Part shown: positions 1 through 59,856 of the stretch, one piece after another | Position numbering within the stretch: position 1 is the first letter of the stretch | Layout of the letters: each line of letters begins with the position of its first letter | From: Chrysochromulina tobinii | Lineage: Eukaryota | Assembly (NCBI GenBank): GCA_001275005.1 | Contig: JWZX01003346.1 | Coordinates: 1-59,856 of the forward strand | DNA length: 59,856 nucleotides | Direction: 5' to 3' | The notes under the pieces: model-generated | The model's input: only the letters and a program-made list of their open reading frames with translations | What the model was told of the DNA's origin: nothing | The model's database searches: none | Program-made: the position numbers and the translations under genes

Positions 1-1615
1 GCGCCTCGGCGGGCGCGCCGTCGCGGGCGCCTCGGACGGTCTGCCGAGCGTCGCGAGATTGCGATTCACGGGAGAGAAGCTGCCGTTTCAGCGCCTGATG
101 GACGCGGCGCAGCCCTCACCTGCAACGGCCGCGGCCGCTGCGACCGGGGGCAGCACACCGAGTGGTGCGCCGGGCGCCGTCGCGGGCGACCTCCAGGGGA
201 GTCGTGTCAAGGAGCCGTTGGCGGTGACTGCGGCGCGTCGTTCACAGCCGGTGCTCGATGCCGTCCAGAGCCAGCTGCGCAAGCAACGGGTGTATGTGAC
301 CACCAACAGCGGTACTGTGCTTTCGCTGCGCGCGGGTGCCGACCTGCAGGTCGCCCTCGACGCTCTCAAGCTGCGGGGACTGCCCCATGAGGCAGCTGCC
401 ACGACGGCGCGCGTCAACGGGCGCACGGTACGGCGCGAGTACAAGCTGCCTAGCATGCACGCGCTCACCACGGCGCCCCGCTCTCCCAAATTAGGTACGG
501 CGCGAGTACAAGCTGCGCAACGGAGACGTCCTGATGCCGCTCGCCACGACGGCGCTCAACTCCTACGCCTGGGTAGCGACCGGTAGGACGACGTACGCCT
601 GGGGCGAGGCGGCCGACTGTGAACGTGAATGGGGCGAGGCGGCCGAGGCGCTCGCGGCGGCGCCCACGCCCGTCCCCTATCCATGGAATCTCGTCGGCTC
701 GCGCCGGGCCGAGGACGCCCTCAACTGGCTCCTGGAGGCTGAGAAGAAGCATGGAAGCGTCGCGTCGCTCGCGCTCGCCAACTGGTGCGCGCTCACGACG
801 GCGCGCTCACGACGGCGCGCTCGCTCCTCGGCGAGGGGAACGCCCTGCATACACGTGCTCACCACGGCGCCCGCTCCCCTCTTCCCCACAGGTGCGCACT
901 CTCGCTCCTCGGCGAGGTGAGCCTGGCGGCGGAGCCCCTCTCGAGCCTCTCGCGGCCCCTGCCCTCGATGGCATGGGCACTCCAAGGGGGGGCGGTGGCG
1001 CTTGTCGAGGCTTGGACGTTACACACGGCGACCTCGGCCCTCATCCGCGCCGTGCCGGGCGTCGCTGCGCGGCCGCCCGACGCGACGCCTACCGGCATCG
1101 CCGCGGACGACGCGACGAGTACCGGTACCGGCTCGTCGCCTACGGACGATGCGTGGGCGAGCGTGTCCAGAGATTTTTGGGTGGGCTTCGCTGCGGCCGC
1201 GCCGCCCGTGCCATTGCGCATCGCCGATGCGTGGGAGAAACTTTTGTGCGCTCTCGAGGTCGAGAAGGCGCTCAGCACGGCGCTCGTGGGCTGCTCCTCA
1301 CCGGCCTTTTTAGGTCTCCTTATAGGGCGCGTGGCGATGGTGCTCATCACGGCGCTCGCGCTGCACGCCGATGTGCAGTTCGGCATCCTGCACGACGTCT
1401 TCTCGCGAGGCAACATGCCCCTCACCGCCCGCGAGCGCCGCGCTGAGCGAACCGTCACCCGACCGGGCGCGCTCGCGCCGCCCGCGCCCACGACGGCGCC
1501 GTCGGCGGCGCTCGGCGCCGAGATGGATCTGGAGCGGCTGGCGGCGGAGGAATCCTTTCGTGACTCGCTCGCCTCCGATCTCGTGCTCCAGGACATCCCC
1601 CTCGAGCTCAACTGA
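1..1615 (+). CDS. RelA/SpoT homologue (RSH)-like protein, 3' part with TGS domain; 5' end outside window; exons <1-427, 495-784, 892-1615
   Basis: Removing GT-AG introns 428-494 and 785-891 joins three ORFs in frame. This yields RVYVTTNSGTVLSLRAGA...ARVNGRTVRREYKLRNGDVL, matching the TGS pattern of RelA/SpoT (VYVFTPKG..LP.G...AKVNG..V....L.NGD.V). The catalytic domains are not visible in the window. Confidence 0.7.
428..494 (+). mobile_element. Introner-like intron (core family A), 67 nt, with perfect 23-nt flanking duplication
   Basis: ggtacggcgcgagtacaagctgc occurs at 427-449 and 494-516. The core gcatgcacgcgctcaccacggcgc lies between them. Splicing restores the TGS reading frame. Confidence 0.8.
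785..891 (+). mobile_element. Introner-like intron (core family A), 107 nt
   Basis: The intron 5' part (gtgcgcgctc...ctcgctcctcggcgagg) copies the next exon start (gtgcgcactctcgctcctcggcgagg). It contains the core gcatacacgtgctcaccacggcgc and ends with a pyrimidine tract plus cag. Confidence 0.75.
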
Positions 1616-1660
1616 GATCCGATCTCGTGCTCCAGGACATCCCCCTCGAGCTCAACTGAG
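1574..1660 (+). repeat. Tandem duplication (43 nt x2, period 44) spanning the stop codon
   Basis: tccgatctcgtgctccaggacatccccctcgagctcaactgag at 1574-1616 and 1618-1660. Confidence 0.95.
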
Positions 1661-2235
1661 GGAGTCCAGGGACTGTCAGACGCTGTCAGACCCCCCCCGT
1701 CGCGCCGCCCAGGCTTCGCGCTGTACGATCTTTGTGTGTGATACACAGCGTCTCGCTCTCAGACTCAGTGTACATTTTCTGATTCCAGGCGCTACGTCGC
1801 GTGGCTGCAGACTGTAGTAGCAGCAGTGTATAAACATGCGGAAATACAGACGTGTTATCACACACATCCATTATCTCCAGATCCGCAACTCTAAATCTCG
1901 CTTGGCGTGCGTGCTCGTGGGGCCGTGCGTAACATTCATGGACCCTGAGTGCTGAGAATACAACATCACGAGTGACGAGATCAAACTTCAAAGATGAAGA
2001 TCGAAGATGTTCTTGTGTCTGTCACAGATCACTGTCTGCGCCTTACGCGAGTGTCTCCAGACGGCGGTCGTGCGTCTAGCCAAGAGGACTACAAAACTTG
2101 GCTGCGTAGGTGTGAACAGAGGACCATGAAGGTCGGAGGTTGAACCTCGGTCAAGCTCGCCCTCCCTACCCATGGTGTGTGGAGCCGCGCCGCTCATCAC
2201 GTGTCTGCCTCCTCCCATCTCGAGAAAACGCCACG

Positions 2236-3075
2236 ATGGCAGCCATCGTTTTGGTGGCCGCTGCCACCAAGACGATGGCCTTCACGTCAACGTCTTTTCT
2301 ACACTCGGCTGATCGCTGCTCACGGAGTGCGTCTCCCGTAGCGCTCGCAAAGGCCCCCAAGTCAAGGTCAGGTGGTGGCGGATTTGGTGCACCGCCGCCA
2401 GCTGCTGTGGCCGTCAAACGGTCCTCAGGGCCAGCAGTACCCAGTCCTTATGACAACGAGCAGTTTGTCGTGTCTGACTATCCACTGCCTATTGAGCCGG
2501 GCCAATCGTCGCTCTTTCTCGGCACCTTCATGATCGAGGATGAATCTGTGTGCGATGACCTTGTGGCCGCATTTGAGGCCGATAAGGCATCGCACAAGGC
2601 GGGCGTCGTCGGCCGCAACAATGGCCAGGTGCTGGACAAGAACAGCAAAGATTCGATTGAGATCAAATTCTTTCCTGACGACCCACGGCCGGCGTGGCAG
2701 CGATACGTGGCCGCCCTCAAGCGGGTCACCAGCCGCTACGTGGAGCAGTACCCCTACGCAGCCAGAGTGGGTGAGTGGGGCCTCTCGTCTCCCACCAATT
2801 TCCAATACTACCCGCCGGGGGGGGGGTACAAGGTCTATCACACCGAACGCGTCGATCGCGTCGAGCCGGGCGCGTCTCGGCACCTCGTGTTCATGACTTA
2901 CCTCAACACTGTGAACGACGCTGGCGGGACGCAGTTCGTCCACCAGAACATTACCGTCCAGCCCGTTAAGGGGCTGACAGTCATATGGCCCGCCGACTGG
3001 ACCTTCTTCCACCGGGGCATACCGTCGCCCACCCAGGAGAAGCGAATCGCCACTGGATGGTTCAACTTTGCTTGA
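2236..3075 (+). CDS. 2OG-Fe(II) oxygenase with probable bipartite plastid-targeting presequence
   Basis: Motifs YPPGGGYKVYHTE, FMTYLNTV..AGGTQF, IWPADWTFFHRG and EKRIATGW. The hydrophobic N-terminus is followed by AF and a Ser/Arg-rich transit-like stretch. Intronless. Confidence 0.85.
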   Translation: MAAIVLVAAATKTMAFTSTSFLHSADRCSRSASPVALAKAPKSRSGGGGFGAPPPAAVAVKRSSGPAVPSPYDNEQFVVSDYPLPIEPGQSSLFLGTFMIEDESVCDDLVAAFEADKASHKAGVVGRNNGQVLDKNSKDSIEIKFFPDDPRPAWQRYVAALKRVTSRYVEQYPYAARVGEWGLSSPTNFQYYPPGGGYKVYHTERVDRVEPGASRHLVFMTYLNTVNDAGGTQFVHQNITVQPVKGLTVIWPADWTFFHRGIPSPTQEKRIATGWFNFA

Positions 3076-3348
3076 GAGATCGCGGACTGTTCCTTTCTTT
3101 CCTCCGTGTTGTCATATTTGCCGACTCGCGCTTGAAATCGTTAAAGGTACCGGTACTCGAGCATGCAGGGGACCATTTGAGTTTCAAAATGTCCGTTCAC
3201 TAAATTTTCCGATTTCCGAGACCTCCGTTTCAAGCGGCTTGGGTTTTTTGTGAACCGCCGAGCCGTTCGCGTGTGGCCTCTCCCTCTATTGGAAGGAGAG
3301 GCGGCAGCTCCTCAGGGCGAAGAGAACAGAGAGGCTCCCCTGGACTAG

Positions 3349-4168
3349 ATGGCCAATGGAGCAGCCATGGCCGCCGCGCGCGCGAAGAAGAAAAGGGAAA
3401 GGGCAGCTAGAGAGCACCAGCTTGACCAGGAGACGGACAGACTGTTTGAGAAGTATGACACAAGCAAGTCAGGGTTGATCGAGAAGGAGGAGCTGCGTGC
3501 GATGCTGATGGCCATCGAGCAGGAGAAGGGGCAACTAACTTTGGTGAGTGAAGCCGGTCTGGAAAAGCTGCTCGATCGCATGCTCAAGAATTACGGCGAG
3601 GAGGGTCCCGAGGGATTGGGTGTCAGCCGCGAGAATGCGCTGACTGCCATGAAGCGGTACCGAGCGTGGCTCAAGCACGAGGAGATGATCGAGCGGCTGT
3701 TCCGGCAAGCAGACGCCAACGACTCACGTACCCTCGAAAGGGGGGGAGAGATCAAGGTCTTTTTGACCCTGGTCGTCAATGAGTTCCCAGAGCTTCGTGG
3801 GATCACGGTCGAAGATTCCGACGTGGACTTCATCCTCGAGCGATGTGATGGGTTCAAGGATGGGGTGAAGAACGAGGTAATAGACATGGAGGAGGCGGGG
3901 CCTGCCGTGGCCACTTGGATCCAGGTGGTCCGAGCCAAGGTGCGCCCACCACGGCGCCTCAAGCCACGCCATCGCGGCACCTCCTCACACTGAACCGCTG
4001 CGCTCTGCGCGACTCGCCGGCCCTCACCGCCCTCACAACCCTCGCCGCCCCTCGCCTTCGCCTCAACCTCGCCGCCCCTCGCCTCTTCTGATCCTCTCGC
4101 GATCGAATCGCTCGCCGTCGCAGCCGCCAAAACCACAGACAACGACCGCCGCGTGCGTCGTCCTGTGA
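3349..4168 (+). CDS. EF-hand calcium-binding protein with C-terminal CaaX box; exons 3349-3939, 4124-4168
   Basis: EF-hand loops DTSKSGLIEKEE and DANDSRTLE. Intron 3940-4123 (gtgcgc...gtcgcag, pyrimidine-rich) gives a last exon PPKPQTTTAACVVL*. Confidence 0.8.
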
Positions 4169-4443
4169 ACACTTTGTGAACACTCTGTGAGCACGTCGTC
4201 GTTTGGGAGGCGCCGTAACGGGCGCGGTGGCGGTGCGGACTGGCGTGCGAGCTAGTGCGTGCGAATACAGGTGCGCGCGAGAGGTGCTGTGACACCGTGC
4301 GTAACCGTGCGTGGGCGTGGGCACACCTCTGAGGCGCACGCATGGGATACAAAATTGGTGGCGGCGGGGTACCAATGTTGTCTGGAGCGCTGCTACAGGT
4401 GGCTCGACACGCGCCGGTCCGATCAGACCACGGACGCGGCGTC

Positions 4444-4537
4444 CTCCGAGATGCTCTGAGAGATCGTACAACGTACCGAGATAACCTCCGAGATGCTCTG
4501 AGAGATCGTACACGGTACAGCGTACCGAGAGATCGTA
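4444..4537. repeat. Short intergenic direct repeats
   Basis: ctccgagatgctctgagagatcgtac x2, plus repeated cgtaccgaga. Confidence 0.8.
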
Positions 4538-4779
4538 CTGGCCCGTGACCGTTAGTTGCCGCATGCCGGCACGCGGCTGGGCTTGTCCGTGTGCCTCGTT
4601 GCCTGGGTAGAAGCGTACCCACAACCCAGGCGTCTAGGGGTAGCGGTCCAGTCCAAGGGCGGCACGTTCCGAACGTCACGTTGTTGCAGTAGGGTAGAGC
4701 GCCCACGTACACTTGTTGTCCTACCGTTAACGCGTCCGCGCGGTCGCTCTATCGCGTAAAGGCTAATGCGCTAATCGCT

Positions 4780-6348
4780 CTATCGACACCACAATCTCAG
4801 CTTACCATGCGTGTTGCACGGAGGCAACGAAGCCCAGAACGCCCTGCACACGTCACGAAAGTGCGACTCCCCCGTGCCAGCGCAACCCAACACGAGACGC
4901 TCACCCTCGAGAAAGTCCCGACGCGCACGCTCTCTGCTTGGGCTCAAGGATGCACTTGGCGTACGATCCTTGGCTGATGCGGAGGCCGACGCTCCCCGAG
5001 CCACCGCAGAGACGAGCGCCTTGGACCGCTGTGCGAGGGCTAGTGCCGACCAAAACGCCGACGAGGTGTTCTGCCCACAGAGCTCGTACAGAGTGCCTGG
5101 CTCTGTGCCTGGCTCGTACGAGGTGCATGGTGCGGCGGCCTTGCCAATCTTTGGGTGCGCCATCTGCATGCCGTGGCTGCACGGGTTGGCGCTCCACGTG
5201 GTGAGCGGATGGCAGAGTACGTGGCCATCCTCGCCCTCTGCCGGGTATCTGCTGGTAGGCGTGCCCTCGAGGCCATGCTGAGGGCCGTGCTGGGCGCCGA
5301 CGAGGCGGGGATCGCAGGCGCGGAAGGGCACGCACACGATGGGGTCGTCGCTGGCGGTTTGAGCCTCAGCGAGGGCGGCAGGGACCGCAAGTCGTTCGAG
5401 GCCCACGAGCAGATGGCTCAGCACCGTCTTGGCACGAGCGCACCGAAGAGCCTCGTCCGTACACATGGTGGCGTTCGACTCAGGCCACGGCTGGCCATCG
5501 ACCACGTCCGCCACGAGGGCGGCCCATGTGTTGGTGATCTGCGGCGGGGCGAGGCTCTGGTGCCCGCGCGAGGACGACCACGGCATGTGAACGATCACGG
5601 GCTTCGCCGAGCGGATGCGGCGCTTGGCTGCAGCCAGGCTCCAGTCGGGTCCTGCCGCGGTATAAAAGAGTGTGGACTGGTAGTCCAGCACCACGCCGAA
5701 GCGCGTCAAGTTACGCGCCAAGACGAAGCTGAAGAGCCACTGGTCGCTGCAACGACGACGGACTGGCTGGCCGCAGAGCTGGTCGCGGACTGGTGCAGCA
5801 TCGACCGCCGCACGCACAAGCACGGCCAGATCAGCAGCAAAGCCGATGATCCCTCCGGTGTTAAGGTATCGATGCTGCTCATCGTCACCGACCGCTTGAG
5901 TGGCGGCCATCTCCCAGAAGCGCCTGTCCGCCGTCGGTTGGTCGGAGAAGTTGGGTTCCGCGGCGAAGCAAATTCGTGCCTTCGTCGCCAAGAAGCGCGA
6001 CAGCGCAACGTCGCTTGGCTGAGCGACAAACGTGTCGTACGCATCGACCACCATGACGATCGCCTCCGGGCACTGCCCATCGAGGTGGCGTTGAAGGAGC
6101 AGCGGCTTCGAGGCGAGCGCTGTGCTCTCATTCTTGATGTGCAAGGTGCGCACTGTGTAGCCATGCGCGGAGGCTGTGCGAGCGAATGGGAGCGTGGGCG
6201 CGAGTGGAACCTTGTCCGCAAAGGTGACGATATGCAGATGATCACGGCGGCCGTGGCATTGTCGCAACGTGCGGCTTATCAGAGGAGGCTGCTCCTTCGC
6301 ATCGTTGTTGGCTGCTAGTGGCCAAAGGGTCGAAAAGCGAGAGTCCAT
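4780..6348 (-). CDS. PLOD/procollagen-glycosyltransferase-like GT-A protein
   Basis: Motifs IVMVVDAYDTF (DxD), ICFAAEPN, RYLNTGGIIG, SDQWLF and LDYQSTLF are typical of the PLOD N-terminal GT domain. Start codon uncertain. Confidence 0.75.
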   Translation of the reverse strand: MDSRFSTLWPLAANNDAKEQPPLISRTLRQCHGRRDHLHIVTFADKVPLAPTLPFARTASAHGYTVRTLHIKNESTALASKPLLLQRHLDGQCPEAIVMVVDAYDTFVAQPSDVALSRFLATKARICFAAEPNFSDQPTADRRFWEMAATQAVGDDEQHRYLNTGGIIGFAADLAVLVRAAVDAAPVRDQLCGQPVRRRCSDQWLFSFVLARNLTRFGVVLDYQSTLFYTAAGPDWSLAAAKRRIRSAKPVIVHMPWSSSRGHQSLAPPQITNTWAALVADVVDGQPWPESNATMCTDEALRCARAKTVLSHLLVGLERLAVPAALAEAQTASDDPIVCVPFRACDPRLVGAQHGPQHGLEGTPTSRYPAEGEDGHVLCHPLTTWSANPCSHGMQMAHPKIGKAAAPCTSYEPGTEPGTLYELCGQNTSSAFWSALALAQRSKALVSAVARGASASASAKDRTPSASLSPSRERARRDFLEGERLVLGCAGTGESHFRDVCRAFWASLPPCNTHGKLRLWCR

Positions 6349-6534
6349 GTGGCGACCCACAGCGTCAAACACGTTGCTTGTGCAGTTCTGATGATATAAT
6401 TCGCCCGAGAGTAAACGAATCTTGCATGCATGTGCGAACAAAAGGCACTTGCAGGAGATCGTCTGCATCGGATTACGGAAAAGGCGCACCAAACCCTTTT
6501 TTTGCATGCATTGGAGGCCGCGACACATAGGAAT

Positions 6535-8793
6535 ATGGAGACTGAGCTGGCGAACCCGGCCATCCGCCGGCTGCCATTGCGCGAGGCCACGCTGGTGCGC
6601 TCGGCCTGTGCGCTGCCGTCGATCGCTGCGATTGCTGAGGAGCTCGTGCTCAACGCCCTCGATGCTGGCGCGAGTGAAGTGAGCGTCTCGGTCGACGTGC
6701 TCGGTTGCTACATCCAGGTCCGTGACAACGGCTGTGGCATCGACCTCGACGGGCTACGCATGATCGGCGACCGGCATGTGACCTCTAAGCTGGCCTCGCT
6801 TGCTGATCTCGATTCGGGTGAGGCATTTCGAACCTTTGGCTTTCGCGGAGAGGCGCTTCACATCCTTGGGACTGTCAGTGTGCTCGAGATCATCTCATGC
6901 GCAGCCGCGGCGCCATCCTCGACCCACGCCGCCGTGCTGCGTTTCGGTCTGCGGCAGTCCGTTGGCCCGGCACATGAGGTGCGAGCGGTGGGCACCACAG
7001 TCACGGCGAGAGATCTCTTCGCCAACCGATCCGTCTCGCGAAAGCAGCATCAGCGACCCGGGGCCGCGGCGGCCGAGGTGGAGCAGGCCCGCTCGCGCCT
7101 GATGGCGCTCGCCATCGCGCACCCGGCGGTGGCTCTCCGGCTGCACGACCTCGGGTGCAACCTCACCGTCTTGCGCACGTCCATCACCTCGTCGCCTCTC
7201 AGCAGCCTGCGCGCCAGCCTCGGCGAGCTCGAGCCCCCACCGATGGTGCCCTTGGCTTTCATGCACGCGGGCTTCTCGCTCGAAGGCTTCGCGGCCGTCC
7301 CGCCAGCCGGCCACCGCAGCCGCGAATGCCAGCACCTATTCCTCAACCAGCGGCCGCTCAGCCCACGCACCGAGCTTCACCAGCTTCTCGAAGCCGCCCT
7401 GACCAAGGTCGCCCTTGCACTCACCGCAGCGTCGGCTCCAACGGCCGGTGGCTCGGCGCAGGCGCCGACCAGCGTGCCGCATGCAGCCTTCGTCCTCTTC
7501 CTGCGCTGCCCACCCTCGTGCTTCGACTTGACGCTCGAGCCCGACAAGTCGGACGCGACCTTTATCGACGGCGGCCTGACCGCATCGCTCACACTCGTCC
7601 AGGCCATCACCCGCTTCGTGAGCATGCACTGCGAGCCTGCCCTCTCCACGCACGCTGCGTCGCGCCTGATCGAGGCATGCCTGCCCACGAGTAGCCGCCG
7701 AAGCGGCGGAGGGGGCGGCGCACGCAGCGGCTCCGCCTCCGCGACCGCGGGCACCAAGGGCACCAAGGGCAGCGGGACGGGCAGCCGCAGCAGCGGGGGC
7801 AGTCGCAGTGCGAGCGCGGCAACCGGCAGCAGCGAGGGGGGCGGGGCCGCAGGCAGCAGCGAGGCAGCGCGAATGCCACCGTCATCGCTCGCCTCGCAGC
7901 TCGGGCTCATGGCACCCCTGGCGCCCATCACGGCGCCTCTGAAGGCTCCCAAACGTCCGTTCGCGCCTCTCGCCACCATTGCGCCGCGCCAACGGCTCAA
8001 CACGGTACCGGTAGGAGAGGGATCCGAGTCCGCAAGGAGCGCGCTCGCCTTCGGAAGCATGTTCGACCCCCAGCTCCCGTGGGAAGCAGAGGCCGACACG
8101 CGCACTCAGGCTGGGCCTGCGAGCGCCCTTCCGGGCGCCCCGATGTCAGCCGCCGTCGTGAGCACCGCGCGCCTTGAACGGCTGATCGCTTTCGCTCAAC
8201 TCGAGCGAAAGTTCATCCTCGCGACCGCCGACCACGCCCTATACGCCATCGACCAGCACGCGGCGGATGAACGAGTGCAGTTGGAGGCCTTGCTACGGGC
8301 GACGGTGCAGCCGTGCGGCCGGCCCCTCGCTGGGAGTGTGGGGGAACGCGCGCTGCGACCTCCCGCTAGGCTCGTGCTCACTCCGCATGAGCACGCCACG
8401 CTGCGCCGCCACCGCGCGCGACTCGCCGAGTGGGGATGGCGGCTGCGAGAAGAAGGAATGGACGCGCGCACGCTCATGCTCGACGCCATGCCACAGCTTC
8501 AGTCTGTCGACTTGGGCGAAAGGGCGATGCTCGAGTACGCGCAGGCTCTCGAGGACACCGCGGGCGGCAGCACACTCGCGCCCCCGGCAGTGCTCCGCGT
8601 GTTAGCCTCCAAGGCGTGCCGGCGCGCCATCATGTTCGGCGATACCTTGAGCGTGACGCAGTGCCAGGCGCTGCTCGAGGAGCTCGCGCGCTGTGAACAG
8701 CCGTTGCAGTGCGCGCACGGCCGTCCGACGATCGCACCGCTCGTCGACTTGGCGGCGCTGCGCCTGCCCGAACGGATGGAGGGCGATTTGTGA
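6535..8793 (+). CDS. MLH3: MutL-family mismatch-repair/meiotic endonuclease MLH3
   Basis: GHKL ATPase motifs (EELVLNALDA, DNGCG, GFRGEAL), endonuclease motif DQHAADERVQLE, SKACRRAIMFGD and terminal QCAHGRPT. Confidence 0.9.
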   Translation: METELANPAIRRLPLREATLVRSACALPSIAAIAEELVLNALDAGASEVSVSVDVLGCYIQVRDNGCGIDLDGLRMIGDRHVTSKLASLADLDSGEAFRTFGFRGEALHILGTVSVLEIISCAAAAPSSTHAAVLRFGLRQSVGPAHEVRAVGTTVTARDLFANRSVSRKQHQRPGAAAAEVEQARSRLMALAIAHPAVALRLHDLGCNLTVLRTSITSSPLSSLRASLGELEPPPMVPLAFMHAGFSLEGFAAVPPAGHRSRECQHLFLNQRPLSPRTELHQLLEAALTKVALALTAASAPTAGGSAQAPTSVPHAAFVLFLRCPPSCFDLTLEPDKSDATFIDGGLTASLTLVQAITRFVSMHCEPALSTHAASRLIEACLPTSSRRSGGGGGARSGSASATAGTKGTKGSGTGSRSSGGSRSASAATGSSEGGGAAGSSEAARMPPSSLASQLGLMAPLAPITAPLKAPKRPFAPLATIAPRQRLNTVPVGEGSESARSALAFGSMFDPQLPWEAEADTRTQAGPASALPGAPMSAAVVSTARLERLIAFAQLERKFILATADHALYAIDQHAADERVQLEALLRATVQPCGRPLAGSVGERALRPPARLVLTPHEHATLRRHRARLAEWGWRLREEGMDARTLMLDAMPQLQSVDLGERAMLEYAQALEDTAGGSTLAPPAVLRVLASKACRRAIMFGDTLSVTQCQALLEELARCEQPLQCAHGRPTIAPLVDLAALRLPERMEGDL

Positions 8794-9094
8794 GCCCGTG
8801 ATGGCGTGAGAGACGAGCCGCGTGGACAAAGACGCGGCCGAGGCCTCGAGGAGCGGCGGGAAACACCGCGCCTCGGTCCAGCCATGCCAAAGCGCTCACG
8901 CCCAGAGGTGACGTGTACAAGCGCGCCCAGCCCCGCTGGGGAAACGTGTCGCTTTCCGACAAATGAGGGAGACCGTGTGCAGCCGAGTTGCATGCATGCA
9001 TGCGTTCCTCATCGCACCCCGTAACGTTTCTATTGTTCAGCGTGAGACCGAGAAACGCAAATTGGACTGTGAGAGTAGTGTCTTTGGCATATTC

Positions 9095-10336
9095 ATGCCC
9101 CAGCTGGCACCGTTGTCGTCACCATTACCTACTAGACCGCCACCGGCACCACCACCACCACGACCACCACCACCTCCAATGCCACCGCCGACCGCCTCAC
9201 AGCCTCAAGCTTCGGCTCCAACGAGAGCAACACCAGCAGCGAGGCGGCAAGAGAATCCCTTTCAGCCATCGCATCCATCGGTTAGGAAGCAGCGTGGCGG
9301 GGAAGAGGAGCCATTTCCTCCACGCGAGGGCTGGCGACGGCCACCGCTGCAGCCATCCGTCGCCGAGTCCCATCACTCTCCTCGAAGGCGACCGACCAGC
9401 CCAAAGCCGCATTGTGCGTTGCCACCCGCGCTCGCCTTGCGAGGATGCTTCCAGCCAGTCCGCGTGCGATCGCGAAGCACGCCGGCTTCGAGGAGCGGCG
9501 GCGATGACGCGCGCGGGAGTGGCCACGAGAGCCCACGAACTCGTTCGCCGAGGGCAACGCCAATGGCATTGACCAAGGGGCAACTGCAGCACAAACATGG
9601 CGGCAGCGCCGGCGTCGCCGTCGGTGGCACGAGTGGCAGCGCGGGCTTGGTGAGCCGCAGTCGCAACGGCCGCGATCGGCGTGAGCCTTACCACATGCAC
9701 ATGAGCCTGAGCGATGTTCATTTCCTCATTCGGGCCTCGGACCGCAGCGCCGCCGCCTACTTACGCACCGAGCGACGCTCGCCATGCGGCAACGATTGGC
9801 TCCTACCCCTAGAGATCTTGCTTGCGCGGCAGGCATGTGCACGGCGCGACGCGGACTTGGAAGCGGAGGCCCTGCGGCGCGAGCAAGAGGAAGCGGCCGC
9901 CCAGCGCGCCCGAGAACAGGCTACGCGCATCCTCGAGGCAACCCTCGAAGCGGTGCTTGTCGACGCCCTCAGTTCGAGTCTCGAAGAGTGGACGGCGCAG
10001 GTGGCGTACGACATATGGGTCGATCAGAAGGCGGGCTTGGCGAGCGAGGCCGCCCTTGACTTCCTGCTGTCGAGCGCCATGACCCACTGTGGTCTCATGC
10101 TCACCTTTGAGAGCGGGGGGGATGGCGGGCTCCTTGTCGCTTGGGTGGCAGAGGTGGATCGTGCTCTGCAGCGGGAGGCCTTCGAAGCATACGCCACGGC
10201 TGAGAGGGAGAAGAAGGAGAAGCTGCAACGTTTGCAGATCGAAGAGGAGGAGAAGGCGAAGAATCGCGCGGAGGCGATGGCGAAGAGCAAGGCGCTCAAA
10301 GGAGGTAGCATGCGCCAACTGACGAAAGAGTTGTAA
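9095..10336 (+). CDS. Hypothetical protein (Pro-rich N-terminus, coiled-coil C-terminus)
   Basis: Long ORF with a helical E/K/A-rich C-terminal part. No recognised family. Confidence 0.6.
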   Translation: MPQLAPLSSPLPTRPPPAPPPPRPPPPPMPPPTASQPQASAPTRATPAARRQENPFQPSHPSVRKQRGGEEEPFPPREGWRRPPLQPSVAESHHSPRRRPTSPKPHCALPPALALRGCFQPVRVRSRSTPASRSGGDDARGSGHESPRTRSPRATPMALTKGQLQHKHGGSAGVAVGGTSGSAGLVSRSRNGRDRREPYHMHMSLSDVHFLIRASDRSAAAYLRTERRSPCGNDWLLPLEILLARQACARRDADLEAEALRREQEEAAAQRAREQATRILEATLEAVLVDALSSSLEEWTAQVAYDIWVDQKAGLASEAALDFLLSSAMTHCGLMLTFESGGDGGLLVAWVAEVDRALQREAFEAYATAEREKKEKLQRLQIEEEEKAKNRAEAMAKSKALKGGSMRQLTKEL

Positions 10337-10638
10337 AGTCAAAAGTGATTAGTGTTCATGCGTAGCGCACGTTCCCGCCCGAGGCATCCGATCGGATACA
10401 CGACATTCGATTAGGCGAGTTCGCAATTCTGCTCGCCCGAATGTGCTGCGCTCTACCGGGAACGCCGTGGCCACGCCGTAGAAGCTAGAACCCAGAGCGA
10501 GACGACGCCGACTACAGCAGAATACAAGGCGTCCGAAGTGCCGACGTTGCCTTGAACATGGGCTGCGACATAAGGCATCGACCCAGGACCTAAGGCCGGC
10601 TTCTACATAGTACATACATGTAGATGTACAGTCTAGGC

Positions 10639-11485
10639 CTAGAATTCGGCATCGACCTTCACCTTGATCGGGCCCTTCTTGGACTGACGTCCCGGCAGCA
10701 GAGAAAACAACCTCTTCGTCATCGAGGATTTGTGCACAGGCGCCGCTGAGCTTGCAGCAGGCGCCGGCGACAGTGAGCGCACCGGTGAACGAGGTGAACG
10801 AGCGCCAACCGGTGCATGAGCGCCATGGCGAGCGCCGTCCGGCGAGCGTATCGCTTTCGGCGAGCGTATCGGTGAATGAGTCGATACGAAGTCGCTGTTG
10901 ATGTCGTCGCCGTCGTCGGCGTCGATCGCTGCGAGCGCCCAACTATGCAGTGCATCCGAGCCGAACTTGCCATCCTCGTCACCGTAAGTGTCCAGAGCAG
11001 CAGGCTCACCAGAGACGGTGTTTTCGCTCAGGCGCCCCGTCGACTGCCACACACGCGCCGTGCTGGCGACTTCAGAGGCGAACGCCTCGGCGCCGCCGAT
11101 ACGGTACATGCTTCTCTCAAAGTCCGAGAGTGGCTGAGGCAGGTGAAGGGGTGACGGCGCTCCGGTATGGAGACCCCAGATTGGTAGTGTCACCGTCAGC
11201 AGCGTGCAACTCACGTAGCCTCGGCAGTTCAATTACAGCAACATCACTTCCATTCTGCGCAGCTTCTTGGGCGGCGCGGTACCGGGCCAAGGCGGGTAAC
11301 AAATTCTCCTTTTCCAACTCCTTCTCACGCAACAATTTCTCCTTTTCCGACTCGGTCTCCACAGCGGACGCAGGCAGCTTTTCCATCGGTGTTGCAGGTA
11401 AGTCTCGCTCGCCACCAAAGAAGATGTTGACGAAGACATTCTTATCGGCGCGTTTGCCACCGCGATGGGCACAGCACCCAAACAT
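10639..11485 (-). CDS. Hypothetical protein, probably two exons (11485-11237, 11133-10639)
   Basis: Candidate intron 11236-11134 (gtaatt...cttcacctgcctcag) joins two ORFs in phase 0. N-terminus MFGCC. Confidence 0.45.
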
Positions 11486-11676
11486 TGCCTTTGCTGTGCT
11501 CGCCTGGCACAACACACGAGACTCTCAACGTGTTGAGAGGCGCCGCCCCGCATGCAAATGCGAAGTAGACTTGAGACCATAACTGAACCTGCGACTTCAC
11601 GATAGCGTACTGTGGAGGGGGTTTTCTACATGCGTCGCAAGGACACTCCTAAAGGTCAGCCTTGACAAAATCGGCG

Positions 11677-12753
11677 ATGCCGTCGGCCGATCGCTCCTAC
11701 GCGGGCGAGCTGTGGCGCATGCCGAAGGAGCTCCTCTCGCTGCCCGAGGCCGATCGCAAGCTGCTTAGCAAGGAGTACGTTATCGAGTCACCGCCAGGCG
11801 GCTTCGCCGAGAACGCTCTCACGCAGCAGGCGCCAATCTCGCTTGCCGAGGAAGCACTCGTGATCGGGACGCTGCTCATCGTCATGGGCGGGCCGCTGCT
11901 GCTGCTGCCGACTCTGTTCCTGTGCCTGGTCTTCGGCTCGTGGACATCGGTTGTCGCGTGGGTGCTTGTGGTTGCCCTGCTCGCCATGCACCCGCTGCCG
12001 GAATGCTCGAAGGCTGCGCGCGAATCCATCTTTGCGACCGCCCTGTACAAGTATTTTACGTACCGCTTCGTGTGGTCAGGCGACGCGCGCGAAAAGGCCG
12101 AGGCCGCGCCGGCGTGGATCGGCGCCGGCCCTCCGCATGGCGTGCTGCCCTTTGCGAACGTGCTCTCGATCCCGGCGATCAACACCTTCGCGTGCCGCCA
12201 TTTCGTAGGAGCTGGCGCAAGCGTAGTGGAGAAGACGCCCTTCCTGCGCTACATGAGCCTGTTCGGCATGATCGACGTGAGCGCGCGCAGCATCACCAAG
12301 GCGCTCGCTCGCGGCACCTGCGTTGGCCTAGTACCCGACGGCATCGCGGGCATTTTCCGGACGAATGCGAGAGACGAGGTTGTCAAGCTCAAGGAGCGCA
12401 AGGGGATCGCGAAGCTGGCGCTGCGCACGGGCACGCCCATCGTGCCCGCCTACTCCGTCGGCAACTCGCGCGCCTATACGGCCGTCTTTGACCGTTGGGG
12501 CCTTCTTGAGATCGTCTCGCGCAAGGCACAGGCCTCGATCTTTCTCTACTTCGGCCGCTTCTACCTGCCCATCCCGCGCCGCGTAAACATCACGATGCTC
12601 ATCGGCGAGCCGATTATGGTCGACAAGGTGGAGGAGCCCACGCCCGCGCAGATCGATGCGCTGCACGAGCGCTATCTGATGGAGATGAAGGCCCTATTTG
12701 ATCGGCATAAGGCGTCGCTTGGGTGGGGGCACCTCAACCTCATCTACGAGTGA
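11677..12753 (+). CDS. DGAT2: Diacylglycerol/monoacylglycerol acyltransferase, DGAT2 (DAGAT) family
   Basis: N-terminal TM segments, PHGVLP, GLVPDGIAGIF, RKGIAKLALRTGTPIVPAYSVG and IGEPI. Confidence 0.85.
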   Translation: MPSADRSYAGELWRMPKELLSLPEADRKLLSKEYVIESPPGGFAENALTQQAPISLAEEALVIGTLLIVMGGPLLLLPTLFLCLVFGSWTSVVAWVLVVALLAMHPLPECSKAARESIFATALYKYFTYRFVWSGDAREKAEAAPAWIGAGPPHGVLPFANVLSIPAINTFACRHFVGAGASVVEKTPFLRYMSLFGMIDVSARSITKALARGTCVGLVPDGIAGIFRTNARDEVVKLKERKGIAKLALRTGTPIVPAYSVGNSRAYTAVFDRWGLLEIVSRKAQASIFLYFGRFYLPIPRRVNITMLIGEPIMVDKVEEPTPAQIDALHERYLMEMKALFDRHKASLGWGHLNLIYE

Positions 12754-13202
12754 AGTTAAGCGGCAGTCTGTCGACCCCTCTTGGCTGTGTGGCCTTTGAC
12801 GATGTTGGAGAGGTGGTCACGGTGCTGTGGGGAGATGGCCGTTTTTGGAGCACGCGGAGAGCATTGGATACCGGGTACTGTAGGATTCCTAGCGGGTCCC
12901 GTGCTCAAGGAAGACTGTGCTGTGTGTAGCTCTCACAGCACTGTATAGGTGTGGCTCAAAAACCACTCGCAGTCGAGCCGATTTGTCCTCATGGTCCATC
13001 CGTTCACGGCGAAAAACGCCGTTCCGGGCATCCCCCGTGAGTTGCGTATCCACAAGAGTTGCGAGAGACAACACAGGAGTGCGTGGGGTGCCTGCGCTGT
13101 CAAGCGCGTCGTGACTCGCGTCCCCGGCCATCGCTGCGAGCAGCACACCCCACGGCCGTGACCCCGGTTGCCTCCCCAAACGCCTCCGCAGGCTGTGCCA
13201 CC

Positions 13203-13590
13203 ATGTCGGGCATGTACCCGCCCACGCGGCCAGAGCTCACGGGCGAGCCCAAGGATGCTTTTGCCGTGCACATGGAGGTGGACACGCAGGTGCGCGAGTA
13301 CCTGATCGCCGTGGAGAAGGTCAAAATCATGCAGGCCAAGCTCAAGGCCTGCTACGAGAAGTCCGGACCCAACCACTTTGAGGACTGCAAAGAGCTGCGC
13401 GAGACGTTGTGGGAGAAACTCAACACGCCCAACTATGGCGCACCCGGCCCGTCACGATCGGTACGTGCGCGCAATCGCGCGCCCTCGCGCAGGAGCCCCG
13501 CCACCCTCCCATCGCGCACACCCACGCTCACCCCGCCATTGCTTCCCACGCGCCGCGCAGTCGTCCAAGTACATGATCAACAACAGCTGA
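13203..13590 (+). CDS. NDUFB10: Complex I subunit NDUFB10/PDSW; exons 13203-13460, 13561-13590
   Basis: VREYLIAVEKVKIMQAKLKACYEKSGPNHFEDC matches the plant/algal PDSW pattern (VRE.WI.IEKAKIL...KWCY...G.NH...C). Intron 13461-13560 is GT-AG, phase 0. Confidence 0.8.
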
Positions 13591-14163
13591 GAGGCGCAGC
13601 GGCTTTTCTGGGCCTTTGGCGCCTTGGCTATTGCGCATGGACGGTGCGCGCCGAGGGCAAGCTCGCCCGTCGGGGTACGGGCGTCGTCTCAACTGGCCTC
13701 CGTGGAACCGCGGCCGTTAGAGAGCCCTGATGTTGGCAGGAGTGCCCTCGCGGCGCCGCATGCGCGCGACTGGAAAGTGTATACGCGCCGCTTGACCCCG
13801 ACGGGTACTCTACATCGTAATTAACGTTTTCAAACCGGCTGTGCCGCTCGTAAAAAATAAAAGAACAGGCAAAGGGCATGACAGGCAGCTGGAGAACTGC
13901 CGCGTGCGCGCAAGCTTTTATTGGGCGGTTAAGGCGTAGATGGCACGCCGCAGGCGCAGCCTCTGACGCCTGACAGAGCCTCGGGCGGGAGCGAGCGCGA
14001 AGCCGCACGCGCGCGCACCAGCCACATAATACGCGGGTCTCGCCTCTCGGGTCGATGCGCGAGGGCCCTGGCAACGCCGCGGACCCGGCCGCCGCCCACT
14101 CGGCCCGATGCACCCACGCTGCGAAGCAAGCATGCAGGCGACGCCCGGGACGGCGCCTCCGGC

Positions 14164-14859
14164 TCACGACTGCGCGATCTTGGAGATGGCCGCTTCCCGT
14201 ACGAGCGTGGCGCACCTGTCGAGGTCGTCGACGGCCTCCTGGCACTTGAACACCTTCTCGCCCGCGGGGGCACCGCGCATCGTCTGATAGCACAGCAGCA
14301 CCGCCTGCCGTTGCTCCTTGCACATCATATCCATTTTTGGCGCGCGGTACTCGCGCGCCTGCAGCGCCTCGATGCGCTTGCGCAGCTCGCGCTCCTGCTG
14401 TGCATTCGCACGCTGCTGCTCCTCGAGCTTGTCCTGTCGCTCCCCCGACTGCTGCACCGCCTGCGCACGCAGAGCGACGGGAGCATGTCAGAGAGCATGC
14501 CATCGTGTGTGCGTGCCGCTCCGCGGCGGCCTCGAGGCGTGGACACACCTGCTGCTGCATGGCGTCGTAGGCGCCCTTCTGGTAGGCCTGCTGCAGCAGC
14601 TCGTTCAAATCCTGCATCGACCTCGGCGCCTCCTCTCGCGGCGCCGTGGCATTCAGCAAGCCCGGCGTGACCTGGGGGCAGCGGCGCGGCGCAAAGTGGG
14701 TTCAAGTCTCTGTGTGCGTGCGTTGGGCAAGTGGGAGGGGGTGGCGCTGATGGGTGTGGCTGGTACACGGCGGGAGCGGCGCACCCGCACGCCGAATCCA
14801 CCCGGCGCCGGCGCCGACGCGCCAGCGCTCTCCGACGCCGCCGACTGTCGATTGCCCAT
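14164..14859 (-). CDS. MIC19/CHCHD3-like twin-CX9C protein; exons 14859-14785, 14671-14549, 14460-14164
   Basis: N-myristoylation motif MGNRQS, central coiled coil, and C-terminal CKEQRQAVLLC and CQEAVDDLDRC. Two phase-0 GT-AG introns restore the frame. Confidence 0.7.
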
Positions 14860-15193
14860 CGTGGTCAAGCAAGACAAGTCAAGCCAAGTCAAGTGAACTT
14901 CGCGGTTTCATGTTCACAGCATCGAGCTCGACGACAAGAGGACAAGAACACACAAAATTGCAGTACTGCGAGGCCGTCGTGTTTAGTTCGCGCTGTGCGT
15001 TGGTACATGTACAGCGGTTCCGACCGAAAGCGACAGTCCCTTGGCACGGGATCCGCCTCAGTTTGCAACAGCCCCGGGGACCGAACCCTCGGGATTCTTG
15101 ACACGAAGGGAAACGGCGGCATGACACGTCTACAAACGGAATCACAAGTGAATCCGTCCATCTTTTTGTACGATGCAGAAATCAACGCCACAG

Positions 15194-15724
15194 ATGGCGG
15201 TCGTCTCGCTGCTCCTGTTCTCTGTCCCTGCCGTATCTGCGACGGAGGGAACTCTCGCGTGTGCCGTCGTGGCCTGTACCGGTGCGGCGCTTTCCACGAG
15301 CGGCCTAGCCACGCTCGTTGACCCGTCATGGAGGGTATCCAGGAAAGATTCTCGACGCGAGCGAAAGGATGCGGCTGCAGACAAGCGCAAGGAGGCGCAT
15401 CTGTCGCTGCAGCCGGCCGTCGGCGGCCTCGCTCTTGTCAGCTGGGGCGTGGTCAAGCTTGCCGTGCTCAGGAGTGCGCCCAACCTCGTGCACGACCTCG
15501 CGAGGGTCAACTTGGTCGTGGTGATGGCTCTGTGGCTTCGAAACGGCAAGCGACTCGGCCGGTGGCTGCCCGGTCTGCCCGAGCGCGCCGTCTCCATCCT
15601 CGCCGGCCTCTACGCGTGCATCGGCCTCGGCCTCAAGGGCATTCCTCGTCCCGGGTCCGACCGCTTCCCCGACCGCTTCCTCACGCACGTGATGAAGCCC
15701 GGTGCCCCGCTGCACCTGGCATGA
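15194..15724 (+). CDS. Hypothetical membrane protein
   Basis: Signal-peptide-like start and several hydrophobic segments. Confidence 0.55.
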   Translation: MAVVSLLLFSVPAVSATEGTLACAVVACTGAALSTSGLATLVDPSWRVSRKDSRRERKDAAADKRKEAHLSLQPAVGGLALVSWGVVKLAVLRSAPNLVHDLARVNLVVVMALWLRNGKRLGRWLPGLPERAVSILAGLYACIGLGLKGIPRPGSDRFPDRFLTHVMKPGAPLHLA

Positions 15725-16096
15725 GCCGACGCTCGCCCGCTTGTAACATATTGAGCCAGCCCCGGCTCTGTATCCTTTGTAATCTTGACCACGTGTCACA
15801 GCCCGTGGAGAGCATTGGCCCGACCGGGCCTCAGCCATGGCGCGATGTACATACGCTCTCCGCGCGCGCCGGCGGCCCGGCCCGGGGTGCCGCGCGCGAA
15901 TGAGCAGTCCGGAGACGAAGGTCAGAGTAGCTCTCATGCAATTTCGACCGCGTCCGCGAAGTTTTTTTGAATATATTTAAGAACCCAATAGTGATGGTGC
16001 TTGCGCCTTCGCGCGCGCGTGGGAGATCGATCCCGGCAACTAACATCGTGCGCTGGCGCGTCGGCTTCGGCTTCGGCGATGCTGGCATGGCGTTTA

Positions 16097-16678
16097 CTAG
16101 TTGTAATTGAACGCAATCTCATGGATGGTCGAGTCGTTCGCGTCTAGGCCGAGCGAGTTCATCCGACGGCCCATCCTCTCGTTGCGCACCGGTGCCAGCT
16201 CCGGCATGCTCATCACGTGCGGCACGACGACGGGCGGCGGCTCAGGCTTGCGCAGCTTCGCTTCGAGGACGGTGCGGTCGACTGGCTTGACGTCCAGCGG
16301 GCGATGCGCGGCGAAGGCCTGCTTTGAGCATGAGCCTTGGCGCAGGTGCAGAAAAGGTGCAGGTCTCCTCGAGCGTGCTTCTGTCCATCTCGAGCTGTAG
16401 CCGGTTATCGGGTCGGAGTTGCCCTTGAGACCTGCGAAGCATGCCCACTCGTTGCACGACCGTCCTTTCTGCAGGTTGGGTGCGGGCGCATAGCACGGGT
16501 CCGGGTACAGCGACTTGGTCGACATGTGGTAGTCGAGCAGCTCGCGGTTCGCAAAGGTGGCGTACGAAGGCCGATGCGTCTGAGATAGCCGGTCCTCCTT
16601 GCTGACCCAGCGTTGCCAACCAATTAGGTTGGCACCGTCGGCGGCCTCAAAGGCCTTGACGACGCCATCCAATGGCAT
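16097..16678 (-). CDS. Hypothetical protein
   Basis: ORF from MPLDGVVKAF with GC3-rich codons. No recognised family. Confidence 0.55.
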   Translation of the reverse strand: MPLDGVVKAFEAADGANLIGWQRWVSKEDRLSQTHRPSYATFANRELLDYHMSTKSLYPDPCYAPAPNLQKGRSCNEWACFAGLKGNSDPITGYSSRWTEARSRRPAPFLHLRQGSCSKQAFAAHRPLDVKPVDRTVLEAKLRKPEPPPVVVPHVMSMPELAPVRNERMGRRMNSLGLDANDSTIHEIAFNYN

Positions 16679-17028
16679 AAGGAGTCGAGCTGTCTGTGAT
16701 CGTCTCCTGCCACAGCTTGCACACCATTGAAACGGTGCGAACTTGCCGAAAGGAGAAAGAGAGAAAGACACACGCTGTTCACGACCACTGGGAAAGGTGC
16801 TAGAGTCACAAGCGGGCGTACTCGTCGGCGCTTGAAATGAATCAAGCGCCTTGGGAGACGATGCCGAATACCGTACCGGTGTTACATGTTCAGTCACCGT
16901 ATTCGGTCTAACCACAAGTCCGTGCTGGGAGCACGGCGCCTTCATTTAACTTGACAGTGTTTTTAGAGAGCTTCCACGAGCGTGATCGTTTTCGGCAATT
17001 TGACTCAAGTAATCAGCAGCACCGCTTC

Positions 17029-19169
17029 ATGTCGAAGTCGTACTTGATGGCAGCGTCCACTCGCGCAGCCGACGCTGACGCTGCTGGAGGTCACTCTGCG
17101 CCGGCCGCGGTGCGCTTTGAGGGCGACGCGGATGGCGCTCTTGCGCGCGCATATGAGTGTGACGGCCAGTCCAAGGCCATGGAGATGAAGTACCCCATGC
17201 ATTGCATGAAGATGTCTGACTTCTTGCAACTCACTATGCTGGAGGCGCACAACGGCCTGGTCGAGCGCGGGCTCGTGGTGCCGCTCAACTTCGACGGTAA
17301 GCATGCAGGCGTGGAAATCCAGTTTGTGTCTCATCAGTGGTTGGGCTACACAGTCGCCGATCCCAACGGCGATCACCTCACGACGATGCAGGCCGCCTTC
17401 CGGATCGCTATCGACGAAGGCAAAGGGCTCTTCAAGAGTCATGAAGACTGGAAAGCTTATGCCGAGGGTATGACAACTACCAACGCGACATCCACAAGTT
17501 TGGTTCAAACGCGGAGAGTGCGTCTCTCGGCACTGGCTCCTCGGCCTGTGAGGCGGGAGCCAGTCCAGAGATGGACGTGGAGAGGCGCCTTGCCCTCAGA
17601 CACGAGACCTTCAAAGCCAACGTAGCGGACAGTTGGGTTTGGATGGACTTTCTGTCTGTGCCGCAGACTGTGGGCCTCTCGGATGTCGCGGCTGTCCAAG
17701 AGGCCATCAGCAAGCAGGCGGATGCCATTCGCTCCATCCCTTCTTACATCCGCCACGCCACCACCTTCTGGATCTGCACGCCGCAGGGCGCCAAGCACGA
17801 GAGCGGCGAGCTGTGCTCGTATGCCACGTGGAGCGCTCGCGGGTGGTGCCGGCTCGAGGAGACCACTATCGCGCTGCTCAACTTGGCGACGCACGCCCGA
17901 CCTATCATGCTCACCGACCCAGTAGGCGCTCGGCCGTTGGCGGTGACCCCGGACAGCGTCGACCGGATGTCAGTCCACGTGCAGCGGCGCAATTCGGTGC
18001 TCACAGGCGCCTTCTCGTGCTGCCGGTTGAAGCACCAGGTGCAAACGCTCAACGGTAACTTCGCACCGATCCCGTGCGACAAGATCATCCTGCGCAAGGT
18101 GCTTGCGGAGGTCTACGTAGAGGGCTTGAGCATCGCGCGCGACCTATGGCAGCGCGACAAGGAGCACGACACACGCGACATAGAAGGGATGGGCACGTTC
18201 TGGTCGAGCATGATGGCCGGCATCACTGGGCAAGATCCGAGTTTTGCGCTCTGGTACTTCCATAGGAGCCTGCGGCAAGCGTATTTCGCCGAGGGCGTCG
18301 ACGAGCCTGACTTTGTGGCGTTGGGCTGGTCGAAGCCGTTCGAGGAGCTCACGGCGGAGGATTGCGAGCACTACTGTGCGCGCTGGGGGATGAAGTGGCG
18401 GCCTGACCACTCTGTGGAGAAGGCGGCGGGATGCTATTGGCCTGCGCAGGTGATTGCATGCTGATTGCAGGTTGATTGCAGGCTGATTGCAGGCTGATTG
18501 CATGATTATTGCATTCTGATTGCAGTTTGATTGCATACTGAGTGCGTGCTGATTGCATGCTGATCGCAGGTGATTGCATGCTGATTGAAGGTTGATTGCA
18601 TGCTGATTGAATGCTGATTGCATGCTGATTGCATGTGGCAGGAGGGCAACTTGCCCATGCTGCGCTACTTTGTGGAGGTGCTCGGAATGGACCCAATGAT
18701 GGCTAATGTGATCGGTGTCTCGACACTGCACTGCGCGGCGCGCCATGGCTTCAACAAGATCATATGTTACCTCGTGGCGAAGGCGGGTGAGCGTGTGGGT
18801 CATGGCACGCCTGAGCTGCGCGCGTGGCTCAATCAGCGCACGAATAGCCTGAAGCTTTCGCCCATCGACGGAGCTGCTGTGTGCGGCCACCCGAGTACCA
18901 TCAAGTTGCTCGCTTCGCTCGGCGCTGATATCCACGCGCGCCGCTCCAACGGTCGTACGCCGCTGCACTCGGCAGCCGCGTATGGGCACGCGGCCTGTGT
19001 GGGTGAGCTGCTAGCGCTCGGCGCGGATCCCGAAGCGCAGGCAGACGACGGTAGCAAGCCTGCCGACCTCGTGACACACTCGTGCTCTCTCTCTGCATGG
19101 CCGACGACACAACATGACGAGTGTCTCGAGCTCCTCGACGCAGCCGTAAGGGAGAAGAAGAAGGCATGA
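17029..19169 (+). CDS. HET (heterokaryon-incompatibility)-like domain plus C-terminal ankyrin repeats
   Basis: HET-like motifs FVSHQWLG, WVWMDFLSVPQ, IPSYIRHA and WSARGWCRLEE, then ankyrin repeats (STLHCAARHG, TPLHSAAAYGH). Intron 18450-18641 joins the domains in frame. A frame change near 17470-17570 is either a further intron (e.g. 17468-17568) or an indel. Confidence 0.7.
18450..18641 (+). repeat. Intron composed almost entirely of ~11-nt TGATTGCATGC repeats
   Basis: gtgattgcatgctgattgcagg...gcatgtggcag. Phase-0 removal joins PAQ|EGNLPM. Confidence 0.85.
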
Positions 19170-19208
19170 AGAAGGCAGCAGCATGACGTGGCTGAGTGCA
19201 GCTGCCAA

Positions 19209-19253
19209 CATGCAATCAGCATGCAATCAGCATGCAGTCAGCATGCAATCAGC
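19209..19253 (-). repeat. Inverted copy of the TGATTGCATGC repeat downstream of the stop codon
   Basis: catgcaatcag x4, one unit degenerate. Confidence 0.85.
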
Positions 19254-19480
19254 GTGTAGACCGGCACAGGTCATGTGTGCAGGGACCGTGACCCGGGTGA
19301 ACGTGTGGTGCGGTGTGTGAGGTGCGCGGGTGAGGTCACGAGCTGCAGCTGGTGAATTAGGTGTGAAGAAACTGTTGTGCAACGAGGCGAAGCGTGTGTT
19401 CGCGGAAAGTGTCAGGGTGTGCTCTTCGGTGTTTTGCCGAAGACGTCATCCATGAAAAGAAAATTCAGATGTTCTGGCGA

Positions 19481-19512
19481 AGTCAAGTCTTGACTTGACT
19501 TGACTTGACTTG
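19481..19512. promoter_or_regulatory. TTGAC pentamer array just upstream of a start codon (candidate promoter motif)
   Basis: agtcaagtcttgacttgacttgacttgacttg. Similar arrays lie at 14865-14894 and 31197-31275. Confidence 0.4.
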
Positions 19513-19543
19513 TCTTCACACTTCTGACGATCTCAATTGCGCC

Positions 19544-20089
19544 ATGAGGACGCTCTCGTTGATGATCCTGCTGCTCCCTTGCACCGTGGCGATCGCCGCC
19601 GTCGACGCGTCGACGCGCCTGCTACCGTTGCGCCCACTCGTACACCTGCCAGCGCGTGCTGCCGTCGCGCATCTTTCCGTCAGCATGCCCGAGTCCACGG
19701 AGCAGCTCGAGCAGTGGCCGGCTGAACTGCTTGGACCTTGGGAGCTGCGCACGACGCAGCCGGGCTCGAGCAGCCGCATGTGGGTGGAGCTGGCCGACGA
19801 TAGGAGCTGCTCGTGCAGCGCCGCCGTCGGCAAGGGCAGCCGCTGGCACGCGATACGCCGAGGTGGCAAGTGGCAGCTGAGCTTCGTGCTGCTGGACAAA
19901 TTGAAGCGGGAAGTCAAGTACGAGGGCGAGGTGCGCGAGGATGACGGGACGTCGTCACGCCGGCTGGTGATCGCAGGATCCATCAACGGCCCGCCGCGGC
20001 GCATGGCCGGCCTCTCGGGCGCGGCCTTGAAACTGCAGCTCGAGCGCGGCGAGAAAGTGGGCGAGTTCGAGGGCTGGCGCTTGGAATGA
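19544..20089 (+). CDS. Hypothetical signal-peptide (possibly plastid-targeted) protein
   Basis: Signal peptide MRTLSLMILLLPCTVAIAA followed by a beta-rich domain. Confidence 0.65.
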   Translation: MRTLSLMILLLPCTVAIAAVDASTRLLPLRPLVHLPARAAVAHLSVSMPESTEQLEQWPAELLGPWELRTTQPGSSSRMWVELADDRSCSCSAAVGKGSRWHAIRRGGKWQLSFVLLDKLKREVKYEGEVREDDGTSSRRLVIAGSINGPPRRMAGLSGAALKLQLERGEKVGEFEGWRLE

Positions 20090-20370
20090 TCGTTTAGGGA
20101 GGAAAGAGAGGAGCGGCTAGGTTGCATGGCGAGCGTTGGCGCAGACAAGGAGAGGGGCAAGATGCGCGTGGAGCGATCTGAGAGACACTCGACGTAGGTC
20201 GTAGCGTAACGTACGGTACAACGCTCAGCGCTCTCTGTGAACGCTTACTTGCGCTTGCGAAGCACAGACGTTCTCAGAAATCACCCTCAAGCCGCAGGCA
20301 GCTGTTCCGCTGTTCACGCCTCTCCGCGTCTGTGAGCACAGGGGTCTGCAACGCCGGGTTCACGATACGA

Positions 20371-23049
20371 ATGGCGGCCGCCGCTCCAAACGAGCCGAAC
20401 CTGATCAGAGTGGACGGAGCACCGCCGGGAGGGCCGTCGGCAGCTCTACCTCGCTCTCCTGATGCCGCAGCCGTCGCGCGAAAGCTCAAGCAGGCGATCG
20501 TGCAGTTCATGCATGGCGATTCCGACGAGCGCCTCGTGGCTGCCAGGGCGCTGTACGACACGGCGGGCGTGAGCATCGTCATGTGCAGGCAGCTGCTACA
20601 GGAAGCGGGCGCGGCGCTCGTCGCGGGGCTCGACGAGCAGCTGACCAACGACAAGGCGTTCGTGCTCGTCGTGCTGCTCACGCTCAAGCGGATCGCCGGC
20701 CACCTGACGATGGAGGTGAACGATCTGAGAGTCGCGCCGCCGCTGGTCGCGCTGTTGCGGTCGTCCACAGCGTCACTCCGGCGCCACGCCGCCGCCTTGA
20801 TCGAGCTGCTCTGCGCCGAGGACGAGGCGGCCAAAAGCTTGCTCAACGCGGGCGTCGCTCCCGTGCTCTTGCGGCTCGCCCTCGGCGAGCGTGGTGATGG
20901 CGACGACGGTGGCGGCGGTGACGACGCCGGTAGCGGCGGGCAGGGCGGAGACGCCGATCGCAGCGGCGGCCACGGCCGCCGCCGCCGTGGCTGCAGCAGC
21001 GACGACGGCGCAGGCATCAGCAGCGGTGCCGCCGTGTTATGCGCATGCACGGTGCTATGCCGCCTAGCTGAAGACCGAGACACGCGCTATCAAGTTTCGA
21101 CTGCCTTTGTCGAGCACACGGGCCTCGTGCTCGCGCTCGTGGCGCCTCTCGAGTACGATGCGCCCGCGGAGGCCAAGCAAGCGCAGCAGCAGGTGCTCCG
21201 CGCCATCGCCGCCCTCGGGGTGATAGGAGAGTTCAAATCGTCCCTCGCGGCAGAGGGCAACTTCATAGGCCTGCTGTTCCAGCTGCGTGACTCGGCGATC
21301 GCGGGCGTGCCGGCGCTCGCGCACGCGATCGCGGCACACTGGGATGACGACTTCCTCGGATGGGCCTGGCAGACGTGCGCCTCGTGCAAGCAGGTGCGCA
21401 GGATGGCCACTCTGAGGGCTGACGAAGCTCTGAGGGCTGACGAAGGGCGCTCTTCTTCTCTTAATAGCCTCTCTCTCCTCTCCCCCGCTCCTCATCCTCC
21501 CTCCACCCTCCTCCCCCACCCCGCGCAGGTGGCCGCCGAGCTGATGCTCGACCCCGAGACGCCCATCGGGCCCGCCGACGCCTCGGGCGGCGTCGAGCGC
21601 TACACCGTACAGCTCTTCACGGCCCATCGGATCCTGAGGGAGTTCCTCAAGCAGGCACGTTGATTGCCACTGATGGCCTGCCGTGCATGCAAGTGCTCAC
21701 CACAGCGCTATCGGCTCCCCGTCTGCCAATTGGAAGGCGATTGCGACTGATGACCTACAGTGCATGCACGCGCTCACCACGACGCTCCTCTCTTCCTCAA
21801 ACAGGCCGATGAGGTGACGCATGGCTTGCTGCGCCTGCAGGCACAGCTCGATGAGGGCGTGGCCCTCACCGAGAGGTACGCCGGCGTGCTTCGTCAGCGC
21901 TTCGTCATCGGCTCCGACCCGTCGGACGCGCCGGCAGACCCCGACGCGCCGCTTTCCGCTCCACGCGCCTTCGAGGTGCACAACCGACAGCTGGCGCGCC
22001 AGCTCGGAGACCCGCGGCCCTCGGCATGCAAGTGCTCACTACGGCGCACCCTCGCGTCTCCCCACAGGTGCACAACCGACAGCTGGCGCGCCAGCTCGAG
22101 GCCTCCGCGCAGCAGGTGCGCACAAGCTACCGGCAGCTTCTGCTGCACTGCAGCCTGCTCCTCGACGGCGAGCGGACCGTGCAGCGGGCCGAGGGACACC
22201 TTCGCGAGCTCGACGAGCTCGTTCGCGCAGGGAAGGCGGTCGAAGTGACGTTCCTGTGGAAGCAGCAAGCACACGTCGCGCTGCGCCGGGCGCTCATCGG
22301 CCTTTCGCTTCGTCTTGAGCTCCATGTGCGTGCCCTTCTCGCCCAACGCGAGGGCTCCGGCTCGATGCTCGGGCTCGCGGAGCAGGTGCGTCTCGTCAAT
22401 TTCCTCTGATTGCCTCTGATGGCCTCTGATTGCCTCTGATTGCCACTCTCGATCGTATGGTGGAGCAGGTGCGTCTCGTTCATGGCCTCTTGATTGCCTC
22501 TGCTGATGGCCTCTGCTGATGGCCTCTTCTTGCACGCGATCTTGACCCTCCGGGTCGCGGAGCAGGTGCTCGAGGGGCTTCCGCTGCTTCGGAAGGAGGC
22601 GACGGCACTCGAGGGGATCGCCGACGCCGCCGACCGTCTCAAGAGGCGAGGCCTGGGCGAGGGCGGGGCGGGCATGGAGGGGGAAGCGGCCATCCCTGCC
22701 CCCTCCCCCTCCCCCTCCGCCTCCGCCTCCGCCGCCTCCCTTTCGTTTGCGTCCCGCTCCCGACCGGCGCGTACGCTCACCGGCGTGGCGCACGCAGCCA
22801 GCGCCTCCTCGTTCACAGTCTCGAAGCGCCCCCCGCGCCGTGCCGCCTCCGCATCGCGCCTACTCCACCCAGGCCGCCTCGGTGGTAGCCTCAGTGGTAG
22901 CCTCGGCGGCTGCAGTGGCGGCTGCAGTGGCGGCGTGGCCAAATCGCCGAGCGGCGCGACCGCGAGCGCCGACGCAGCCGCGGCGGGAGCAGCGGCGGCA
23001 GGAGTAGATGCGGCGGCAGGAGCGGCGGCAGCAAGCGCGAAAGGCAGCA

Positions 23050-23086
<37 letters not shown>

Positions 23087-25738
23087 GAGCGGCGGCGGCG
23101 GCGGCGGCGGCGGGAGCTGGCCATCCAGTGGGGGCTACCTGAATCCGATCTCGGGCTCCGAGATCATGCCCAAGACGACGCCGATCTCGGGCTCCGAGAT
23201 CATGCCCAAGACGACGCCGATCTCGGGCTCCGAGATCATGCCCAAGACGACGTCCCCCCGCCATGCCCCCGCGTGGCTCAGCTTGAGTCTGAGCCACCCA
23301 AGCCTCGGTCGTCCACTCACACCCTCGGTGCTCACCTACCGGTCGTTGCCGGCGCGTGAGCAAGCGGAGGTCGCGAGCGAGACGCGACTCGCCCTCGCCA
23401 TGGCAGCGCGGCGCCACGGCTCTGCCAACGTCCTACTCACGGCGCGGTCGGCTGCGGCCGACCGACCGAGCGCCGTACCGAGCGAGGCGGCGCTGCTCCC
23501 CGAGCGCCGTACCGAGCGCACCGACGGCGGCGCGAGTGGCGGCGAGGGCGAGGAGGCCGAGGGCGGTGGCGCTCGGTACGGCGCTGACGGCGAGCTTGGC
23601 GACGACGAGGGCGGTGGCGCTCGGCACGGCGCTCACGTGCGCTTCGAGTCCGACGAGACGAAACCATCGATGACGAAACCATCGATGACGAACCCATCGA
23701 TGACGAAACCATCGATGACGAACCCATCGATGACGAAACCATCGATGACGAAACCATCGATGGCACCACGGCCGTCCCAGGCACCAGCACCGCCGACGAC
23801 GCCCGGTCGACCCTACTCCGCGGGCCTGCTGCGAGCGCCCAACACGGCGCTGTCGAGCGGCCGCCCCACCTCGGCCGCGAGCACGCCCAACACGACGCTC
23901 GGTCGACCCGGCTCGGCCACGTCCACGCGCGCGAGCCTCGCGGGCGTCGTGCTGGGCGCGGGCACGGAGCCGCCGAGCTTCGCGAGCAAGCAGAGGCTCG
24001 CCACGCCCTTCCTCGCGTCCGACCCGCATGAGCGCCGTCGACGACGCCAGATGAGCGCCCCTGGCGAGACTGAGCTGCGTGAGCTCGTGACGAACCCTTC
24101 CAAGCTCGGAGGTCGCGCGAGATTTCTTCGGCTGCAGCAGATCTTCGAGGGCATCGACGAGGACTCGTCGGGCGCGATCTCGCAGCGCGAGCTGCGCACC
24201 TTTCTCGACCGCGCGGGCCTCGAGGTCACCGATCGAGAGCTCACCTCTGATTGCCTCTTGATTACCTCTGATTGCCTCTGATGACCGATGATTGCCTCCC
24301 TCATCAGGTCTCCGATCGGGAGCTCACCTCATGGATCGACAACTCGGCATTCGACAATAACGGCGAGGTCGAGTTTGTCGAGTTCATCGAGGTCATCAAC
24401 ATGCTCAGCCGGCGCGCGCGTGCGTACGAGCGCGAGAAGGCGGTGCGCGAGTACGGCGGCGGCGGTGCGAGCCCGAATGGTGCCGAGCAGTCTCGACAGC
24501 AGGCGGCGGGGGCTGCAGGGCGTGAAGACGCCGACGCCGACGCTGACACCGACGGGGAGGGGGGGGCCGACGACGCCCCCTCCCCGCCTCCCGCCGCCGC
24601 CGCTCGGGCTGGCGATCTCGAGGAGCTCGAGATCGAGACGGTCCTCAATGAGTCCCGCCGCAGCGCCGCGCCGCCGCCGCGCTGTGCCGCGATGGAGAGC
24701 ACGCGCCGCAAGGCGGCTCTCTTGTCTTATTACCTGCCCACGACGCCCTTCCAGCCTATGGGCATCGTCCGCAGCGCCGCGCCGCCGCCTTTGCTCACGG
24801 CGGACGCGCGGGCGGACTCGGCGCACTTCCAGCCTGCCGATGCGGATGACCGGCCAGCGATTCAGATGCACCGGTCGGAGCTCGCTGATCTGTTCCCACA
24901 GGCGGCGCACTACGCCACCGCCCTCGTCATTCACAGCTTCGTCGAGCCCACGGCAGCTGGGGCGACCGGCGGCAAGGCGGGCGGAAAGGGCGGCGACGAC
25001 AGCACGTCCGACGGCGTCCCTCTCATCACCCTATTGCAGCTACAGGCTTGGTCTCGCCTGACCGGCTTCCCCGACCTCTCGCCCCTCTCGGGGCCCCAAT
25101 GGCTGACCGTCCTCCTGCGCCGGATGAGCGTGGTCCCGGGCACCGCCCTCGTACTTGGCCCTGACGGCGCACCCATGCTCACGGGCGTGCGCTGCGCGGC
25201 GCCCGCGGCACGTCTGCCCCCCCTCGCTGGCTGGGATGCGCTACAGCTATTAGCGTGGTTTCGGTGTGCCCGGCTGCTCGATCTGCCCGAGGCATCGCCG
25301 CGCACGCTCGCCCGACTTCCCCTCGATCAGCTGTGGCCGACGCTTGGCAACTGCGTCAGCCAGACGCGCTCGCTCATCGTCGCCAACGGCGGCCGGCTCC
25401 AGCCGCCACCCGCGCCATCAGCGGCGGCCGCGGCCGTGGCGCTCAAGGCGGCGCTCGCTGGGGGAGATCTCGCTGGGGGAGATGGCGAGGCCGGCGTGCC
25501 GTCCGTGGCGCGTGCCGCTGCGCCCGCGACGGCGCCCGGCGCTCGCGCAGCCTCGCGCTACGACCAGGGCGCCCGCGTCGAAGGCTCGGTGCTCCTCGAG
25601 CCTCCGCCGCCGCCACCGCCTTCGCATTTGGTCGCTGCCAAGCTCGCAGGCGCGCGCCACCGGGCGGTCATCAACGCCGCGCCTACGTCTCGCTTGCGGG
25701 CGCGCAACAGCCACATGCTGCGGCGCATCGACTCGTGA
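20371..25738 (+). CDS. Large ARM-repeat/low-complexity/EF-hand protein; exons 20371-21393, 21529-21654, 21805-21975, 22068-22385, 22566-24224, 24308-25738
   Basis: Five phase-0 introns (one GC-AG) chain five ORFs. ARM-like helices lie at the N-terminus. The EF-hand pair DEDSSGAISQRE and DNNGEVEFVEF is joined across the last intron. Confidence 0.7.
21655..21804 (+). mobile_element. GC-AG intron made of two tandem family-A units
   Basis: Units 21655-21736 and 21737-21804 each carry gattgc.actgatg.cct...tgcatgca.g.gctcaccac. The intron end ttcctcaaacag|gc copies the upstream exon end ttcctcaagcag|gc. Confidence 0.75.
21976..22067 (+). mobile_element. Introner-like intron (family A), 92 nt, with perfect 33-nt duplication
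   Basis: aggtgcacaaccgacagctggcgcgccagctcg occurs at 21974-22006 and 22066-22098. Core gcatgcaagtgctcactacggcgc. Confidence 0.85.
22386..22565 (+). mobile_element. Intron made of two tandem TGATTGCCTC-filler units (family B)
   Basis: An internal ggagcag|gtgcgtctcgt at 22462-22479 repeats the donor context. The intron end gggtcgcggagcag|gtgc copies the upstream exon gggctcgcggagcag|gtgc. Confidence 0.75.
23145..23252 (+). repeat. Coding tandem repeat, 36 nt x3 (PISGSEIMPKTT), each unit with an 8-bp hairpin
   Basis: ccgatctcgggctccgagatcatgcccaagacgacg; gatctcgg pairs with ccgagatc. Confidence 0.9.
23657..23761 (+). repeat. Coding tandem repeat, 15 nt x7 (TKPSM)
   Basis: gacgaa(a/c)ccatcgat units. 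Confidence 0.9.
24225..24307 (+). mobile_element. Introner-like intron (family B), 83 nt, with 25-nt duplication (2 mismatches)
   Basis: aggtcaccgatcgagagctcacctc versus aggtctccgatcgggagctcacctc flank a tgattgcctc filler. The intron splits an EF-hand pair. Confidence 0.8.
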
Positions 25739-26069
25739 GATGTGCTAGAGATGTGCGGCCATGCCCGATCGCTACACACATCGTTCGCGAGCGAATCTCT
25801 ATTGTACATGATATGGGCATGAAAGTGGTCGGCTAACGTAGTAGCACGATCGTTAGCCGTCCCGGGTAGGAGAGTAAGGAGGCGAGGAGGTAGTCAATAG
25901 TCAAGACAAATGAGACCGCAGGTGGCTTTCCTTTTTCGAACTTTTGGGGCATGCGTGATGCGAAACCGAAAGTCATTCGACTATCGACCCTTTTTTGTCC
26001 CGGCACGCCCGTCGACTCTCTGAAGAAAAAACGACCTCGTCCTCTCAGTGACACTTCTTGGACCGCGTC

Positions 26070-27680
26070 ATGGGGAATATCGTGAGCATCAATCTGCCGT
26101 GCTGCTCGGAGCGCAAACCAGGAAGGCCGGAGCTGGACCCGGAGTGGAAGGCCACCCTGAGGCCACCCGTGTCTCCGAACGCTCGCGGATTCTGGAACGG
26201 TTTTGGAGAGACAAATGCTCGCGCCAAATGCACCACGTGGGCACTGGATGGACTGCCGCCAAAGGAGATTGAGAACGCGCGCTCCCTCGCTGCGGAAATC
26301 CTCTCGTACGCGAAGCGTGGGCAATGCGATCGAATCGAGACGCTGTTGGATGCCGAGGGCCTGTCCTTTGTGGAGACTCGTTTGCTGCTGAGTGCTACTG
26401 ACCTGGCTAATGGAGACACCGCACTCATGCTTGCTACTCGGCATGGGCACACCAGTACAGCCTACTTCTTGATCGAGAGGGGCGCCGATCTCAGCGCCCG
26501 CAATCGCGACGGCATGACAGCTGCCCAGCTGGGCGAACAAGAGGCCGAGCGCAGGAGGAGCGCAGCACTTCCACCAGAACCTCCATCAAGGGCATCTTGG
26601 CATGAGCGCGTTGCCATGCCTGCAAAGATCCGGCCTACGAGAAGCCTCTCCGTGCCGCAAGGAGCACGGGCTGCCATGTCGGAGCTGACCACGGTGCTTG
26701 AAGATCAGAGCCCTCGACGTGGTGCTCGTGAGCATGCTCTTCATGGCGCTCTGCATGGGGATCAGAGTGGGTCTCAGCACGGCTCCGAGCCTTACTCCGA
26801 TCCCGGTTCTGAGAGCCGTTCGGAGCCCAGCCGAGCTCCAAACGGTTCTCAGATGCCCTTCTGGATCTCCAAGGAGCGGCCGGGCAGCGCCTCGTCCTCT
26901 CGATCGAGCAGCTTCTCGAAGGCGAACCCGTCGCCGCGCGAGGTCGTCATCGACTGGAAGAGCGCGCGCGGCGACCCCAACAAGCCCATGAACATCTCCG
27001 TCAAGGACCTCGCCAAGAGGCTCAGCAGCGACAGTGACATCGCGGGCGAGGGCGGCGGGCCGGAGGCGGAGGCCGACATGGCCTTCCTCGTCCGGTCCTC
27101 TGGAAGCGCGACTCCGACAGAGACGAGCGAGAGCCTGAGCTACGCGGAGCGAGCGAGGGTCGCCGTCGAGCGACGCAAGTATGACGAGATCCGGCGTAAG
27201 AACGGCCTGGCCAGTGGGCCGACCTCGAGCACTACGACGTCGAGGACTGGCTCGAGGCATGGCTCGCGGACGAATAGCTTCTCCAAGAGCGGCGCGACGG
27301 TGGTGGAGGACGGGGAGTCAATCGGCGCTGCAGCGGCACGGGTCGCGCAACAACACGCCGAGTCGATTGCGTTGGCGTACGCCCGGCTGGTCGCGCAGCG
27401 GGATCGAGCTGACGATGAGGACGACGCGCACACGACTGCCTTGGCAGCCGAAGTGCACGCCGATGCTGACGCGCGCGTGGCGGCACGTGCGGCCGCTCAG
27501 CCGCCCTTGAGGGTCGGGCGCGTACCGCCGTCGCCACCTCCGCCGCCCCCGCCGCCTCCGCCGCCCCCGCCGCCTCCGCCGCCTCAGATGCATTTGAATT
27601 TGCCTGGGATCCCATTTCTCAACCGCGGGGTGCGTCACGCGGAGTCGTTCCCGATTCCGAAGAAGACTTCGGCGATCTGA
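26070..27680 (+). CDS. Ankyrin-repeat protein with probable N-myristoylation and poly-Pro tail
   Basis: MGNIVS...CC, ankyrin GDTALMLATRHGH...LIERGADLSARNRDGMTA and a poly-proline tract. Confidence 0.75.
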   Translation: MGNIVSINLPCCSERKPGRPELDPEWKATLRPPVSPNARGFWNGFGETNARAKCTTWALDGLPPKEIENARSLAAEILSYAKRGQCDRIETLLDAEGLSFVETRLLLSATDLANGDTALMLATRHGHTSTAYFLIERGADLSARNRDGMTAAQLGEQEAERRRSAALPPEPPSRASWHERVAMPAKIRPTRSLSVPQGARAAMSELTTVLEDQSPRRGAREHALHGALHGDQSGSQHGSEPYSDPGSESRSEPSRAPNGSQMPFWISKERPGSASSSRSSSFSKANPSPREVVIDWKSARGDPNKPMNISVKDLAKRLSSDSDIAGEGGGPEAEADMAFLVRSSGSATPTETSESLSYAERARVAVERRKYDEIRRKNGLASGPTSSTTTSRTGSRHGSRTNSFSKSGATVVEDGESIGAAAARVAQQHAESIALAYARLVAQRDRADDEDDAHTTALAAEVHADADARVAARAAAQPPLRVGRVPPSPPPPPPPPPPPPPPPPPQMHLNLPGIPFLNRGVRHAESFPIPKKTSAI

Positions 27681-28099
27681 GATGCGATCCTGACATTACG
27701 ATGTCGCTCTTGGGCAGCTGAGGCTCGACGGCGCGCGCGCACTGGCGGCAGAGGCGTCGCGCGAGGGGACGTCTGTTACGACTAACATGCATGCCGTGCT
27801 TACATGCGATCGCACCGTAGCTGCTTACATGTACGATGTCCCGGTATTAGTCTGAAGTAGCGAAGTCATGTAGCAAGTACGCTGTCGTGTACGGTACGGG
27901 GTACTCGAAGCGGCCTAGCGGCCGTTTACCCCGGCGTACGCAGGGTCGTGTATACGCAATCGGCTGTGAGTTGTGGTTTTATGGCTGCGAGCGTTTCGTC
28001 AGCCTGTAGCAGCACCGACACCCGTGCCGCGGTCCCGCGACCGTCACAGCTACCTTCACACTGTCTCGAGGTCTGTGCATTGACCATTGTTTCCGGGAC

Positions 28100-29512
28100 T
28101 CACTGTGTGAAGCAGCCTCGGTCCTCAGTTCCCCGCGCCAAAAGCTGCTCCGTGAGGCTCGCGTTTTGAACGTGAGCCTGCCGGCGGCGGCGGGCCGCAA
28201 GAGCGCTCGCCATAACCGTCGCTCCGATGCAGACACTGGCGAGCATGCCGCCGATGAGCGCAAGGCCGCTGACGGCCGTTTCGCCGATCTCCCCGGGAGA
28301 TTCGGATCCTAGTATGGTAGTCGGCGGGAGCAACCTCTGAGTGCCCTCTCGAAAGGCGAGGCCCCACGGGGATGAAACCGTCGGTGGCGGCGGCGACGGT
28401 GGCGACGGCGACGGTGGCGGCAACGACGGTGGTGGCCGTGGAGGCGGCATCGGGGGTGGTGGACAGGGTGGTGGCGGCGACGTCGGTAAGGGTGGGGGCG
28501 GTGCGGGTGGCGGTGGTGGTGGAAGCGCGGGCGGCGGTGGTGGGGGCGGCGGTGGGGGCGGCGGACTTGGTGGGGGTGGAAGAGGTGGAGGAGGCGGCGG
28601 TAGCGACGGTGGCGATGGTGGTGGAAGGGGCGGCGATGGACCCGACGGTGGCAAGGGCGGTGGCGATGGTGGCGATGGCGAGGCGGGAAAGGGGGGCGGA
28701 GAGGGTGGCACGTCTAGCGCATAGACGCGCACGTAGTCGATCAACAGCGTCGTCCCGGGCGCCTCCAGGCTCTTCTCATCTGGGGGTTCGCCGGGCCCGT
28801 TGCCACCCACTGCAAGGTTCAAAATGAAGTACATGGGTGCGACGTATGGGTACTGGTCGGTTTGGCTCGTCGCAGTGAGGCTAGCGTCAGCCGCGCGTGC
28901 ATAGCTCCATATTGGCGCGGCGTCCTCATCAAAATAAAAGGAGACCTCATCCGGAGTCCATCGCAGCCACCAAGTGTGCCAACCGGGCTGTGCGTCGTCG
29001 AGAGGGCCGAGCTCCGCACATCCTCCGGCAAGCGGATCCTTCGTGCCCCAGCTGTGCATGTTATTGTGCACACAGGAACATGTGTTGCGGCCGCGGCGGC
29101 GGCCAAAGACCTCCATGATATCGATTTCGCCGCACGTTGGCCATCCCACCTCGTGCACATTCGAGCCCAACATCCAGAAGGCTGGCCACAGGCCTTTCAG
29201 GCACGGGGCGTTCATGCGCGCCTCCACGACGCCAAAGGTGAACTCGAAGAGGCGGTACGTGGAAATACGGGACGACAGGATCAAATTCGACTCGGGGTCG
29301 CGGATTGCCGTGATGGACAACACTCCGTCGCGTAACGACGTAGTGCGGGCTGTGTAGTTAGCCAGCGCTGAACTTGGGACGGCGTACTGCTGCATCTCAT
29401 CGTTCAGCGCTGGCGCCATCGATGCAGACGGCTCGTAGCGCCATTTACCCGCGTCAAGCGTGTCACCTTCGAAGTCGTCCGACCACACCATTTTGCCTTT
29501 CGGCGGCGCCAT
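28100..29512 (-). CDS. GH16 beta-1,3-glucanase (laminarinase)-like protein with Pro-rich stalk and C-terminal TM helix
   Basis: WSDDFEG, WPAFWMLG, WPTCGEIDIMEVFG (intact ExDxxE) and ILNLAVGG, then a poly-Pro stalk and hydrophobic helix. 5' end uncertain. Confidence 0.85.
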   Translation of the reverse strand: MAPPKGKMVWSDDFEGDTLDAGKWRYEPSASMAPALNDEMQQYAVPSSALANYTARTTSLRDGVLSITAIRDPESNLILSSRISTYRLFEFTFGVVEARMNAPCLKGLWPAFWMLGSNVHEVGWPTCGEIDIMEVFGRRRGRNTCSCVHNNMHSWGTKDPLAGGCAELGPLDDAQPGWHTWWLRWTPDEVSFYFDEDAAPIWSYARAADASLTATSQTDQYPYVAPMYFILNLAVGGNGPGEPPDEKSLEAPGTTLLIDYVRVYALDVPPSPPPFPASPSPPSPPPLPPSGPSPPLPPPSPPSLPPPPPPLPPPPSPPPPPPPPPPPPALPPPPPPAPPPPLPTSPPPPCPPPPMPPPRPPPSLPPPSPSPPSPPPPTVSSPWGLAFREGTQRLLPPTTILGSESPGEIGETAVSGLALIGGMLASVCIGATVMASALAARRRRQAHVQNASLTEQLLARGTEDRGCFTQ

Positions 29513-30305
29513 CTCGCAAAGCAAAAGCGCGTGAGTTTCGCACACGCGATGACATTTTTGACGAGCTGTGGGAGATTCAGATTGAGATTTACGTGAAGAC
29601 CATCGGACCAGGTGAAGCAAGCAAGCAAGCAACACTCGGTTGCGCTTGTTTAAATACTTGTTTTCGTCTAATTGCTTGCTTCGGACCACAGGTGAAGGGC
29701 TCTAGGCTGCAGCGCGAAACGGCGAAGGCTATAGATAATAGAAAGGCTAACGCACCGATGCGCGATGGAGCCTCCTCGCTGTTTGAGTACGGCCAAGTAA
29801 ATATCATCTAAAGTCGCAGCGATAACAGAGAGTGCACGACACGCACGCACCGCGCATATGCTCATGCACACAAAACACGCGTCTGTCGGCGCATGCCAAA
29901 CAGGCGCATCGACAACCTGGGATGGGTGGTCAAAAGATCTGGCCGCCGCGCGCAGCTCACATTACAGAGGCGGCGGCCTCTCGTCGAGAGCGGAGATCAT
30001 ATCGGAGATTCGACGTGACGGAAGCCGCGCGGAACCGAGATGCTCTCTGACATGGTAGCTAGAGCGTGTGGGGGGTGAGGCAGGGGGCGAGGCAGGGAAC
30101 CGAGGCGGCGTCGGCAGCACCGTCTGACAGAGGCGGCGACGACTGATCAGGGCAGATCATCATATGGACGGGCAGCACCGTCTGACACAGGCAGCGATCC
30201 ACGTTGATCTCCGGTGTTCGGACCCCACAGCACGGCCTTCACAGCACGGCCTTCACAGCACGGCCCTCGGCCGCGGCGGCGGCGAGGGCGGCGGCGCGCC
30301 GAGCT

Positions 30306-31097
30306 CTAATTGATGCCTCGCACGCGCCCGTGCCGACCATCGGCGCGCCACGGCGTCGTTGTCGAGCTATCCCAGGATCCAGCGTCGAACTTCAAGAACC
30401 TCGTGGCGCCGCCGTTGTCCAACTCGGTTGCGGTCGCATTCTCGAGGAGGTCGGAGTCCTCGACCCCCTTGCGGTTCTTGTGATCCTGGACCCACGGCTC
30501 GGTGGCACCGGGCGCCGGCTTAATGCCGCGCAGCGAGTACGGCACCGAACGGAACGGCTGGCTGTTCCACGCCGGTGCCGGCTTGATGCGCCCCGGCTTG
30601 ACCGACACCCGCTGCTCAGCGTAGTCGATCCGATACTGGCTGAGCGGCGGGTCCATGTCCATGCCGTAGCGCGTGGGCATGGCGTAGTCGGTTGTGTCGA
30701 TCGCGTACTCGCCCTTGTTGTAGAACTGCGCGTCGATCGCCCAGGGCTCGCGCGTCTGCGGCTTGATGTGCCAGAGACTGGGAGGCGGGTTGCGGTGGGG
30801 TGACGGATCCCAGCCGGCCTCGAGGAAGCGCTCTTGCCGTCCGGTGAGCTCACGCGCCGACATCCGCTGCGACCCTGGGCTCGCGCCGAGCATCTCCATC
30901 AACTCGGCCACCTCCGCCTCCTCGTCCACGTCGGCGCCCGCGAGGCCCGCATACTTATCAAACAGCGAGCCGCCGCCCGCGGCCGCGCTCCCCTCTGACT
31001 TGGGATCCGCCTGCTTGCGCATCGCCGCACGCTTCTTGTCTACTGCCGCACCGCGCTCCTTGGCGCGGCGCTCCCGCTCTGCCAACGAGAGGCTCAT
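30306..31097 (-). CDS. Hypothetical protein
   Basis: ORF from MSLSLAERE with strong GC3 bias. Confidence 0.65.
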   Translation of the reverse strand: MSLSLAERERRAKERGAAVDKKRAAMRKQADPKSEGSAAAGGGSLFDKYAGLAGADVDEEAEVAELMEMLGASPGSQRMSARELTGRQERFLEAGWDPSPHRNPPPSLWHIKPQTREPWAIDAQFYNKGEYAIDTTDYAMPTRYGMDMDPPLSQYRIDYAEQRVSVKPGRIKPAPAWNSQPFRSVPYSLRGIKPAPGATEPWVQDHKNRKGVEDSDLLENATATELDNGGATRFLKFDAGSWDSSTTTPWRADGRHGRVRGIN

Positions 31098-31303
31098 GGC
31101 GGCGCAGCAGACGAGAGGATGCAGGGTCCAAGCCTCCCCAAAGTTTCCGAAGTTGTTTTTGGGCGTTTCACTCGACTCACCCTGACTCACCTAGGATTGT
31201 CTTGACATGATTTGAATTTGACTTTGACTTGAGTCATGTCAAGTCTACATGAACAATGGACTTGACTTGACTTTCAATTACAATTGTTACTGGTGTGAAC
31301 GCG

Positions 31304-32051
31304 ATGAGCGCCCTCACACGAGCGACCGCGGCCGCCGCGATGACGTCCATTCTCGCCTCTGCGTCGATAATCTCGCTCGGAGCCCTTGCCCGCCGCTGGT
31401 CGCTCCTGTCGGATCCCACGAGCAAGCAGCTGAGCGCCTTGCAGTCGACGCTGCTCGAGCCGCTGCTGGCCTTCTCATCGCTCTGCTCGCTCACGACGGA
31501 TGACCTCTACGCGAGCGGGCCTTTCCTGATGTGGCCGCTTGTGCACGCCGTGATCGGCCTCTGCCTCGCGTCGCTGCTGTTGCCGCGCTCGCCCCGGCGC
31601 GGTGCCGCCCTCGTGTGCGCCACCTTTGGCAACGCCGGCGCGCTGCCGACGGCGCTCATCCCTACGCTGCTGAGCGGCGGCGGTGTGGCGCAGGCGATGC
31701 TCTTCGTCCAGGTGTACCTGGCCACGTGGCGGCTGCTGCTCTGGTCGCTGGCGCCCGCGCTGCTCGCAAGCTCGCGGCCCCAAAAGCGCGACGATGACGG
31801 GCCGTCGACACCAACGACAGAGTCCCTGGGTCAGGGGCTGCTGCGCTTGCTGCTGCCACCTCCGAGCGTCGGCTCTATTTGTGGCCTCTCGCTCGCCTTC
31901 GCGCCCACCCTCGTGCGCGCACTCCTGCTCGACGGACCCCTCAAGTTTGCCTTATCAGCCGCCAAGTCGGCGGGCGGTGCAGGCCCGCCTCTCGTCCTGA
32001 TCAACCTCGGGTATTCTCTGAGTGGTGTCGGTGGCGGCGGCGGCGGCAGCG

Positions 32052-32097
<46 letters not shown>

Positions 32098-32419
32098 CGG
32101 CGCCCTGGGCCGCGGCGCCGCGTTCACAGCGTACGAGGTGGGTGTCGTGGCGGTGGTCAAGCTCCTGCTGCTGCCTGGAGTGCACCTGATCCTCTCGGCG
32201 ATCGTGCACCCGATCGAGCCCGGCGAGATGAGTCGAGATCGCGATCCGTTCCACCTGGTGCTCCTGCTACAGGCCTGCATGCCTGCGGCGGTCTCTGTTC
32301 AAGCGATCTTCCATCGCGAGGGTGTGGACACCAGGCCTCTTGGGCCGATGATGCTCACGCAGTATGCGCTCGCGGCGCCTACCATCGTCGCCATCATTGT
32401 CCTCGCGGCGTCCTTATAA
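31304..32419 (+). CDS. Auxin-efflux-carrier (PILS/AEC, Mem_trans) family transporter
   Basis: About 10 TM segments, CATFGNAGALP, PP crossover motifs and LLQACMPAA. Confidence 0.8.
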
Positions 32420-32549
32420 GTTATAACGGATGGCTGGCCTTTGAAGTGCGGGGGGGTGCCGTTTCATTCACACCGTTTTCAAAAGGTTCAAGTTGCGAAA
32501 CTTTTGGCTGCCCGAGCATCGAGTGGCCCGAGAAAACGTGCGATTCGGG

Positions 32550-33311
32550 ATGTCTATCAACCCCAACAAGCGAAAGCCAGAGCCAGAGAACGAGCTGGCC
32601 ACCCACGCCAAGCGCAGCACAGCAGCGGCTGACTTCTCCGGCATTCGGCTGCCAGTCGAGGACCTCATGGCGGTGCTGCGTGCCGACGCGGGCCTCCAGC
32701 CCGCAGATTGGGATCGCCTGCAGGACTTGCACGGGCAGTACGATGCCGGCACCTTGAGCCGCCGCGATTTCGTAGACAACATGGCGGCCATCATCGGCAG
32801 CACGAACAAACTCTTCACCATGGTGAAGATGGCCCTCTCCAAGAGTGCGAGCGTCGCTGCCCTTGGTGCTGACGCAATATTGCCGCTCCGGCGCATCGCG
32901 TTGCAGCGTATGTCCTCGACGACGAGCAGTGCGTCGAGCTCATCCACGCCGGGCGGCCACGAGGTCGCCTCTATCCTCGGCCCGAATCGGCCGCCGTCCT
33001 CGTCGCGCACGCGCTCCGGCCCGGGAGTCGCGTCTCCGTCTACACCTGCGATCCACACTCTCGTGCACTCGTTCCATTGCGACGACGACGACTGCGATAG
33101 GCCCAAGTGCCGCGAGCTCAAGCTTGTGCTCAAGCGCATGGAGGCCCATGTCGGCACCTGCCCGGCCTGGCGCACGCCTCTCGGAGTGCCTGTGAAGGAG
33201 TGCAAGACCTGCCGGCTGTGGAAGACCCTCACGCGCACGGTCGACACGCGCAACCGGGCCACGCAGCCGCAGGAAGTGCGCTCCTCGAGCCCGGCCTCCA
33301 CGCTGCACTAG
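32550..33311 (+). CDS. RST-like domain plus TAZ-type zinc-finger protein
   Basis: LMAVLR...DRLQDLHGQYDAGTLSRRDFVDNMAAIIG is RST-like. HTLVHSFHCDDDDCDRPKC...HVGTC...CKTC is TAZ-like. Confidence 0.65.
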   Translation: MSINPNKRKPEPENELATHAKRSTAAADFSGIRLPVEDLMAVLRADAGLQPADWDRLQDLHGQYDAGTLSRRDFVDNMAAIIGSTNKLFTMVKMALSKSASVAALGADAILPLRRIALQRMSSTTSSASSSSTPGGHEVASILGPNRPPSSSRTRSGPGVASPSTPAIHTLVHSFHCDDDDCDRPKCRELKLVLKRMEAHVGTCPAWRTPLGVPVKECKTCRLWKTLTRTVDTRNRATQPQEVRSSSPASTLH

Positions 33312-33966
33312 TCTCGCACCGGCACGGCGTGCTCGCAGCCACGCCGATATCGGCAGACTTTGTCGAGTCGTTGCATCTCGCACCGGAGATCGAGGTGTCG
33401 CCCAAATTTTGGGGGCAGCGCCGGCCACTCACGGGATGAAATACACGCAGACCCGCTCGGCATCGGGGCCCGCGCGCATGGTAGCCCAGCTCGCTCGACA
33501 GCACTCGTTGCTGGAGCCAGTTTGGCATGTTCAGCATGCGGTTACACGAGAGTACTCCCCTATACCGCCGACACGCGAAAGCGCCGATCGGAGGCTTGAA
33601 CCGGCGGGACGCGCGCGCCGCGGCCGCCGCACGACGTTCGCGGTTCGGTTACGAAGCATGTAAGTCTACGAAGTCATACGTACAGAACGAGACAGGTACT
33701 CCACGAGAAACCGCGGAAACGATTATATCGGGCCGCCGGCGCGCCGGGCCACCCCGGCGGGCGGGTGGCTACCGCGGTCCGCGCGTACCGCCGAAACCGA
33801 TGAAAACCGGTCGACTTAAATTTCGTATAACAACCGGTGTATTCGCCGGGCTGCGGGTATAGGGGGTACGTGCCGGTTCGGCCTGACGCATGCCTCGTGG
33901 CGTGGCTTGAATCTCTCCTGTCCCATTGTTTTGACGACGCTTCGGTGGCTCGGTGCACTTTGCTCT

Positions 33967-35412
33967 TCAGCTGATCCGTGTGAGCTCCTGCCGCCCCCAT
34001 CCTTTGAACGTGGTGCCACGCAGGTCGTCGTGCCGGAACTGCGCGATCATTTGCTCGCGCAGCCTAGCGGAGCGCTGCACCTCGGCCTTCTGCATCATGA
34101 CGGCCGAGCGCTCACCTCGAGCCGCTTTAATCGCCAAGTTGCAGTTTTGGCGCGCGGTGTCTTCGCGCTCCAGGGCGATGCGCAGCACCTCGTGCGTGGG
34201 CTCGTCCTTCAGCCGCGTGACAGCCGTGCGGTTGGTCGCGTGGACCACCTCGTAACGCGCGTGGTAATGGCCGCCCAGCGCGTCGTACACCTCCTCGAGC
34301 AGCCTCTGTTGATGCTCCAACTGCTCTTGATGGCCCGCGAGGTTCTGGTAGCCGAGAATCGCTATCTCCTCGAGCTCTTGCAGCGCCTCCACCACCGGTT
34401 TGTTCACCATCTCGCGCCTCCGGCGCTCCTTGCGCTGGCGGTGCAACTCGGCCTCGATCTGCGCCTCAAGCTCGTCGCGCTCGGGCGAGCGCCCAAGCTC
34501 GACACGCAGTCGCTTCTCTGCCGCACTAGCTGCGGCCGCGCGGTCGGCCGCACGTCGCGCATTGACGGCCGACTTGGCGAGCGACTTGGCGAGCGGCTGA
34601 TCCGAGGACCCGCCTTGTTCCTCCGCTGCTGCTGGCAGGATATCTTCGCTCAAGCTCGGATTGAGCTGGATGCTCTTGCGCACCGAAAGTACGATTGCTT
34701 CCACCTCTCCTCTCGTGCCCTTCACTATGGCGAGCGCCTGCCCGACCTTGCGCGTCATCTTTTGCATCGTGTCGCCGACCTCAGCGAGCTCCTTGTGAAG
34801 CTGCATCGACGACTTGGCGCTTCGAGGAGTGAGCGGCGCGGCCATTGAGCCGGGAGCGCGGCCTTCGGGCGAGGGCAAAAGCGATGTTGGGCTGAGGCTT
34901 CGCGCGTCGCTGTACGGCGTGGAGCGCGGGCGTGGTGGAGAAGGCGCCCGAACCGGCGCCGGTGGTGCTGTGGCCTTTGGCTCTGGCTTTGTAGGCCCCA
35001 ATGTTTCTCCGCCACGCTGCCGCAACGTGGCGGCCTGGGTGGGCGCAGGATTCTGATTAATGTTGCGCAGCTCTTCCTCCTCCGCCTCCGTGTCCTCCGG
35101 CTGTCTGCGCACGGTGAGCACGACGTCGGCACAGGCCTCACGCAGCATTCGGAGCACCCCATCGCGGTCAATGTCGGTTTGGCCGTCGACGGCCATCACC
35201 GCGTCGTCCGGGCGCAGACCCGCAGCATAGGCGGGGCCGCTGGGGTCGACATCGGCGACGACGGCTCGTGGGTCGCCGGAGGACGTCACCAGGTGATCAT
35301 AGTCCCAAAGATCGTCCTCGTCGAACTCAACGTCGTCCAAGAAGCGCAGCCGGAGAGGCTCTTTGGCGCCAGAGGAGCGATGGATGGTGAGCTTATGCGC
35401 GACCGGACGCAT
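33967..35412 (-). CDS. PDZ-domain plus coiled-coil protein
   Basis: PDZ motif VVADVDPSGPAYAAGLRPDDAVMAVDG followed by a long coiled coil. Confidence 0.8.
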   Translation of the reverse strand: MRPVAHKLTIHRSSGAKEPLRLRFLDDVEFDEDDLWDYDHLVTSSGDPRAVVADVDPSGPAYAAGLRPDDAVMAVDGQTDIDRDGVLRMLREACADVVLTVRRQPEDTEAEEEELRNINQNPAPTQAATLRQRGGETLGPTKPEPKATAPPAPVRAPSPPRPRSTPYSDARSLSPTSLLPSPEGRAPGSMAAPLTPRSAKSSMQLHKELAEVGDTMQKMTRKVGQALAIVKGTRGEVEAIVLSVRKSIQLNPSLSEDILPAAAEEQGGSSDQPLAKSLAKSAVNARRAADRAAAASAAEKRLRVELGRSPERDELEAQIEAELHRQRKERRRREMVNKPVVEALQELEEIAILGYQNLAGHQEQLEHQQRLLEEVYDALGGHYHARYEVVHATNRTAVTRLKDEPTHEVLRIALEREDTARQNCNLAIKAARGERSAVMMQKAEVQRSARLREQMIAQFRHDDLRGTTFKGWGRQELTRIS

Positions 35413-35721
35413 TGGGGCTCAGAATTCCTCACGCCGCGCAGCGCAGCGCGCTGCGATCATACTGGTACCGGTTCAAAAACACCGGGGTTCTTATCAGTTC
35501 ACCGTTTCCGATGTGATGGATCCTGAGGCCAGACTACAAATCGCAAGCTCCTGTTTCGTCCTTCGTGTCGACCGTGAACGCTTGCTTTTCAAGGTTGCAG
35601 CCGCCGCCGCCGCGTCACATCTCACAAAATGTGGTGCCCCCTTAGCCTTTCGTGGTGACCCTAGTGCGTGCTCACTCACTTCTACTTCTGTGTGCTCACT
35701 CAAATCCCCACGCAGCGCACC

Positions 35722-36912
35722 ATGGCGTGCTGCCCCTTATACGCCGTTCAAACGAGCAGTGTGAAAATCATTGAGACTTGTGGTGCATTCAAAACAATCG
35801 CACGCCCCGGCTTGAACTGCTTGATCCCGTTCGTCGACAACATCGCGACCACCGTTTCGATGCGCCTCCAGCAGATGGAAATCGCCTGCGAAACGAAGTC
35901 CAGGGATAACGTACGCGTCGCAGAAAAGGAGATGGCGTGTGAATGCGCTGCCGCCGATGCGGACGCTGACCGCCGCCGCCGCTTCGCCGCCGCAACTCTG
36001 CCCCCGCAGGTGTTCTTGACCATCCGCGTCGCCATCCAGTACCAGGTCATCGCCAACGACGATGCGATCAAAGCCTCGTACTACCGTCTGACCAACCCGA
36101 AGCAGCAGGTCGAGTCGTACGTGTACGACGTCATCCGGTCGACGGTGCCCAAAATCAACTTGGACGACGGTGCGGCGACTTACCATAGATGGAACCGACC
36201 CCACCCGCTCACTCACGCTTGCCCCGCCGCCTTCGAACCACGCCACCGCGTGGGTGGAACGCTCCGACCCTCCCCCGCCTCTCAATACCCCCCGTCGTGC
36301 TTAGCGAGTCGTGCCTCGTGCTCGCCGCCGCGCCGCAGTGTTCACAACCAAGGAAGAGGTGGCGGCCGACATCCTCGAGAACCTCAGGGAGGCGATGAAG
36401 GACTTCGGCTACGAGATCCTCAGCACGCCCATCACGGACATCGACCCCAACCGAGAGGTCAAGAACGCGATGAATGAGATCAACAAACAGAAGCGGTTGC
36501 GCGTCGCGGCAGAGGACGAGGGCGAAGCCGTCAAGATTCGCTCGATTAAGGAGGCCGAGGCCGAGGCCCAACGCACGGAGATCACAGCTCATGCGGAGGC
36601 CCGAAGCCCAAGTACCTTCACGGCCAGGGCATCAGCCGCCAGCGCCAGGCTGTCATGGAGGGTCTGCGCGAGTCGTGCGCCGCGTTCCATGATGAGATCA
36701 AGAGCATTGATCCGAAGACGGTGCTCGACCTGATGGTTGTCACGTCGTACTTCGACATGATGAAGGATCTGGGCGCCCACGATAAGACGAGCGCCGTCTT
36801 CATGAACCACTCGCCCGGCGCACTGGAGGACCTCGCGGGAGCGGTCTCAAAAGGTTTCATGACGGGCCTGCCGGCCGCGCCGGGATTTGCGCAGCCGATG
36901 GGCCGACGCTGA
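35722..36912 (+). CDS. SPFH/band-7 hypersensitive-induced-response (HIR)-like protein, copy 1 (two apparent 1-nt insertions)
   Basis: CETKSRDNVF, YVYDVIRSTVPKINLDD, ITDIDP, RQRQAV and YFDMMKDLG. Introns 35911-36009 and 36170-36338. Extra C in runs at 36600-36602 and 36607-36609 breaks AEAKYL. Confidence 0.85.
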
Positions 36913-37515
36913 GTTCGCCGCCGCCCCGAGGAATCGTGACGCCCATCTGCGAATCGTGGCTGCTCCGCGAACCGAATCGTGAACATCAGAATGTACCCAT
37001 GAATGTACTGCTCTGGGTCGGGACCGCACTGGGTGGCGCCGCGCGGGACACGGGGCGCGCGCGCGCGGCGCGCCGGCCCGGCCCTTATAGCTACGAGTTG
37101 GGGGCGCGCGGCGGACCGTGCGTGGTTTTGTGATCCATGATGAATCTTGTACTAGGTCTTTCCATCCTCTTCTGCCCCACTTGAAGTCTTCTTACTACAT
37201 GGAACATGCTATGTATGGAACATGCTTATAGTCTTCCTTGAACATAAATTATCGGGGTCGTAGCTACTACGCTGAGAGGTTTCCGCCGCCGGCTTGCGTG
37301 TTCGGCGCCGGCGTCCGGTCGCGTAGGTCCCGCGCCACCGGCCCCTCAGGCTCAGCGACAGCCGACACGACGCCACACCAAAATGGCCCTTGGTCCGTTG
37401 GTCGCCACGGGTACACGCACCAACTGCCGACATCAAAATTTGGAGTTGCGGGACCTGCTTCGTCTCGCCACTCGCGCGTCTGAGAGCGTCGCTGCGCCGC
37501 GCGAGTCGCGGCTGA

Positions 37516-38714
37516 TCATCGCGACATGAAGCCGCGGCTGACGGACTGAGTCAGATCCGCAAGCGACGAGGGCGAATGGTTGAGGAAGAGGGCGTTCGAC
37601 CTGGATTCCTTGCCAATCGACTGCATCATGTCGAAGTACTGCGTGACAATCATCAGGTCGAGCACTTGCTTTGGGTCAATCCCCTCGATCTCGCGCCCAA
37701 ACGCATTGACGGACTCGCGCAGGCCGCTCATGATGGCCTGACGCTGGCGTGCAAGGCCCACGCCAGCCAGGTACAGGGCCTCGGCGTCCGCCTTGGCGTG
37801 GATCTCGATCGACCTCGCACTCGCTTCGGCATCCTTAATGGCGCGCGTCTTCTTGGCCTCCCCTTCATCGCCCGCGGCCTCTTTGACGCGCCTGGCCTTA
37901 TTGATCTGGTTCATCGCGTTCTTGACCTCGACCGCGGGCTCGATGGCGGTGATGGGTGTGGCAAGGATCTCGTACCCAAACGAGCCGAAGTTCTCCTTGA
38001 GGTTTTCGGCCACCTGCTTCGCAGTCTCATCCTTCTCGAGGAAGACGTTGTCCAGGTCGAGTTTGGGCACGGTTGAGCGCACGACGTCATACACGTACGC
38101 CTGGATCTGGCGGTGGGGATCGGAGAGGCGGTAGTAGGCACTGTGCATCGCCGCCTCCTCCTTTTTGATCTGGTACTGGATGGACACCTGCAAGGCGAGT
38201 GACGATCGGTGGCAGCGCGAGGTAAAGAAGACCTCGGGAAGAGTAGAAGGAGACGCCCGCTTGCGTGCGTGGGGCGCGCGCTTGCGACTGGCTCGCGTGG
38301 CGCCTCTGCCCACTGCCACCTCGTGAGGATCGATAGGGCGCACATGACCGCCGTGCACCGATCACCAAGCGCACCTCGATGTTTGTGAAGACGTTGTCCT
38401 TCGTCTTTGTTTCGCACGTGACTTTGATCTGCTGCAGACGCATCGATACGTGATTGGAGGCCTCGTCGACGCAGCAAATCACAAAACTCAGCCCAGGCTG
38501 CATGATGTATGTAAATGCGCCGCATCGCTCCACCATGCGCACATTGCCCGTCTCAGTGCAAACCGGGTAGCACACCTGGGAAGCAAGTGGTGAGGGGTGG
38601 CGAGGGTGAGCGGCGCGCGGAATGTTGCACCTGAGTGCGCTTCCATGTTGGCTGCATCGCCAGGCACGAGCACAGCGGCCTGCAAGACTGCACGGGGGCA
38701 GCGCTCCTCACCAT
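37516..38714 (-). CDS. SPFH/band-7 HIR-like protein, copy 2; exons 38714-38712 (ATG only, tentative), 38575-38375, 38187-37516
   Basis: CETKTKDNVF, YVYDVVRSTVPKLDLD, GVGLARQRQAI and TQYFDMM. Phase-0 GT-AG introns. Confidence 0.85.
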
Positions 38715-38961
38715 CCCTGGCAGGGAAGCAGCAGAGGTGGCTTTCCGACGAAGCCATTTTGCGAGCACTGTTTGGCAACACAGGCAACAGAAAGCCACCC
38801 CCTTGTTTCAGCTTGCCTCACGACACTGATTCTGTGAAGATGCGCTCACCAAGGCGCAACGAATCGGAAAGCCCACGACAAAAGCGTGGTCACGCCGCGT
38901 CTCGTCTCCTCGCCATTCAATCTACAAACTCAAGTCGACAGGTTCGCCTCCTTCTCTACGT

Positions 38962-39288
38962 ATGAAGGCAATCACAATTTTACTGGCCTCATTTGCTTCC
39001 ACCGGAGCAGCAATCATTCTCCAACCAGCGGTGACTCCAACCAGAGTCATCATGATGAGTGCTAGCAAAGATGGCAAAGATGGCAAAGACGGAAAAGACG
39101 GCGATAATAGGTTTATGAAGTTCATGCGGATGGCGGTGACAGGTTCCCCGGACGGCGTAAGCCTCCTGGGAAAGCCTCAGATTGATTGGATGACAGGCAA
39201 ACCCCTGAGCAAGCCGCGCGGGTATGACTGGAATGCTTCCTCCAAAGCCAAAGCCGGACGGGATGACAACCAGAAGAAAAAGGGATGA
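38962..39288 (+). CDS. Small signal-peptide protein, possibly plastid-targeted
   Basis: Signal peptide MKAITILLASFASTGAA, a transit-like region and KDG repeats. Confidence 0.55.
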   Translation: MKAITILLASFASTGAAIILQPAVTPTRVIMMSASKDGKDGKDGKDGDNRFMKFMRMAVTGSPDGVSLLGKPQIDWMTGKPLSKPRGYDWNASSKAKAGRDDNQKKKG

Positions 39289-39794
39289 GCCGTATCTACC
39301 CGGTAAGCAGAGACAGGGCCAAGAGCCGCTATGATTGAAGTTGCTCGCCTGCGACCGCACACAGTTGAGGTGCTGCCTGCATTCTGTGTAACGTACGGTT
39401 TTCCCACCCCATCTATTACTAGAGTAGCAGTAGGTTTTTATTATCATCCAATAGGGTGAGCGTCCGCTCAACCTCAAGAGCCGGGAGTTTCAAACTGGTG
39501 CTCACGCTCAGTGTCGAGAGGTTAACTGGTGTGACACATTTAACACGCCCCTGGTTTTGCAGATGCAGTGTATGGCGTGTGCGTCGCCATATCAATCTTC
39601 AATGCGTGCCGCACTACGTAGTATTGCTTGAGTGCTTGAGGTTGCTCCTGTGAATTCAGCTCGCAACAACATGGACGCTTCACGAACCTGAACCTACAAC
39701 TTCGTCACAACCGCCATGTTTGCGTTCGTCCACAAAGACGCGCAGCAAAGCGGTCAGGGACGAAGAGGCTCTTTTTCGGGGGTCTTGGCTCTTA

Positions 39795-41586
39795 ATGCCA
39801 AGTAAGAGCGCCTCGCCGCGGTCGTCACCTCCGCCGACGCCGGCCAACAGGCTGAGCACGTCGCCCAAGGGACCCGTGGCCAAAGGGACCACCGTCACCC
39901 GTTATCGATGCGGCTTCCCTGGCTGCAACAAGCGCTATGCCTCAACAGACGGTGAGTGTTGCCCAAGCAGGGGCCCTGGCATCCCTGGCGTGGGAGGCGC
40001 GCGCGCCTGCTGGCAAGGTGCTGGTGATTCGCTGAGTGCCGGGGCTTCTCTGGGCGCCTCGCTTCTTGCGAGTGGCTGTGGCCGCCGCGCTGGCGTTCCC
40101 GGGATCCTGTCTCCAGGGAGGACAGTGCATGTGGCGTGTGCAAGGGCTCTTGCCTGACCTACTCCCGCGTGCGTGCCCGTCCTCCCCTGCCTCCCCCCCC
40201 GGGCTCTCCAACGCAGGCGTGCGCAAGCACGCGCGCAAGACGCACATGGCCTGGCTCAAGTCCACCGACGAGGCCGCGGGCTCGCGCGATCGGCAGTACG
40301 AATCCAAGCCCTCGACCTATTGCACCATGGAGCTCGTGGATGCGGATGAAGCGGAGGCGGAGAGCCAGGAGCCAAGCCCGGCGCTTCTGCCCATGCCCAT
40401 GCCCACCATGGTCGACATCCCCGCGCTCAGCTTACGGGTGCCCGCCGAGCCCCCGACGGGATTCTATCCTTGCGGCGTGCCGGCGATGCCGTTACCTGAG
40501 GGGTCGTCGGTGACGGCGCGCGGGTCGGCGGAGGCGAACGCGGTGACAATGGCGCAGGTGATGGCGCAGGTGACGGCCGCATCGGCGATCGTCCATGGTG
40601 GTGCGCCGCCCCCGCCCCTCGCCTGGCTCTTCTCGCACAGCGTGGCGATGCAGGCGCTTGCGCAAGCGCACGGGAGTCATGTACACGCGAGCAATGTGCA
40701 CGCGAGCAATCTATCGTCGTCGTCGCCGCCGCCGCATTCACACGCCGCCGCCGCCGCCGCCGCCACCTTTGCCGCCGCCGCCGCCGCCGCCGCCGCTGCT
40801 CAAGGAGGTGCGCCGCTACCCTCGGCCCTCCCCCCCCTACCCGCCCTCCCCCCCCAATGGACGGCAGCGCACGAGCTGCTCGCGGCGCATTTGGCAGCCG
40901 GGCAGCTGGCGAGCTACCCCGCAGCCGTCATGGCTGGCGCCCTCGGGAGCGGCTGCGGCGCCGGCGTTGGTGCCGGCGCCGGCGTCGGTGCCTATGGCGC
41001 TTGCGCTGGCTTTGGTGCTGGCTTCGGCGGCTTTGGCGCCGGCTTCGGCGGGGGCGCACCAAGCATGGGCCCGGCTTCACACAGCGTCTTCACACCAAGC
41101 ATGGGCCCGGCTTCGCCGATGGCGGCGCCAGGCAACTGGGACGATTTGGACGAGCTGTTTGCGCGTGCGACGGACGGGAACAGGAGGGAAGTCGACGAGG
41201 ACCGGGAGGAGGCGGACGACGAGGACCGCGACCGACCGGGCGATCCGCTGTGCCTCTCGCCCCCCCTGGCCTCCGCCATGGCGGCTGTGAGGGTCGACGG
41301 CGCCATGTCGCCGTTTGATCTTGAGAGCGAGAGCGCAAAAGCGCGAGCGGAGCGGCCGACGGTGCCGGCCTCGCAGTCGGCCTCGCCGCAAACGACGATG
41401 ATCATCGGCCTCGAAAGTCCGGCTGTGCCGGCGCTTCCGACGAAGCTGGCCGTAGGCGGCTTCTCGCCCACGCCACCGGCGCCAGCCGCCCCTTCGGCCG
41501 AAGAGCTGATAGAGGACGGCCTGGGGAGCGAGGTCAACTACACCGACTTCCTCGAAACGCTCCTCACTGTGGAACCTGTCGTCTGA
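39795..41586 (+). CDS. C2H2 zinc-finger transcription factor; exons 39795-39951, 40217-41586
   Basis: Splicing 39952-40216 (gtgagt...gcag) gives YRCGFPGCNKRYASTDGVRKHARKTH, followed by an Ala/Pro/Gly-rich tail. Confidence 0.85.
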
Positions 41587-42465
41587 GGTGGGCAACGCCG
41601 GCTGTGGGGACAACAGGAGGGGACAAGTGGCGCCCCTCTGCCGCCCCCCTCCCACTGCGTCCCACTATACCCAATTCGTCCCCCTCGTCGCCTCCTTCTG
41701 CCTCCCTCCGCCCTCGTCGGCTCCGACACACCGTCCGCCCTTCGGCGTGTGAATGGGAGCCATCTGTGAACGCTTCTCTGGCGCTACGTGCCCCTGTGTA
41801 ATGTACCTTCTGCCCGCCCGTCGGCAGCCGAGGCATCACCCCTTGCCTGTGTGCCTCTGTACCATTCAAGGCATTCACGTTGGCGCCCCGGGGCTCTTGG
41901 CCTCGTCGCCGCCGCGTGCGTGCCCCCCTGCCGTCGTTGATCGCGTGTGAATGGGTTCATCGTCCCCCGCATCCTCCGCGCCCGGTTGGTGTAGCTTATC
42001 GGTCTCCAGTCTCTCATGTTCGAGTAAACAACAACACAGTGTGTGATACCATGCCGAACATGCGTGTTAAACAAGTTTGAAGTAGTCGTCATGACTCATG
42101 TCGATTATATATTTGATTGATCCGGATACGAAGAAGCGTCTCAGAGTCAGACGCGCGTTATATACAACGCAGTACGCACTGTATGCCGGACTGACGACTG
42201 ACCACTCTGACAACCGCACTGCGGAACCGCCATGGGAACCTCACAGCATGAAATTTTTCGAATCCGGGAGACCGGAAATTTTTCGGATCGTATCCCCGTC
42301 CACCGCCGGCCTCTCGGGTCGGCGCGGGTCCCTCGACCCTCGTCGCGCGCGGTGTCGTCCCCGACCACCGCGTCGCCGCCATTGCATCCCGGGTCCGTCC
42401 ATGCCCAGGGTGCCGCTGACTGTCCCCCGTTCTCGACGCTCAGGTCTTGCCTCCACTACCGAACG

Positions 42466-45164
42466 TCATGGGTGCCAGGCGTCGCCGGCGCCGCGGAGGC
42501 CGTACTTGAGGCGTAATGCAAGCGACTGCATCAGGCTATCGAAGGCGTCCGGCGCGTGCGCGAGGATAAGCCTCACCTCAAGGGGAAGTGCTTCGCGCCA
42601 CAAGAGGCGCGTCCACACCGCGGCGAGGGCATGCCGCTTGGACATCAGGGCTGTCGTGTTGGCGGCCAGACGGCGCAGGATCATGGGCAGCTGTGGCAGG
42701 TCGCGAGGCTCGAGACGCACGGCGATGGCGTCCCAGTCGAGTAGAAGCCCTTCAAAGGCCTGCAGCACGGGAGGGTAGGCCGAGGCCTCGTCCCGCTGGA
42801 TGAGCACTGGAATGCACCCGAGGGCTGCGCTGTGGAACACGCGCATGCCCCAGCCGGTGCCACTCGGGCACAAGCAGAAGATGGTCTGGAGCATCTCGGC
42901 GTCGAGAGAGACGTACGGCGGAGGCGGCTTGAGGTCCGTCGCACGCAGCTGGAAGCCCTCCTCCTTGTGGAATCGGCGGTAGACCTCCCAGCGCACCCCG
43001 AAGGAGTAGTGGTCGAGGAAGCCGTGCTTCTGACGGCACTTGCGCCCGAGCTCGGCAAGACCGTTCATGTGATCGTAAGTCTGCCAGCAGATGGCGCCGT
43101 GGAAGAAGAGGAGCTTGGTGCGCCCGTGCCATGCCTTGTGGTTCGCGTCGGCGGCGGCGGCGCGCGCGGCGGCGGCTGGGTCGGTGGGGAATTGTCGGTG
43201 GAAGGTGAGGAAGGGCGACTTGGCGACAATGTGGTCGCGCAGCACGCCTGGAATGACGAGGTCGCGCGTGGCGTCGAAGCAACGCTCCGTCGGCACGCCT
43301 CCGAGCCCCGTGACGGCACCCCAATTGCTCAGAAGGATCGAGGCGCGCGTCTGGTCCCAGATCGATCCCCAGGGGTTCGAGCACCCCGCCGCGTCGCGCG
43401 TGTTCGACCAGATGTGATCCGCGCCGCCCGACCTGTTGAAGTATGGCCACACGCTGCGCACATATTGGTGCGCACGCCAGTAGACCTCCGGATTGCCCCA
43501 CGAGCCATGGAAATCCCACACGGGCACGTAGTAAAAGTCCGCACGCGAGGGATCCGTCGTTCGGTGCGCCGAGCGGAGCAGCGAGATGTGCACCGCTTTG
43601 AAGCCCCGATAGTCGGCTGGCCCGTGTGAATAGAAGGCCCATGTCGGCTCGGCCTTGAGTGCCAGGACGTTCATGCGGGCGGGCAGCTCATACACGTACA
43701 CGCACGGGCGCACGCATGTGCCCGCGGCAGCGCCCATGCTAGCAGCGCCGGCGCCGCCTTCAATGCCCGCCTGTGAATGCCCTCGTGTGAATTCGGCGCC
43801 GCCTTCAATGCCGCCGCCGCCTTCCTCGCTGGCTCCGCCGCCGCCGCTGCCTCGTGACGTGAGGCTTGAGGGGATGGTGGGTGGCGCGGCAATTCCCAGG
43901 TGGCCAGCGGGCAGCGCATGCAACGCCTCCGTGCTCGCCCTGAACGGCTCCAGCGAACAGTCGACCCCGTAATAGGGCGGTCGACAGAGGCAAAAGCCAA
44001 AGTCGCACCGGCCGCGGTTGAGGCAATCTGAGACACAAAACCATCTGGGATGCCTCTCGCACGCTGCACCAAAGTAGCCTGGGATGCACTGGCACGTGCC
44101 ACCCTGGCACACACCCCGCCCATTGCACCGGTCGGGGCATTGGTCCAGCGGCGAACCGACGCAATCAATGGTCGCGCCGCTGCCATCGCCTCGGGTCGGA
44201 TGGCGCTCACCTGATCAAGGAGGCCATCAGAGGTCATCCGAGGCTATACGAGGCAATCCGAGGCAAACAGAGGGCTCGGATGGCACGCACCCCTCGAGTG
44301 CTCGCACACAGGCTTGTCACAAAAGAAGGCGGACGAGTCGTTATAGACGCACCAGCCGTGATGGGTCTGCGGGCGTGCGAGCGCAGGCTGCACGTGCAAT
44401 TCGCATTGGGGACCCCATCGGTGGCGTGGACAGTCGCAACGACCCAAATCGGGCAGGCACACGCCCTCGTTTGCGACGCACTCGCGCGGGCACTGTTGGC
44501 GGCCCCAATGCCACGCATTGCCGGTGAGCACTGGGATGATGCGTGTGGCGCCGCCCATGGCGCGCGGCGGCATCGCCACCACCGGCGAGTCGCGCTCATC
44601 CCATCCTGACTGCTGCATGATGGCCAGAAGCTCAGCGTCGCGCTTGGACATGCCGCTCGCGTACCCGACCTTGTTGCCGTGGGCGACAATGGCGACGCCC
44701 CATGAGTCACGCACGTCCGCCGAGGCATCCGGACGATTTGCCGGGTGCGCCGCCATGTACGCGAGGTGCAGCGCGTATGCGGACGGCAGCGGTGAAAGCG
44801 GCTTGAGAGGGCCAACGTCAATGGCCCGAGCTGCACTCGTTGCCACAGCGCCAGCGGCGGCACTGGCGGCGCCCTCGACGATGGTAGCGCTCGTGTTCGT
44901 CGTCGGTTCTTCACGGTTGCGCGCACGCGCTTTTCTCTGCCGCCGCCGCCGCCGCCGTTGCTTCTCCGCCAAGAACCTGTCCTCGAGGTCGATCTTGCAA
45001 GTAGGGCCCGGGCACTGCTGTAGGGCCCGGGCGTGGCGCGCGAGCCGCACGGGCTCTACAGCAACGTGCGGCGGCGGCGCGGGGGACGCGGTGCGGGAGA
45101 ACAAGAGCCCCGCCGCAATCGCGCCGAGAGCGAAGCACAGCAATGTGCTCCTTGCTGAGGACAT
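42466..45164 (-). CDS. Exostosin-family (GT47) glycosyltransferase with EGF-like repeats; exons 45164-44291, 44210-42466
   Basis: N-terminal TM, EGF-like CxCxxGYFGxxC, VYVYELP, RTTDPSRADFYYVP and FCLCPSGTGWG.RVFHSAALGCIPV. Confidence 0.9.
44211..44290 (-). mobile_element. Introner-like intron (family B), 80 nt
   Basis: On the minus strand the start gtgcgtgccatccga resembles the next exon gtgagcgccatccga. Filler ggattgcctc...gatgacctctgatggcctc, ending gatcag. Confidence 0.7.
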
Positions 45165-45296
45165 TCAGCCAGATTCGCGGCCACACACACGCGCCCGTTT
45201 CGCGGCCACACACACGCGCCCGCCACACTCCGTTTCGAGGTACGGGTCCTCCACGCACGCGAGCATTGAAAACGAATTTGCTGTGAAAGTGTTGAG

Positions 45297-45377
45297 AGTC
45301 GTTTTCAGAGCTGACCTTTTCGAGAAAGCGGTCGGTGTGCGCGTGTCCGTTTGTCGATTCAACTGACCTTTTCGCAA
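45297..45377. repeat. CTGACCTTTTCG motif cluster; inverted counterpart at 52569-52748
   Basis: 45352-45377 reverse-complements 52573-52598 at 25/26 nt. Confidence 0.75.
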
Positions 45378-45870
45378 GGAAGCACCAACGATGTGTGAAT
45401 CGCCACCGGGATGCGACCGCACAGCGACAGTCTGTGTTTCGCGTGGGTCGATTGCTCGATTCCGAGTCTGACCGAGCTAACGGTTACCTTGTAGGGCTTT
45501 TCTCAAGAAAGCCGACCCGCGACCGAGCAGCAGGGTGAGGCCCGGAGGATCAAGCTCAAAGCCGTCTAGGTGTGCGCGCGTTCGCGCATATTAAAAATGC
45601 GCGTCGTTCTCGGTCGAGTCGGTTTACGATGATCTGAGCTGACCGTTTTCGCGTGCGACAGTGCACACACTAGAGGATGTCAGGTTTTCCCACTTGCACT
45701 CTTCATCCGATCTCAAATACTACGACACATCGGCGAGACGAACTGACTGAAGGTGCAGGCTCTCACATGCTGTCTCGTCGCCGTCTCGCGGCCTCAATGC
45801 CTCCTCCAGGAAACCCAGCGGCTCCCATTCGCATGCGCGTGATCGATCCGCACACGTCGCACAGAGCGCC

Positions 45871-46482
45871 TTACTGGGCGGGCCCTCCGCATGGATAGCC
45901 ACAGCACTCGGCCCCCATCGGCACGATCTCGCCCGAGCGCACGTACTTAGTTCCCCCGTGGATGTAAACCACACGCTGGTCGCACGGGCAGCAGAATGGG
46001 ACGCAGGTAGCTGGCCAGCAGAAAAAGAGTAAGAGGAGGCAGATGATGAGGGTGGTGCAGCCGATGAAAGTCTCCTCCTGATAGACGCCGCCGGGCGGCG
46101 CGCCTGGGGGCGGAACCGCCACCGAGAACCCCGGTTGCTGATTGATCACGATAGGAGCGGGGGGAGCCTGCATAATGATCTGGGGTGGCGGCGCACCATA
46201 CGGCTGCTGCCCATACGGCTGCTGCCCATACGGCTGCTGCCCATACGGCTGCTGCCCATAGGGCGCACCCATCATGACCGGCTGCCCCATCACCGGGCCC
46301 ACCGGCTGGGCCACCGGGGCCATCGGTTGGGCCATCGCGGGCATGCTGAACATGAACGAGCTTCCCGGCGGGTGGCCCGGCGGCACTGTGAGAGTAACCG
46401 GGCCCGATGGGGTCATTATCTGGAACTGATCCCCCGTATTCAGGCCCATTGGGACGGTCGCCTGGAACTGCTGCTCGTGCAT
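45871..46482 (-). CDS. Pro/Gln-rich protein with Cys-rich C-terminal membrane segment (BRI3/CYSTM-like)
   Basis: PYGQQ x4 and IICLLLLFFCWPATCVPFCCPCD. Confidence 0.75.
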   Translation of the reverse strand: MHEQQFQATVPMGLNTGDQFQIMTPSGPVTLTVPPGHPPGSSFMFSMPAMAQPMAPVAQPVGPVMGQPVMMGAPYGQQPYGQQPYGQQPYGQQPYGAPPPQIIMQAPPAPIVINQQPGFSVAVPPPGAPPGGVYQEETFIGCTTLIICLLLLFFCWPATCVPFCCPCDQRVVYIHGGTKYVRSGEIVPMGAECCGYPCGGPAQ

Positions 46483-46630
46483 CGTTCACGAGCAAGAGGG
46501 CAGCCTCCGCTTCCCGACAAACGAAGACGCCCTAGGTGTGACTGTGAAACCACAAAGAGCTTTGTATCTTGTGAACTTTCCTCCCTCGAGTGATTCACTT
46601 CTTAACTCTTTTCACACTTTTCGATAAGTC

Positions 46631-47479
46631 ATGAAGTCGGTCTGGCGCGGCCGCGCCCTCGCCGTGGCTAGCCACCTGCTCATCTGGGTCTTCGTCGCGT
46701 TCAACTACGTGCAGCACGCGGTGTGGCGCTCGCCGCCGTGGAGCGTGGGCGTGTTCGCTTCCTCGCACCTCCTGCTGGCGCTCTTTGCGCTGTCATGGTG
46801 GCAGGTCACATTCAGCCGTGCACAAGGGCCGCCGCAAGCGTGGTACGACTCCGTCAACCCTATGGCCGAGGTGTGCAAACGCACGGGTGTCTCGCTGCCT
46901 CCGCGGGCGCGCCTCTGGGACGATGAGCTTGTGCTCGGCTTCGACCACTTCTGTGGCTGGCTTGGCGTGCCGATTGGCTTGCACAACCGCAAGTTCTTCG
47001 TGCTGCTGCTCTTGTACGGTTCGCTGCTGACGGCTGTGGGGGGCTCACTCTCGCTCCACGACTATCTCGTCAAGTCGAGCGCCACTCCCCTTTTACCGTC
47101 CGCCGGTGGCCGTGGCGGCGGCGAGGACGGCCATCCGTCGCTCATGTCTTCGGTTATGGTTTTCGTGTCGCCGGCGCTGTTCCTGTACAGTCTGTACAGC
47201 GGCGCTGGCCAGCTCAGGCAGCTCTCGCTCGAGGTGTACACTACGCTCTTCGACATGGCCACCTGCGTCGTTCTCTTCGTCTTCCTCGTGTACCACGTGC
47301 GGCTCGTCTTGCGCAACGGCACAACAATCGACCCGATCACCTCCCGATGGGACGTCGGCCGCCGCGCGAACTGGGAGCAGGTCTTTGGCCACAAGGCGAT
47401 CTGGTGGCTTGTGCCCTTGCGAGGGTCGGGGCCGACTGTGGATGGCGTCAACTGGCCCGAAAGGCTGGAGCGGATCTGA
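46631..47479 (+). CDS. DHHC-family protein S-acyltransferase with variant DHFC motif
   Basis: Four TM segments, PPRAR, FDHFCGWLGVPIGLHNRKFF, NGTTI and WDVG...NWEQVFG. Confidence 0.85.
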   Translation: MKSVWRGRALAVASHLLIWVFVAFNYVQHAVWRSPPWSVGVFASSHLLLALFALSWWQVTFSRAQGPPQAWYDSVNPMAEVCKRTGVSLPPRARLWDDELVLGFDHFCGWLGVPIGLHNRKFFVLLLLYGSLLTAVGGSLSLHDYLVKSSATPLLPSAGGRGGGEDGHPSLMSSVMVFVSPALFLYSLYSGAGQLRQLSLEVYTTLFDMATCVVLFVFLVYHVRLVLRNGTTIDPITSRWDVGRRANWEQVFGHKAIWWLVPLRGSGPTVDGVNWPERLERI

Positions 47480-47618
47480 GACCAGCACAAATATCCGATC
47501 GTCACCGCCTAAGACGGCGAACGCTGTGACGCTGCCTCTGACGCCGGCGCCGTACGCATTGTGGGACCGCGCGAATAAGTCTAGAATCAATTAAGGTGGT
47601 AGCTCAAGATCCTAAATA

Positions 47619-48092
47619 CTAATCTGTCACTTTGATTGAAGGGCGCGCACAGCGTGCCCGTGCGCGGAGCGTTTTCGTTTTCTTCTTACCGCACACAATG
47701 TGCCGCATGCCGCTCTCAGACATCGGAAGAGGCTCAAGCCCGTCGTCATCTGAGTCGAGGTCGCAGCTGTCCAGACGCTCATTGACTGCGTGGGGTCTCA
47801 ATCGTTGTGGAGACGTGCGACGGTGTTGGGGCCGACGCCGTGGTTGCGGGAGTGAAGGGATGCACGTAGGCGGCGCCGCCTTTTTGTGGCCTAGCCTAAA
47901 TTTGGTGGCGTGCTGCTCGCACTTGAGGCGGCACGTCTCCAGGGCGTGCCAACCGGCCACCTGGAGCACTTGCAGCGACCGCAAGTGCCTTGCGTAAGAG
48001 CTGAGCAGGGCCCGGAGTGCATGCGGTTCGTCATCGCTCGACATGGGCGGGGTCGAGCCGGAGCACGATGTCGCCACGTCGGTATCGTCCAT
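47619..48092 (-). CDS. Hypothetical protein
   Basis: Plausible ORF from MDDTDVATS. No family recognised. Confidence 0.35.
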   Translation of the reverse strand: MDDTDVATSCSGSTPPMSSDDEPHALRALLSSYARHLRSLQVLQVAGWHALETCRLKCEQHATKFRLGHKKAAPPTCIPSLPQPRRRPQHRRTSPQRLRPHAVNERLDSCDLDSDDDGLEPLPMSESGMRHIVCGKKKTKTLRARARCARPSIKVTD

Positions 48093-48595
48093 TGGAGAGG
48101 TGCACTCCTTAGCTAGTGAAGCGCACGTCTCGCTCCGGTCGGCCAGCACGGGCACATGAGCTCGCATTTCTGGATCGAGACGTTCTTGTCTCGGAGAAAT
48201 CGACGAAACCTACGTGCGAGACGAAAACGTTGCAGGCGGGTCACGTCCCGGCCGCAAAGCTCTCCTCTCACACTGAAATCTTCACCACCGCAAGCGAGCA
48301 CGGTTCGACCTGGACGTTTATTCTGGACGAGAGGTCGAGAGCATAGTATCTGAGCATTCGGCGCCATCGGCGGCCCCCCCCGTCGGCCCTCTGCTATCCA
48401 CCGAACTCGGCTTCGGCCGTTCGTTTCTGCCAAACTGATTCATTACCCGATGCAGCAGAAGTTTGCGCACTGATCACGCACCCGCGGTGGATTATTATAC
48501 GAGCTCTTCATGTACGTTCGGCTGTACCCTCGAGGCTGTACATGTAACACAGACCACAACCGCACAAGTGTCGGAGAGAATCAAATGCGCGAGAA

Positions 48596-50812
48596 TCAAG
48601 TGCGCAGCAATGAGCCCCCATCTGGCTCCATGCCGGCCCGAATCTCCTCCAGACGGCGGCGCTGTCGCCCCTCGCTGTCGAAGTTGGCCGGCGAGAGCCA
48701 CGCCGAGAGCGCCGCGCCCACTCGAGGCCACTCGGCGTCAAGGATCGAGAACCACGCCGTGTCACGGTTGCGCTGTCGGACGACTGTGGCTTGGCGCGTC
48801 ACGCCTTCGAAGACGAAGCCAAGGCGCAGGGCGGCTGCGCGTGAGCGCACGTGGCGCGCGTTGCACTTCCACTCAACGCGCCGGTAGCCGTTGCTAAAGC
48901 TCCACTGGAGCATGAGGAAGAGCGCCTCGGTCGCGGGCGGCGTGCGAGCCAGTTGCGGCCCGAAGCTCAGATGGCCTATCTCAAGACATCCATGCGCGGC
49001 GGCGATGCGGAGGAAGGCGGCGAGGCCGAGGGCGACGCCGTTCACTTCGAGCGCGAAGAAGAGCGGGTCGGCGCTCGTCGTCTGTGGACCGAGCCATGCG
49101 CCGAGCGCCGCCGGCGAGTCGAACGGACCGTACGAGAGGAATGTCCAGTGCACGTCGCCCGCGCCGGCATAGGCGGCGTGGAGTGCGCTCGCGTGCTCCA
49201 AAGCAAGCGGCACGCATGCCACACAGGCGCCGCGTAGCGTCAGTCGGACCGGCGACGGCGGCGGCTTCCAGTCGGAAGCCAGTTGAGGCCCGATGGGTAT
49301 GCTGACGGCAGGCAGGCCGATGGGCATGCTAACGGCAGCAGAGTCGTGCACTTGCCACACGGGGGCCTGCCAGTTGGTACGCGGAGGCGTCGCGCTCAGC
49401 AGCGGAGCCGTCATGCCGCTCAGGCTGGTCTTCTGTCTGTTGAAGAGTGTGGCGGCCTCGGCAGGCGCCGTTACGGGCGCGCTCGATAATCCCACGCCTT
49501 CACCCACGCCTTTACCAAAGCTTTCACCGATGCCTCCGGCCACGATGCCAAAGTTGCTCGGATCGAGCCATGCACAATAGCAGCGCTCGATGGCGGGCCA
49601 CTCCGGGCGCGTGATGGAGAACACTGCCTGATCGCTCGTGCGACCCTTTAGGACGAACCGTTGGCGGAAGGTGACTTCATACGTAAAGCCGAGTCGCTGC
49701 GCAGCCCGCATGGCGGGCTCATTGTGAGGATCGCACGACCATTCGACACGACGGTAGCCGCACGCGAATGCCTCGCGGATCTGGAGGATCATCGCCTCGG
49801 TGCCCGCGGCGGCGCCTGCAATCCTCGGCGAGATCATGATCTCCGCAATCTCCGCGGTGCCTCCCTCTGGAGCGACGCTTATCAGCGCGCCAAGACCCGC
49901 CGCGGTGCCACTCGCAAGGTCGACGTACCTGATGACGGGGGCACTCAGATAGCATGAGGTGCAATCAGAGGCGATCAATGGCCCGTCGCTCGCAAGGTCG
50001 ACTTACACGCCGAAGTAGGCGCCCGTGCCGGCCTCGAGGCTCGCGAGGTACGCCCACAGCGCCTCGCGACTTGAGAAGCCGCTCTGGAAACTGTACGCCC
50101 AACGGCTGTGGCTTGGATCGTCTTGGAAGGCTGCAAAGAGCTCATCGCAATGCCTGTCTGCCTCGAGAGGCTCGACGCGCACGAATCGGCCGACGTGTGT
50201 CGCGCGGTGCAGCCGCTTTGGTGGCGCCCACAGCGCGTCCGACGCTGCGGTGCACAGGGTGGGCAGGTATTCATCGAGCACCTGGTGGCCGCCATGAGGC
50301 ACGGCGTGCAGGACCACATCCGCCATGCCGTCCACGTACAGCTGCGAGAGCCCGAAGCTCCTGACAGGGTCGTCGCGCGCCCAAAAGAGCACTGCCGGCA
50401 GCCGCGCGATCCTGGCGATCAAAGAAGTGTCCGTGAGCGACGGCGCAACCAGCACCAGCATGCGCACCATCATCGGGTGAGCGGCAGCAAATGCCACGGC
50501 CTCACCGCCGCCCCATGACTTGCCCATGATGACTGCGCTTGTGGCACCCGCATGCTTGTAGATGCCCAGGAGTAGCTTCTCCGTGTCCACGCTTGCCATG
50601 AAGCCGGGCTTCGTGGCGGCATTCGAGTGCAGGTTAGGCAGCAGCACGCGCAGACCCACTGTGGCCAACTCACGGGCAGCTGGCTCCCACTCTGTGATGA
50701 CGTCTAGGTTGGCGCTCTTGCCCTGTATGCACAGGACGAGAGGCGCCCCGGCGCAGCCAAAGTCTAGCGCGTCCACGGGACCGAGGTGCGTCGCGAGCTG
50801 CACGGCCGCCAT
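48596..50812 (-). CDS. Alpha/beta-hydrolase fused to two RimJ/RimL-type GNAT acetyltransferase domains; exons 50812-50007, 49928-48596
   Basis: Triad GKSWGG, DD and GGH. Two GNAT repeats (GYRRVEWSCDPHNEPA and GYRRVEWKCNARH...RNRDTAWFSILDAEW). Phase-2 intron 50006-49929 joins the ORFs within the first GNAT. Confidence 0.8.
49929..50006 (-). mobile_element. Introner-like intron (family B), 78 nt, with 18-nt duplication (1 mismatch)
   Basis: Intron start gtaagtcgaccttgcgag versus exon start gtacgtcgaccttgcgag. Filler tgatcgcctctgattgcacctc, ending catcag. Confidence 0.8.
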
Positions 50813-50949
50813 GAACGTCGCGCGCGTCTTCAGCAAGTTTGCATGTGATCAGGAACACATCGGAGTTCGTATGACCAAAAAAGGAAAGAGGCTAAATAAG
50901 AATCTCTTTTTTCGTCCCCCCACGGTAGCGGACAACAGCCCTTTCGCTT

Positions 50950-52371
50950 CTAGCCAATGCGTGATCGCGCCCTACCTGTACAGCCGCCTCTCGCGCTCTC
51001 ATTCCACATGCGCTCCTCTATGAGGGAGGCCAGTGGGGTGACGAAAGCCGCAGCGCGCACGACCGCGATCAGGTTGCTGGCGCGCGGGTAGCAGTTGAAG
51101 AAGGCCTCCCCTAGGTCGGCGCTCTGCCAGGGCGTGAAACCGCCTCCGACTCGCGGAACGCCTGTTGCGTTCGGACTCGAGTCATAGCCCATCAAGTGCA
51201 TCAGGAGAGTCGTCCAGAGGCTCAGGGAAGGTGAAGGCGAGATGAGGACGGCCGCCCTGGAGGCCAGGTGCAGGTTCACGGCCGCCACTGCGGTCGGTGT
51301 GGAATGGTCGTCAGCCTTCCAGCCACCCCATGAATCTCCTTCCTCGCGAGGGTTGTCTGTATAGCTCACGCTCACATTGGCGGTGGCCGCCCACGCAAGA
51401 AATGTGCCCAGAGCCCGAGGGCTCGCAGTCTGCAACAGCACCTGGCGGAGCCCCGTCGCGTTGAGCACGAGCTGAGTGAGCCGGATGTATGCGCTTACAG
51501 GGGGCATGCGCTTGAACGCGCGGGCAGCCTCCGCCCTCTTCTCGGGCGAATCACGGATGTGGACGCTCACAAAGCCGCCCGAGCGGAGCCCAAACTGCTG
51601 TTGGACACAGCGTGCGAGGGCACGCACCCATGGGCGAGGCTCGAACAGGTAGCGTTGCGCGGCACGAAGCACGCTGAACGCGGCATCCCCGGGGCTCTCG
51701 TACAGGAATCGCATTCGGTAGATGGAGCTCAGCTTTACTCGCATCACCGCTGCCTTATGGTGCAGCAGGCAGCGGCCGCGGTCGTGAAACTCCTGCGGTG
51801 GCCGCGGTGTGCGTGACGAAGCCCGGCCGAACTCCTCCGCGGCGCGCATCTTTGCGTGATGATGGCTCTTTTCCACATTCCTCGTGCAGCTGCTAGCATG
51901 CTCAAACGGCCGTCCAGACCTCAGGCAGTTGCACTCCGTCTCAAACACCACGACGTCACGATCGCTTGGGGGTAGTGGGCAGTTCGTCCAAGGCTCGAAG
52001 GCGCACTGGAGTGTATACGGCGGCTGATCGCACCAGCGACCAAACGGTGTCCTCGAGGTCTCGTTGACCTGAGGCACTTCCAGGAGCACGCGGCCATGTC
52101 GAATGGCGAGCAGGAGCGCCGATGCAAGCAGCCGGCCGGTGAAACCAAGGCCCGCGCGTGACATGTCGTCTTCAATGAGCATGTACTGTGAGCACCTTTC
52201 TGGGTGCTGCAGCGTGCGAATCACCGGCAGCCAGCCATCGTCTGGGCGGATAGCAGCTGGCACGAACATCCATGGGTGCGCAAAGGCTCGGATGTTTTGC
52301 GATGATGCGAGGTGGCGCTCACGATCGTAAGGGATGGACGCGCTAGCATTAGTCTGGCACGCCGGCGGCAC
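50950..52371 (-). CDS. Alpha-1,6-fucosyltransferase (GT23/NodZ)-like protein; 5' end uncertain
   Basis: GLGF..LL.A...GRVL, FEPWTNC, VSVHIRDSPEK (VH.R...K motif) and NLHLASRA. Confidence 0.65.
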   Translation of the reverse strand: MPPACQTNASASIPYDRERHLASSQNIRAFAHPWMFVPAAIRPDDGWLPVIRTLQHPERCSQYMLIEDDMSRAGLGFTGRLLASALLLAIRHGRVLLEVPQVNETSRTPFGRWCDQPPYTLQCAFEPWTNCPLPPSDRDVVVFETECNCLRSGRPFEHASSCTRNVEKSHHHAKMRAAEEFGRASSRTPRPPQEFHDRGRCLLHHKAAVMRVKLSSIYRMRFLYESPGDAAFSVLRAAQRYLFEPRPWVRALARCVQQQFGLRSGGFVSVHIRDSPEKRAEAARAFKRMPPVSAYIRLTQLVLNATGLRQVLLQTASPRALGTFLAWAATANVSVSYTDNPREEGDSWGGWKADDHSTPTAVAAVNLHLASRAAVLISPSPSLSLWTTLLMHLMGYDSSPNATGVPRVGGGFTPWQSADLGEAFFNCYPRASNLIAVVRAAAFVTPLASLIEERMWNESARGGCTGRARSRIG

Positions 52372-53367
52372 CCTCCTGCCATCCGCTCGACGTCGATTGC
52401 CAGCCCTTCGTCACACCGCACACACCTGACCCGAAGGCATCGTGGCTCCCTGAACTGCCGCCCAGAGCGAATGTAGCCGCCGTCACCGACGGGATGTCCA
52501 CGGTCAGCATGCCCGATGGCCGCGCGCGCTCGCACCCAGCAGCGGCCCGAGTCCGTGTCGAGTTTCTGTGTGTTGCGAAAGGGTCAGTTGAATCGACACA
52601 CAAGGTACCGACCAGCCACTACAGGTACCACGCGAAAACAGTGTGTTGCGAAAAGGTCAGCTCAGAACGACACACGCGTGCACGCACCGCCTTGGGCACT
52701 ACCACACGAAACAAGCGATCGTTTCGAATCATTTGAGAAAAGGTCAGTCCAAGACAGAGGTGCAAAAGAATGCTTTCGTCCGGCGTTCGTCGTCGCTCCC
52801 TAAGGGGCGACGGGCTACAGGAGATCGGGGGGGGGCGTGATTTGGCTGCTCGCGGAGCCGCACGGGGGCCAACGGGAGGCTGCTGCCGCAACCGCGATGG
52901 CCTTGCTGTGGCAAGGGCAGCAGCAGCAATTAGCAGCCGCGACAGCGGCAGGCCGCAGCAGAGCCACGGCATTACAAACAGTCACAGCCACAGCCCAACG
53001 GCATTTGTTGCCGCAGCTCCTGCCGCTGCCGCCGCCGCCACAGCGCAGCTACAGCGGCCGGGCAGCATCAGCTGGCAGCAGCTGCAGCTGCAGACGCCAC
53101 AGCCACAGCCAGGGCCCAACGGCGGACCCGGCCCCGTTGTCGCGAATCGGCGCATAAGGCCGAAACAGTCACAGTCACAGCCACAGACACAGTTGACGGC
53201 GGAGGCCGGGGGTGGATGGCGGCTGGTGTTTTTGCGCCCATCACGGCGCTGTGGGATTCGGGATCCCGCCCGGGAGTGGCCATCGGGTCGAAGTGGCCCG
53301 AAGGGCGGAAACCCGACTCGGCCGATCGCGGCCGCCCGGAGCCGCCACTCATCGGAGCCCGTCGGAG

Positions 53368-54435
53368 ATGGTCAAGAAACAGGTCTACAAACTATGCCGC
53401 GGCCGCCCGTGCGTGGGAAAGGGGTTTGCGCCGAAGTTCAAGGGAGCCTCGGCGTGGTGCCGCAAGTGCCACGTCGCAGGAATCGCAGAGGGTGAGTGGA
53501 TCCCGCAAGTCCAGCCGAGAGGCGTGGGTGCCCGTCCCTCACGGCAGGCAGTCAGTGGATGGCCTGAAACCCTGGCGAAGCTTGGGGGCAAGCAGGCGGC
53601 CAAAGCCGTGTACCCACGTCGTGTCGCGCTGTCTCTCACTCGCAAGCGCTCCAAGAAGCTGCTCGCCATGCCGCATATGCTCGAGCTGGCGGCGTGCGCT
53701 TGTGGCAAGCCATCGGCGGACTTCATCTTCAAGCTCCACGGGCGTTGGGTGCGCGACTGGGACGCGCTCGCCGCGCATGTCTCCAAGCACGCCAAGAACG
53801 CGCTGCGGCTTCTTGGAGCGCTTGAGGCCACTGGGTGCGTGTCTCGCCTCTGCCCAGCCTCGCTCCTTGCCTTGTGTCTCACATGTCTCCGTGCCTGTGG
53901 CAGGTGTCTCGTCTTCTGCTCAACCGATGTCGAGACTAAGCCCGGGGTCATCACCCAGGCGGGCGTCGCGAAGATCAGCTTCAAGAAGGGCTCCAAGGAG
54001 GGCGCCATCGAGGACGAGACGCTCGTCGAGACGCTCTTCGACATCGGCAACAAGTCGGAGGAGCTCTCGGCTCATCAGATGGCGGCGTACGGTGTCGCGA
54101 TCCGCAAGCAGGTGGTCCGGAACAATCTCATCGTCCATCATGGCGGCACGGAGGCCGCCATCTGCGAGAAGCTCGGTATCCCCGCGGACATGGTGTGCGA
54201 CCAGCTCGGCGTCATCCGGTTCCTGCTGGGCCACAAGGGCTCTCTATCGCAGTTGCCCCATGACAAGATGGTCCCCCTCGGCATGGAGTGGCTCGCCAAA
54301 CTCGTGCTCGGCGAGGTCCACGACCACACCGCCGCGGGCGACGCCATCCGGCAAGGCAAGGTGCTCGTGTTCATACTCCAGGCGTATCGCGACTTCATGC
54401 AGAATTCCGAGGCCAAGGCCGAGGCCGAGGCCGAA

Positions 54436-54471
<36 letters not shown>

Positions 54472-55104
54472 AACGATGACTTCTGGCAGGAAATGGCAGC
54501 TCGCGTCTCTGACGCCTCCGAGCTACTCTTAGCGCGCCAAGAGCCAGTGCAGCCACTTGCCAAAAAAAGCCGTGCGCTGCCGCCGCTTCAGCCGTCCTCA
54601 TCGCCGCCGGCACGCGCCTCGGCAGGCACCTCGGCCCCGCCACTGGCTCACTACCGCGCGTCGCAGCCGCCGACCCTCGGCTCTCAGCCCATCGGAGCGC
54701 TGACGCTGCGAGCGGCGCCGCCGGCACGCGCCTCGGCAGGCACCTCGGCCCCGCCACTGGCTCACTACCGCGCGTCGCAGCCGCCGACCCTCGGCTCTCA
54801 GCCCATCGGAGCGCTGACGCTGCGAGCGGCGCCCGCGTCCGAGGAGGACTGGCAGCTGTCGGACGAGGCGCTGGCAAGCTTGCCAGACGTGGTGCCAATA
54901 ACCTCTCAGCCCATCGGAGCGCTGACGCTGCGAGCGGCGCCCGCGTCCGAGGAGGACTGGCAGCTGTCGGACGAGGCGCTGGCAAGCTTGCCAGACGTGG
55001 TGCCAATAACCGCCGCGCCACCTCCGCTCGGTACGGCGCCCAACAACGAAGATGATTGGCTTTTCTGGCATCTGCCTGTCGAGGCGCTGGCAAGCTCGCC
55101 ATGA
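53368..55104 (+). CDS. DEDDh 3'-5' exonuclease-like protein with Cys-rich N-terminus and repetitive acidic tail; probable intron 53835-53903
   Basis: ExoI-like STDVET, ExoII-like IVHHGGTE and ExoIII-like HTAAGDA. In-frame gtgcgt...ggcag intron. ED repeat and internal duplications. Confidence 0.6.
54602..55011 (+). repeat. Two overlapping coding tandem duplications (114 nt x2 and 108 nt x2)
   Basis: Near-perfect copies starting at 54602/54716 and at 54795/54903. Confidence 0.95.
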
Positions 55105-55367
55105 TGCGAGAGGCGCGCCGATCGGACGGCCAGAGAAAGCTCGAGGAAGACGAGGCAGAGAGCGGAGCGGAGCAAAGCGGGTAGGGACTCGCTCGCCATG
55201 ATGCGAGAGGCGCGCCGATCGGACGGCCAGAGAAAGCTCGAGGAAGACGAGGCAGAGAGCGGAGCGGAGCAAAGCGGGTAGGGACTCGGGAGGCGGGCCG
55301 GATCAGATCTGTCCTCTGTCCTCTGTCCTATGTCCTCTGTCCTCTGTCCTCTGTCCTCTGTCCTCTG
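55094..55367 (+). repeat. 97-nt tandem duplication spanning the stop codon, followed by (TCTGTCC)n
   Basis: Copies at 55094 and 55191. About 8 heptamers at 55308-55367. Confidence 0.95.
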
Positions 55368-55892
55368 AGCCGAGGGTTTGGCTCGTGCTAGACTTTGGGA
55401 AATTTCCCAAAGTAGCCGCTTGTGTGAGCGACGGTCTGGCTTTTCGTTAGAAAAAAACGGGTTCACACGAGTCCCTCGATTGTGCCGGCGCTCAAGGCGG
55501 CGCTCGACCTGCGCGAGCGCACAGCGTTCCGTTCATTCTCGTGGTGGGTGGGCCCACCCCGCGTGAACGTTTTTGTGGGTGGGTGGCTGAGGCCGGAGGC
55601 CTTAAAATTTTAGTCTGAGTGGGTGGGTGGGTATGGTGTGCAAGCGGCCAGGGCCTCATAGTGAGTGGGGTGGGTGGGTGTTCCTGCCGCCGCGGCCAGA
55701 CCTCCCCCTGGTTTCCGACCTCAACGATACACGTGTCACGGGACAGGAGTCCGACATCTTGGTTTTCGAGCTTACTTTCGAACTCGTATGCATGCAAGAC
55801 AAATCAAGTCGAATCAAGTATGAACGCAATATTTCACAGCAGAGTAGCTGACTTTTTACCACGAAACGCAATCGAGGGAACGTGTGCATGCG

Positions 55893-56741
55893 ATGCCTGA
55901 GTCCGCCGACCCAACGGAGGACGTGGCCGCCGACGCATTGACTCTGCTCTCGATCTGCGTGCTGCTCTGGCTCGTGTCTCTGCGACTGGGAAAGACGTGG
56001 CCGGTCGACTTCATCTGGTCGGGATGGCCGCTGCTGCAGTGCGCGCTGATCATCGCCAGGGACCCGCACGGCGGACTGTTTGCCAGGCGCGCTCTCACTT
56101 GCACGCTCGTTGCGCTGTGGGGCGGGCGACTCACGTACAATTTCGTCTCGCGCGGTGGCATCGGGCACGAGGACTGGCGCTACACCGACATGCGACAGCA
56201 GTTCGGAAGCCACTTCTGGTGGGTGAGCTTCTTTTCCGTTTTCCTCGGCCAGTCCATCTTCATGTTCGGCGGATGCCTGTCGCTCTACGACGCGCTCCTC
56301 GAGACGCACGCGCTCGACGTCTTCGACGCTGCCGCCGCCTGCGTGTCGCTAGGAGCGATCTCGCTCGAGGCGACCGCCGACTTGCAGATGGATGCCTTCC
56401 AACGCGAACGGCGGATGGTCACGACGGCGCCAGTCATCGACCGAGGGGTGTGGCTGTGGAGCCGGCACCCAAACTACTTCGCGGAGGCGTCGTGGTGGTG
56501 GGGCCTGTGGTTCTTGAGTGCGCGATCGGGCGGGCCGGGTGGGCTAGCATGGATCGGTCCAGCCGGGATCACGAGCCTCTTCCTCCTCATCTCCATCAAG
56601 CTGCTCGAGGACCGGCAGCTGCGTACCAAAGGGGCGGCCTACCTTGAGTACATGAGGGACGTGCCGTCGGACCTGATCCCGATCCCGCCGGCCCTGGCTC
56701 GCGTGCTGGGCCCTCAGTGGCTCACCCTCGGGCGGCATTGA
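55893..56741 (+). CDS. DUF1295/steroid 5-alpha-reductase-like membrane protein
   Basis: VDFIWS, EDWRY, EATADLQM and GVWLWSRHPNYFAE. Confidence 0.9.
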   Translation: MPESADPTEDVAADALTLLSICVLLWLVSLRLGKTWPVDFIWSGWPLLQCALIIARDPHGGLFARRALTCTLVALWGGRLTYNFVSRGGIGHEDWRYTDMRQQFGSHFWWVSFFSVFLGQSIFMFGGCLSLYDALLETHALDVFDAAAACVSLGAISLEATADLQMDAFQRERRMVTTAPVIDRGVWLWSRHPNYFAEASWWWGLWFLSARSGGPGGLAWIGPAGITSLFLLISIKLLEDRQLRTKGAAYLEYMRDVPSDLIPIPPALARVLGPQWLTLGRH

Positions 56742-56874
56742 AGCCTTGATCACGATGACGGAATTTGTATGATGTGACTCGACGGTCCGGTGAGATATCG
56801 GAGAATTATCCCTGACGAACCCTACCGGTACAGTTCTGTTCCATGCTCATCACCATAGTACTCATTCCAAGGCT

Positions 56875-57456
56875 CTATGAGTAGCCCCATGGCCAAGTGG
56901 TTGTCAACATTTCCTCGTCGCGACGGACACTCTCCAGTCGCTGGAGCTCGGTCGCAGCGAGAGCAGAGGCTCTCGCCTTCGCACTGGCAACATTGGCAGG
57001 TGCGGTGTCGCCAGAACGACGGCTCGCGAGCTCTAGGCACGCTTTGCTCGAGGCGTCAACAAAAGGCAGATCGCACGCCGACAAGCCCGATGCCCACAGC
57101 ATCAGGTTGAGGAGGATGACGGGCCCAACTGGCGTGCCGAAGAACGCCTCAACTGGCGTCACCTTGGTTGCGACGTAGGAGTTGATGACAGCCGTTATTT
57201 TCGCGTCGGTGAGTGGCGCGAGATCCGGATAGGCCGCACGGAGTGCGTCAAACTTCTCAGGATCAATGGCCACCTTTTCATCAAACGTCGTACCAGAAAG
57301 TGCTGCGACCGAGAACTCCGCCGTCTTGAAGGCTTCGACAAAGGCCTTTTGCTGCGGCGCCGGAAGATTGAGGCCGCGCGTCGAGTCGACCGAGTACTGC
57401 ATCGTCGGAGGTACGAAGCGCGTCGGCGAAAAGGCGAGGAGGTGGACGAGTTTCAT
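56875..57456 (-). CDS. Hypothetical, probably plastid-targeted membrane protein
   Basis: Presequence-like start MKLVHLLAFSPTRF and one TM (PVGPVILLNLMLW). Confidence 0.6.
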   Translation of the reverse strand: MKLVHLLAFSPTRFVPPTMQYSVDSTRGLNLPAPQQKAFVEAFKTAEFSVAALSGTTFDEKVAIDPEKFDALRAAYPDLAPLTDAKITAVINSYVATKVTPVEAFFGTPVGPVILLNLMLWASGLSACDLPFVDASSKACLELASRRSGDTAPANVASAKARASALAATELQRLESVRRDEEMLTTTWPWGYS

Positions 57457-57582
57457 TTTAATAATTGCGGAATTATTCACTTTGTTATGGAAAGAGAAGG
57501 GGCGCATGTACCGCGTCTCGTTTCGCGCCGTGTTGACAATGATTGACTTGCCTTGACAGTCTGACTCGTTGGCGCCAACAAA

Positions 57583-58200
57583 ATGGACGATGACACCGAC
57601 ACGGTGGTGCTGCGCGTGCAGTCGGAGAATCGGCTGCGCGGCGTGCCGGATGCAGCGCCCATCCTGTCCGATGGAACGCTCGCCGGTTCCGTGCTCGAAC
57701 TCGCGCAGACCCTCACCAAGAACAACGCAGTCCTCAAGGAGCGCACCGACGAGTGGTCGAGGCTGAACAAGATCCTCACCGAGTTCAAGCAGCACCTCGC
57801 GTGGCAGCAGCAACGCAAGCAGCAGCTGCAGCGCAATCTGGAGCGCCTGTACAACGAGACCTCCTGGCTCAGCAACAAGAGCGAAGAGATCAGGCAGGAC
57901 ACGCATGTGCTCGGGCATGAGCTGCGGCAGGCGGTGGGCGAGCTGAACAAGGTCAAGGCGCTGCGTGCGGCACGCCAGCAGGACCTGACGACGATTGAGG
58001 CCGAGCTCAAGCTCGAGACCAATGCGCACGCCGCCGTCAGCCACCTCTGCTCGCAGGCCAACAAGGCCTTGCTAGCGCACACGCGCGAGCGCGACGCCTG
58101 GCGAGCCGAGGCGGACCGCGCGCAGCAGGAGAGCAAGAAGCTCAAGGACCGGCTCGAGGAGATGGCGTACAAGGTCAACGGCCTCACAACCGCGCTGTAG
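57583..58200 (+). CDS. Coiled-coil protein
   Basis: Heptad-rich ORF with strong GC3 bias. Confidence 0.7.
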   Translation: MDDDTDTVVLRVQSENRLRGVPDAAPILSDGTLAGSVLELAQTLTKNNAVLKERTDEWSRLNKILTEFKQHLAWQQQRKQQLQRNLERLYNETSWLSNKSEEIRQDTHVLGHELRQAVGELNKVKALRAARQQDLTTIEAELKLETNAHAAVSHLCSQANKALLAHTRERDAWRAEADRAQQESKKLKDRLEEMAYKVNGLTTAL

Positions 58201-58411
58201 ACGCGCGCACCGGGCAGCCAGCGAGCGAGCCCGCCGCTGCCATGAGAGTCGGCGTGCCAGCGGCGAGACCGCGTCTGCGTCCGGTCCGCCGGCCCCCCAA
58301 ACCACCCGTTCTCCTCACCTGTGCGTGTCAACACTGTATAGAATCAACCCATGCAATTTTCGTTGAATACTTAGATTATCATCACAGTGTGGGGGCTCGT
58401 CAGCATGGCGC

Positions 58412-59856
58412 TCAGCCGCACTCGTCAAGGAAGACGAGCTGGTCGACGAGAGGCCAGAGGCGCAGCTTCGACTCGCCCAGGATGCTGAGCAGCTCGGAGC
58501 GCATGCGCTCGTCACAGCGCTCGTCGTCGTCCTCGCCCTCGGCCTCCACGCCCTCTTCGTCGCGCCGTCGCAGGTACGCATACACACGCTCAAACGTGGC
58601 GACGCCCAACTCCCGCCGGCAAGCTTCACGCAGAGCGGCGGCCCTCTCGGCTCCGGCAAGGCCGTGAGGCTCAGCGACGTCGTGGGCGTCGGCGTGGGCG
58701 TCGGGGCCGTCGCCGCCCTCGCCGTTGTAGTAGTCATAGTCGGGGCCTTCGTACGCATCGTCGCCCTCGTACTCCTCGTACTCATCGTACCCTGCCGCCG
58801 CCTCACCGTACCCTTTGACGTCCCCTACGATAGCGAGCTGCGGCGCGGCCGGCAGCCACGCGGCATCGTCGGTCAGGGCACGAAGGGTGCCACCTGGTAC
58901 TACGCGCTGCGCCGCGAGTGCCACTCCGAGCGCCGTGTCGAGCGCGGAGAGCTGCGCGTCGTCGAGGGTACCCGAATGGTACTCGTACAGCGCCGTGTCG
59001 AGCGCGCTCTCGAGCAGCGCGTCGGCGTCGGCGGCGGCGGCGGCGTCAGCGTGGTCCCCGATGCTGCCGCTGCCGCTGCCGCCGCTGCCGGCCGAGCTCA
59101 TGTACCTTGACGGAGGGAGAGTCAAGCGCGCCATGGTGAGCACTTGCATGCAAGGCAGGTCATCAGTGTGGCAATCAACGTACCTTGACGGAGGGAGAGT
59201 CTCGCGCGCCATGGTGAGCACTTGCATGCAAGGCAGGTCATCAGTGTGGCAATCAACGTACCTTGACGGAGGGAGAGTCTCGCGCAGCGTGCTCAGCACG
59301 ACGCTCGACACGACAGGCTCGCAAGCAATGAAGCCCTCCACCGCCGCAGCGGCTTTGCCAGCAGTGCCGGCGGAGGCGGCGGGCGGGGGGCGTCGCTTCG
59401 AGTGGCTCGTAGCGACCAGGGTGGCGCGGAGGAGCTGAATGTTGAGCTCACACGCCCCAAGCGTCTCCTCGCACTCCTCGAGCTGCCGCTCAACCTCGGC
59501 ATCTAAAGAAGGCCGCGGAAGGAGCGCTGTGCTGAGCGCTGTGCTGAGCGCTGTGCTGGAGGCATGTTGCACGGCGGCGAGCTCGCGCGCGAATTCGTCA
59601 ATCCCCATCGGCGGCGGCGGCGGCAGCACGTCGGCGCCGTCGAGGCCCTCGGTACCGTCGGCGGTGGCGGCGAGAGGTTCCGCTGACTTGTCGCGGGCGG
59701 GCGTGATGGGCGGAGATTCGTCACGGAGGGCAGCGAGGGTATGGCTGAGGAGCTCGTCCGCGCTCTTCGACTTGAGGCGCTCCTCGAGCGACTCCTCGGA
59801 CGAGAGGGACGCATGCAGCGCGACGGCGTCGTAGTATGCAGCCTCCTCCGCCAGCA
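58412..59856 (-). CDS. 3' part of a protein with a NEK1/NEK11-like C-terminal helical domain (5' end outside window)
   Basis: LREACRRELGVATFERVYAYLR...LLSILGESKLRLWPLVDQLVFLD resembles the C-terminus of NIMA-related kinases. The kinase domain is not seen. Confidence 0.55.
   Translation of the reverse strand, partial: LAEEAAYYDAVALHASLSSEESLEERLKSKSADELLSHTLAALRDESPPITPARDKSAEPLAATADGTEGLDGADVLPPPPPMGIDEFARELAAVQHASSTALSTALSTALLPRPSLDAEVERQLEECEETLGACELNIQLLRATLVATSHSKRRPPPAASAGTAGKAAAAVEGFIACEPVVSSVVLSTLRETLPPSRYVDCHTDDLPCMQVLTMARETLPPSRYVDCHTDDLPCMQVLTMARLTLPPSRYMSSAGSGGSGSGSIGDHADAAAAADADALLESALDTALYEYHSGTLDDAQLSALDTALGVALAAQRVVPGGTLRALTDDAAWLPAAPQLAIVGDVKGYGEAAAGYDEYEEYEGDDAYEGPDYDYYNGEGGDGPDAHADAHDVAEPHGLAGAERAAALREACRRELGVATFERVYAYLRRRDEEGVEAEGEDDDERCDERMRSELLSILGESKLRLWPLVDQLVFLDECG
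59106..59261 (-). mobile_element. Tandem dimer of a 78-nt family-A intron unit
   Basis: Minus strand: 2 x gtacgttgattgccacactgatgacctgccttgcatgcaagtgctcaccatggcgc plus a copy of the upstream exon end gactctccctccgtcaag. Confidence 0.8.

Follow-up and report, generated by a model that had tools for sequence, protein, structure and literature searches.

Many young introns in this haptophyte-like alga combine a long duplicate of the adjacent exon with a short module carrying splice signals, and they likely arose by copy-and-rejoin repair, without a transposon. Sequence comparisons suggest that introns already present, often close by, were the source of the module, a finding that we present as new. 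The origin of new intron sequence has long been a question, and gain on the scale of genomes is at present attributed to transposons. In this alga, recipients can be matched to donors, empty alleles are segregating, and the hallmarks of transposons are absent.

The 59,856-nt stretch of DNA that we analysed (the window) holds 7 copies of a core, GCATGCA(A/C)G(T/C)GCTCAC(C)ACGGCGC, compared with 0.56 expected from shuffles, and these copies are located at five intron sites. The sequence-only reading had assigned this core to five introns in three unrelated genes. The core is present at every one of those sites; as a small correction, introns 1 and 2 share one gene and introns 3 and 4 another. 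All five introns start with GT or GC and end with AG. It had also been proposed that the inserted cassette gives the branch point and the duplicated exon gives GT or AG, and the two geometries that we distinguished bear this out. In type A, the branch point, pyrimidine tract, and AG come from the module and the GT from the exon copy; in type B, the GT and branch point come from the module and the AG from the exon copy.

428..494, forward strand: intron 1, type A; a 23-nt copy of the downstream exon, then the core (453-476), a pyrimidine tract, and AG.
785..891, forward strand: intron 2, type A; its exon copy is degenerate and contains a 14-nt tandem expansion; core at 847-870.
21655..21804, forward strand: intron 3, type B, GC-AG; cores at 21685-21708 and 21762-21785; 5' site from the module.
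21976..22067, forward strand: intron 4, type A; 33-nt exact repeat 21974-22006/22066-22098; core at 22024-22047.
59106..59261, reverse strand: intron 5 (predicted), type B, 156 nt; two 78-nt units; cores at 59206-59229 and 59128-59151.
20371..25740, forward strand: gene 3, host of introns 3 and 4; 1575 codons once five introns are removed.

The claim that a 14-33 nt direct repeat of exon flanks each intron held for all five, and most sites beyond the window have a flanking repeat too. The repeat of intron 1 (427-449 = 494-516) is exact over 23 nt, and that of intron 2 (820-836/901-917) is exact over 17 nt, with 7 nt at the cut in addition. For intron 3, a 14-nt repeat of the upstream exon with one mismatch (21643-21656/21793-21806) is the source of the AG. 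Intron 5 has a 22-nt upstream-exon repeat, and the intron itself is a 2.4-copy array of the 78-nt unit. Plain tandem duplications are common within the window. Keeping any of introns 1, 2, 3, or 4 truncates the frame, and intron 3 contains in-frame stops: the gene with introns 1 and 2 (gene 1) has 479 codons when spliced and 194 and 283 with an intron kept, compared with 1575 and 385 and 530, respectively, for gene 3. The reading frame of intron 5 stays open when the intron is retained, so the frame does not force its splicing.

A metagenome scan yielded 309 distinct core copies. A flanking direct repeat was detected at 98/129 single-core sites against 6/758 swapped controls, placing junction repeats above background, as in break-repair gain. 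The repeats measured 12-45 nt in the main class (median 26-32, depending on the method), with repeats shorter than 12 nt uncountable at our detection threshold; the two copies are 95% identical at the median, and 20/68 are perfect. A module of at least 24 nt separates the exon copies, and the splice sites do not both come from the duplicated exon. Similarity between loci reaches one intron end only, the other end being the exon copy. Such long repeats would also permit exact loss and tandem expansion via recombination.

The ends of the inserts differ between classes. Type A inserts finish exactly at AG, those of types B and C often end 0-8 nt past the core, and no fixed 3' end or tail is seen. 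At the other end, 17/68 type A inserts start no more than 1 nt from where the core begins, truncation within the core is rare (4/105), and 45,443 of about 47,000 cross-locus pairs have fewer than 5 nt in common upstream of the core. The earlier expectation of long, variable duplications lacking terminal inverted repeats was confirmed: terminal matches reached at most 5/8 in 68 inserts (mode 2) and at most 6/8 in whole introns. A longer autonomous element carrying the core did not emerge, as different loci have no common flank beyond about 35 nt except for one 53-nt pair (L102/L107), and several donors are neighbouring introns. A 5-bp hairpin surrounds the branch motif with 4/5 pairs kept, one pair being broken in 41/309 copies; folding of 5 stretches gave z values of -0.71 to 0.75 against shuffles, revealing no unusually stable RNA structure. 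Rfam returned no match near the gathering score for 6 loci and thus no head derived from a structural RNA. Prokaryote genomes gave 0 core matches. The single match among viral contigs lies at the extreme end of a contig with phage-like ORFs that is probably chimeric.

The predicted sense and gene bias of the core was likewise observed. Type A copies were called sense in 62/68 cases, and coding sequence adjoins 94/98 sites compared with 471/600, copies being depleted outside coding regions. Neighbour pairs are co-oriented in 88/93 cases. Type C strand calls stood at 14/25 with a classifier that was correct in 11/14 tests and carry no weight; type C copies are co-oriented with their neighbours in 18/18.

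Evidence of recent gain came from an empty and a filled site and from relatives, the presence/absence polymorphism that had been suggested as a check. In the allele pair L011/L122, the 81-nt intron consists of a 34-nt duplication and a 47-nt module; L011 has neither, and the module is identical to the one in the following intron, some 480 nt downstream. When five such introns are taken out of a DHX37 gene, the conserved protein is gap-free at 5/5 junctions. Three of them are absent from a 91%-identical genomic ORF of a relative, and five more distant homologous ORFs contain no translated core and are continuous across the junctions that they cover. A bare 24-nt core insert in DHX37 adds 8 residues, and apparently non-splicing inserts are in frame in 9/12 cases (P = 0.004). 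Where relatives share a site, their introns are built differently, and each exon copy matches the variants of its own exon (L059/L079; DHX37 junction 235). Identical loci recur across independent assemblies.

RNA did not corroborate the junctions. Among the RNA joints listed, which are dominated by repeat noise, none was a core-intron splice joint, and two low-depth contigs retain intron sequence: one, at depth 3, has the last 24 nt of intron 4 unspliced, and another, at depth 3.3, spans an intron of a second module family (24225..24307) unspliced. Short-read RNA contigs break at the junction repeats.

Several loci point to the donor of the module. L113, L017, L067, and L061 each include exon-derived sequence that belongs to a neighbouring intron at a distance of 0.4-2.5 kb, with microhomologies of 3-11 nt at the joins; L017 resembles a whole intron moved inside one gene. 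More generally, same-strand pairs within 2.5 kb have a similarity of 2.19 compared with -0.24, above all 300 permutations (maximum 0.48), and this falls to background past 6 kb. Neighbours on opposite strands show no such likeness (P = 0.35, n = 31). The 5' joints match the family flank at 1.89 of 4 positions against 1.34 at random exon positions (n = 18, P = 0.005), with at least 1 nt in common before the cut in 57/67 sites. Core mismatch counts overall are no lower in near pairs (P = 0.53), and we saw no clear class of captured local DNA other than introns. For pairs with an intergenic-like gap between them, as called by a crude gap detector, mean similarity was 2.35, against 2.3 for pairs lacking one. 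Only 29/43 loci score above the null mean, which leaves many without a local or recognisable donor. The local likeness could also stem from later gene conversion among existing copies.

The best model in our view, at somewhat better than even chances, is template switching at microhomologies in the course of break repair or replication. A DNA end in an exon would use a microhomology of 2-11 nt to jump to an existing intron as template, in many cases one close by on the same strand, copy the donor's branch-point module, and rejoin the exon 12-45 nt back, giving exon copy, module, and exon. Because the AG that ends a donor is followed by GT, a join made at a common (A)GGT would by itself open the duplication with a splice donor. 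The template might be DNA or nascent pre-mRNA. A surviving intron could become a fresh donor, a chain reaction for which no master element would be needed, and copies unable to splice would persist mainly if in frame. We take polymerase-theta-type end joining or fork template switching to be the candidate enzyme route. The pile-up of starts at the core is unexplained by sequence-blind copying and hints at a specific recognition step. Our more tentative proposal, which we hold possible but would not yet bet on, is a dedicated transcript-coupled pathway in which nascent pre-mRNA serves as the repair template, the 24-nt core acts as recognition or entry signal, and (A)GGT rejoining gives a correct intron by construction, allowing genome-wide self-propagation at thousands of sites without a transposon.

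The same pile-up would suit target-primed reverse transcription, by which a non-LTR retroelement enzyme would copy introns or pre-mRNA, recognising the core hairpin and favouring the tethered transcript. Agreeing with it are the long duplications of varying length, the 5' ends that vary and show microhomology, the exact stop of type A at AG, the mostly kept hairpin, and a same-strand bias with unlike opposite-strand neighbours. We nevertheless regard it as unlikely: the 3' end varies, types B and C stopping after the core; one hairpin pair is broken in some copies, and folding is no better than in shuffles; a long common 5' body is absent; copies are depleted outside coding regions; and no RT was found among the 6/7 motif-bearing ORFs scanned (about 0.7 Mb covered). 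Less probable still is a two-step origin, with plain exon tandem duplication first and gene conversion from a nearby intron bringing the module later, so that local likeness would reflect conversion and not birth. The window's richness in plain tandem duplications and the differently built introns at sites shared by relatives fit this order, but the L011 allele lacks duplication and module alike. Type A lengths also fall about equally into the three frames (24/26/18), and an intermediate of 12-45 nt that lacked a branch point would therefore mostly shift the frame.

Lariats that reverse-splice into RNA or R-loop DNA, the route suggested for introner-like elements of Micromonas and fungi, would account for the sense and gene bias, for the splice site at one insert end, and for L017. 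This model predicts clean insertion of whole introns (in the available part of PMC4540971); the partial copies, long duplications, and bare-core inserts disfavour it, and we hold it very improbable. We find it barely credible that these loci are artefacts of assembly, or ancient conserved introns sharing an extended splice consensus, despite the lack of a direct RNA joint and the contig breaks at repeats, since independent assemblies repeat identical loci, the L011/L122 alleles differ by exactly one unit, the repeat copies are nearly identical, and the five distant ORFs run through the covered junctions without a translated core.

Several known kinds of intron gain resemble these introns in part; comparisons here draw on the available parts of the cited papers. 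Daphnia-type break-repair gain gives 4-12 bp junction repeats from mostly unknown, one-off sources (PMC4202315). It has in common with our introns an exon direct repeat at the junction, recent polymorphic gains, and possible parallel gains at one site, but ours have 12-45 nt repeats (shorter ones being uncountable) and a recurring splice module traceable to other introns. Tandem genomic duplication at AGGT-like sites also yields precise introns from duplicated exon (PMC3443670), but in that route the duplication provides the two splice sites and no foreign sequence enters, whereas here a module lies between. Fungal same-gene intron duplications, whole or segmental, are rare (82/1610 multi-copy introns; PMC3609843). 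They too give similar introns inside one gene, whereas our copies are partial, abundant, and accompanied by long duplications. In the hypothesis of Roy and Irimia, as cited in PMC3609843, template switching during reverse transcription creates the intron copy, likewise a product of a template switch.

Introners also are high-copy intron-creating sequences of aquatic protists that carry one splice site and take one from the duplication. Their cited TSDs are 3-9 bp, and family members are alike at both intron ends, as the 2022 pipeline requires; a Chrysochromulina sp. family has a 4-bp TSD and no TIR (Gozashti 2022, PMC9860276; 2025, PMC12130899). In contrast to DNA-transposon introners, our introns have no terminal inverted repeats, duplications of 12-45 nt, and one-ended similarity. 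As one end of each intron is a site-specific exon copy, that pipeline would likely miss the core family, and standard introner searches would likely overlook such introns. Introner-like elements of the reverse-splicing model share the coding-strand and genic location but differ in seamless whole-intron insertion and unusually stable RNA structure, both absent here. Non-LTR retroposons (SINE/LINE tail) share a variable TSD and a variable 5' end with microhomology, in contrast to our lack of a fixed 3' end or tail and of a structural-RNA head. The anatomy described was not found in the literature searched, and the C. tobin and Emiliania EST papers, in the parts available, do not mention such introns.

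The process seems genome-scale, extrapolating from 5 sites in 60 kb and from core-selected loci, where 430 kb hold 55 additional clusters. The host alga is apparently in culture, making rates, template, and enzyme directly testable. A generic intron scan gave 283 compared with 53-192 in dinucleotide controls; as frame shifts and microsatellites contaminate these controls, we draw no support from the comparison. Within the window, a second module family has the same anatomy as the core family, a module and an exon duplication.

24225..24307, forward strand: second-family intron, 10-nt repeat module; 23-nt downstream-exon duplication; interrupts an EF-hand-like pair.
22386..22565, forward strand: second-family intron array; exon repeats present.
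49929..50006, reverse strand: second-family intron; 18-nt downstream-exon duplication.
18450..18641, forward strand: 11-nt-repeat intron with a related module, in the window sequence.
44211..44290, reverse strand: second-family intron; degenerate exon duplication, boundaries read by eye.

A homologue search with exon 1 of gene 3 returned solely an intron-unaware gene call. The gene 3 product has a weak ARM-repeat match, and its EF-hand-like pair lies near 24225.

Seven copies of the 24-nt core lie in the window, where 0.56 would be expected, and the five introns that the sequence-only reading had grouped by it all run from GT or GC to AG, each with the flanking direct exon repeat that this reading had described. 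Retention of introns 1–4 truncates the frame. Intron 5 (59106–59261, minus strand) leaves the frame open and, if retained, could contribute a pair of 26-residue repeats to the protein. The window is eukaryotic, with a GC content of 64%. Among the homologues of one of its genes, the clearly named one belongs to Prymnesium parvum (59% identity), and no near-identical named protein was found; a haptophyte source is therefore likely.

Metagenome contigs were scanned for the core; at least 138 stretches matched, and 131 loci (715 kb) were used, coming from repeated assemblies of apparently one culture and, for 47 loci, from other metagenome assemblies (grouped by contig name). Among the matches listed, these loci hold at least 309 core copies once context duplicates are removed; the first AG lies 13–23 nt 3' of the core in 223 of the 309, and 125 share an identical 10-nt acceptor context. 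No core was found in prokaryote genomes. One contig from a viral collection (L132, 4495–4554) has the core and acceptor at its extreme end alongside phage-like ORFs and is probably a chimera.

After exclusion of 180 of the 309 copies, which lie in arrays or close to locus ends, 129 single-core sites were analyzed. A flanking direct repeat, counted at a score of at least 12, was present at 98 of the 129 compared with 6 of 758 swapped controls, at similar rates in the two source groups (67/91 and 31/38). The repeat-bearing inserts, in which the module is the short splice-signal segment containing the core, were classified as follows.

Type A (68 of 98): GT-initial copy of the downstream exon, then the module up to AG
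Type B (5 of 98): module that starts at GT and includes the core, followed by an AG-terminal copy of the upstream exon
Unclassified (25 of 98): includes several type A inserts in degenerate form

Type A repeats span 12–45 nt with a median identity of 95% (20/68 perfect), and the inserts contain no terminal inverted repeats, bearing out the proposal of long, variable duplications without such termini. The longest 5' form common to loci starts at a GT ∼30 nt upstream of the core, and beyond it no longer flank is shared between different loci, one pair excepted. Folding of five stretches revealed nothing unusual, and in six loci no Rfam family came near its gathering score. At L018 11761 and L036 18075, inserts of 18–19 nt with a branch-point-like motif lie between 24–32-nt exon repeats and may represent a third module family of minimal size.

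The anticipated bias of the core toward genes and the sense strand was recovered. A codon model called 62 of 68 type A inserts sense and found coding flanks at 94 of 98 repeat-bearing sites versus 471 of 600 positions drawn at random (P = 6e-6), or 119 of 129 over all sites. Neighboring cores 150–1500 nt apart share orientation in 88 of 93 pairs. Inserts without an evident acceptor are in frame in 9 of 12 cases (P = 0.004), and a few of them may still be introns.

Removal of five core introns from L015, four of which have lengths not divisible by three, yields a 1261-residue DHX37 that is gap-free at 5/5 junctions against fungal, animal, and oomycete orthologues. At a non-core intron in gene 3 (20371–25740, plus strand), two RNA contigs depart from the genomic sequence at the 5' splice site, as expected from splicing. 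The RNA joints listed added no confirmation for core introns; one contig (depth 3) contains the last 24 nt of window intron 4, and another (depth 3.3) traverses a second-family intron unspliced. Young introns may be spliced incompletely.

That second family ends in a 10-nt-repeat module and shows the same exon duplication as the core introns, indicating that the process is not bound to one sequence. A motif-free scan returned 59 second-family cases, 69 core cases, and 86 others, with similar repeat lengths.

Intron gain here is real, recent, and abundant, and the predicted presence/absence polymorphism among relatives was observed. L122 and L011 (18 differences in 1047 aligned bases) differ by an extra 81 nt in L122, composed of a 34-nt duplication and a 47-nt module; the next intron, ∼480 nt downstream, has the identical module as read in L011. 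Because exact loss between the repeats would also produce this pair, it leaves the direction of change undecided. P0003, a protein 91% identical to that of L015, starts with a translated core intron, which marks it as a reading of genomic DNA. It spans four L015 intron sites, three of them empty and the fourth occupied by a core intron of different build. P0003 also lacks an 8-residue DHX37 insertion encoded by a bare 24-nt core kept in an L015 exon (near 2847, minus strand), such retention being a route to new protein sequence. Several units differ between the orthologous stretches L059 and L079, which presumably encode an ornithine-decarboxylase-like protein. Both have a core intron at one same site, each intronic copy following its own exon's variants, reflecting either parallel gain or ongoing homogenization. 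At L030 1543–1660, a 94-nt intron unit stands in two tandem copies, with one copy in the 99.5%-identical L072.

Modules resemble those nearby. Derived core alleles are common to 74 of 189 informative same-strand pairs 200–2500 nt apart versus 4672 of 24,609 between loci, and longer upstream flanks to 26 of 278 near same-strand pairs versus 718 of 46,112; total core mismatches do not differ between same-strand pairs at 200–2500 nt and between-locus pairs. In a permutation test, the likeness of near same-strand pairs was 2.19 versus −0.24 (maximum 0.48 over 300 rounds), with 29 of 43 loci above the null mean and the signal tapering off by 6 kb. Once arrays were collapsed into 222 clusters, same-strand pairs with no gap between them kept their likeness (n = 73, P = 1e-4), those separated by an intergenic-like gap showed less of it (n = 77, P = 0.097), and opposite-strand pairs showed none (n = 31, P = 0.35). 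Within-locus variant sharing was also seen by eye in the second family (L011, L036, L048, and L064). In four cases, chosen by eye out of 24 listed pairs, the recipient carries exon-derived sequence of another intron's site, which polarizes the copying.

L113: donor 0.4 kb downstream, microhomology of 6 and 5 nt
L017: donor 1.2 kb downstream
L061: donor 1.9 kb downstream
L067: donor 2.5 kb upstream, microhomology of 5 nt

Joint microhomology is seen in bulk as well. We lean toward the view that two template switches at microhomologies, in one event, make these introns, which would account for the duplication, the partial copying, the capture of exon fragments, and the bias toward nearby copies. 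Polymerase-theta or fork-switching mechanics may underlie such a model. Blind copying does not explain why 17 of 68 type A inserts begin within 1 nt of the first core base, nor why truncated cores are rare (4/105), and these observations keep alive a recognition-based, reverse transcriptase-driven route, which we regard as rather unlikely. Exon duplication followed by conversion fits the data less well and is improbable, and reverse splicing, also a poorer fit, is very improbable.

The gain process behaves as a hybrid of break-repair gain and intron copying, and the introns lack defining features of the known introner classes. In the portions covered of the literature on intron gain and haptophytes (PMC9860276, PMC8469720, PMC2784329, PMC4580454, PMC3020277, PMC4202315, PMC3443670, PMC11282704, and PMC4540971) and on same-gene intron duplication (PMC3609843), a scope outside which most subscription papers fall, we found no description of the exon-copy-plus-module anatomy. 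According to the parts seen of a 2025 introner survey (PMC12130899), 5% of categorized introners are non-LTR-derived and ∼72% are uncategorized; related families may therefore stand in its supplements.

Many perfect tandem duplications of 36–114 nt occur in the window (54602–55288, 23145–23252, and 1574–1660), which suggests a broadly duplication-prone genome. The window also holds a convergent paralogue pair at 35721–36912 (plus strand) and 37440–38580 (minus strand), which by eye we take to be stomatin-like and whose introns differ.

What the first reader, a model, noticed from the sequence alone, without database searches (positions are those of the whole stretch)
21974..22098. Youngest-looking insertion: perfect 33-nt AG|GT-containing duplication around the core
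aggtgcacaaccgacagctggcgcgccagctcg is duplicated with no mismatch around a ~59-nt insert that holds the core and a pyrimidine tract. One copy is intronic and free to drift, so identity implies a very recent event (inference).
Basis: partly seen in the sequence, partly recalled or inferred. Interest (0 to 1): 0.75.

Follow-up and report, generated by a model that had tools for sequence, protein, structure and literature searches.

The report
Intron copied from another intron's half
This 92-letter spliced intron in an alga's gene is built from a copy of the gene's own next 31 letters plus the back part of another intron found elsewhere in the genome; many introns of this alga share that build, which likely arises from a copying slip during DNA repair and gives a traceable case of how new introns are born.

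Summary
The 33-nt perfect repeat is real, stands in DNA contigs at single-copy depth and brackets a GT..AG intron, 21976-22067, removed exactly in one RNA contig. The host is a haptophyte. The 59-nt insert is a copy, with one difference, of the 3' part of another intron outside the window; its first letters come from that donor's own exon, and both joins show microhomology, 4 and 6 nt. This is a class, not a one-off: 103 of 131 comparable introns start with a copy of the next exon (null 5 of 1298); a mirror form exists (17 of 27); donors are often in the same gene; two other sites have empty alleles. 'Youngest' is not supported: 36 of 101 duplications are mismatch-free, and no empty allele of this site was found. 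Most likely mechanism: template switching during DNA repair; an RNA template is not excluded. I found no description of this architecture in nine literature searches.

The parts
21976..22067 (+). 92-nt spliceosomal intron, GT..AG, phase 0
   Evidence: RNA contig X11 record 3 skips 92 nt; only GT/GC..AG placement among the 33 possible shifts; spliced frame open for 1099 codons, retention stops it at codon 530
21974..22006 (+). first copy of the 33-nt repeat: AG ends exon 1, the other 31 nt are the intron's 5' part and give the donor site
22066..22098 (+). second copy: AG of the acceptor plus the first 31 nt of the next exon; its first 6 nt are also shared with the donor intron's own splice junction
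22003..22006 (+). 4-nt microhomology between the end of the duplication and the donor intron
   Evidence: record 3 and tables 5c and 7
22007..22023 (+). filler copied from the donor intron; 22007-22016 matches the donor's own next exon, which fixes the direction donor to this site
   Evidence: loose end behind 22071; 22003-22047 at depth 358, about three copies; no second copy in the window
22024..22047 (+). conserved 24-nt core with a branch-point-like CTCAC, A at 22038, 30 nt from the 3' end (branch point inferred, not mapped)
   Evidence: very high summed depth on core words in DNA runs
22048..22067 (+). pyrimidine tract and CAG acceptor carried in with the insert
20371..24224 (+). host gene, part examined (continues downstream); four RNA-bridged introns 21394-21528, 21655-21804, 21976-22067, 22386-22565; no Pfam family in four of its frames scanned
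428..494 (+). second intron candidate of the same build, mismatch-free 23-nt duplication (splicing not tested)
785..891 (+). same build, diverged duplication (splicing not tested)
   Evidence: read
24225..24307 (+). same build with the other motif family (TGATTGCCTC repeats), 23-nt duplication, 2 mismatches (splicing not tested)
49929..50006 (-). same build, TGATTG family, 18-nt duplication, 1 mismatch (splicing not tested)
59106..59261 (-). mirror form in two tandem 78-nt units: 5' half and core carried in, end of exon 1 copied behind it (splicing not tested)

Best explanation
This spliced intron consists of a copy of the next exon's first 31 letters joined to the 3' part of another intron, and it likely arose when DNA synthesis at a break or stalled fork switched template twice at microhomologies. 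Shown: the duplication, the splicing, the donor copy and its direction, the microhomologies, the class, the excess of same-gene donors, and empty alleles at two other sites. Inferred: the nascent strand ran 31 nt past a GT, re-primed at 4 shared letters inside a donor intron, copied its branch region, pyrimidine tract and AG, then re-primed at the shared AG|GTGC back at the start of the duplicated stretch (repair of the theta-mediated or synthesis-dependent microhomology kind). The GT of the first copy serves as donor site and the copied AG as acceptor, so splicing removes exactly duplication plus insert and the protein is unchanged; selection would keep mainly such events in coding exons. Each new intron can serve as donor for the next, and the long repeats would allow later tandem expansion or exact loss.
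For: Donor: one search shows two further copies of the insert (1 and 2 differences over 22022-22071) whose own next exon contains this intron's filler. Class: 103 of 131 isolated, non-redundant CACAG-ending core introns carry a copy of the next exon, null 5 of 1298; it starts at exon position 1 in 88 of 103; length 12-48 nt, median 26. Independent of motif family: 160 junction-anchored duplications in 730 kb, 83 core, 32 TGATTG type, 45 other (these include antisense double counts), 0 in a 300-kb Markov null. Mirror form 17 of 27 units (tandem units counted singly), null 18 of 1905. Local donors: best match in the same locus for 17 of 119 recipients against 1.3% expected; after dropping tandem units and the other records, 8 of 105 same-strand pairs within 4 kb against 28 of 7007 between-locus pairs differ by 3 edits or fewer, 0 of 5000 permutations. 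Direction readable from donor-exon fillers also in L042 and L058. Core-side microhomology mean 3.75 nt in 8 hand-picked pairs against 0.37 by composition. Empty sites: L067 has an 81-nt intron, matching its neighbour 524 nt downstream, that L010 lacks; L043 has an array that L061 lacks.
Against: Exon-side microhomology is not above the null in 9 pairs (2.9 against 2.4, p=0.13), so a DNA donor is not distinguished from an intron RNA. All 10 local whole-insert donors are on the same strand, as an RNA route predicts, though only 6-17 opposite-strand pairs were there to test. The close local pairs come from only 4 loci, and the 8 microhomology pairs were picked by eye and are not all independent. 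This site's donor is not local. No empty allele of this site; at the other two sites gain and exact loss are not separated by an outgroup. No repair gene was examined; no genome was available. The sample was fetched with the core motif, so it says nothing on the share of all introns.
Confidence: 0.6

Rival explanations
1. Same product, RNA template: a reverse transcriptase or RNA-templated repair polymerase copies an excised intron or pre-mRNA, primed at a staggered break (20-50-nt target duplication, variable 5' truncation) or by template switching on pre-mRNA followed by gene conversion.
For: Inserts of the main form end at the intron's AG and vary at the other end; local donors are all same-strand and in both directions; exon-side microhomology not above null.
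Against: The mirror form keeps the 5' half and copies the upstream exon, which one priming chemistry does not give simply; some cores sit between duplications with no splice site at the join (list of unclassified cases); fixed ends at AG and GT are also what selection for clean splicing leaves; no poly(A) tail.
Confidence: 0.27
2. A conventional introner: a non-autonomous transposon with an unusually long, variable target-site duplication, moved by an enzyme encoded elsewhere.
For: Highly conserved core in hundreds of sampled copies; the 5' part of the mirror form is nearly constant between loci; haptophyte introner families of 70-110 nt are on record.
Against: No constant 5' end in the main form; fillers derive from the donor's host exon; at least two unrelated motif families share the build; neighbours share private variants; no unusual fold (z 0.10).
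Confidence: 0.07
3. An older intron made by plain tandem duplication of an AGGT stretch, whose 3' part was later replaced by gene conversion from another intron and whose repeat is kept identical by homogenisation.
For: This site does have AG|GT in both copies; signs of homogenisation and of unit-number change between strains.
Against: Exon 1 ends in AG in only 44 of 107 cases; the L067/L010 pair differs by the whole unit, insert included.
Confidence: 0.05
4. Assembly artefact.
For: The DNA runs may be those the window was assembled from.
Against: Contigs across both joins at single-copy depth, exact removal in RNA, same build in many unrelated records.
Confidence: 0.01

Closest known systems
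Introners (Gozashti et al. 2022, 10.1101/2022.06.06.494994 / PMC9860276; 2025, PMC12130899)
   Same: Many similar short introns in unrelated genes; one splice site carried, the other taken from the duplicated target; both 'carry 3', co-opt 5'' and the reverse are described, also in haptophytes.
   Different: Their examples have 2-8-nt duplications (one Emiliania family is noted with 10-bp terminal repeats) and similarity from edge to edge, which their screen requires. Here the duplication is 12-48 nt, half of the intron is locus-specific, and inserts carry scraps of the donor's host exon.
Intron gain by tandem genomic duplication of an AGGT stretch (reviewed in PMC3443670)
   Same: Duplicated exon stretch gives a splice site and exact removal.
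   Different: Foreign intron sequence supplies branch region and acceptor; an AG before the GT is not needed (44 of 107).
[quoted passage not shown]
   Same: [quoted passage not shown]
   Different: Repeats there are 4-12 bp (33 cases among 90 new introns) and the passages read name no donor intron; here repeats are longer and donors are traceable.
Templated insertions of synthesis-dependent or theta-mediated end joining (reviewed in PMC7407515)
   Same: Duplication plus insertion copied from a nearby or ectopic donor, with microhomology.
   Different: Not described in the passages read as a source of spliced introns; enzyme untested here.
Same-gene and low-copy intron duplications in fungi; reverse-transcription template switching model of Roy and Irimia (as cited in PMC3609843 and PMC3443670; original not read)
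   Same: Introns copied from other introns, at times within one gene.
   Different: Rare there (82 same-gene cases in 24 species) and whole introns; here half introns with a long target duplication, common in the sample.

Membership tests
Spliceosomal (U2-type) intron | GT..AG ends and exact removal from RNA | tested here: met
   one RNA contig in 1 of 5 RNA runs laid
Spliceosomal (U2-type) intron | branch point used | not testable with these tools
   CTCAC with A 30 nt from the 3' end is only a resemblance to a recalled consensus
Introner (transposon-derived intron) | similar copies in unrelated genes | tested here: met
   3' part only
Introner (transposon-derived intron) | similarity reaching both intron edges | tested here: not met
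   5' part is a copy of the local exon in 103 of 131; criterion from PMC12130899
Introner, TIR/MITE kind | short fixed-length target duplication | tested here: not met
   12-48 nt, median 26
Introner, TIR/MITE kind | terminal inverted repeats or stable fold | tested here: not met
   fold no better than shuffles, z 0.10; no dedicated TIR search across copies
Introner (transposon-derived intron) | autonomous partner enzyme | not tested
   no genome; no transposase or RT family among 34 window frames scanned
Tandem genomic duplication of AGGT | both splice sites from the duplicated AGGT and no foreign sequence | tested here: not met
   59 nt copied from another intron; AG before the donor in 44 of 107
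Non-LTR retro-insertion (target-primed) | variable target duplication, fixed 3' end, variable 5' truncation | tested here: inconclusive
   fits the main form, not the mirror form
Non-LTR retro-insertion (target-primed) | poly(A) or repeat tail at the 3' end | tested here: not met
   inserts end in CAG; 77 of 107 in CCCACAG
Templated insertion by microhomology-mediated repair | insert copied from an identifiable donor with microhomology at the joins | tested here: met
   for this site; core side 3.75 against 0.37 nt in 8 pairs; exon side not above null
Templated insertion by microhomology-mediated repair | dependence on polymerase theta or another alternative end-joining factor | not testable with these tools
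   needs genetics
Known structured RNA family | Rfam match | tested here: not met
   0 matches at E up to 1 in 21300-22700

The most novel reading that the evidence does not exclude
This lineage gains introns in bulk with no transposon at all: existing introns are copied half at a time into exons, near or far, the other half being a duplicate of the target, and each new intron seeds further ones, leaving readable donor-to-recipient pedigrees and presence/absence differences between strains. It would be an ongoing, genome-wide route of intron gain that introner screens are built to miss.
Probability: 0.55. Interest if true: 0.9.

Novelty: new variant of a known kind. Interest (0 to 1): 0.78.

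Why it matters
How new spliceosomal introns arise is a long-standing open question, and recent surveys credit transposons with most ongoing gain (PMC12130899). Here new introns come with their source attached: donor, direction, both joins and, at some sites, the empty allele can be read from sequence. That makes repair-driven or RNA-templated intron gain testable in large numbers in one genome. The screen in PMC12130899 needs similarity up to both intron edges and lists no family for the one Chrysochromulina assembly in its species table (whether that is this organism was not established), so this class could be overlooked in other eukaryotes too. The single intron is one of many and matters as a clear example.

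Tried and rejected
Own genome: not held, so no genome-wide count. Local donor for this intron: none in the window or in the 131 loci; found only through contigs. My first reading of the 17-nt filler as a decayed continuation of the duplication was dropped. Further RNA support: X12, X13, X14 do not bridge the site and X15 has no cover; no evidence either way. Whether L117 and L016, an exact donor pair in different records, are neighbours could not be checked. The first ungapped 'type B' class (24 cases) was mostly misassigned and was replaced. The negative link between duplication and insert length (rho -0.56) is partly mechanical and is not used. Viral and prokaryote collections gave 1 and 3 core matches, left out of the counts. 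Fold and Rfam: nothing. Earlier findings of this scan: none returned. Redundant loci dropped before counts: 12; 5 plus 48 other-record loci; cores with a neighbour within 130 nt.

Full report
Observation. The repeat is as described: 33 nt, exact and maximal, at 21974-22006 and 22066-22098, 92 nt apart. The 59 nt between hold a 17-nt filler, the 24-nt core and a pyrimidine tract ending in CAG. The core occurs 7 times in the window against 0.01 by chance. In DNA run X1, contigs cross both joins with no other letters at depth 122 and 135, flanks 94 and 115; X5 and X6 agree for the second join. So it is not an artefact, and there is no sign of half depth in these three runs, which may be the assembly's own source.

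It is an intron. RNA run X11 has one contig that passes from 21973 to 22066, skipping 92 nt and leaving one copy; the other 4 RNA runs laid do not bridge the site. Of the 33 possible placements only 21976-22067 has GT/GC..AG; the spliced frame is open for 1099 codons and retention stops it at codon 530. The nearest named relatives of a window protein are haptophytes: Prymnesium, Calcidiscus, Diacronema. The genus was not established.

The insert has a donor. In X1 the stretch 22003-22047 has depth 358, about three copies. Two other contigs match 22022-22071 with 1 and 2 differences, and one runs on into an exon whose start contains this intron's letters 22003-22016. The donor is thus a two-unit intron of the same build, and this intron's filler is a scrap of the donor's own exon duplicate, which sets the direction donor to here. 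Four letters are shared at the core-side join and six (AG|GTGC) at the splice join. The donor is not in the window, hence at least 22 kb away or on another contig.

The build is a class. Of 193 isolated, non-redundant cores, 131 end in CACAG and 103 of these begin with a copy of the next exon, against 5 of 1298 with swapped flanks; the copy starts at exon position 1 in 88 of 103 and at GT in 81, GC in 6. Duplications are 12-48 nt, median 26; introns have median 77 nt; exon 1 ends in AG in only 44 of 107, so the acceptor comes with the insert. A scan blind to motif found 160 such structures in 730 kb, including a second family of TGATTG repeats, and none in a 300-kb null. A mirror form carries a constant 5' half plus core and copies the end of exon 1 behind it: 17 of 27 units, null 18 of 1905. 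The sample was fetched by the core, so it does not give the share of all introns; summed depth on core words is over a thousand times single-copy depth, a rough hint only.

Donors are often near. The best donor lies in the same locus for 17 of 119 recipients against 1.3% expected; 20 recipients have a whole-insert match, 10 of them local and all 10 on the same strand; 2 of the other 10 are one orthologous pair. With tandem units and the other records removed, 8 of 105 same-strand pairs within 4 kb differ by at most 3 edits against 28 of 7007 between loci, 0 of 5000 permutations, though the 8 come from 4 loci. In L042 and L058 the recipient's filler is a piece of the donor's exon, 2.5 and 1.7 kb upstream. 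Core-side microhomology averages 3.75 nt in 8 pairs picked by eye against 0.37; exon-side microhomology is not above its null (p=0.13).

Empty alleles exist for the class. Among 8 overlapping pairs aligned, L067 has an 81-nt intron with a mismatch-free 34-nt duplication that L010 lacks, flanks 1.7% apart; its insert matches the next intron 524 nt downstream. L043 has an array of units that L061 lacks. Two further pairs differ in unit number. No outgroup separates gain from exact loss, and no empty allele of this site was found.

Age. The event is young, but the perfect repeat alone shows little: 0 of 33 bounds divergence below 8.7%, and 1 of 92 with the donor gives 0.03-5.9%. 36 of 101 duplications are mismatch-free and 4 of those are longer than this one. 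One substitution stands in both copies of a duplication in L043, a sign that copies may be homogenised.

Mechanism. Most likely (0.6) two template switches during repair synthesis: past a GT, over to a donor intron at a few shared letters, through its branch region and AG, and back to the start of the duplicated stretch. Steps shown: product, donor, direction, microhomology, local bias. Steps inferred: the break, the enzyme, a DNA template, and selection as the cause of the GT and AG anchoring. An RNA template is the main rival (0.27); a conventional transposon is unlikely (0.07).

Literature. Seen: Gozashti 2022 preprint, passages and part 2 of 5, and rows of the journal version's supplement, stored cut, 30 of 155 haptophyte places; Gozashti 2025, parts 1-2 of 7, passages, rows of supplement files 3, 7, 8, files 13-14 not searched; PMC3443670, parts 1-2 of 6; passages of PMC4202315, PMC11282704, PMC3609843, PMC8469720, PMC7407515. 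Haptophyte introners are known, with short duplications where scored. Nine searches listed no paper whose title or abstract start describes introns made of a long exon copy plus half of another intron; the library lacks most subscription papers, and the introner sequences behind those surveys were not seen and may include these families.

Verdict. Real, spliced, young, not unique; a clear example of a build that joins tandem duplication with intron-to-intron copying. New variant of a known kind; interest 0.78.

Noticed in passing
window 22386-22565: One RNA-bridged 180-nt intron made of two units that each start like the intron and end with a copy of the end of exon 1; TGATTGCCTC repeats inside.
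   Followed up: partly
window 21655-21804: GC-donor intron with the constant 5' half and two cores, no clear exon copy.
   Followed up: partly
L034 9377-9597, L043, L011, L021/L045, L073/L035: Whole intron units amplified in tandem; unit number differs between records.
   Followed up: partly
L043 against L061: Several differences near the duplications are adjacent two-letter changes, in the intronic copy and in the exon; could point to error-prone synthesis or conversion.
   Followed up: no
all loci: Core introns cluster on one strand: 323 same-strand against 17 opposite-strand pairs within loci.
   Followed up: partly
window 36404-37980: Long degenerate inverted repeat explained by two Band 7/SPFH frames on opposite strands.
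   Followed up: partly
window 54602-55287: Exact tandem duplications of 114, 108 and 97 nt in a row; may be real or assembly-related.
   Followed up: no
window 18423-18645: 11-nt TGATTGCA-type tandem array starting after CAG|GT, probably intronic.
   Followed up: no
L001 (viral contigs record): A core intron end at the edge of a record filed as viral; may be host DNA.
   Followed up: no
L017/L101, L006, L009, L013: Cores without a normal splice-site context, some between duplications; candidates for non-spliceable inserts that would test the role of selection.
   Followed up: no

Follow-up and report, generated by a model that had tools for sequence, protein, structure and literature searches.

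The stretch of Chrysochromulina tobinii DNA analysed here (59,856 nt, contig JWZX01003346.1; hereafter the window) carries a gene, gene A (20371–25738, + strand), that forms a single frame of 1575 amino acids once five introns are removed. A search for a longer homolog of its last exon found none, which is weak evidence, and a wide read alignment, dominated by foreign repeat contigs, held no gene A joint among the matches listed. An earlier sequence-only reading had grouped four introns of the window into a second class built from an exon duplication and minisatellite-like filler: a dimer at 22386–22565 (+; i1), an 83-nt intron at 24225–24307 (+; i2), an 80-nt intron in an exostosin GT47-like gene (44211–44290, −; i3), and a 78-nt intron in a hydrolase-GNAT fusion gene (49929–50006, −; i4). 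Their coordinates, strands and sizes, with units of 78–97 nt and a dimeric i1, hold.

Both units of i1 (22386–22468, 83 nt, and 22469–22565, 97 nt) open with the donor head GTGCGTCTCGT, also present at ~10 other loci, and continue with 10–13-nt units; the acceptor is a copied upstream exon end, of which 18 nt at 22548–22565 (+) match 22368–22385 with 2 mismatches and provide the 3′ AG. In the other three introns the copy lies at the intron 5′ end and comes from the downstream exon, namely 23 nt with 2 mismatches in i2 (24225–24247 vs 24308–24330), which is composed of five units and the shared tail CCTCATCAG, 15 nt with 2 mismatches in i3 (44276–44290 vs 44196–44210), which has degenerate units and ends in GATCAG, and 18 nt with 1 mismatch in i4 (49989–50006 vs 49911–49928), which ends in CATCAG. 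The claim of an exon copy in every unit is therefore accurate for i2, i3 and i4 (15–23 nt) and for the 18 nt of i1, but not for unit 1 of i1, where only ~7–8 exact nucleotides and a degenerate match occur, and the ATCAG ending ascribed to three introns is that of i2, i3 and i4. A copy of at least 14 nt was present in only 19 of 9590 GT..AG pseudo-introns, and the motif TGATKRCCWC had 17 matches against 0.82 expected (0/100 shuffles). Reverse-complementing the tail TCATCAG gives CTGATGA. None of the four introns has inverted arms that pair the intron ends, the only arms being 7–10 nt long and chance-like or internal, and no common RNA fold was found among five units (z from −2.5 to +1.4).

All four introns are genuine. 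RNA contigs show that i1 and i2 are spliced: i1 is removed in runs X1 and X2, and i2 is spliced in run X10, kept unspliced in a contig from X3 and, in the DNA-like run X15, covered as far as 24303. For i3 and i4 the basis is frame restoration and homolog colinearity, as retention leads to a stop (at codon 306 and at 269, respectively) and removal yields proteins of 872 and 712 aa that are colinear with their homologs, in i3 over the junction itself. In addition, the database protein P0181 has the exact spliced junction of i4, and other proteins read through this intron. The i4 donor is GTAAGT here, the same codon being Tyr in a sister population and in the exon copy, and i4 is common to a population ~9% divergent in protein. 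Five filler-free, RNA-confirmed introns have a junction ambiguity of 1–7 nt.

Several further introns and candidate introns of the window belong to a related family, termed family A. A two-part GC-AG intron at 21655–21804 (+) has a family-A head (units followed by GCATGCAAGTGCTCACC) and is spliced in X1, X2 and X10, and a family-A intron at 21976–22067 (+), spliced in X1 and X10, repeats 31 nt of the downstream exon exactly, with 33 nt fitting both sides. Judged from sequence, a candidate family-A intron with a 22-nt exact downstream-exon copy lies at 428–494 (+), and a family-A head with an exon copy in a 78-nt tandem at 59102–59285 (−). Another candidate intron (18450–18641, +) consists of ~17 related 11-nt units (TGATTGCATGC) without a long exon copy, and its flanking frames join in phase. 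Family A has the same build as the repeat-array introns and shares their head; 34 of 48 family-A cores are flanked by a duplication, and the core and the nearest repeat array are on the same strand in 43 of 45 cases. The proposed relationship between the two classes is thus borne out, while the separation into a second class is not, as family A and the repeat class look like pieces of one source pool. A 78-nt family-A insertion in an open frame, a candidate intron, is present at locus L016 and absent from L017, which has a clean empty site. The two strains are 59/4167 nt apart, and the duplicates of the insertion differ at 2/32 nt, a greater divergence than that of the strains, so that the insertion may have been lost precisely at this locus. 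This unpolarised case was the only empty site among six aligned locus pairs, with none for the TGATTGCCTC class.

The survey covered ~100 metagenomic loci, seeded on one 17-mer, among the matches listed; 12 overlapping or orthologous loci were left out of the cluster counts. Among these matches, exon-derived direct repeats flank repeat clusters in 44% of cases (n = 430) and controls in 5.6% (n = 198), an excess of the kind that the sequence-only reading had anticipated. In 121 monomers, the duplication has a median length of 26 nt (14–59 nt, 5th–95th percentile), the insertion period a median of 83 nt, and the filler between the copies a median of 53 nt; the duplicates are identical in 68. Exact GT..AG excision is possible on the motif strand in 60 of these monomers vs 16 on the opposite strand, and 51 have no exact excision register, many of them within composite introns. 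Multimers make up 77 of the 198 duplicated clusters. Twenty-eight events are isolated, each without another array within 150 nt, so their filler came from elsewhere; exact excision is possible for 17 of the 24 that are not antisense, against 5.3 expected and a maximum of 13 in 2000 trials. Of 92 clean events, 30 have the two splice sites within the duplicated segment.

Each filler is a window of variable extent (head and units, units and tail, or an internal family-A piece) drawn from a few intron-like sources, i.e., the donor head, 10-nt units and the acceptor tail, and no whole filler was common to two loci among 92 events compared. Anchor spacing is exactly 10 nt in 967 of ~1200 cases. Adjacent arrays less than 200 nt apart are on the same strand in 194 cases and on opposite strands in one, which either local duplication or strand-biased templating can explain. 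Local (cis) templating as a rule was not supported: overall unit similarity is not higher locally (P = 0.35), with just a weak excess of rare units in common (9–12% of same-strand pairs <3 kb apart vs 3.5% between loci). Variant units already occur in the filler of all six non-seed isolated events with identical duplicates, which points to many donors, and units beyond the three commonest account for 75% of 618 non-seed units; the recurrence of two or three conserved heads and tails suggests few founders. The idea that young copies have canonical units, and hence one master, was dismissed because the apparent signal is seed bias (P = 0.15). A viral scan gave 29 single matches at 39–47% GC, none of them an array, and these were treated as chance.

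Templated synthesis, raised speculatively before, is backed by the junctions. With a library of sequences from the repeat family itself as the reference, microhomology at both sides averages 2.3–2.9 nt vs 1.0–1.2 nt, with 2.31 vs 1.24 nt at the 5′ side (n = 49) and 2.67 vs 1.0 nt at the 3′ side (n = 39), each unmatched in 2000 permutations. The signal persists in isolated events only (P = 0.0055 at 5′, n = 15; 0/2000 at 3′, n = 9), and lengths range from 2 to 7 nt at both junctions.

The repeat is genic and strand-biased, rather than intergenic and randomly oriented. After 10 loci had been taken out, none of 79 seeds had non-coding flanks on both sides, compared with 8.3% of random positions (P = 0.001); seven metagenome seeds with such flanks were set aside as chance matches in other organisms. 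A codon model gave 159 sense vs 17 antisense orientations, the latter an upper bound that includes evident sense introns, and 21 of 22 Pfam-oriented seeds are sense. The statement that the repeat is always sense applies to the four introns but not genome-wide, where antisense insertions of 69, 84, 63, 48 and 57 nt occur within open frames (L073, L052, L003, L008 and L009); all five are multiples of three, and L073 is Pfam-oriented. Since these persist in frame, the sense bias of ~90–95% is largely survivorship. A search with the antisense peptide returned 1388 matches, the peptide occurring at least twice in 103 of the best 150, but these matches, with a median length of only 190 aa, are probably spurious antisense ORFs, and the long ones examined are mostly low-complexity animal proteins, so they were not used as support.

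The build of the insertions is a target copy (14–45 nt), filler from a shared repeat-bearing intron pool, and a second target copy. We lean, with modest confidence, to an origin of these introns in staggered gene-body breaks that were patched by microhomology-primed copying of introns already present, the target being duplicated in tandem. Offset nicks would put the target segment at each end of the break, and a free 3′ end would then prime within a donor intron, present as DNA or pre-mRNA, on one of its repeat units or a splice-junction word, copy 20–90 nt with slippage among units, and return by microhomology, in a polymerase-theta-like or template-switch repair. Because sense units contain TGA in all three frames as well as CTGAT words that resemble a branch point, those in exons would survive only if excisable, with GT/GC and AG one insertion length apart, so that splicing selection may keep the removable products; antisense units, being stop-free, would survive only as 3n peptides. 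Every survivor could turn donor, and local tandem duplication could then give dimers such as i1. The repair model is drawn from standing insertions, none caught de novo, and its repair enzyme is putative. To accommodate the intergenic depletion (0/79) it must add a preference for gene bodies, and the depletion might instead reflect a step through RNA.

A dedicated RNA template, i.e., a non-autonomous retroelement or telomerase-like small RNA copied into the break by reverse transcription, with reiterative slippage that gives long variable duplications and varying unit numbers, is an unlikely competitor. The variable duplications (14–45 nt) resemble those of target-primed reverse transcription, and recurring heads and tails, runs of one unit, the gene-body bias and the dominant 10-nt spacing would all suit it. 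However, the fillers lack a common polarity, since sequence outside the repeat can occupy one end or the other and those of family A are windows from the interior. Poly(A) is absent, none of 255 ORFs beside arrays belongs to a reverse transcriptase family, and the Rfam matches for four loci all fell below the gathering level. Within those ORFs and loci, the search for such a template, which the sequence-only reading had proposed, found none, and the diversity of the youngest fillers, once seed bias is recognised, fits it poorly.

Less probable still is that old minisatellite introns underwent local "mirage" duplications over exon-intron boundaries that made the exon copies, with few new introns. 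The multimers, the i1 dimer, the many events in composite introns, the short-range sharing of rare units and the presence of i4 in the divergent population agree with this account, which cannot, however, yield isolated copy-filler-copy units starting exactly at the donor (i2–i4 and others of the 28), antisense exon insertions or an empty allele, and local unit similarity is not raised. A family of MITE-type DNA-transposon introners degraded by slippage would, as in a marine Chrysochromulina introner, carry one splice site, take the other from the duplication and favour genes. This reading is largely refuted already and very improbable: inverted arms that would pair the ends of the four introns are absent, the duplication is variable (14–59 nt) instead of 4 nt, the ends vary, and despite the many identical, hence young, duplicates no filler occurs twice. 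An assembly artefact of repeats, for which apparent single-base errors and perfect 97–114-nt duplications elsewhere in the window might speak, has a negligible chance overall and is refuted for i2, continuous in the X3 contig and covered in X15, and for i4, read through in independent assemblies; moreover, the duplicates have mismatches.

Compared with known systems, the insertions have broad-sense introner traits (repeated sequence in spliced introns, a co-opted splice site and genic bias) but lack the terminal inverted repeats, short fixed duplication and near-identical full-length copies of MITE-type introners. The family 5 introner of Chrysochromulina sp. TARA has a 4-bp duplication and a carried donor (10.1101/2022.06.06.494994); it likewise comes from a related haptophyte genus, forms introns from a repeated sequence with a duplication-derived splice site, lacks TIRs and is biased to genes, but here the duplication is 14–45 nt, the filler chimeric and variable, microhomology present at both ends, and either or both splice sites co-opted. 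Non-LTR retroelements or SINEs match in the variable long target duplication but not in having one fixed and one truncated end, since head, tail and internal-window fillers all occur here. Gain by filler at a staggered break also flanks the gained intron with direct repeats, and the review excerpt consulted counts only five events known to have arisen in this way, in one of which the filler is mitochondrial. Here a single pool of repeats supplies the filler at hundreds of sampled sites, and duplications are longer. In tandem genomic duplication at AGGT (PMC3443670, as excerpted), both splice sites lie in the duplicate, as in those 30 clean events, and the intron is duplicated host sequence only, whereas here foreign filler separates the copies and most events use a filler site or sit in composite introns. 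According to the same excerpt, few cases underlie the models of break repair and intron copying. Alt-EJ, with microhomology at both junctions and an ectopic template, matches; its SD-MMEJ patch-mediated tandem duplications combine a tandem duplication with a microhomology-bounded templated insert, the donors being local or ectopic one-offs, with no intron-generating feedback described in the part of PMC7407515 used here. Mirages, compared by description only, are locus-specific and tandemly repeat their own exon edge and splice site, as do i1-type multimers, but here filler is common genome-wide and the 28 isolated monomers do not have this trait.

The origin of new spliceosomal introns outside transposon bursts is a long-standing question, and in this genus the sample alone contains hundreds of recent events, likely thousands in all, in which the footprint of duplication, template and microhomology is preserved, with unspliced antisense products as an internal control, in a culturable freshwater alga with a small genome. 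Introner screens that rely on similarity would probably overlook chimeric introns of this kind; in the part of the 2022 screen's supplement used here, C. tobinii and C. parva appear only in the input list. The same process also adds short peptides to proteins. A bolder and more tentative extension, which we regard as possible but doubtful, is a transposon-free, autocatalytic intron factory in which breaks in transcribed genes are patched from introns, possibly their pre-mRNA; as priming is on splice-junction words and the repeat is branch-point-like, the patch would land in register with a duplicated AG/GT and be spliced at once. The introns of Emiliania huxleyi reportedly contain strand-biased 10–11-bp tandem repeats, and the likeness to the present case, by description only, extends to the haptophyte host, the similar unit length, the intronic location and the strand bias. 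If true, the factory would be a self-feeding intron source without a transposon, could explain those Emiliania repeats, and may be the origin of a large part of the introns in this alga.

Four introns in the window, i1 (22386-22565) and i2 (24225-24307) on the plus strand and i3 (44211-44290) and i4 (49929-50006) on the minus strand, share a feature that is real, and the sequence-only reading had placed all four correctly, with units of 83 and 97 nt in i1, 83 nt in i2, 80 nt in i3 and 78 nt in i4. RNA contigs from the sequencing runs X1 and X2 skip i1, with 15 nt fitting both sides, and i2 is spliced out in an X10 RNA contig and kept unspliced in one X3 contig; once five RNA-supported introns are removed, their host gene (20371..25738, plus strand) is a single frame of 1575 aa. 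Retention of i3 or i4 leads to stops at codons 306 and 269, respectively; without them the frames run for 872 and 712 aa and align colinearly with homologs, and the database protein P0181 contains exactly the spliced i4 junction. In the minus-strand gene at 48596-50812, an alpha/beta-hydrolase and two GNAT domains of the RimJ/RimL type form a fusion that needs i4 splicing; most of the homologs look bacterial. Intron i4 is older than a population split of ~9% protein divergence: the sister population has Tyr at the donor codon, as does the exon copy, and the GTAAGT donor of the window, which carries an in-frame stop, is likely a later improvement.

The exon copies proposed for i1 to i4 are borne out, with lengths of 18 nt (i1), 23 nt (i2), 15 nt (i3) and 18 nt (i4) and one or two mismatches each, compared with copies of at least 14 nt in 19 of 9590 control pseudo-introns and junction repeats of 1-7 nt in five filler-free RNA-confirmed introns. 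The repeat motif TGATKRCCWC has 17 matches in the window (0.82 expected). On the opposite strand, the acceptor tail TCATCAG of i2 (24278-24307) reads CTGATGA, a word of the repeat units, and the tail may have been made by fold-back synthesis. Elsewhere in the window, all four runs have one base fewer at each of 36602 and 36607, likely an assembly error, in a gene that we take by eye to be band-7 (SPFH)-like, and three perfect tandem duplications without filler (114, 108 and 97 nt; 54602-55288) are either real or assembly artefacts.

A metagenome scan with a single repeat 17-mer returned at least 129 stretches; with 12 redundant loci left out, clusters were present, among the matches listed, in 102 of 116 sequences, a set that includes the window. 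Local direct repeats flank 44% of 430 clusters and 5.6% of 198 random controls, and under stricter rules duplications remain at 198 of 415 clusters from the matches listed (121 monomers, 77 multimers), the monomers having a median duplication of 26 nt, a median period of 83 nt and identical duplicates in 68 cases. The fillers are stretches of a pool with a set order: first a donor head (GTGAGTCTCGTYAATTGCC at ~10 loci, GTACGTTGATTGCC at ~8), next 10-nt units, and last CTCCCTCATCAG or else the core of the intron class family A with a pyrimidine tail. The suspected kinship of the two classes holds, as family A behaves alike, with duplications at 34 of 48 cores and an exact excision register in 23 of these 34. 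In 28 isolated events (no other array within 150 nt), the filler supplies the acceptor in six, like i3 and i4, or the donor in six, like i1; both splice sites lie within the duplicate, as scored, in five, a group in which i2 is placed because its AG overlaps the tail, and exact register is absent in 11. Exact excision occurs in 17 of the 24 non-antisense events, against 5.3 expected for random targets.

The claim that the repeats always lie in sense stands as a strong bias but not as a rule. A codon model, right in 120 of its 122 confident calls under leave-one-out testing, assigned 159 regions to sense and 17 to antisense, and 21 of 22 Pfam-oriented seeds (17-mer matches) are sense. Real antisense insertions include L073 (69 nt, within a 1624-aa IQ/EF-hand frame), L052 (84 nt), L003 (63 nt), L008 (48 nt) and L009 (57 nt), all of length 3n and carried in the frame as peptides (AIRGNQ, for example), and L084 holds an antisense array within a SAP-domain frame; L073 and L084 are the only antisense cases oriented by Pfam. 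Whichever frame is read, sense units bring in a stop, whereas antisense units are stop-free, so that survivorship can account for a large part of the bias; by a rough inference, the ratio among isolated events (24 sense, 4 antisense) lies near the prediction from these two filters. Non-coding flanks on both sides occur in 0 of 79 seeds and at 8.3% of random positions, which speaks against a mostly intergenic repeat and implies that gene bodies are favoured, either when the repeat inserts or when it is retained. Directly past the stop of a plus-strand gene whose candidate intron 18450-18641 is built of a TGATTGCATGC-type unit, four 11-nt units of that type lie on the minus strand (19210-19252) as an inverted copy without flanking duplication.

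The feature is genome-wide. Foreign contigs stack more than 100-fold on the i1 repeat, and many continue through the i2 tail and then diverge. Among the matches listed, seeded loci hold 88 non-seed regions per 469 kb and the 60-kb window ~5 regions, which, with a genome near 59 Mb (PMC4580454), suggests thousands of arrays. Window proteins have homologs in Prymnesium, Chrysotila and Emiliania, and their 90% clusters include C. parva and C. tobinii entries, which identifies the host as a haptophyte of the freshwater Chrysochromulina type. Read et al. 2013 reportedly described intronic repeats in Emiliania. Runs of (GACTT)n/(AAGTC)n lie close to gene starts (14864-14894, 19480-19516, ~31220-31270, 55800, 57545), and the depth of 4396 reached by the DNA-like run X15 in bin 19300-19956 suggests a genome-wide promoter-associated repeat. 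A single minus-strand intron of ~50 units (~500 nt) ending in CATCAG (L120:1-677) is a candidate large donor array. At the orthologous low-GC loci L002 (888-1270) and L020, array length differs by 60 nt and a block of ~400-450 nt is swapped for unrelated sequence between shared flanks.

The reading that we lean towards is that these introns arise by microhomology-primed patching from existing introns, together with target duplication. Target ends match the continuation of the filler over 2.31 nt at the 5' junction (chance 1.24 nt, n = 49) and over 2.67 nt at the 3' junction (chance 1.0 nt, n = 39), an excess reached in 0 of 2000 permutations and also present in isolated events. No whole filler common to different loci was found, and variant units already occur in 6/6 unseeded isolated events with identical duplicates, which together favour many donors over one master; copying from a dedicated RNA template is an unlikely alternative beside this. 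From the observed anatomy, splicing, microhomology and insertion in both orientations we infer a repair pathway and a donor molecule (DNA or pre-mRNA); new patches would be copied from existing introns, with survivors feeding back as donors. Counting against patching are that no de novo event was caught, that genic targeting is unexplained, that close arrays are strand-concordant by 194:1, that sampling is seed-biased and that exact register is absent in 51 of 121 monomers.

L016 carries an insertion of family A (78 nt, with a copy of 32 nt) where L017 has a clean empty site, an unpolarised pair that could reflect gain or precise loss. That the introns are old and a local mirage duplication alone produced the pattern seems still less probable than an RNA template. 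A DNA transposon is very improbable, and an artefact scarcely credible. When tested, the feature did not fit three known systems, namely a MITE introner (median duplication 26 nt, no whole filler shared, no inverted arms pairing the ends of any of the four introns), a polar retroelement and pure tandem duplication. In its working it resembles intron gain by break repair that draws on a shared source, as introners do; the comparison covered the introner sources (10.1101/2022.06.06.494994, PMC9860276, 10.1101/2024.06.04.597373) and PMC3443670, PMC8469720 and PMC7407515.

A literature search, with subscription journals mostly outside its coverage, found no account of this intron family, so that the feature is undescribed as far as searched. 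It is a variant on known routes of intron gain with an unusually complete footprint, and we tentatively suggest that it may represent a transposon-free, autocatalytic source of introns, in which gene breaks would be patched with pieces of existing introns.

Follow-up and report, generated by a model that had tools for sequence, protein, structure and literature searches.

The window analysed here is the whole 59,856-nt stretch of Chrysochromulina tobinii contig JWZX01003346.1, and all positions refer to it. Near its end, a gene on the minus strand comprises an upstream exon (59262..59856), whose frame is open to the window end and which is covered by RNA contigs, and a downstream, last coding exon (58412..59105), which begins with GTAC, runs to a stop codon and is likewise represented among the RNA contigs. 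Between the two exons, an intron at 59106-59261 on the same strand consists of two head-to-tail 78-nt units, unit 1 at 59184..59261 and unit 2 at 59106..59183. Each unit starts with the donor GTACGT, continues through a core of ~50 nt that both units share and then through a copy of the upstream exon, and ends in AAG, and the first four intron bases, GTAC, are also the start of the downstream exon (59105-59102). Tandem Repeats Finder reported a repeat at 59102-59285 with a period of 78, 2.4 copies, 98% matches and a score of 354, bearing out, together with the sequence, the near-identical 78-nt units running from GTACGT to AAG that the initial annotation had described. The same annotation had called the dimer perfect and had set its span at 59106..59289; the tandem dimer holds, but the units are identical at 76 of 78 bases, and 59262-59289 belongs to the copied exon end outside the intron. 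At the two differing positions (59125-59124), unit 1 and the exon carry GA versus TT in unit 2. The last 24 nt of the upstream exon (59262..59285, minus strand) are copied at 24 of 24 positions in unit 1 and 22 of 24 in unit 2, and a looser likeness of the exon end to the core extends to ~59298.

Like spliceosomal introns in general, both units have GT...AG ends and a branch-point-like box. The predicted box, CTCAC, lies at 59214..59218 in unit 1, with its A at 59215, 31 nt from the unit end, and at 59136..59140 in unit 2, with its A at 59137, on the minus strand in each case; it is constant in the intron family described below and occurs seven times in the window but in none of 20 base-shuffled versions of it. 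A perfect 12-nt palindrome occupies 59221..59232 in the core of unit 1, with its counterpart at 59143-59154 in unit 2. The boundary between the units (59184/59183) reads AG|GT (59182..59185, minus strand) and is preceded by a predicted branch point and a pyrimidine tract; as had been claimed, it has the form of a zero-length exon. Both units are open in one frame, so the earlier statement that they are stop-free multiples of three stands, though each encodes 26 residues and not the 19 quoted. A stwintron was considered and rejected, the units being head-to-tail and each complete, with neither interrupting a splice signal of the other.

No Pfam family matched the host protein, and no longer homologue was found. 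The gene has one cluster of relatives, the Atlas matches are all under 0.9, and the C-terminal part of the protein is 56% identical to P0001 and presumably resembles NEK-kinase tails. P0001, which is possibly transcript-derived, aligns on both sides of the intron, and its LPP.RY motif is unbroken where the intron sits, which is compatible with intron gain. One protein of the window clusters with a Chrysochromulina parva protein at 90% identity. Elsewhere, the window carries a MutL-family mismatch-repair gene at 6415-8793 (+) and genes for DGAT, exostosin GT47, band 7, GNAT and DUF1295 proteins.

Evidence from RNA consisted of contigs assembled from three of six RNA runs (X11, X12 and X13), and RNA and DNA possibly came from different clones. 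A contig of 286 letters from X11 was placed over 214 letters on 59258-59471 and continued for 72 letters, and one of 205 letters from X12 was placed over 114 letters and continued for 91; the 30-letter consensus of the continuations equals 59072-59101, a string unique in the window. Two of the three runs hence join 59258 to 59101 over the common GTAC, all 156 nt being absent, at contig depths of 5.6 and 4.6, and this exon-joining end was not seen in the DNA run X10. The contig from X13 ends at 59272, short of the junction, and is neutral for splicing. The stretch 59106-59261 is an intron removed whole from mRNA with exact joining of the exons, as the initial annotation had supposed in calling it an intron, and the two contigs lacking both units run counter to constant retention of the units in mRNA. 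None of the 10 placed RNA contigs retained a unit at this locus, at a depth of ~5 and with contigs dropping rare forms; because of that low depth and that loss, the RNA reports the main product only.

The same annotation had suggested that zero, one or two units could be kept as peptide, which regulated in-frame alternative splicing would turn into a functional 26-residue insert. All four isoforms are open, with 480, 454, 454 and 428 codons within the window, but the RNA contains the fully spliced form only, the homologue P0001 lacks the insert, and just six of the 40 listed family sites that were compared are open and in frame if retained; we regard a functional insert as very unlikely. Because so few of these sites stay open, the open frame through the units looks like chance. 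A second, older dimer of the family lies at 21655-21804 (+), with units of 82 and 68 nt and an internal AAG|GC, and its half-splicing gives a stop codon.

The stretch was present in 16 of the 20 runs listed. In the DNA run X5, possibly the source run of the window, a 69-letter contig shared by the starts of the two units had a depth of 95.4, against 49.8 for the contig spanning the junction between units 1 and 2 and depths of 46.4 and 38.1 for the flanks. Since the common part has double depth and the junction single-copy depth, the two units are real. In X10, both flanks also continue into the core. The core is highly repetitive, with 31-letter core contigs at depths of 4000-4550 versus 68-84 for flanks, which is the setting in which a single unit might be read twice by the assembler; against such an artefact, which we consider extremely improbable, stand the two bases at which the units differ, the contig depths, and the agreement with the window of two other assemblies (L080 and L115) at 721 of 721 bases. 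There are exactly two units in the DNA, and reads of a single unit, the outcome that had been named as contrary to the dimer, were not what the depths fit.

The intron belongs to a large family. The exact core pattern gave at least 121 matching stretches in 120 loci covering 907 kb, partly redundant, and a looser version of the box gave 276 matches in 212 arrays, representing at least 103 distinct sites among the listed loci. These listed sites comprise 79 single, 19 double, four triple and one fourfold forms, that is, multimers at 24 of 103 sites, one of the triples (L001) including a small exon; the dimer is a common form in this family. The occurrence of many similar introns at at least 103 unrelated sites agrees with what defines introners. 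Within the window, seven boxes lie at five sites in 60 kb, and scaling this one window to the 59-Mb genome size of C. tobinii suggests, very roughly, thousands of copies. The family would be present in the published assemblies of C. tobinii and C. parva.

The anatomy of the family is a constant core adjoining a variable copy (2-42 nt) of the flanking exon of each site. Sequence after the box matched the upstream flank of its own site with a score of at least 12 at 77 of 102 listed sites, versus 1.6% of mismatched pairs. The element's own 5' end was present in 40 of the 53 listed full-core sites and lacking in the other 13, and all 40 follow AG, which was not used as a filter; several copies among the 102 listed sites join at other bases. 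Across the 40 sites, the duplication measures 2-35 nt (median 13), and monomers are 67-97 nt long (32 listed monomers). At 30 of the 40 listed sites, no more than one base is common to donor and downstream exon, which makes the donor part of the element; with the position after AG at 40 of 40, this upholds the earlier view that the element supplies the donor and the exon copy the acceptor. In the mirror type, found at 35 of 102 listed sites, six of them also full-core, 8-42 nt of the downstream exon are copied. Once the intron is taken out, the frame is open at 39 of 40 listed sites versus 13 of 40 unspliced, though with joins shifted the same holds at 31 and 30 of 40, and the test has little power against shifted joins. 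A TIR DNA-transposon introner was rejected as a candidate, given that the duplications (2-35 and 8-42 nt) are not fixed and the right ends vary by site.

Three further introns of the window, at 428-494, 21976-22067 and ~820-917 (+), are of the mirror type, the intron 5' part being a copy of the downstream exon and the acceptor coming from the element; the mirror arrangement had been claimed for the sites at 428 and 21976, correctly. The window also holds insertions of a TGATTG type rich in short repeats, at 22386-22565 (+), 18445-18640 (+), 24243-24310 (+), 44220-44273 and 49911-50002. Several of them have flanking duplications and possibly form a related family, and that at 22386-22565 resembles a dimer of 83 and 97 nt with an internal CAG|GT.

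Considering these results, we regard the 156-nt intron, absent from the RNA of the gene, as two 78-nt copies of a repeated Chrysochromulina intron, probably a single copied-in intron that was doubled by slippage between exon end and tail. A parent intron would have been copied into an AAG|GTAC site, with short matches between its ends and the target priming the process and ~22-28 nt of the target being duplicated, the element providing donor and branch point and the duplicate the acceptor. The tail of this copy may then have mispaired with the exon end so that the unit was recopied, leaving a unit 1 composed of the unit 2 core and an exon-type tail; a single slippage at a common GCGC, aided by the looser upstream likeness (34 of 46 bases), would give unit 1. 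The core variant of both units occurs in three of 92 listed contexts, all of them this locus or its allele L075, and a variant so specific to the locus argues against two separate insertions. The tail of unit 1 equals the exon at both positions where unit 2 differs, and the TT of unit 2 resembles the tails of family members L112 and L093 and is retained in L075. Unit 1 is likely the younger, slippage-made unit. The internal AG|GT would be a by-product of the duplication and not a selected device.

Comparison among assemblies yielded no empty allele of this intron site. Copy number varies between assemblies at two other sites (L008/L077 and L039/L092), a variation that short-read collapse could explain, and the apparent difference at L046/L087 was discarded as a contig end. 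L075 is 97% identical to window 58311-59188 and contains unit 2 and the downstream exon next to an unrelated upstream flank; it was rejected as a clean monomer allele because this flank is unrelated and out of frame, and is likely a chimera through the common core or a sister site. The end of that flank resembles the sequence of the present target. The downstream exon of L075 begins with GTACGT, where the window has A as its fifth base, so that in this allele the spliced exon junction would again read as a complete donor. In three alleles of one site (L044, L074 and L084), the shares of parent-type sequence and local exon copy in the tail differ, as if tails were rewritten in place. Perfect tandem duplications of 114, 108, 97, 44 and 36 nt without the core occur at 54602-55011, 55094-55288, 1574-1660 and 23145-23252, and short stretches are duplicated often in this genome.

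Removal of unit 1 first, of unit 2 first, or of both in one step would all yield identical mRNA, and half-spliced forms at this locus stay in frame. Because each unit has a full signal set and the normal length of the family, two-step removal probably occurs at some level, judging from the sequence, and there is about an even chance that it is the main route. The opposing view, that the 156 nt always leave as a single lariat from donor 1 through branch point 2 to acceptor 2 and that the internal AG|GT is silent, is a tentative possibility. It agrees with conventional lariats being favoured over recursive ones in the account of human introns below 1 kb (PMC10156609), and with the other multimers of the family: by our own count, AG|GY occurs 22-35 nt after the box in 13 of the 24 listed multimers and is absent in 11. 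Furthermore, L050 (~9915-10078) and the minus-strand trimer L029 repeat whole units without an internal donor (AG|AC and AG|GG), so that an internal branch box and AG would apparently have to be skipped in a single step. Since in both the last acceptor alone keeps the frame, this alga can likely remove such introns in one step. No intermediates appeared among the RNA contigs, which could not reveal them, an exon joined to unit 2 reading as pre-mRNA over the contig word length. Against exclusive one-step removal stands the completeness of each unit as an intron of normal length, and folding is predicted to leave the first signal set at least as exposed as the second (branch box unpaired 0.39 versus 0.28). 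The idea that RNA structure hides the inner junction found no support, the dimer fold being no better than shuffles (z -0.53). Zero-length exons are documented in a 336-nt intron of S. pombe (bioRxiv 10.1101/226894).

The tails of family members start with sequence that is absent from the local exon and common to unrelated sites. Whether a tail goes with a kind of target was assessed at the 27 of 40 listed sites that qualified, the tail boundary being set by our own script. Sites whose tails begin alike (18 pairs) have 4.7 exon-end bases in common, against 2.9 for 333 other pairs (p = 0.0004 by permutation), a signal that comes mostly from two site groups, with nine of the 18 pairs sharing at most three bases. 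The strongest case of target-likeness is one tail type found at GAGCAG exon ends (L005, L011, L013, L028, L039, L043, L078 and L116). Tails that predict the exon end of the target point to homology-primed copying, and the family likely spreads in this way into look-alike sites. A broken or nicked target would anneal to a parent intron by short matches, copy it and return to its own template, so that the stretch between is duplicated, and the tails would pass from parent to daughter. DNA is the template that we favour for this copying, at about even odds.

Intron RNA could instead be reverse-transcribed at a staggered nick, target-primed in a SINE-like manner, with 5' truncation and variable duplications. 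The variable duplication lengths, truncated left ends and priming matches of the family fit such a process, as target-primed reverse transcription accommodates all three, but the copies are without a poly(A) or simple-repeat tail, their right ends are truncated too, and Rfam gave no match above chance, the only four matches (E 0.5-0.9) all lying in a GC repeat outside the intron; we consider an RNA template fairly unlikely. Movement by an HUH transposase, as a non-autonomous Replitron- or Helitron-like element with its left end after AG, a fuzzy right end and variable duplication, seems quite unlikely as well. Replitron-1 is described as inserting after RG with a variable stretch of parental flank and variable duplications that include RG (PMC10288648), and C. 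tobinii is reported to have one Replitron protein. The family shares the fuzzy right end and variable duplication of Replitron-1, as reflected in its common non-local tails, and the position of 40 of 40 listed sites after AG, the inherited tails and the palindrome near the right end speak for such a transposase. However, inspection of the 40 listed sites found no exact direct terminal repeat at the core ends, an exon copy takes the place of the left half in mirror-type members (35 of 102 listed sites), several copies join at other bases, and selection for clean splicing alone favours AG.

Introns can be gained by tandem duplication of an exon stretch containing AGGT. As in that process, duplicated exon sequence here gives a splice site, but a common foreign core between the copies brings the branch point. 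Introners of marine Chrysochromulina metagenome-assembled genomes, described as having an element-borne donor and an acceptor from a 4-bp duplication (Gozashti 2022, PMC9860276, Fig. 2C), are likewise repeated short introns with their own donor and an acceptor from target duplication, and belong to the same genus. Compared by description, the present family differs from them in duplications of 2-42 nt instead of 4 bp, on either or both sides of AG|G, and in inherited tails and frequent arrays. C. tobinii and C. parva appear in the input table of PMC9860276 and are absent from the other supplement sheets examined, and a screen for introners from 2025 lists zero families for C. tobinii (PMC12130899, file 7). 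Introner-like elements of Polarella glacialis, for which fixed duplications of 3-8 nt per class are described, including a class 14 with both splice sites from AGGH (bioRxiv 10.1101/2020.10.14.339549), resemble the family in duplication-derived splice sites and several registers. Unlike these elements, which are described without tails or arrays in the portion of that report considered, a single family here has variable duplications, inherited tails and arrays.

Replitron-1 and Replitron-N1 of Chlamydomonas reinhardtii are transposase-bearing elements of 0.9-3.6 kb whose direct terminal repeat measures 6 bp, and the account of them considered here does not describe them as introns (PMC10288648). 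The family and Replitron-1 have in common a left end after RG, a parent-derived right stretch, a variable duplication including RG and a palindrome near the right end; in contrast to Replitron-1, the core here is of ~50 nt, is without a direct terminal repeat and often has its left end replaced. The sister stwintrons of Hypoxylaceae, reported as nested, spliced in an obligatory order and bearing inverted repeats without duplications, with central loss by microhomology (PMC8469720), are similar as repeated two-intron units, whereas the present dimer is head-to-tail and order-free. As in recursive splicing of S. pombe and human (10.1101/226894, PMC10156609), an acceptor abuts a donor within a fully removed intron; recursion in those systems was demonstrated by spliceosome and lariat data, whereas the site considered here is known from sequence, with segments of 78 nt and an origin in a young duplication. 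A literature search, which covered few subscription papers, found no paper that treats this family or zero-length exons produced by tandem introner arrays.

The origin of new spliceosomal introns and that of recursive splice sites are both open questions. The single locus alone carries little functional weight. The family would represent intron gain in which the duplications are long, variable and tied to homology, in contrast to the fixed footprints of 3-8 nt described in the introner papers considered, and seems to have escaped a published introner screen. It also offers matched monomers and multimers with (13 of 24 listed) and without (11 of 24) an internal AG|GY, and because one core is common to all forms, the family suits a comparison of recursive with one-step removal on very short introns. 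In the broadest picture, which we put forward with some doubt, an undescribed kind of intron may number in the thousands in freshwater Chrysochromulina. Such introns would select target sites that resemble their own ends, acquire part of the host exon and transmit that part to daughter copies, and would grow and shrink in situ, with about one-eighth of the sites becoming chains of 70-90-nt introns with zero-length exons and stepwise removal. If true, the family would still be generating recursive splice sites today and would reveal a mechanism of intron gain that is invisible to current introner screens.
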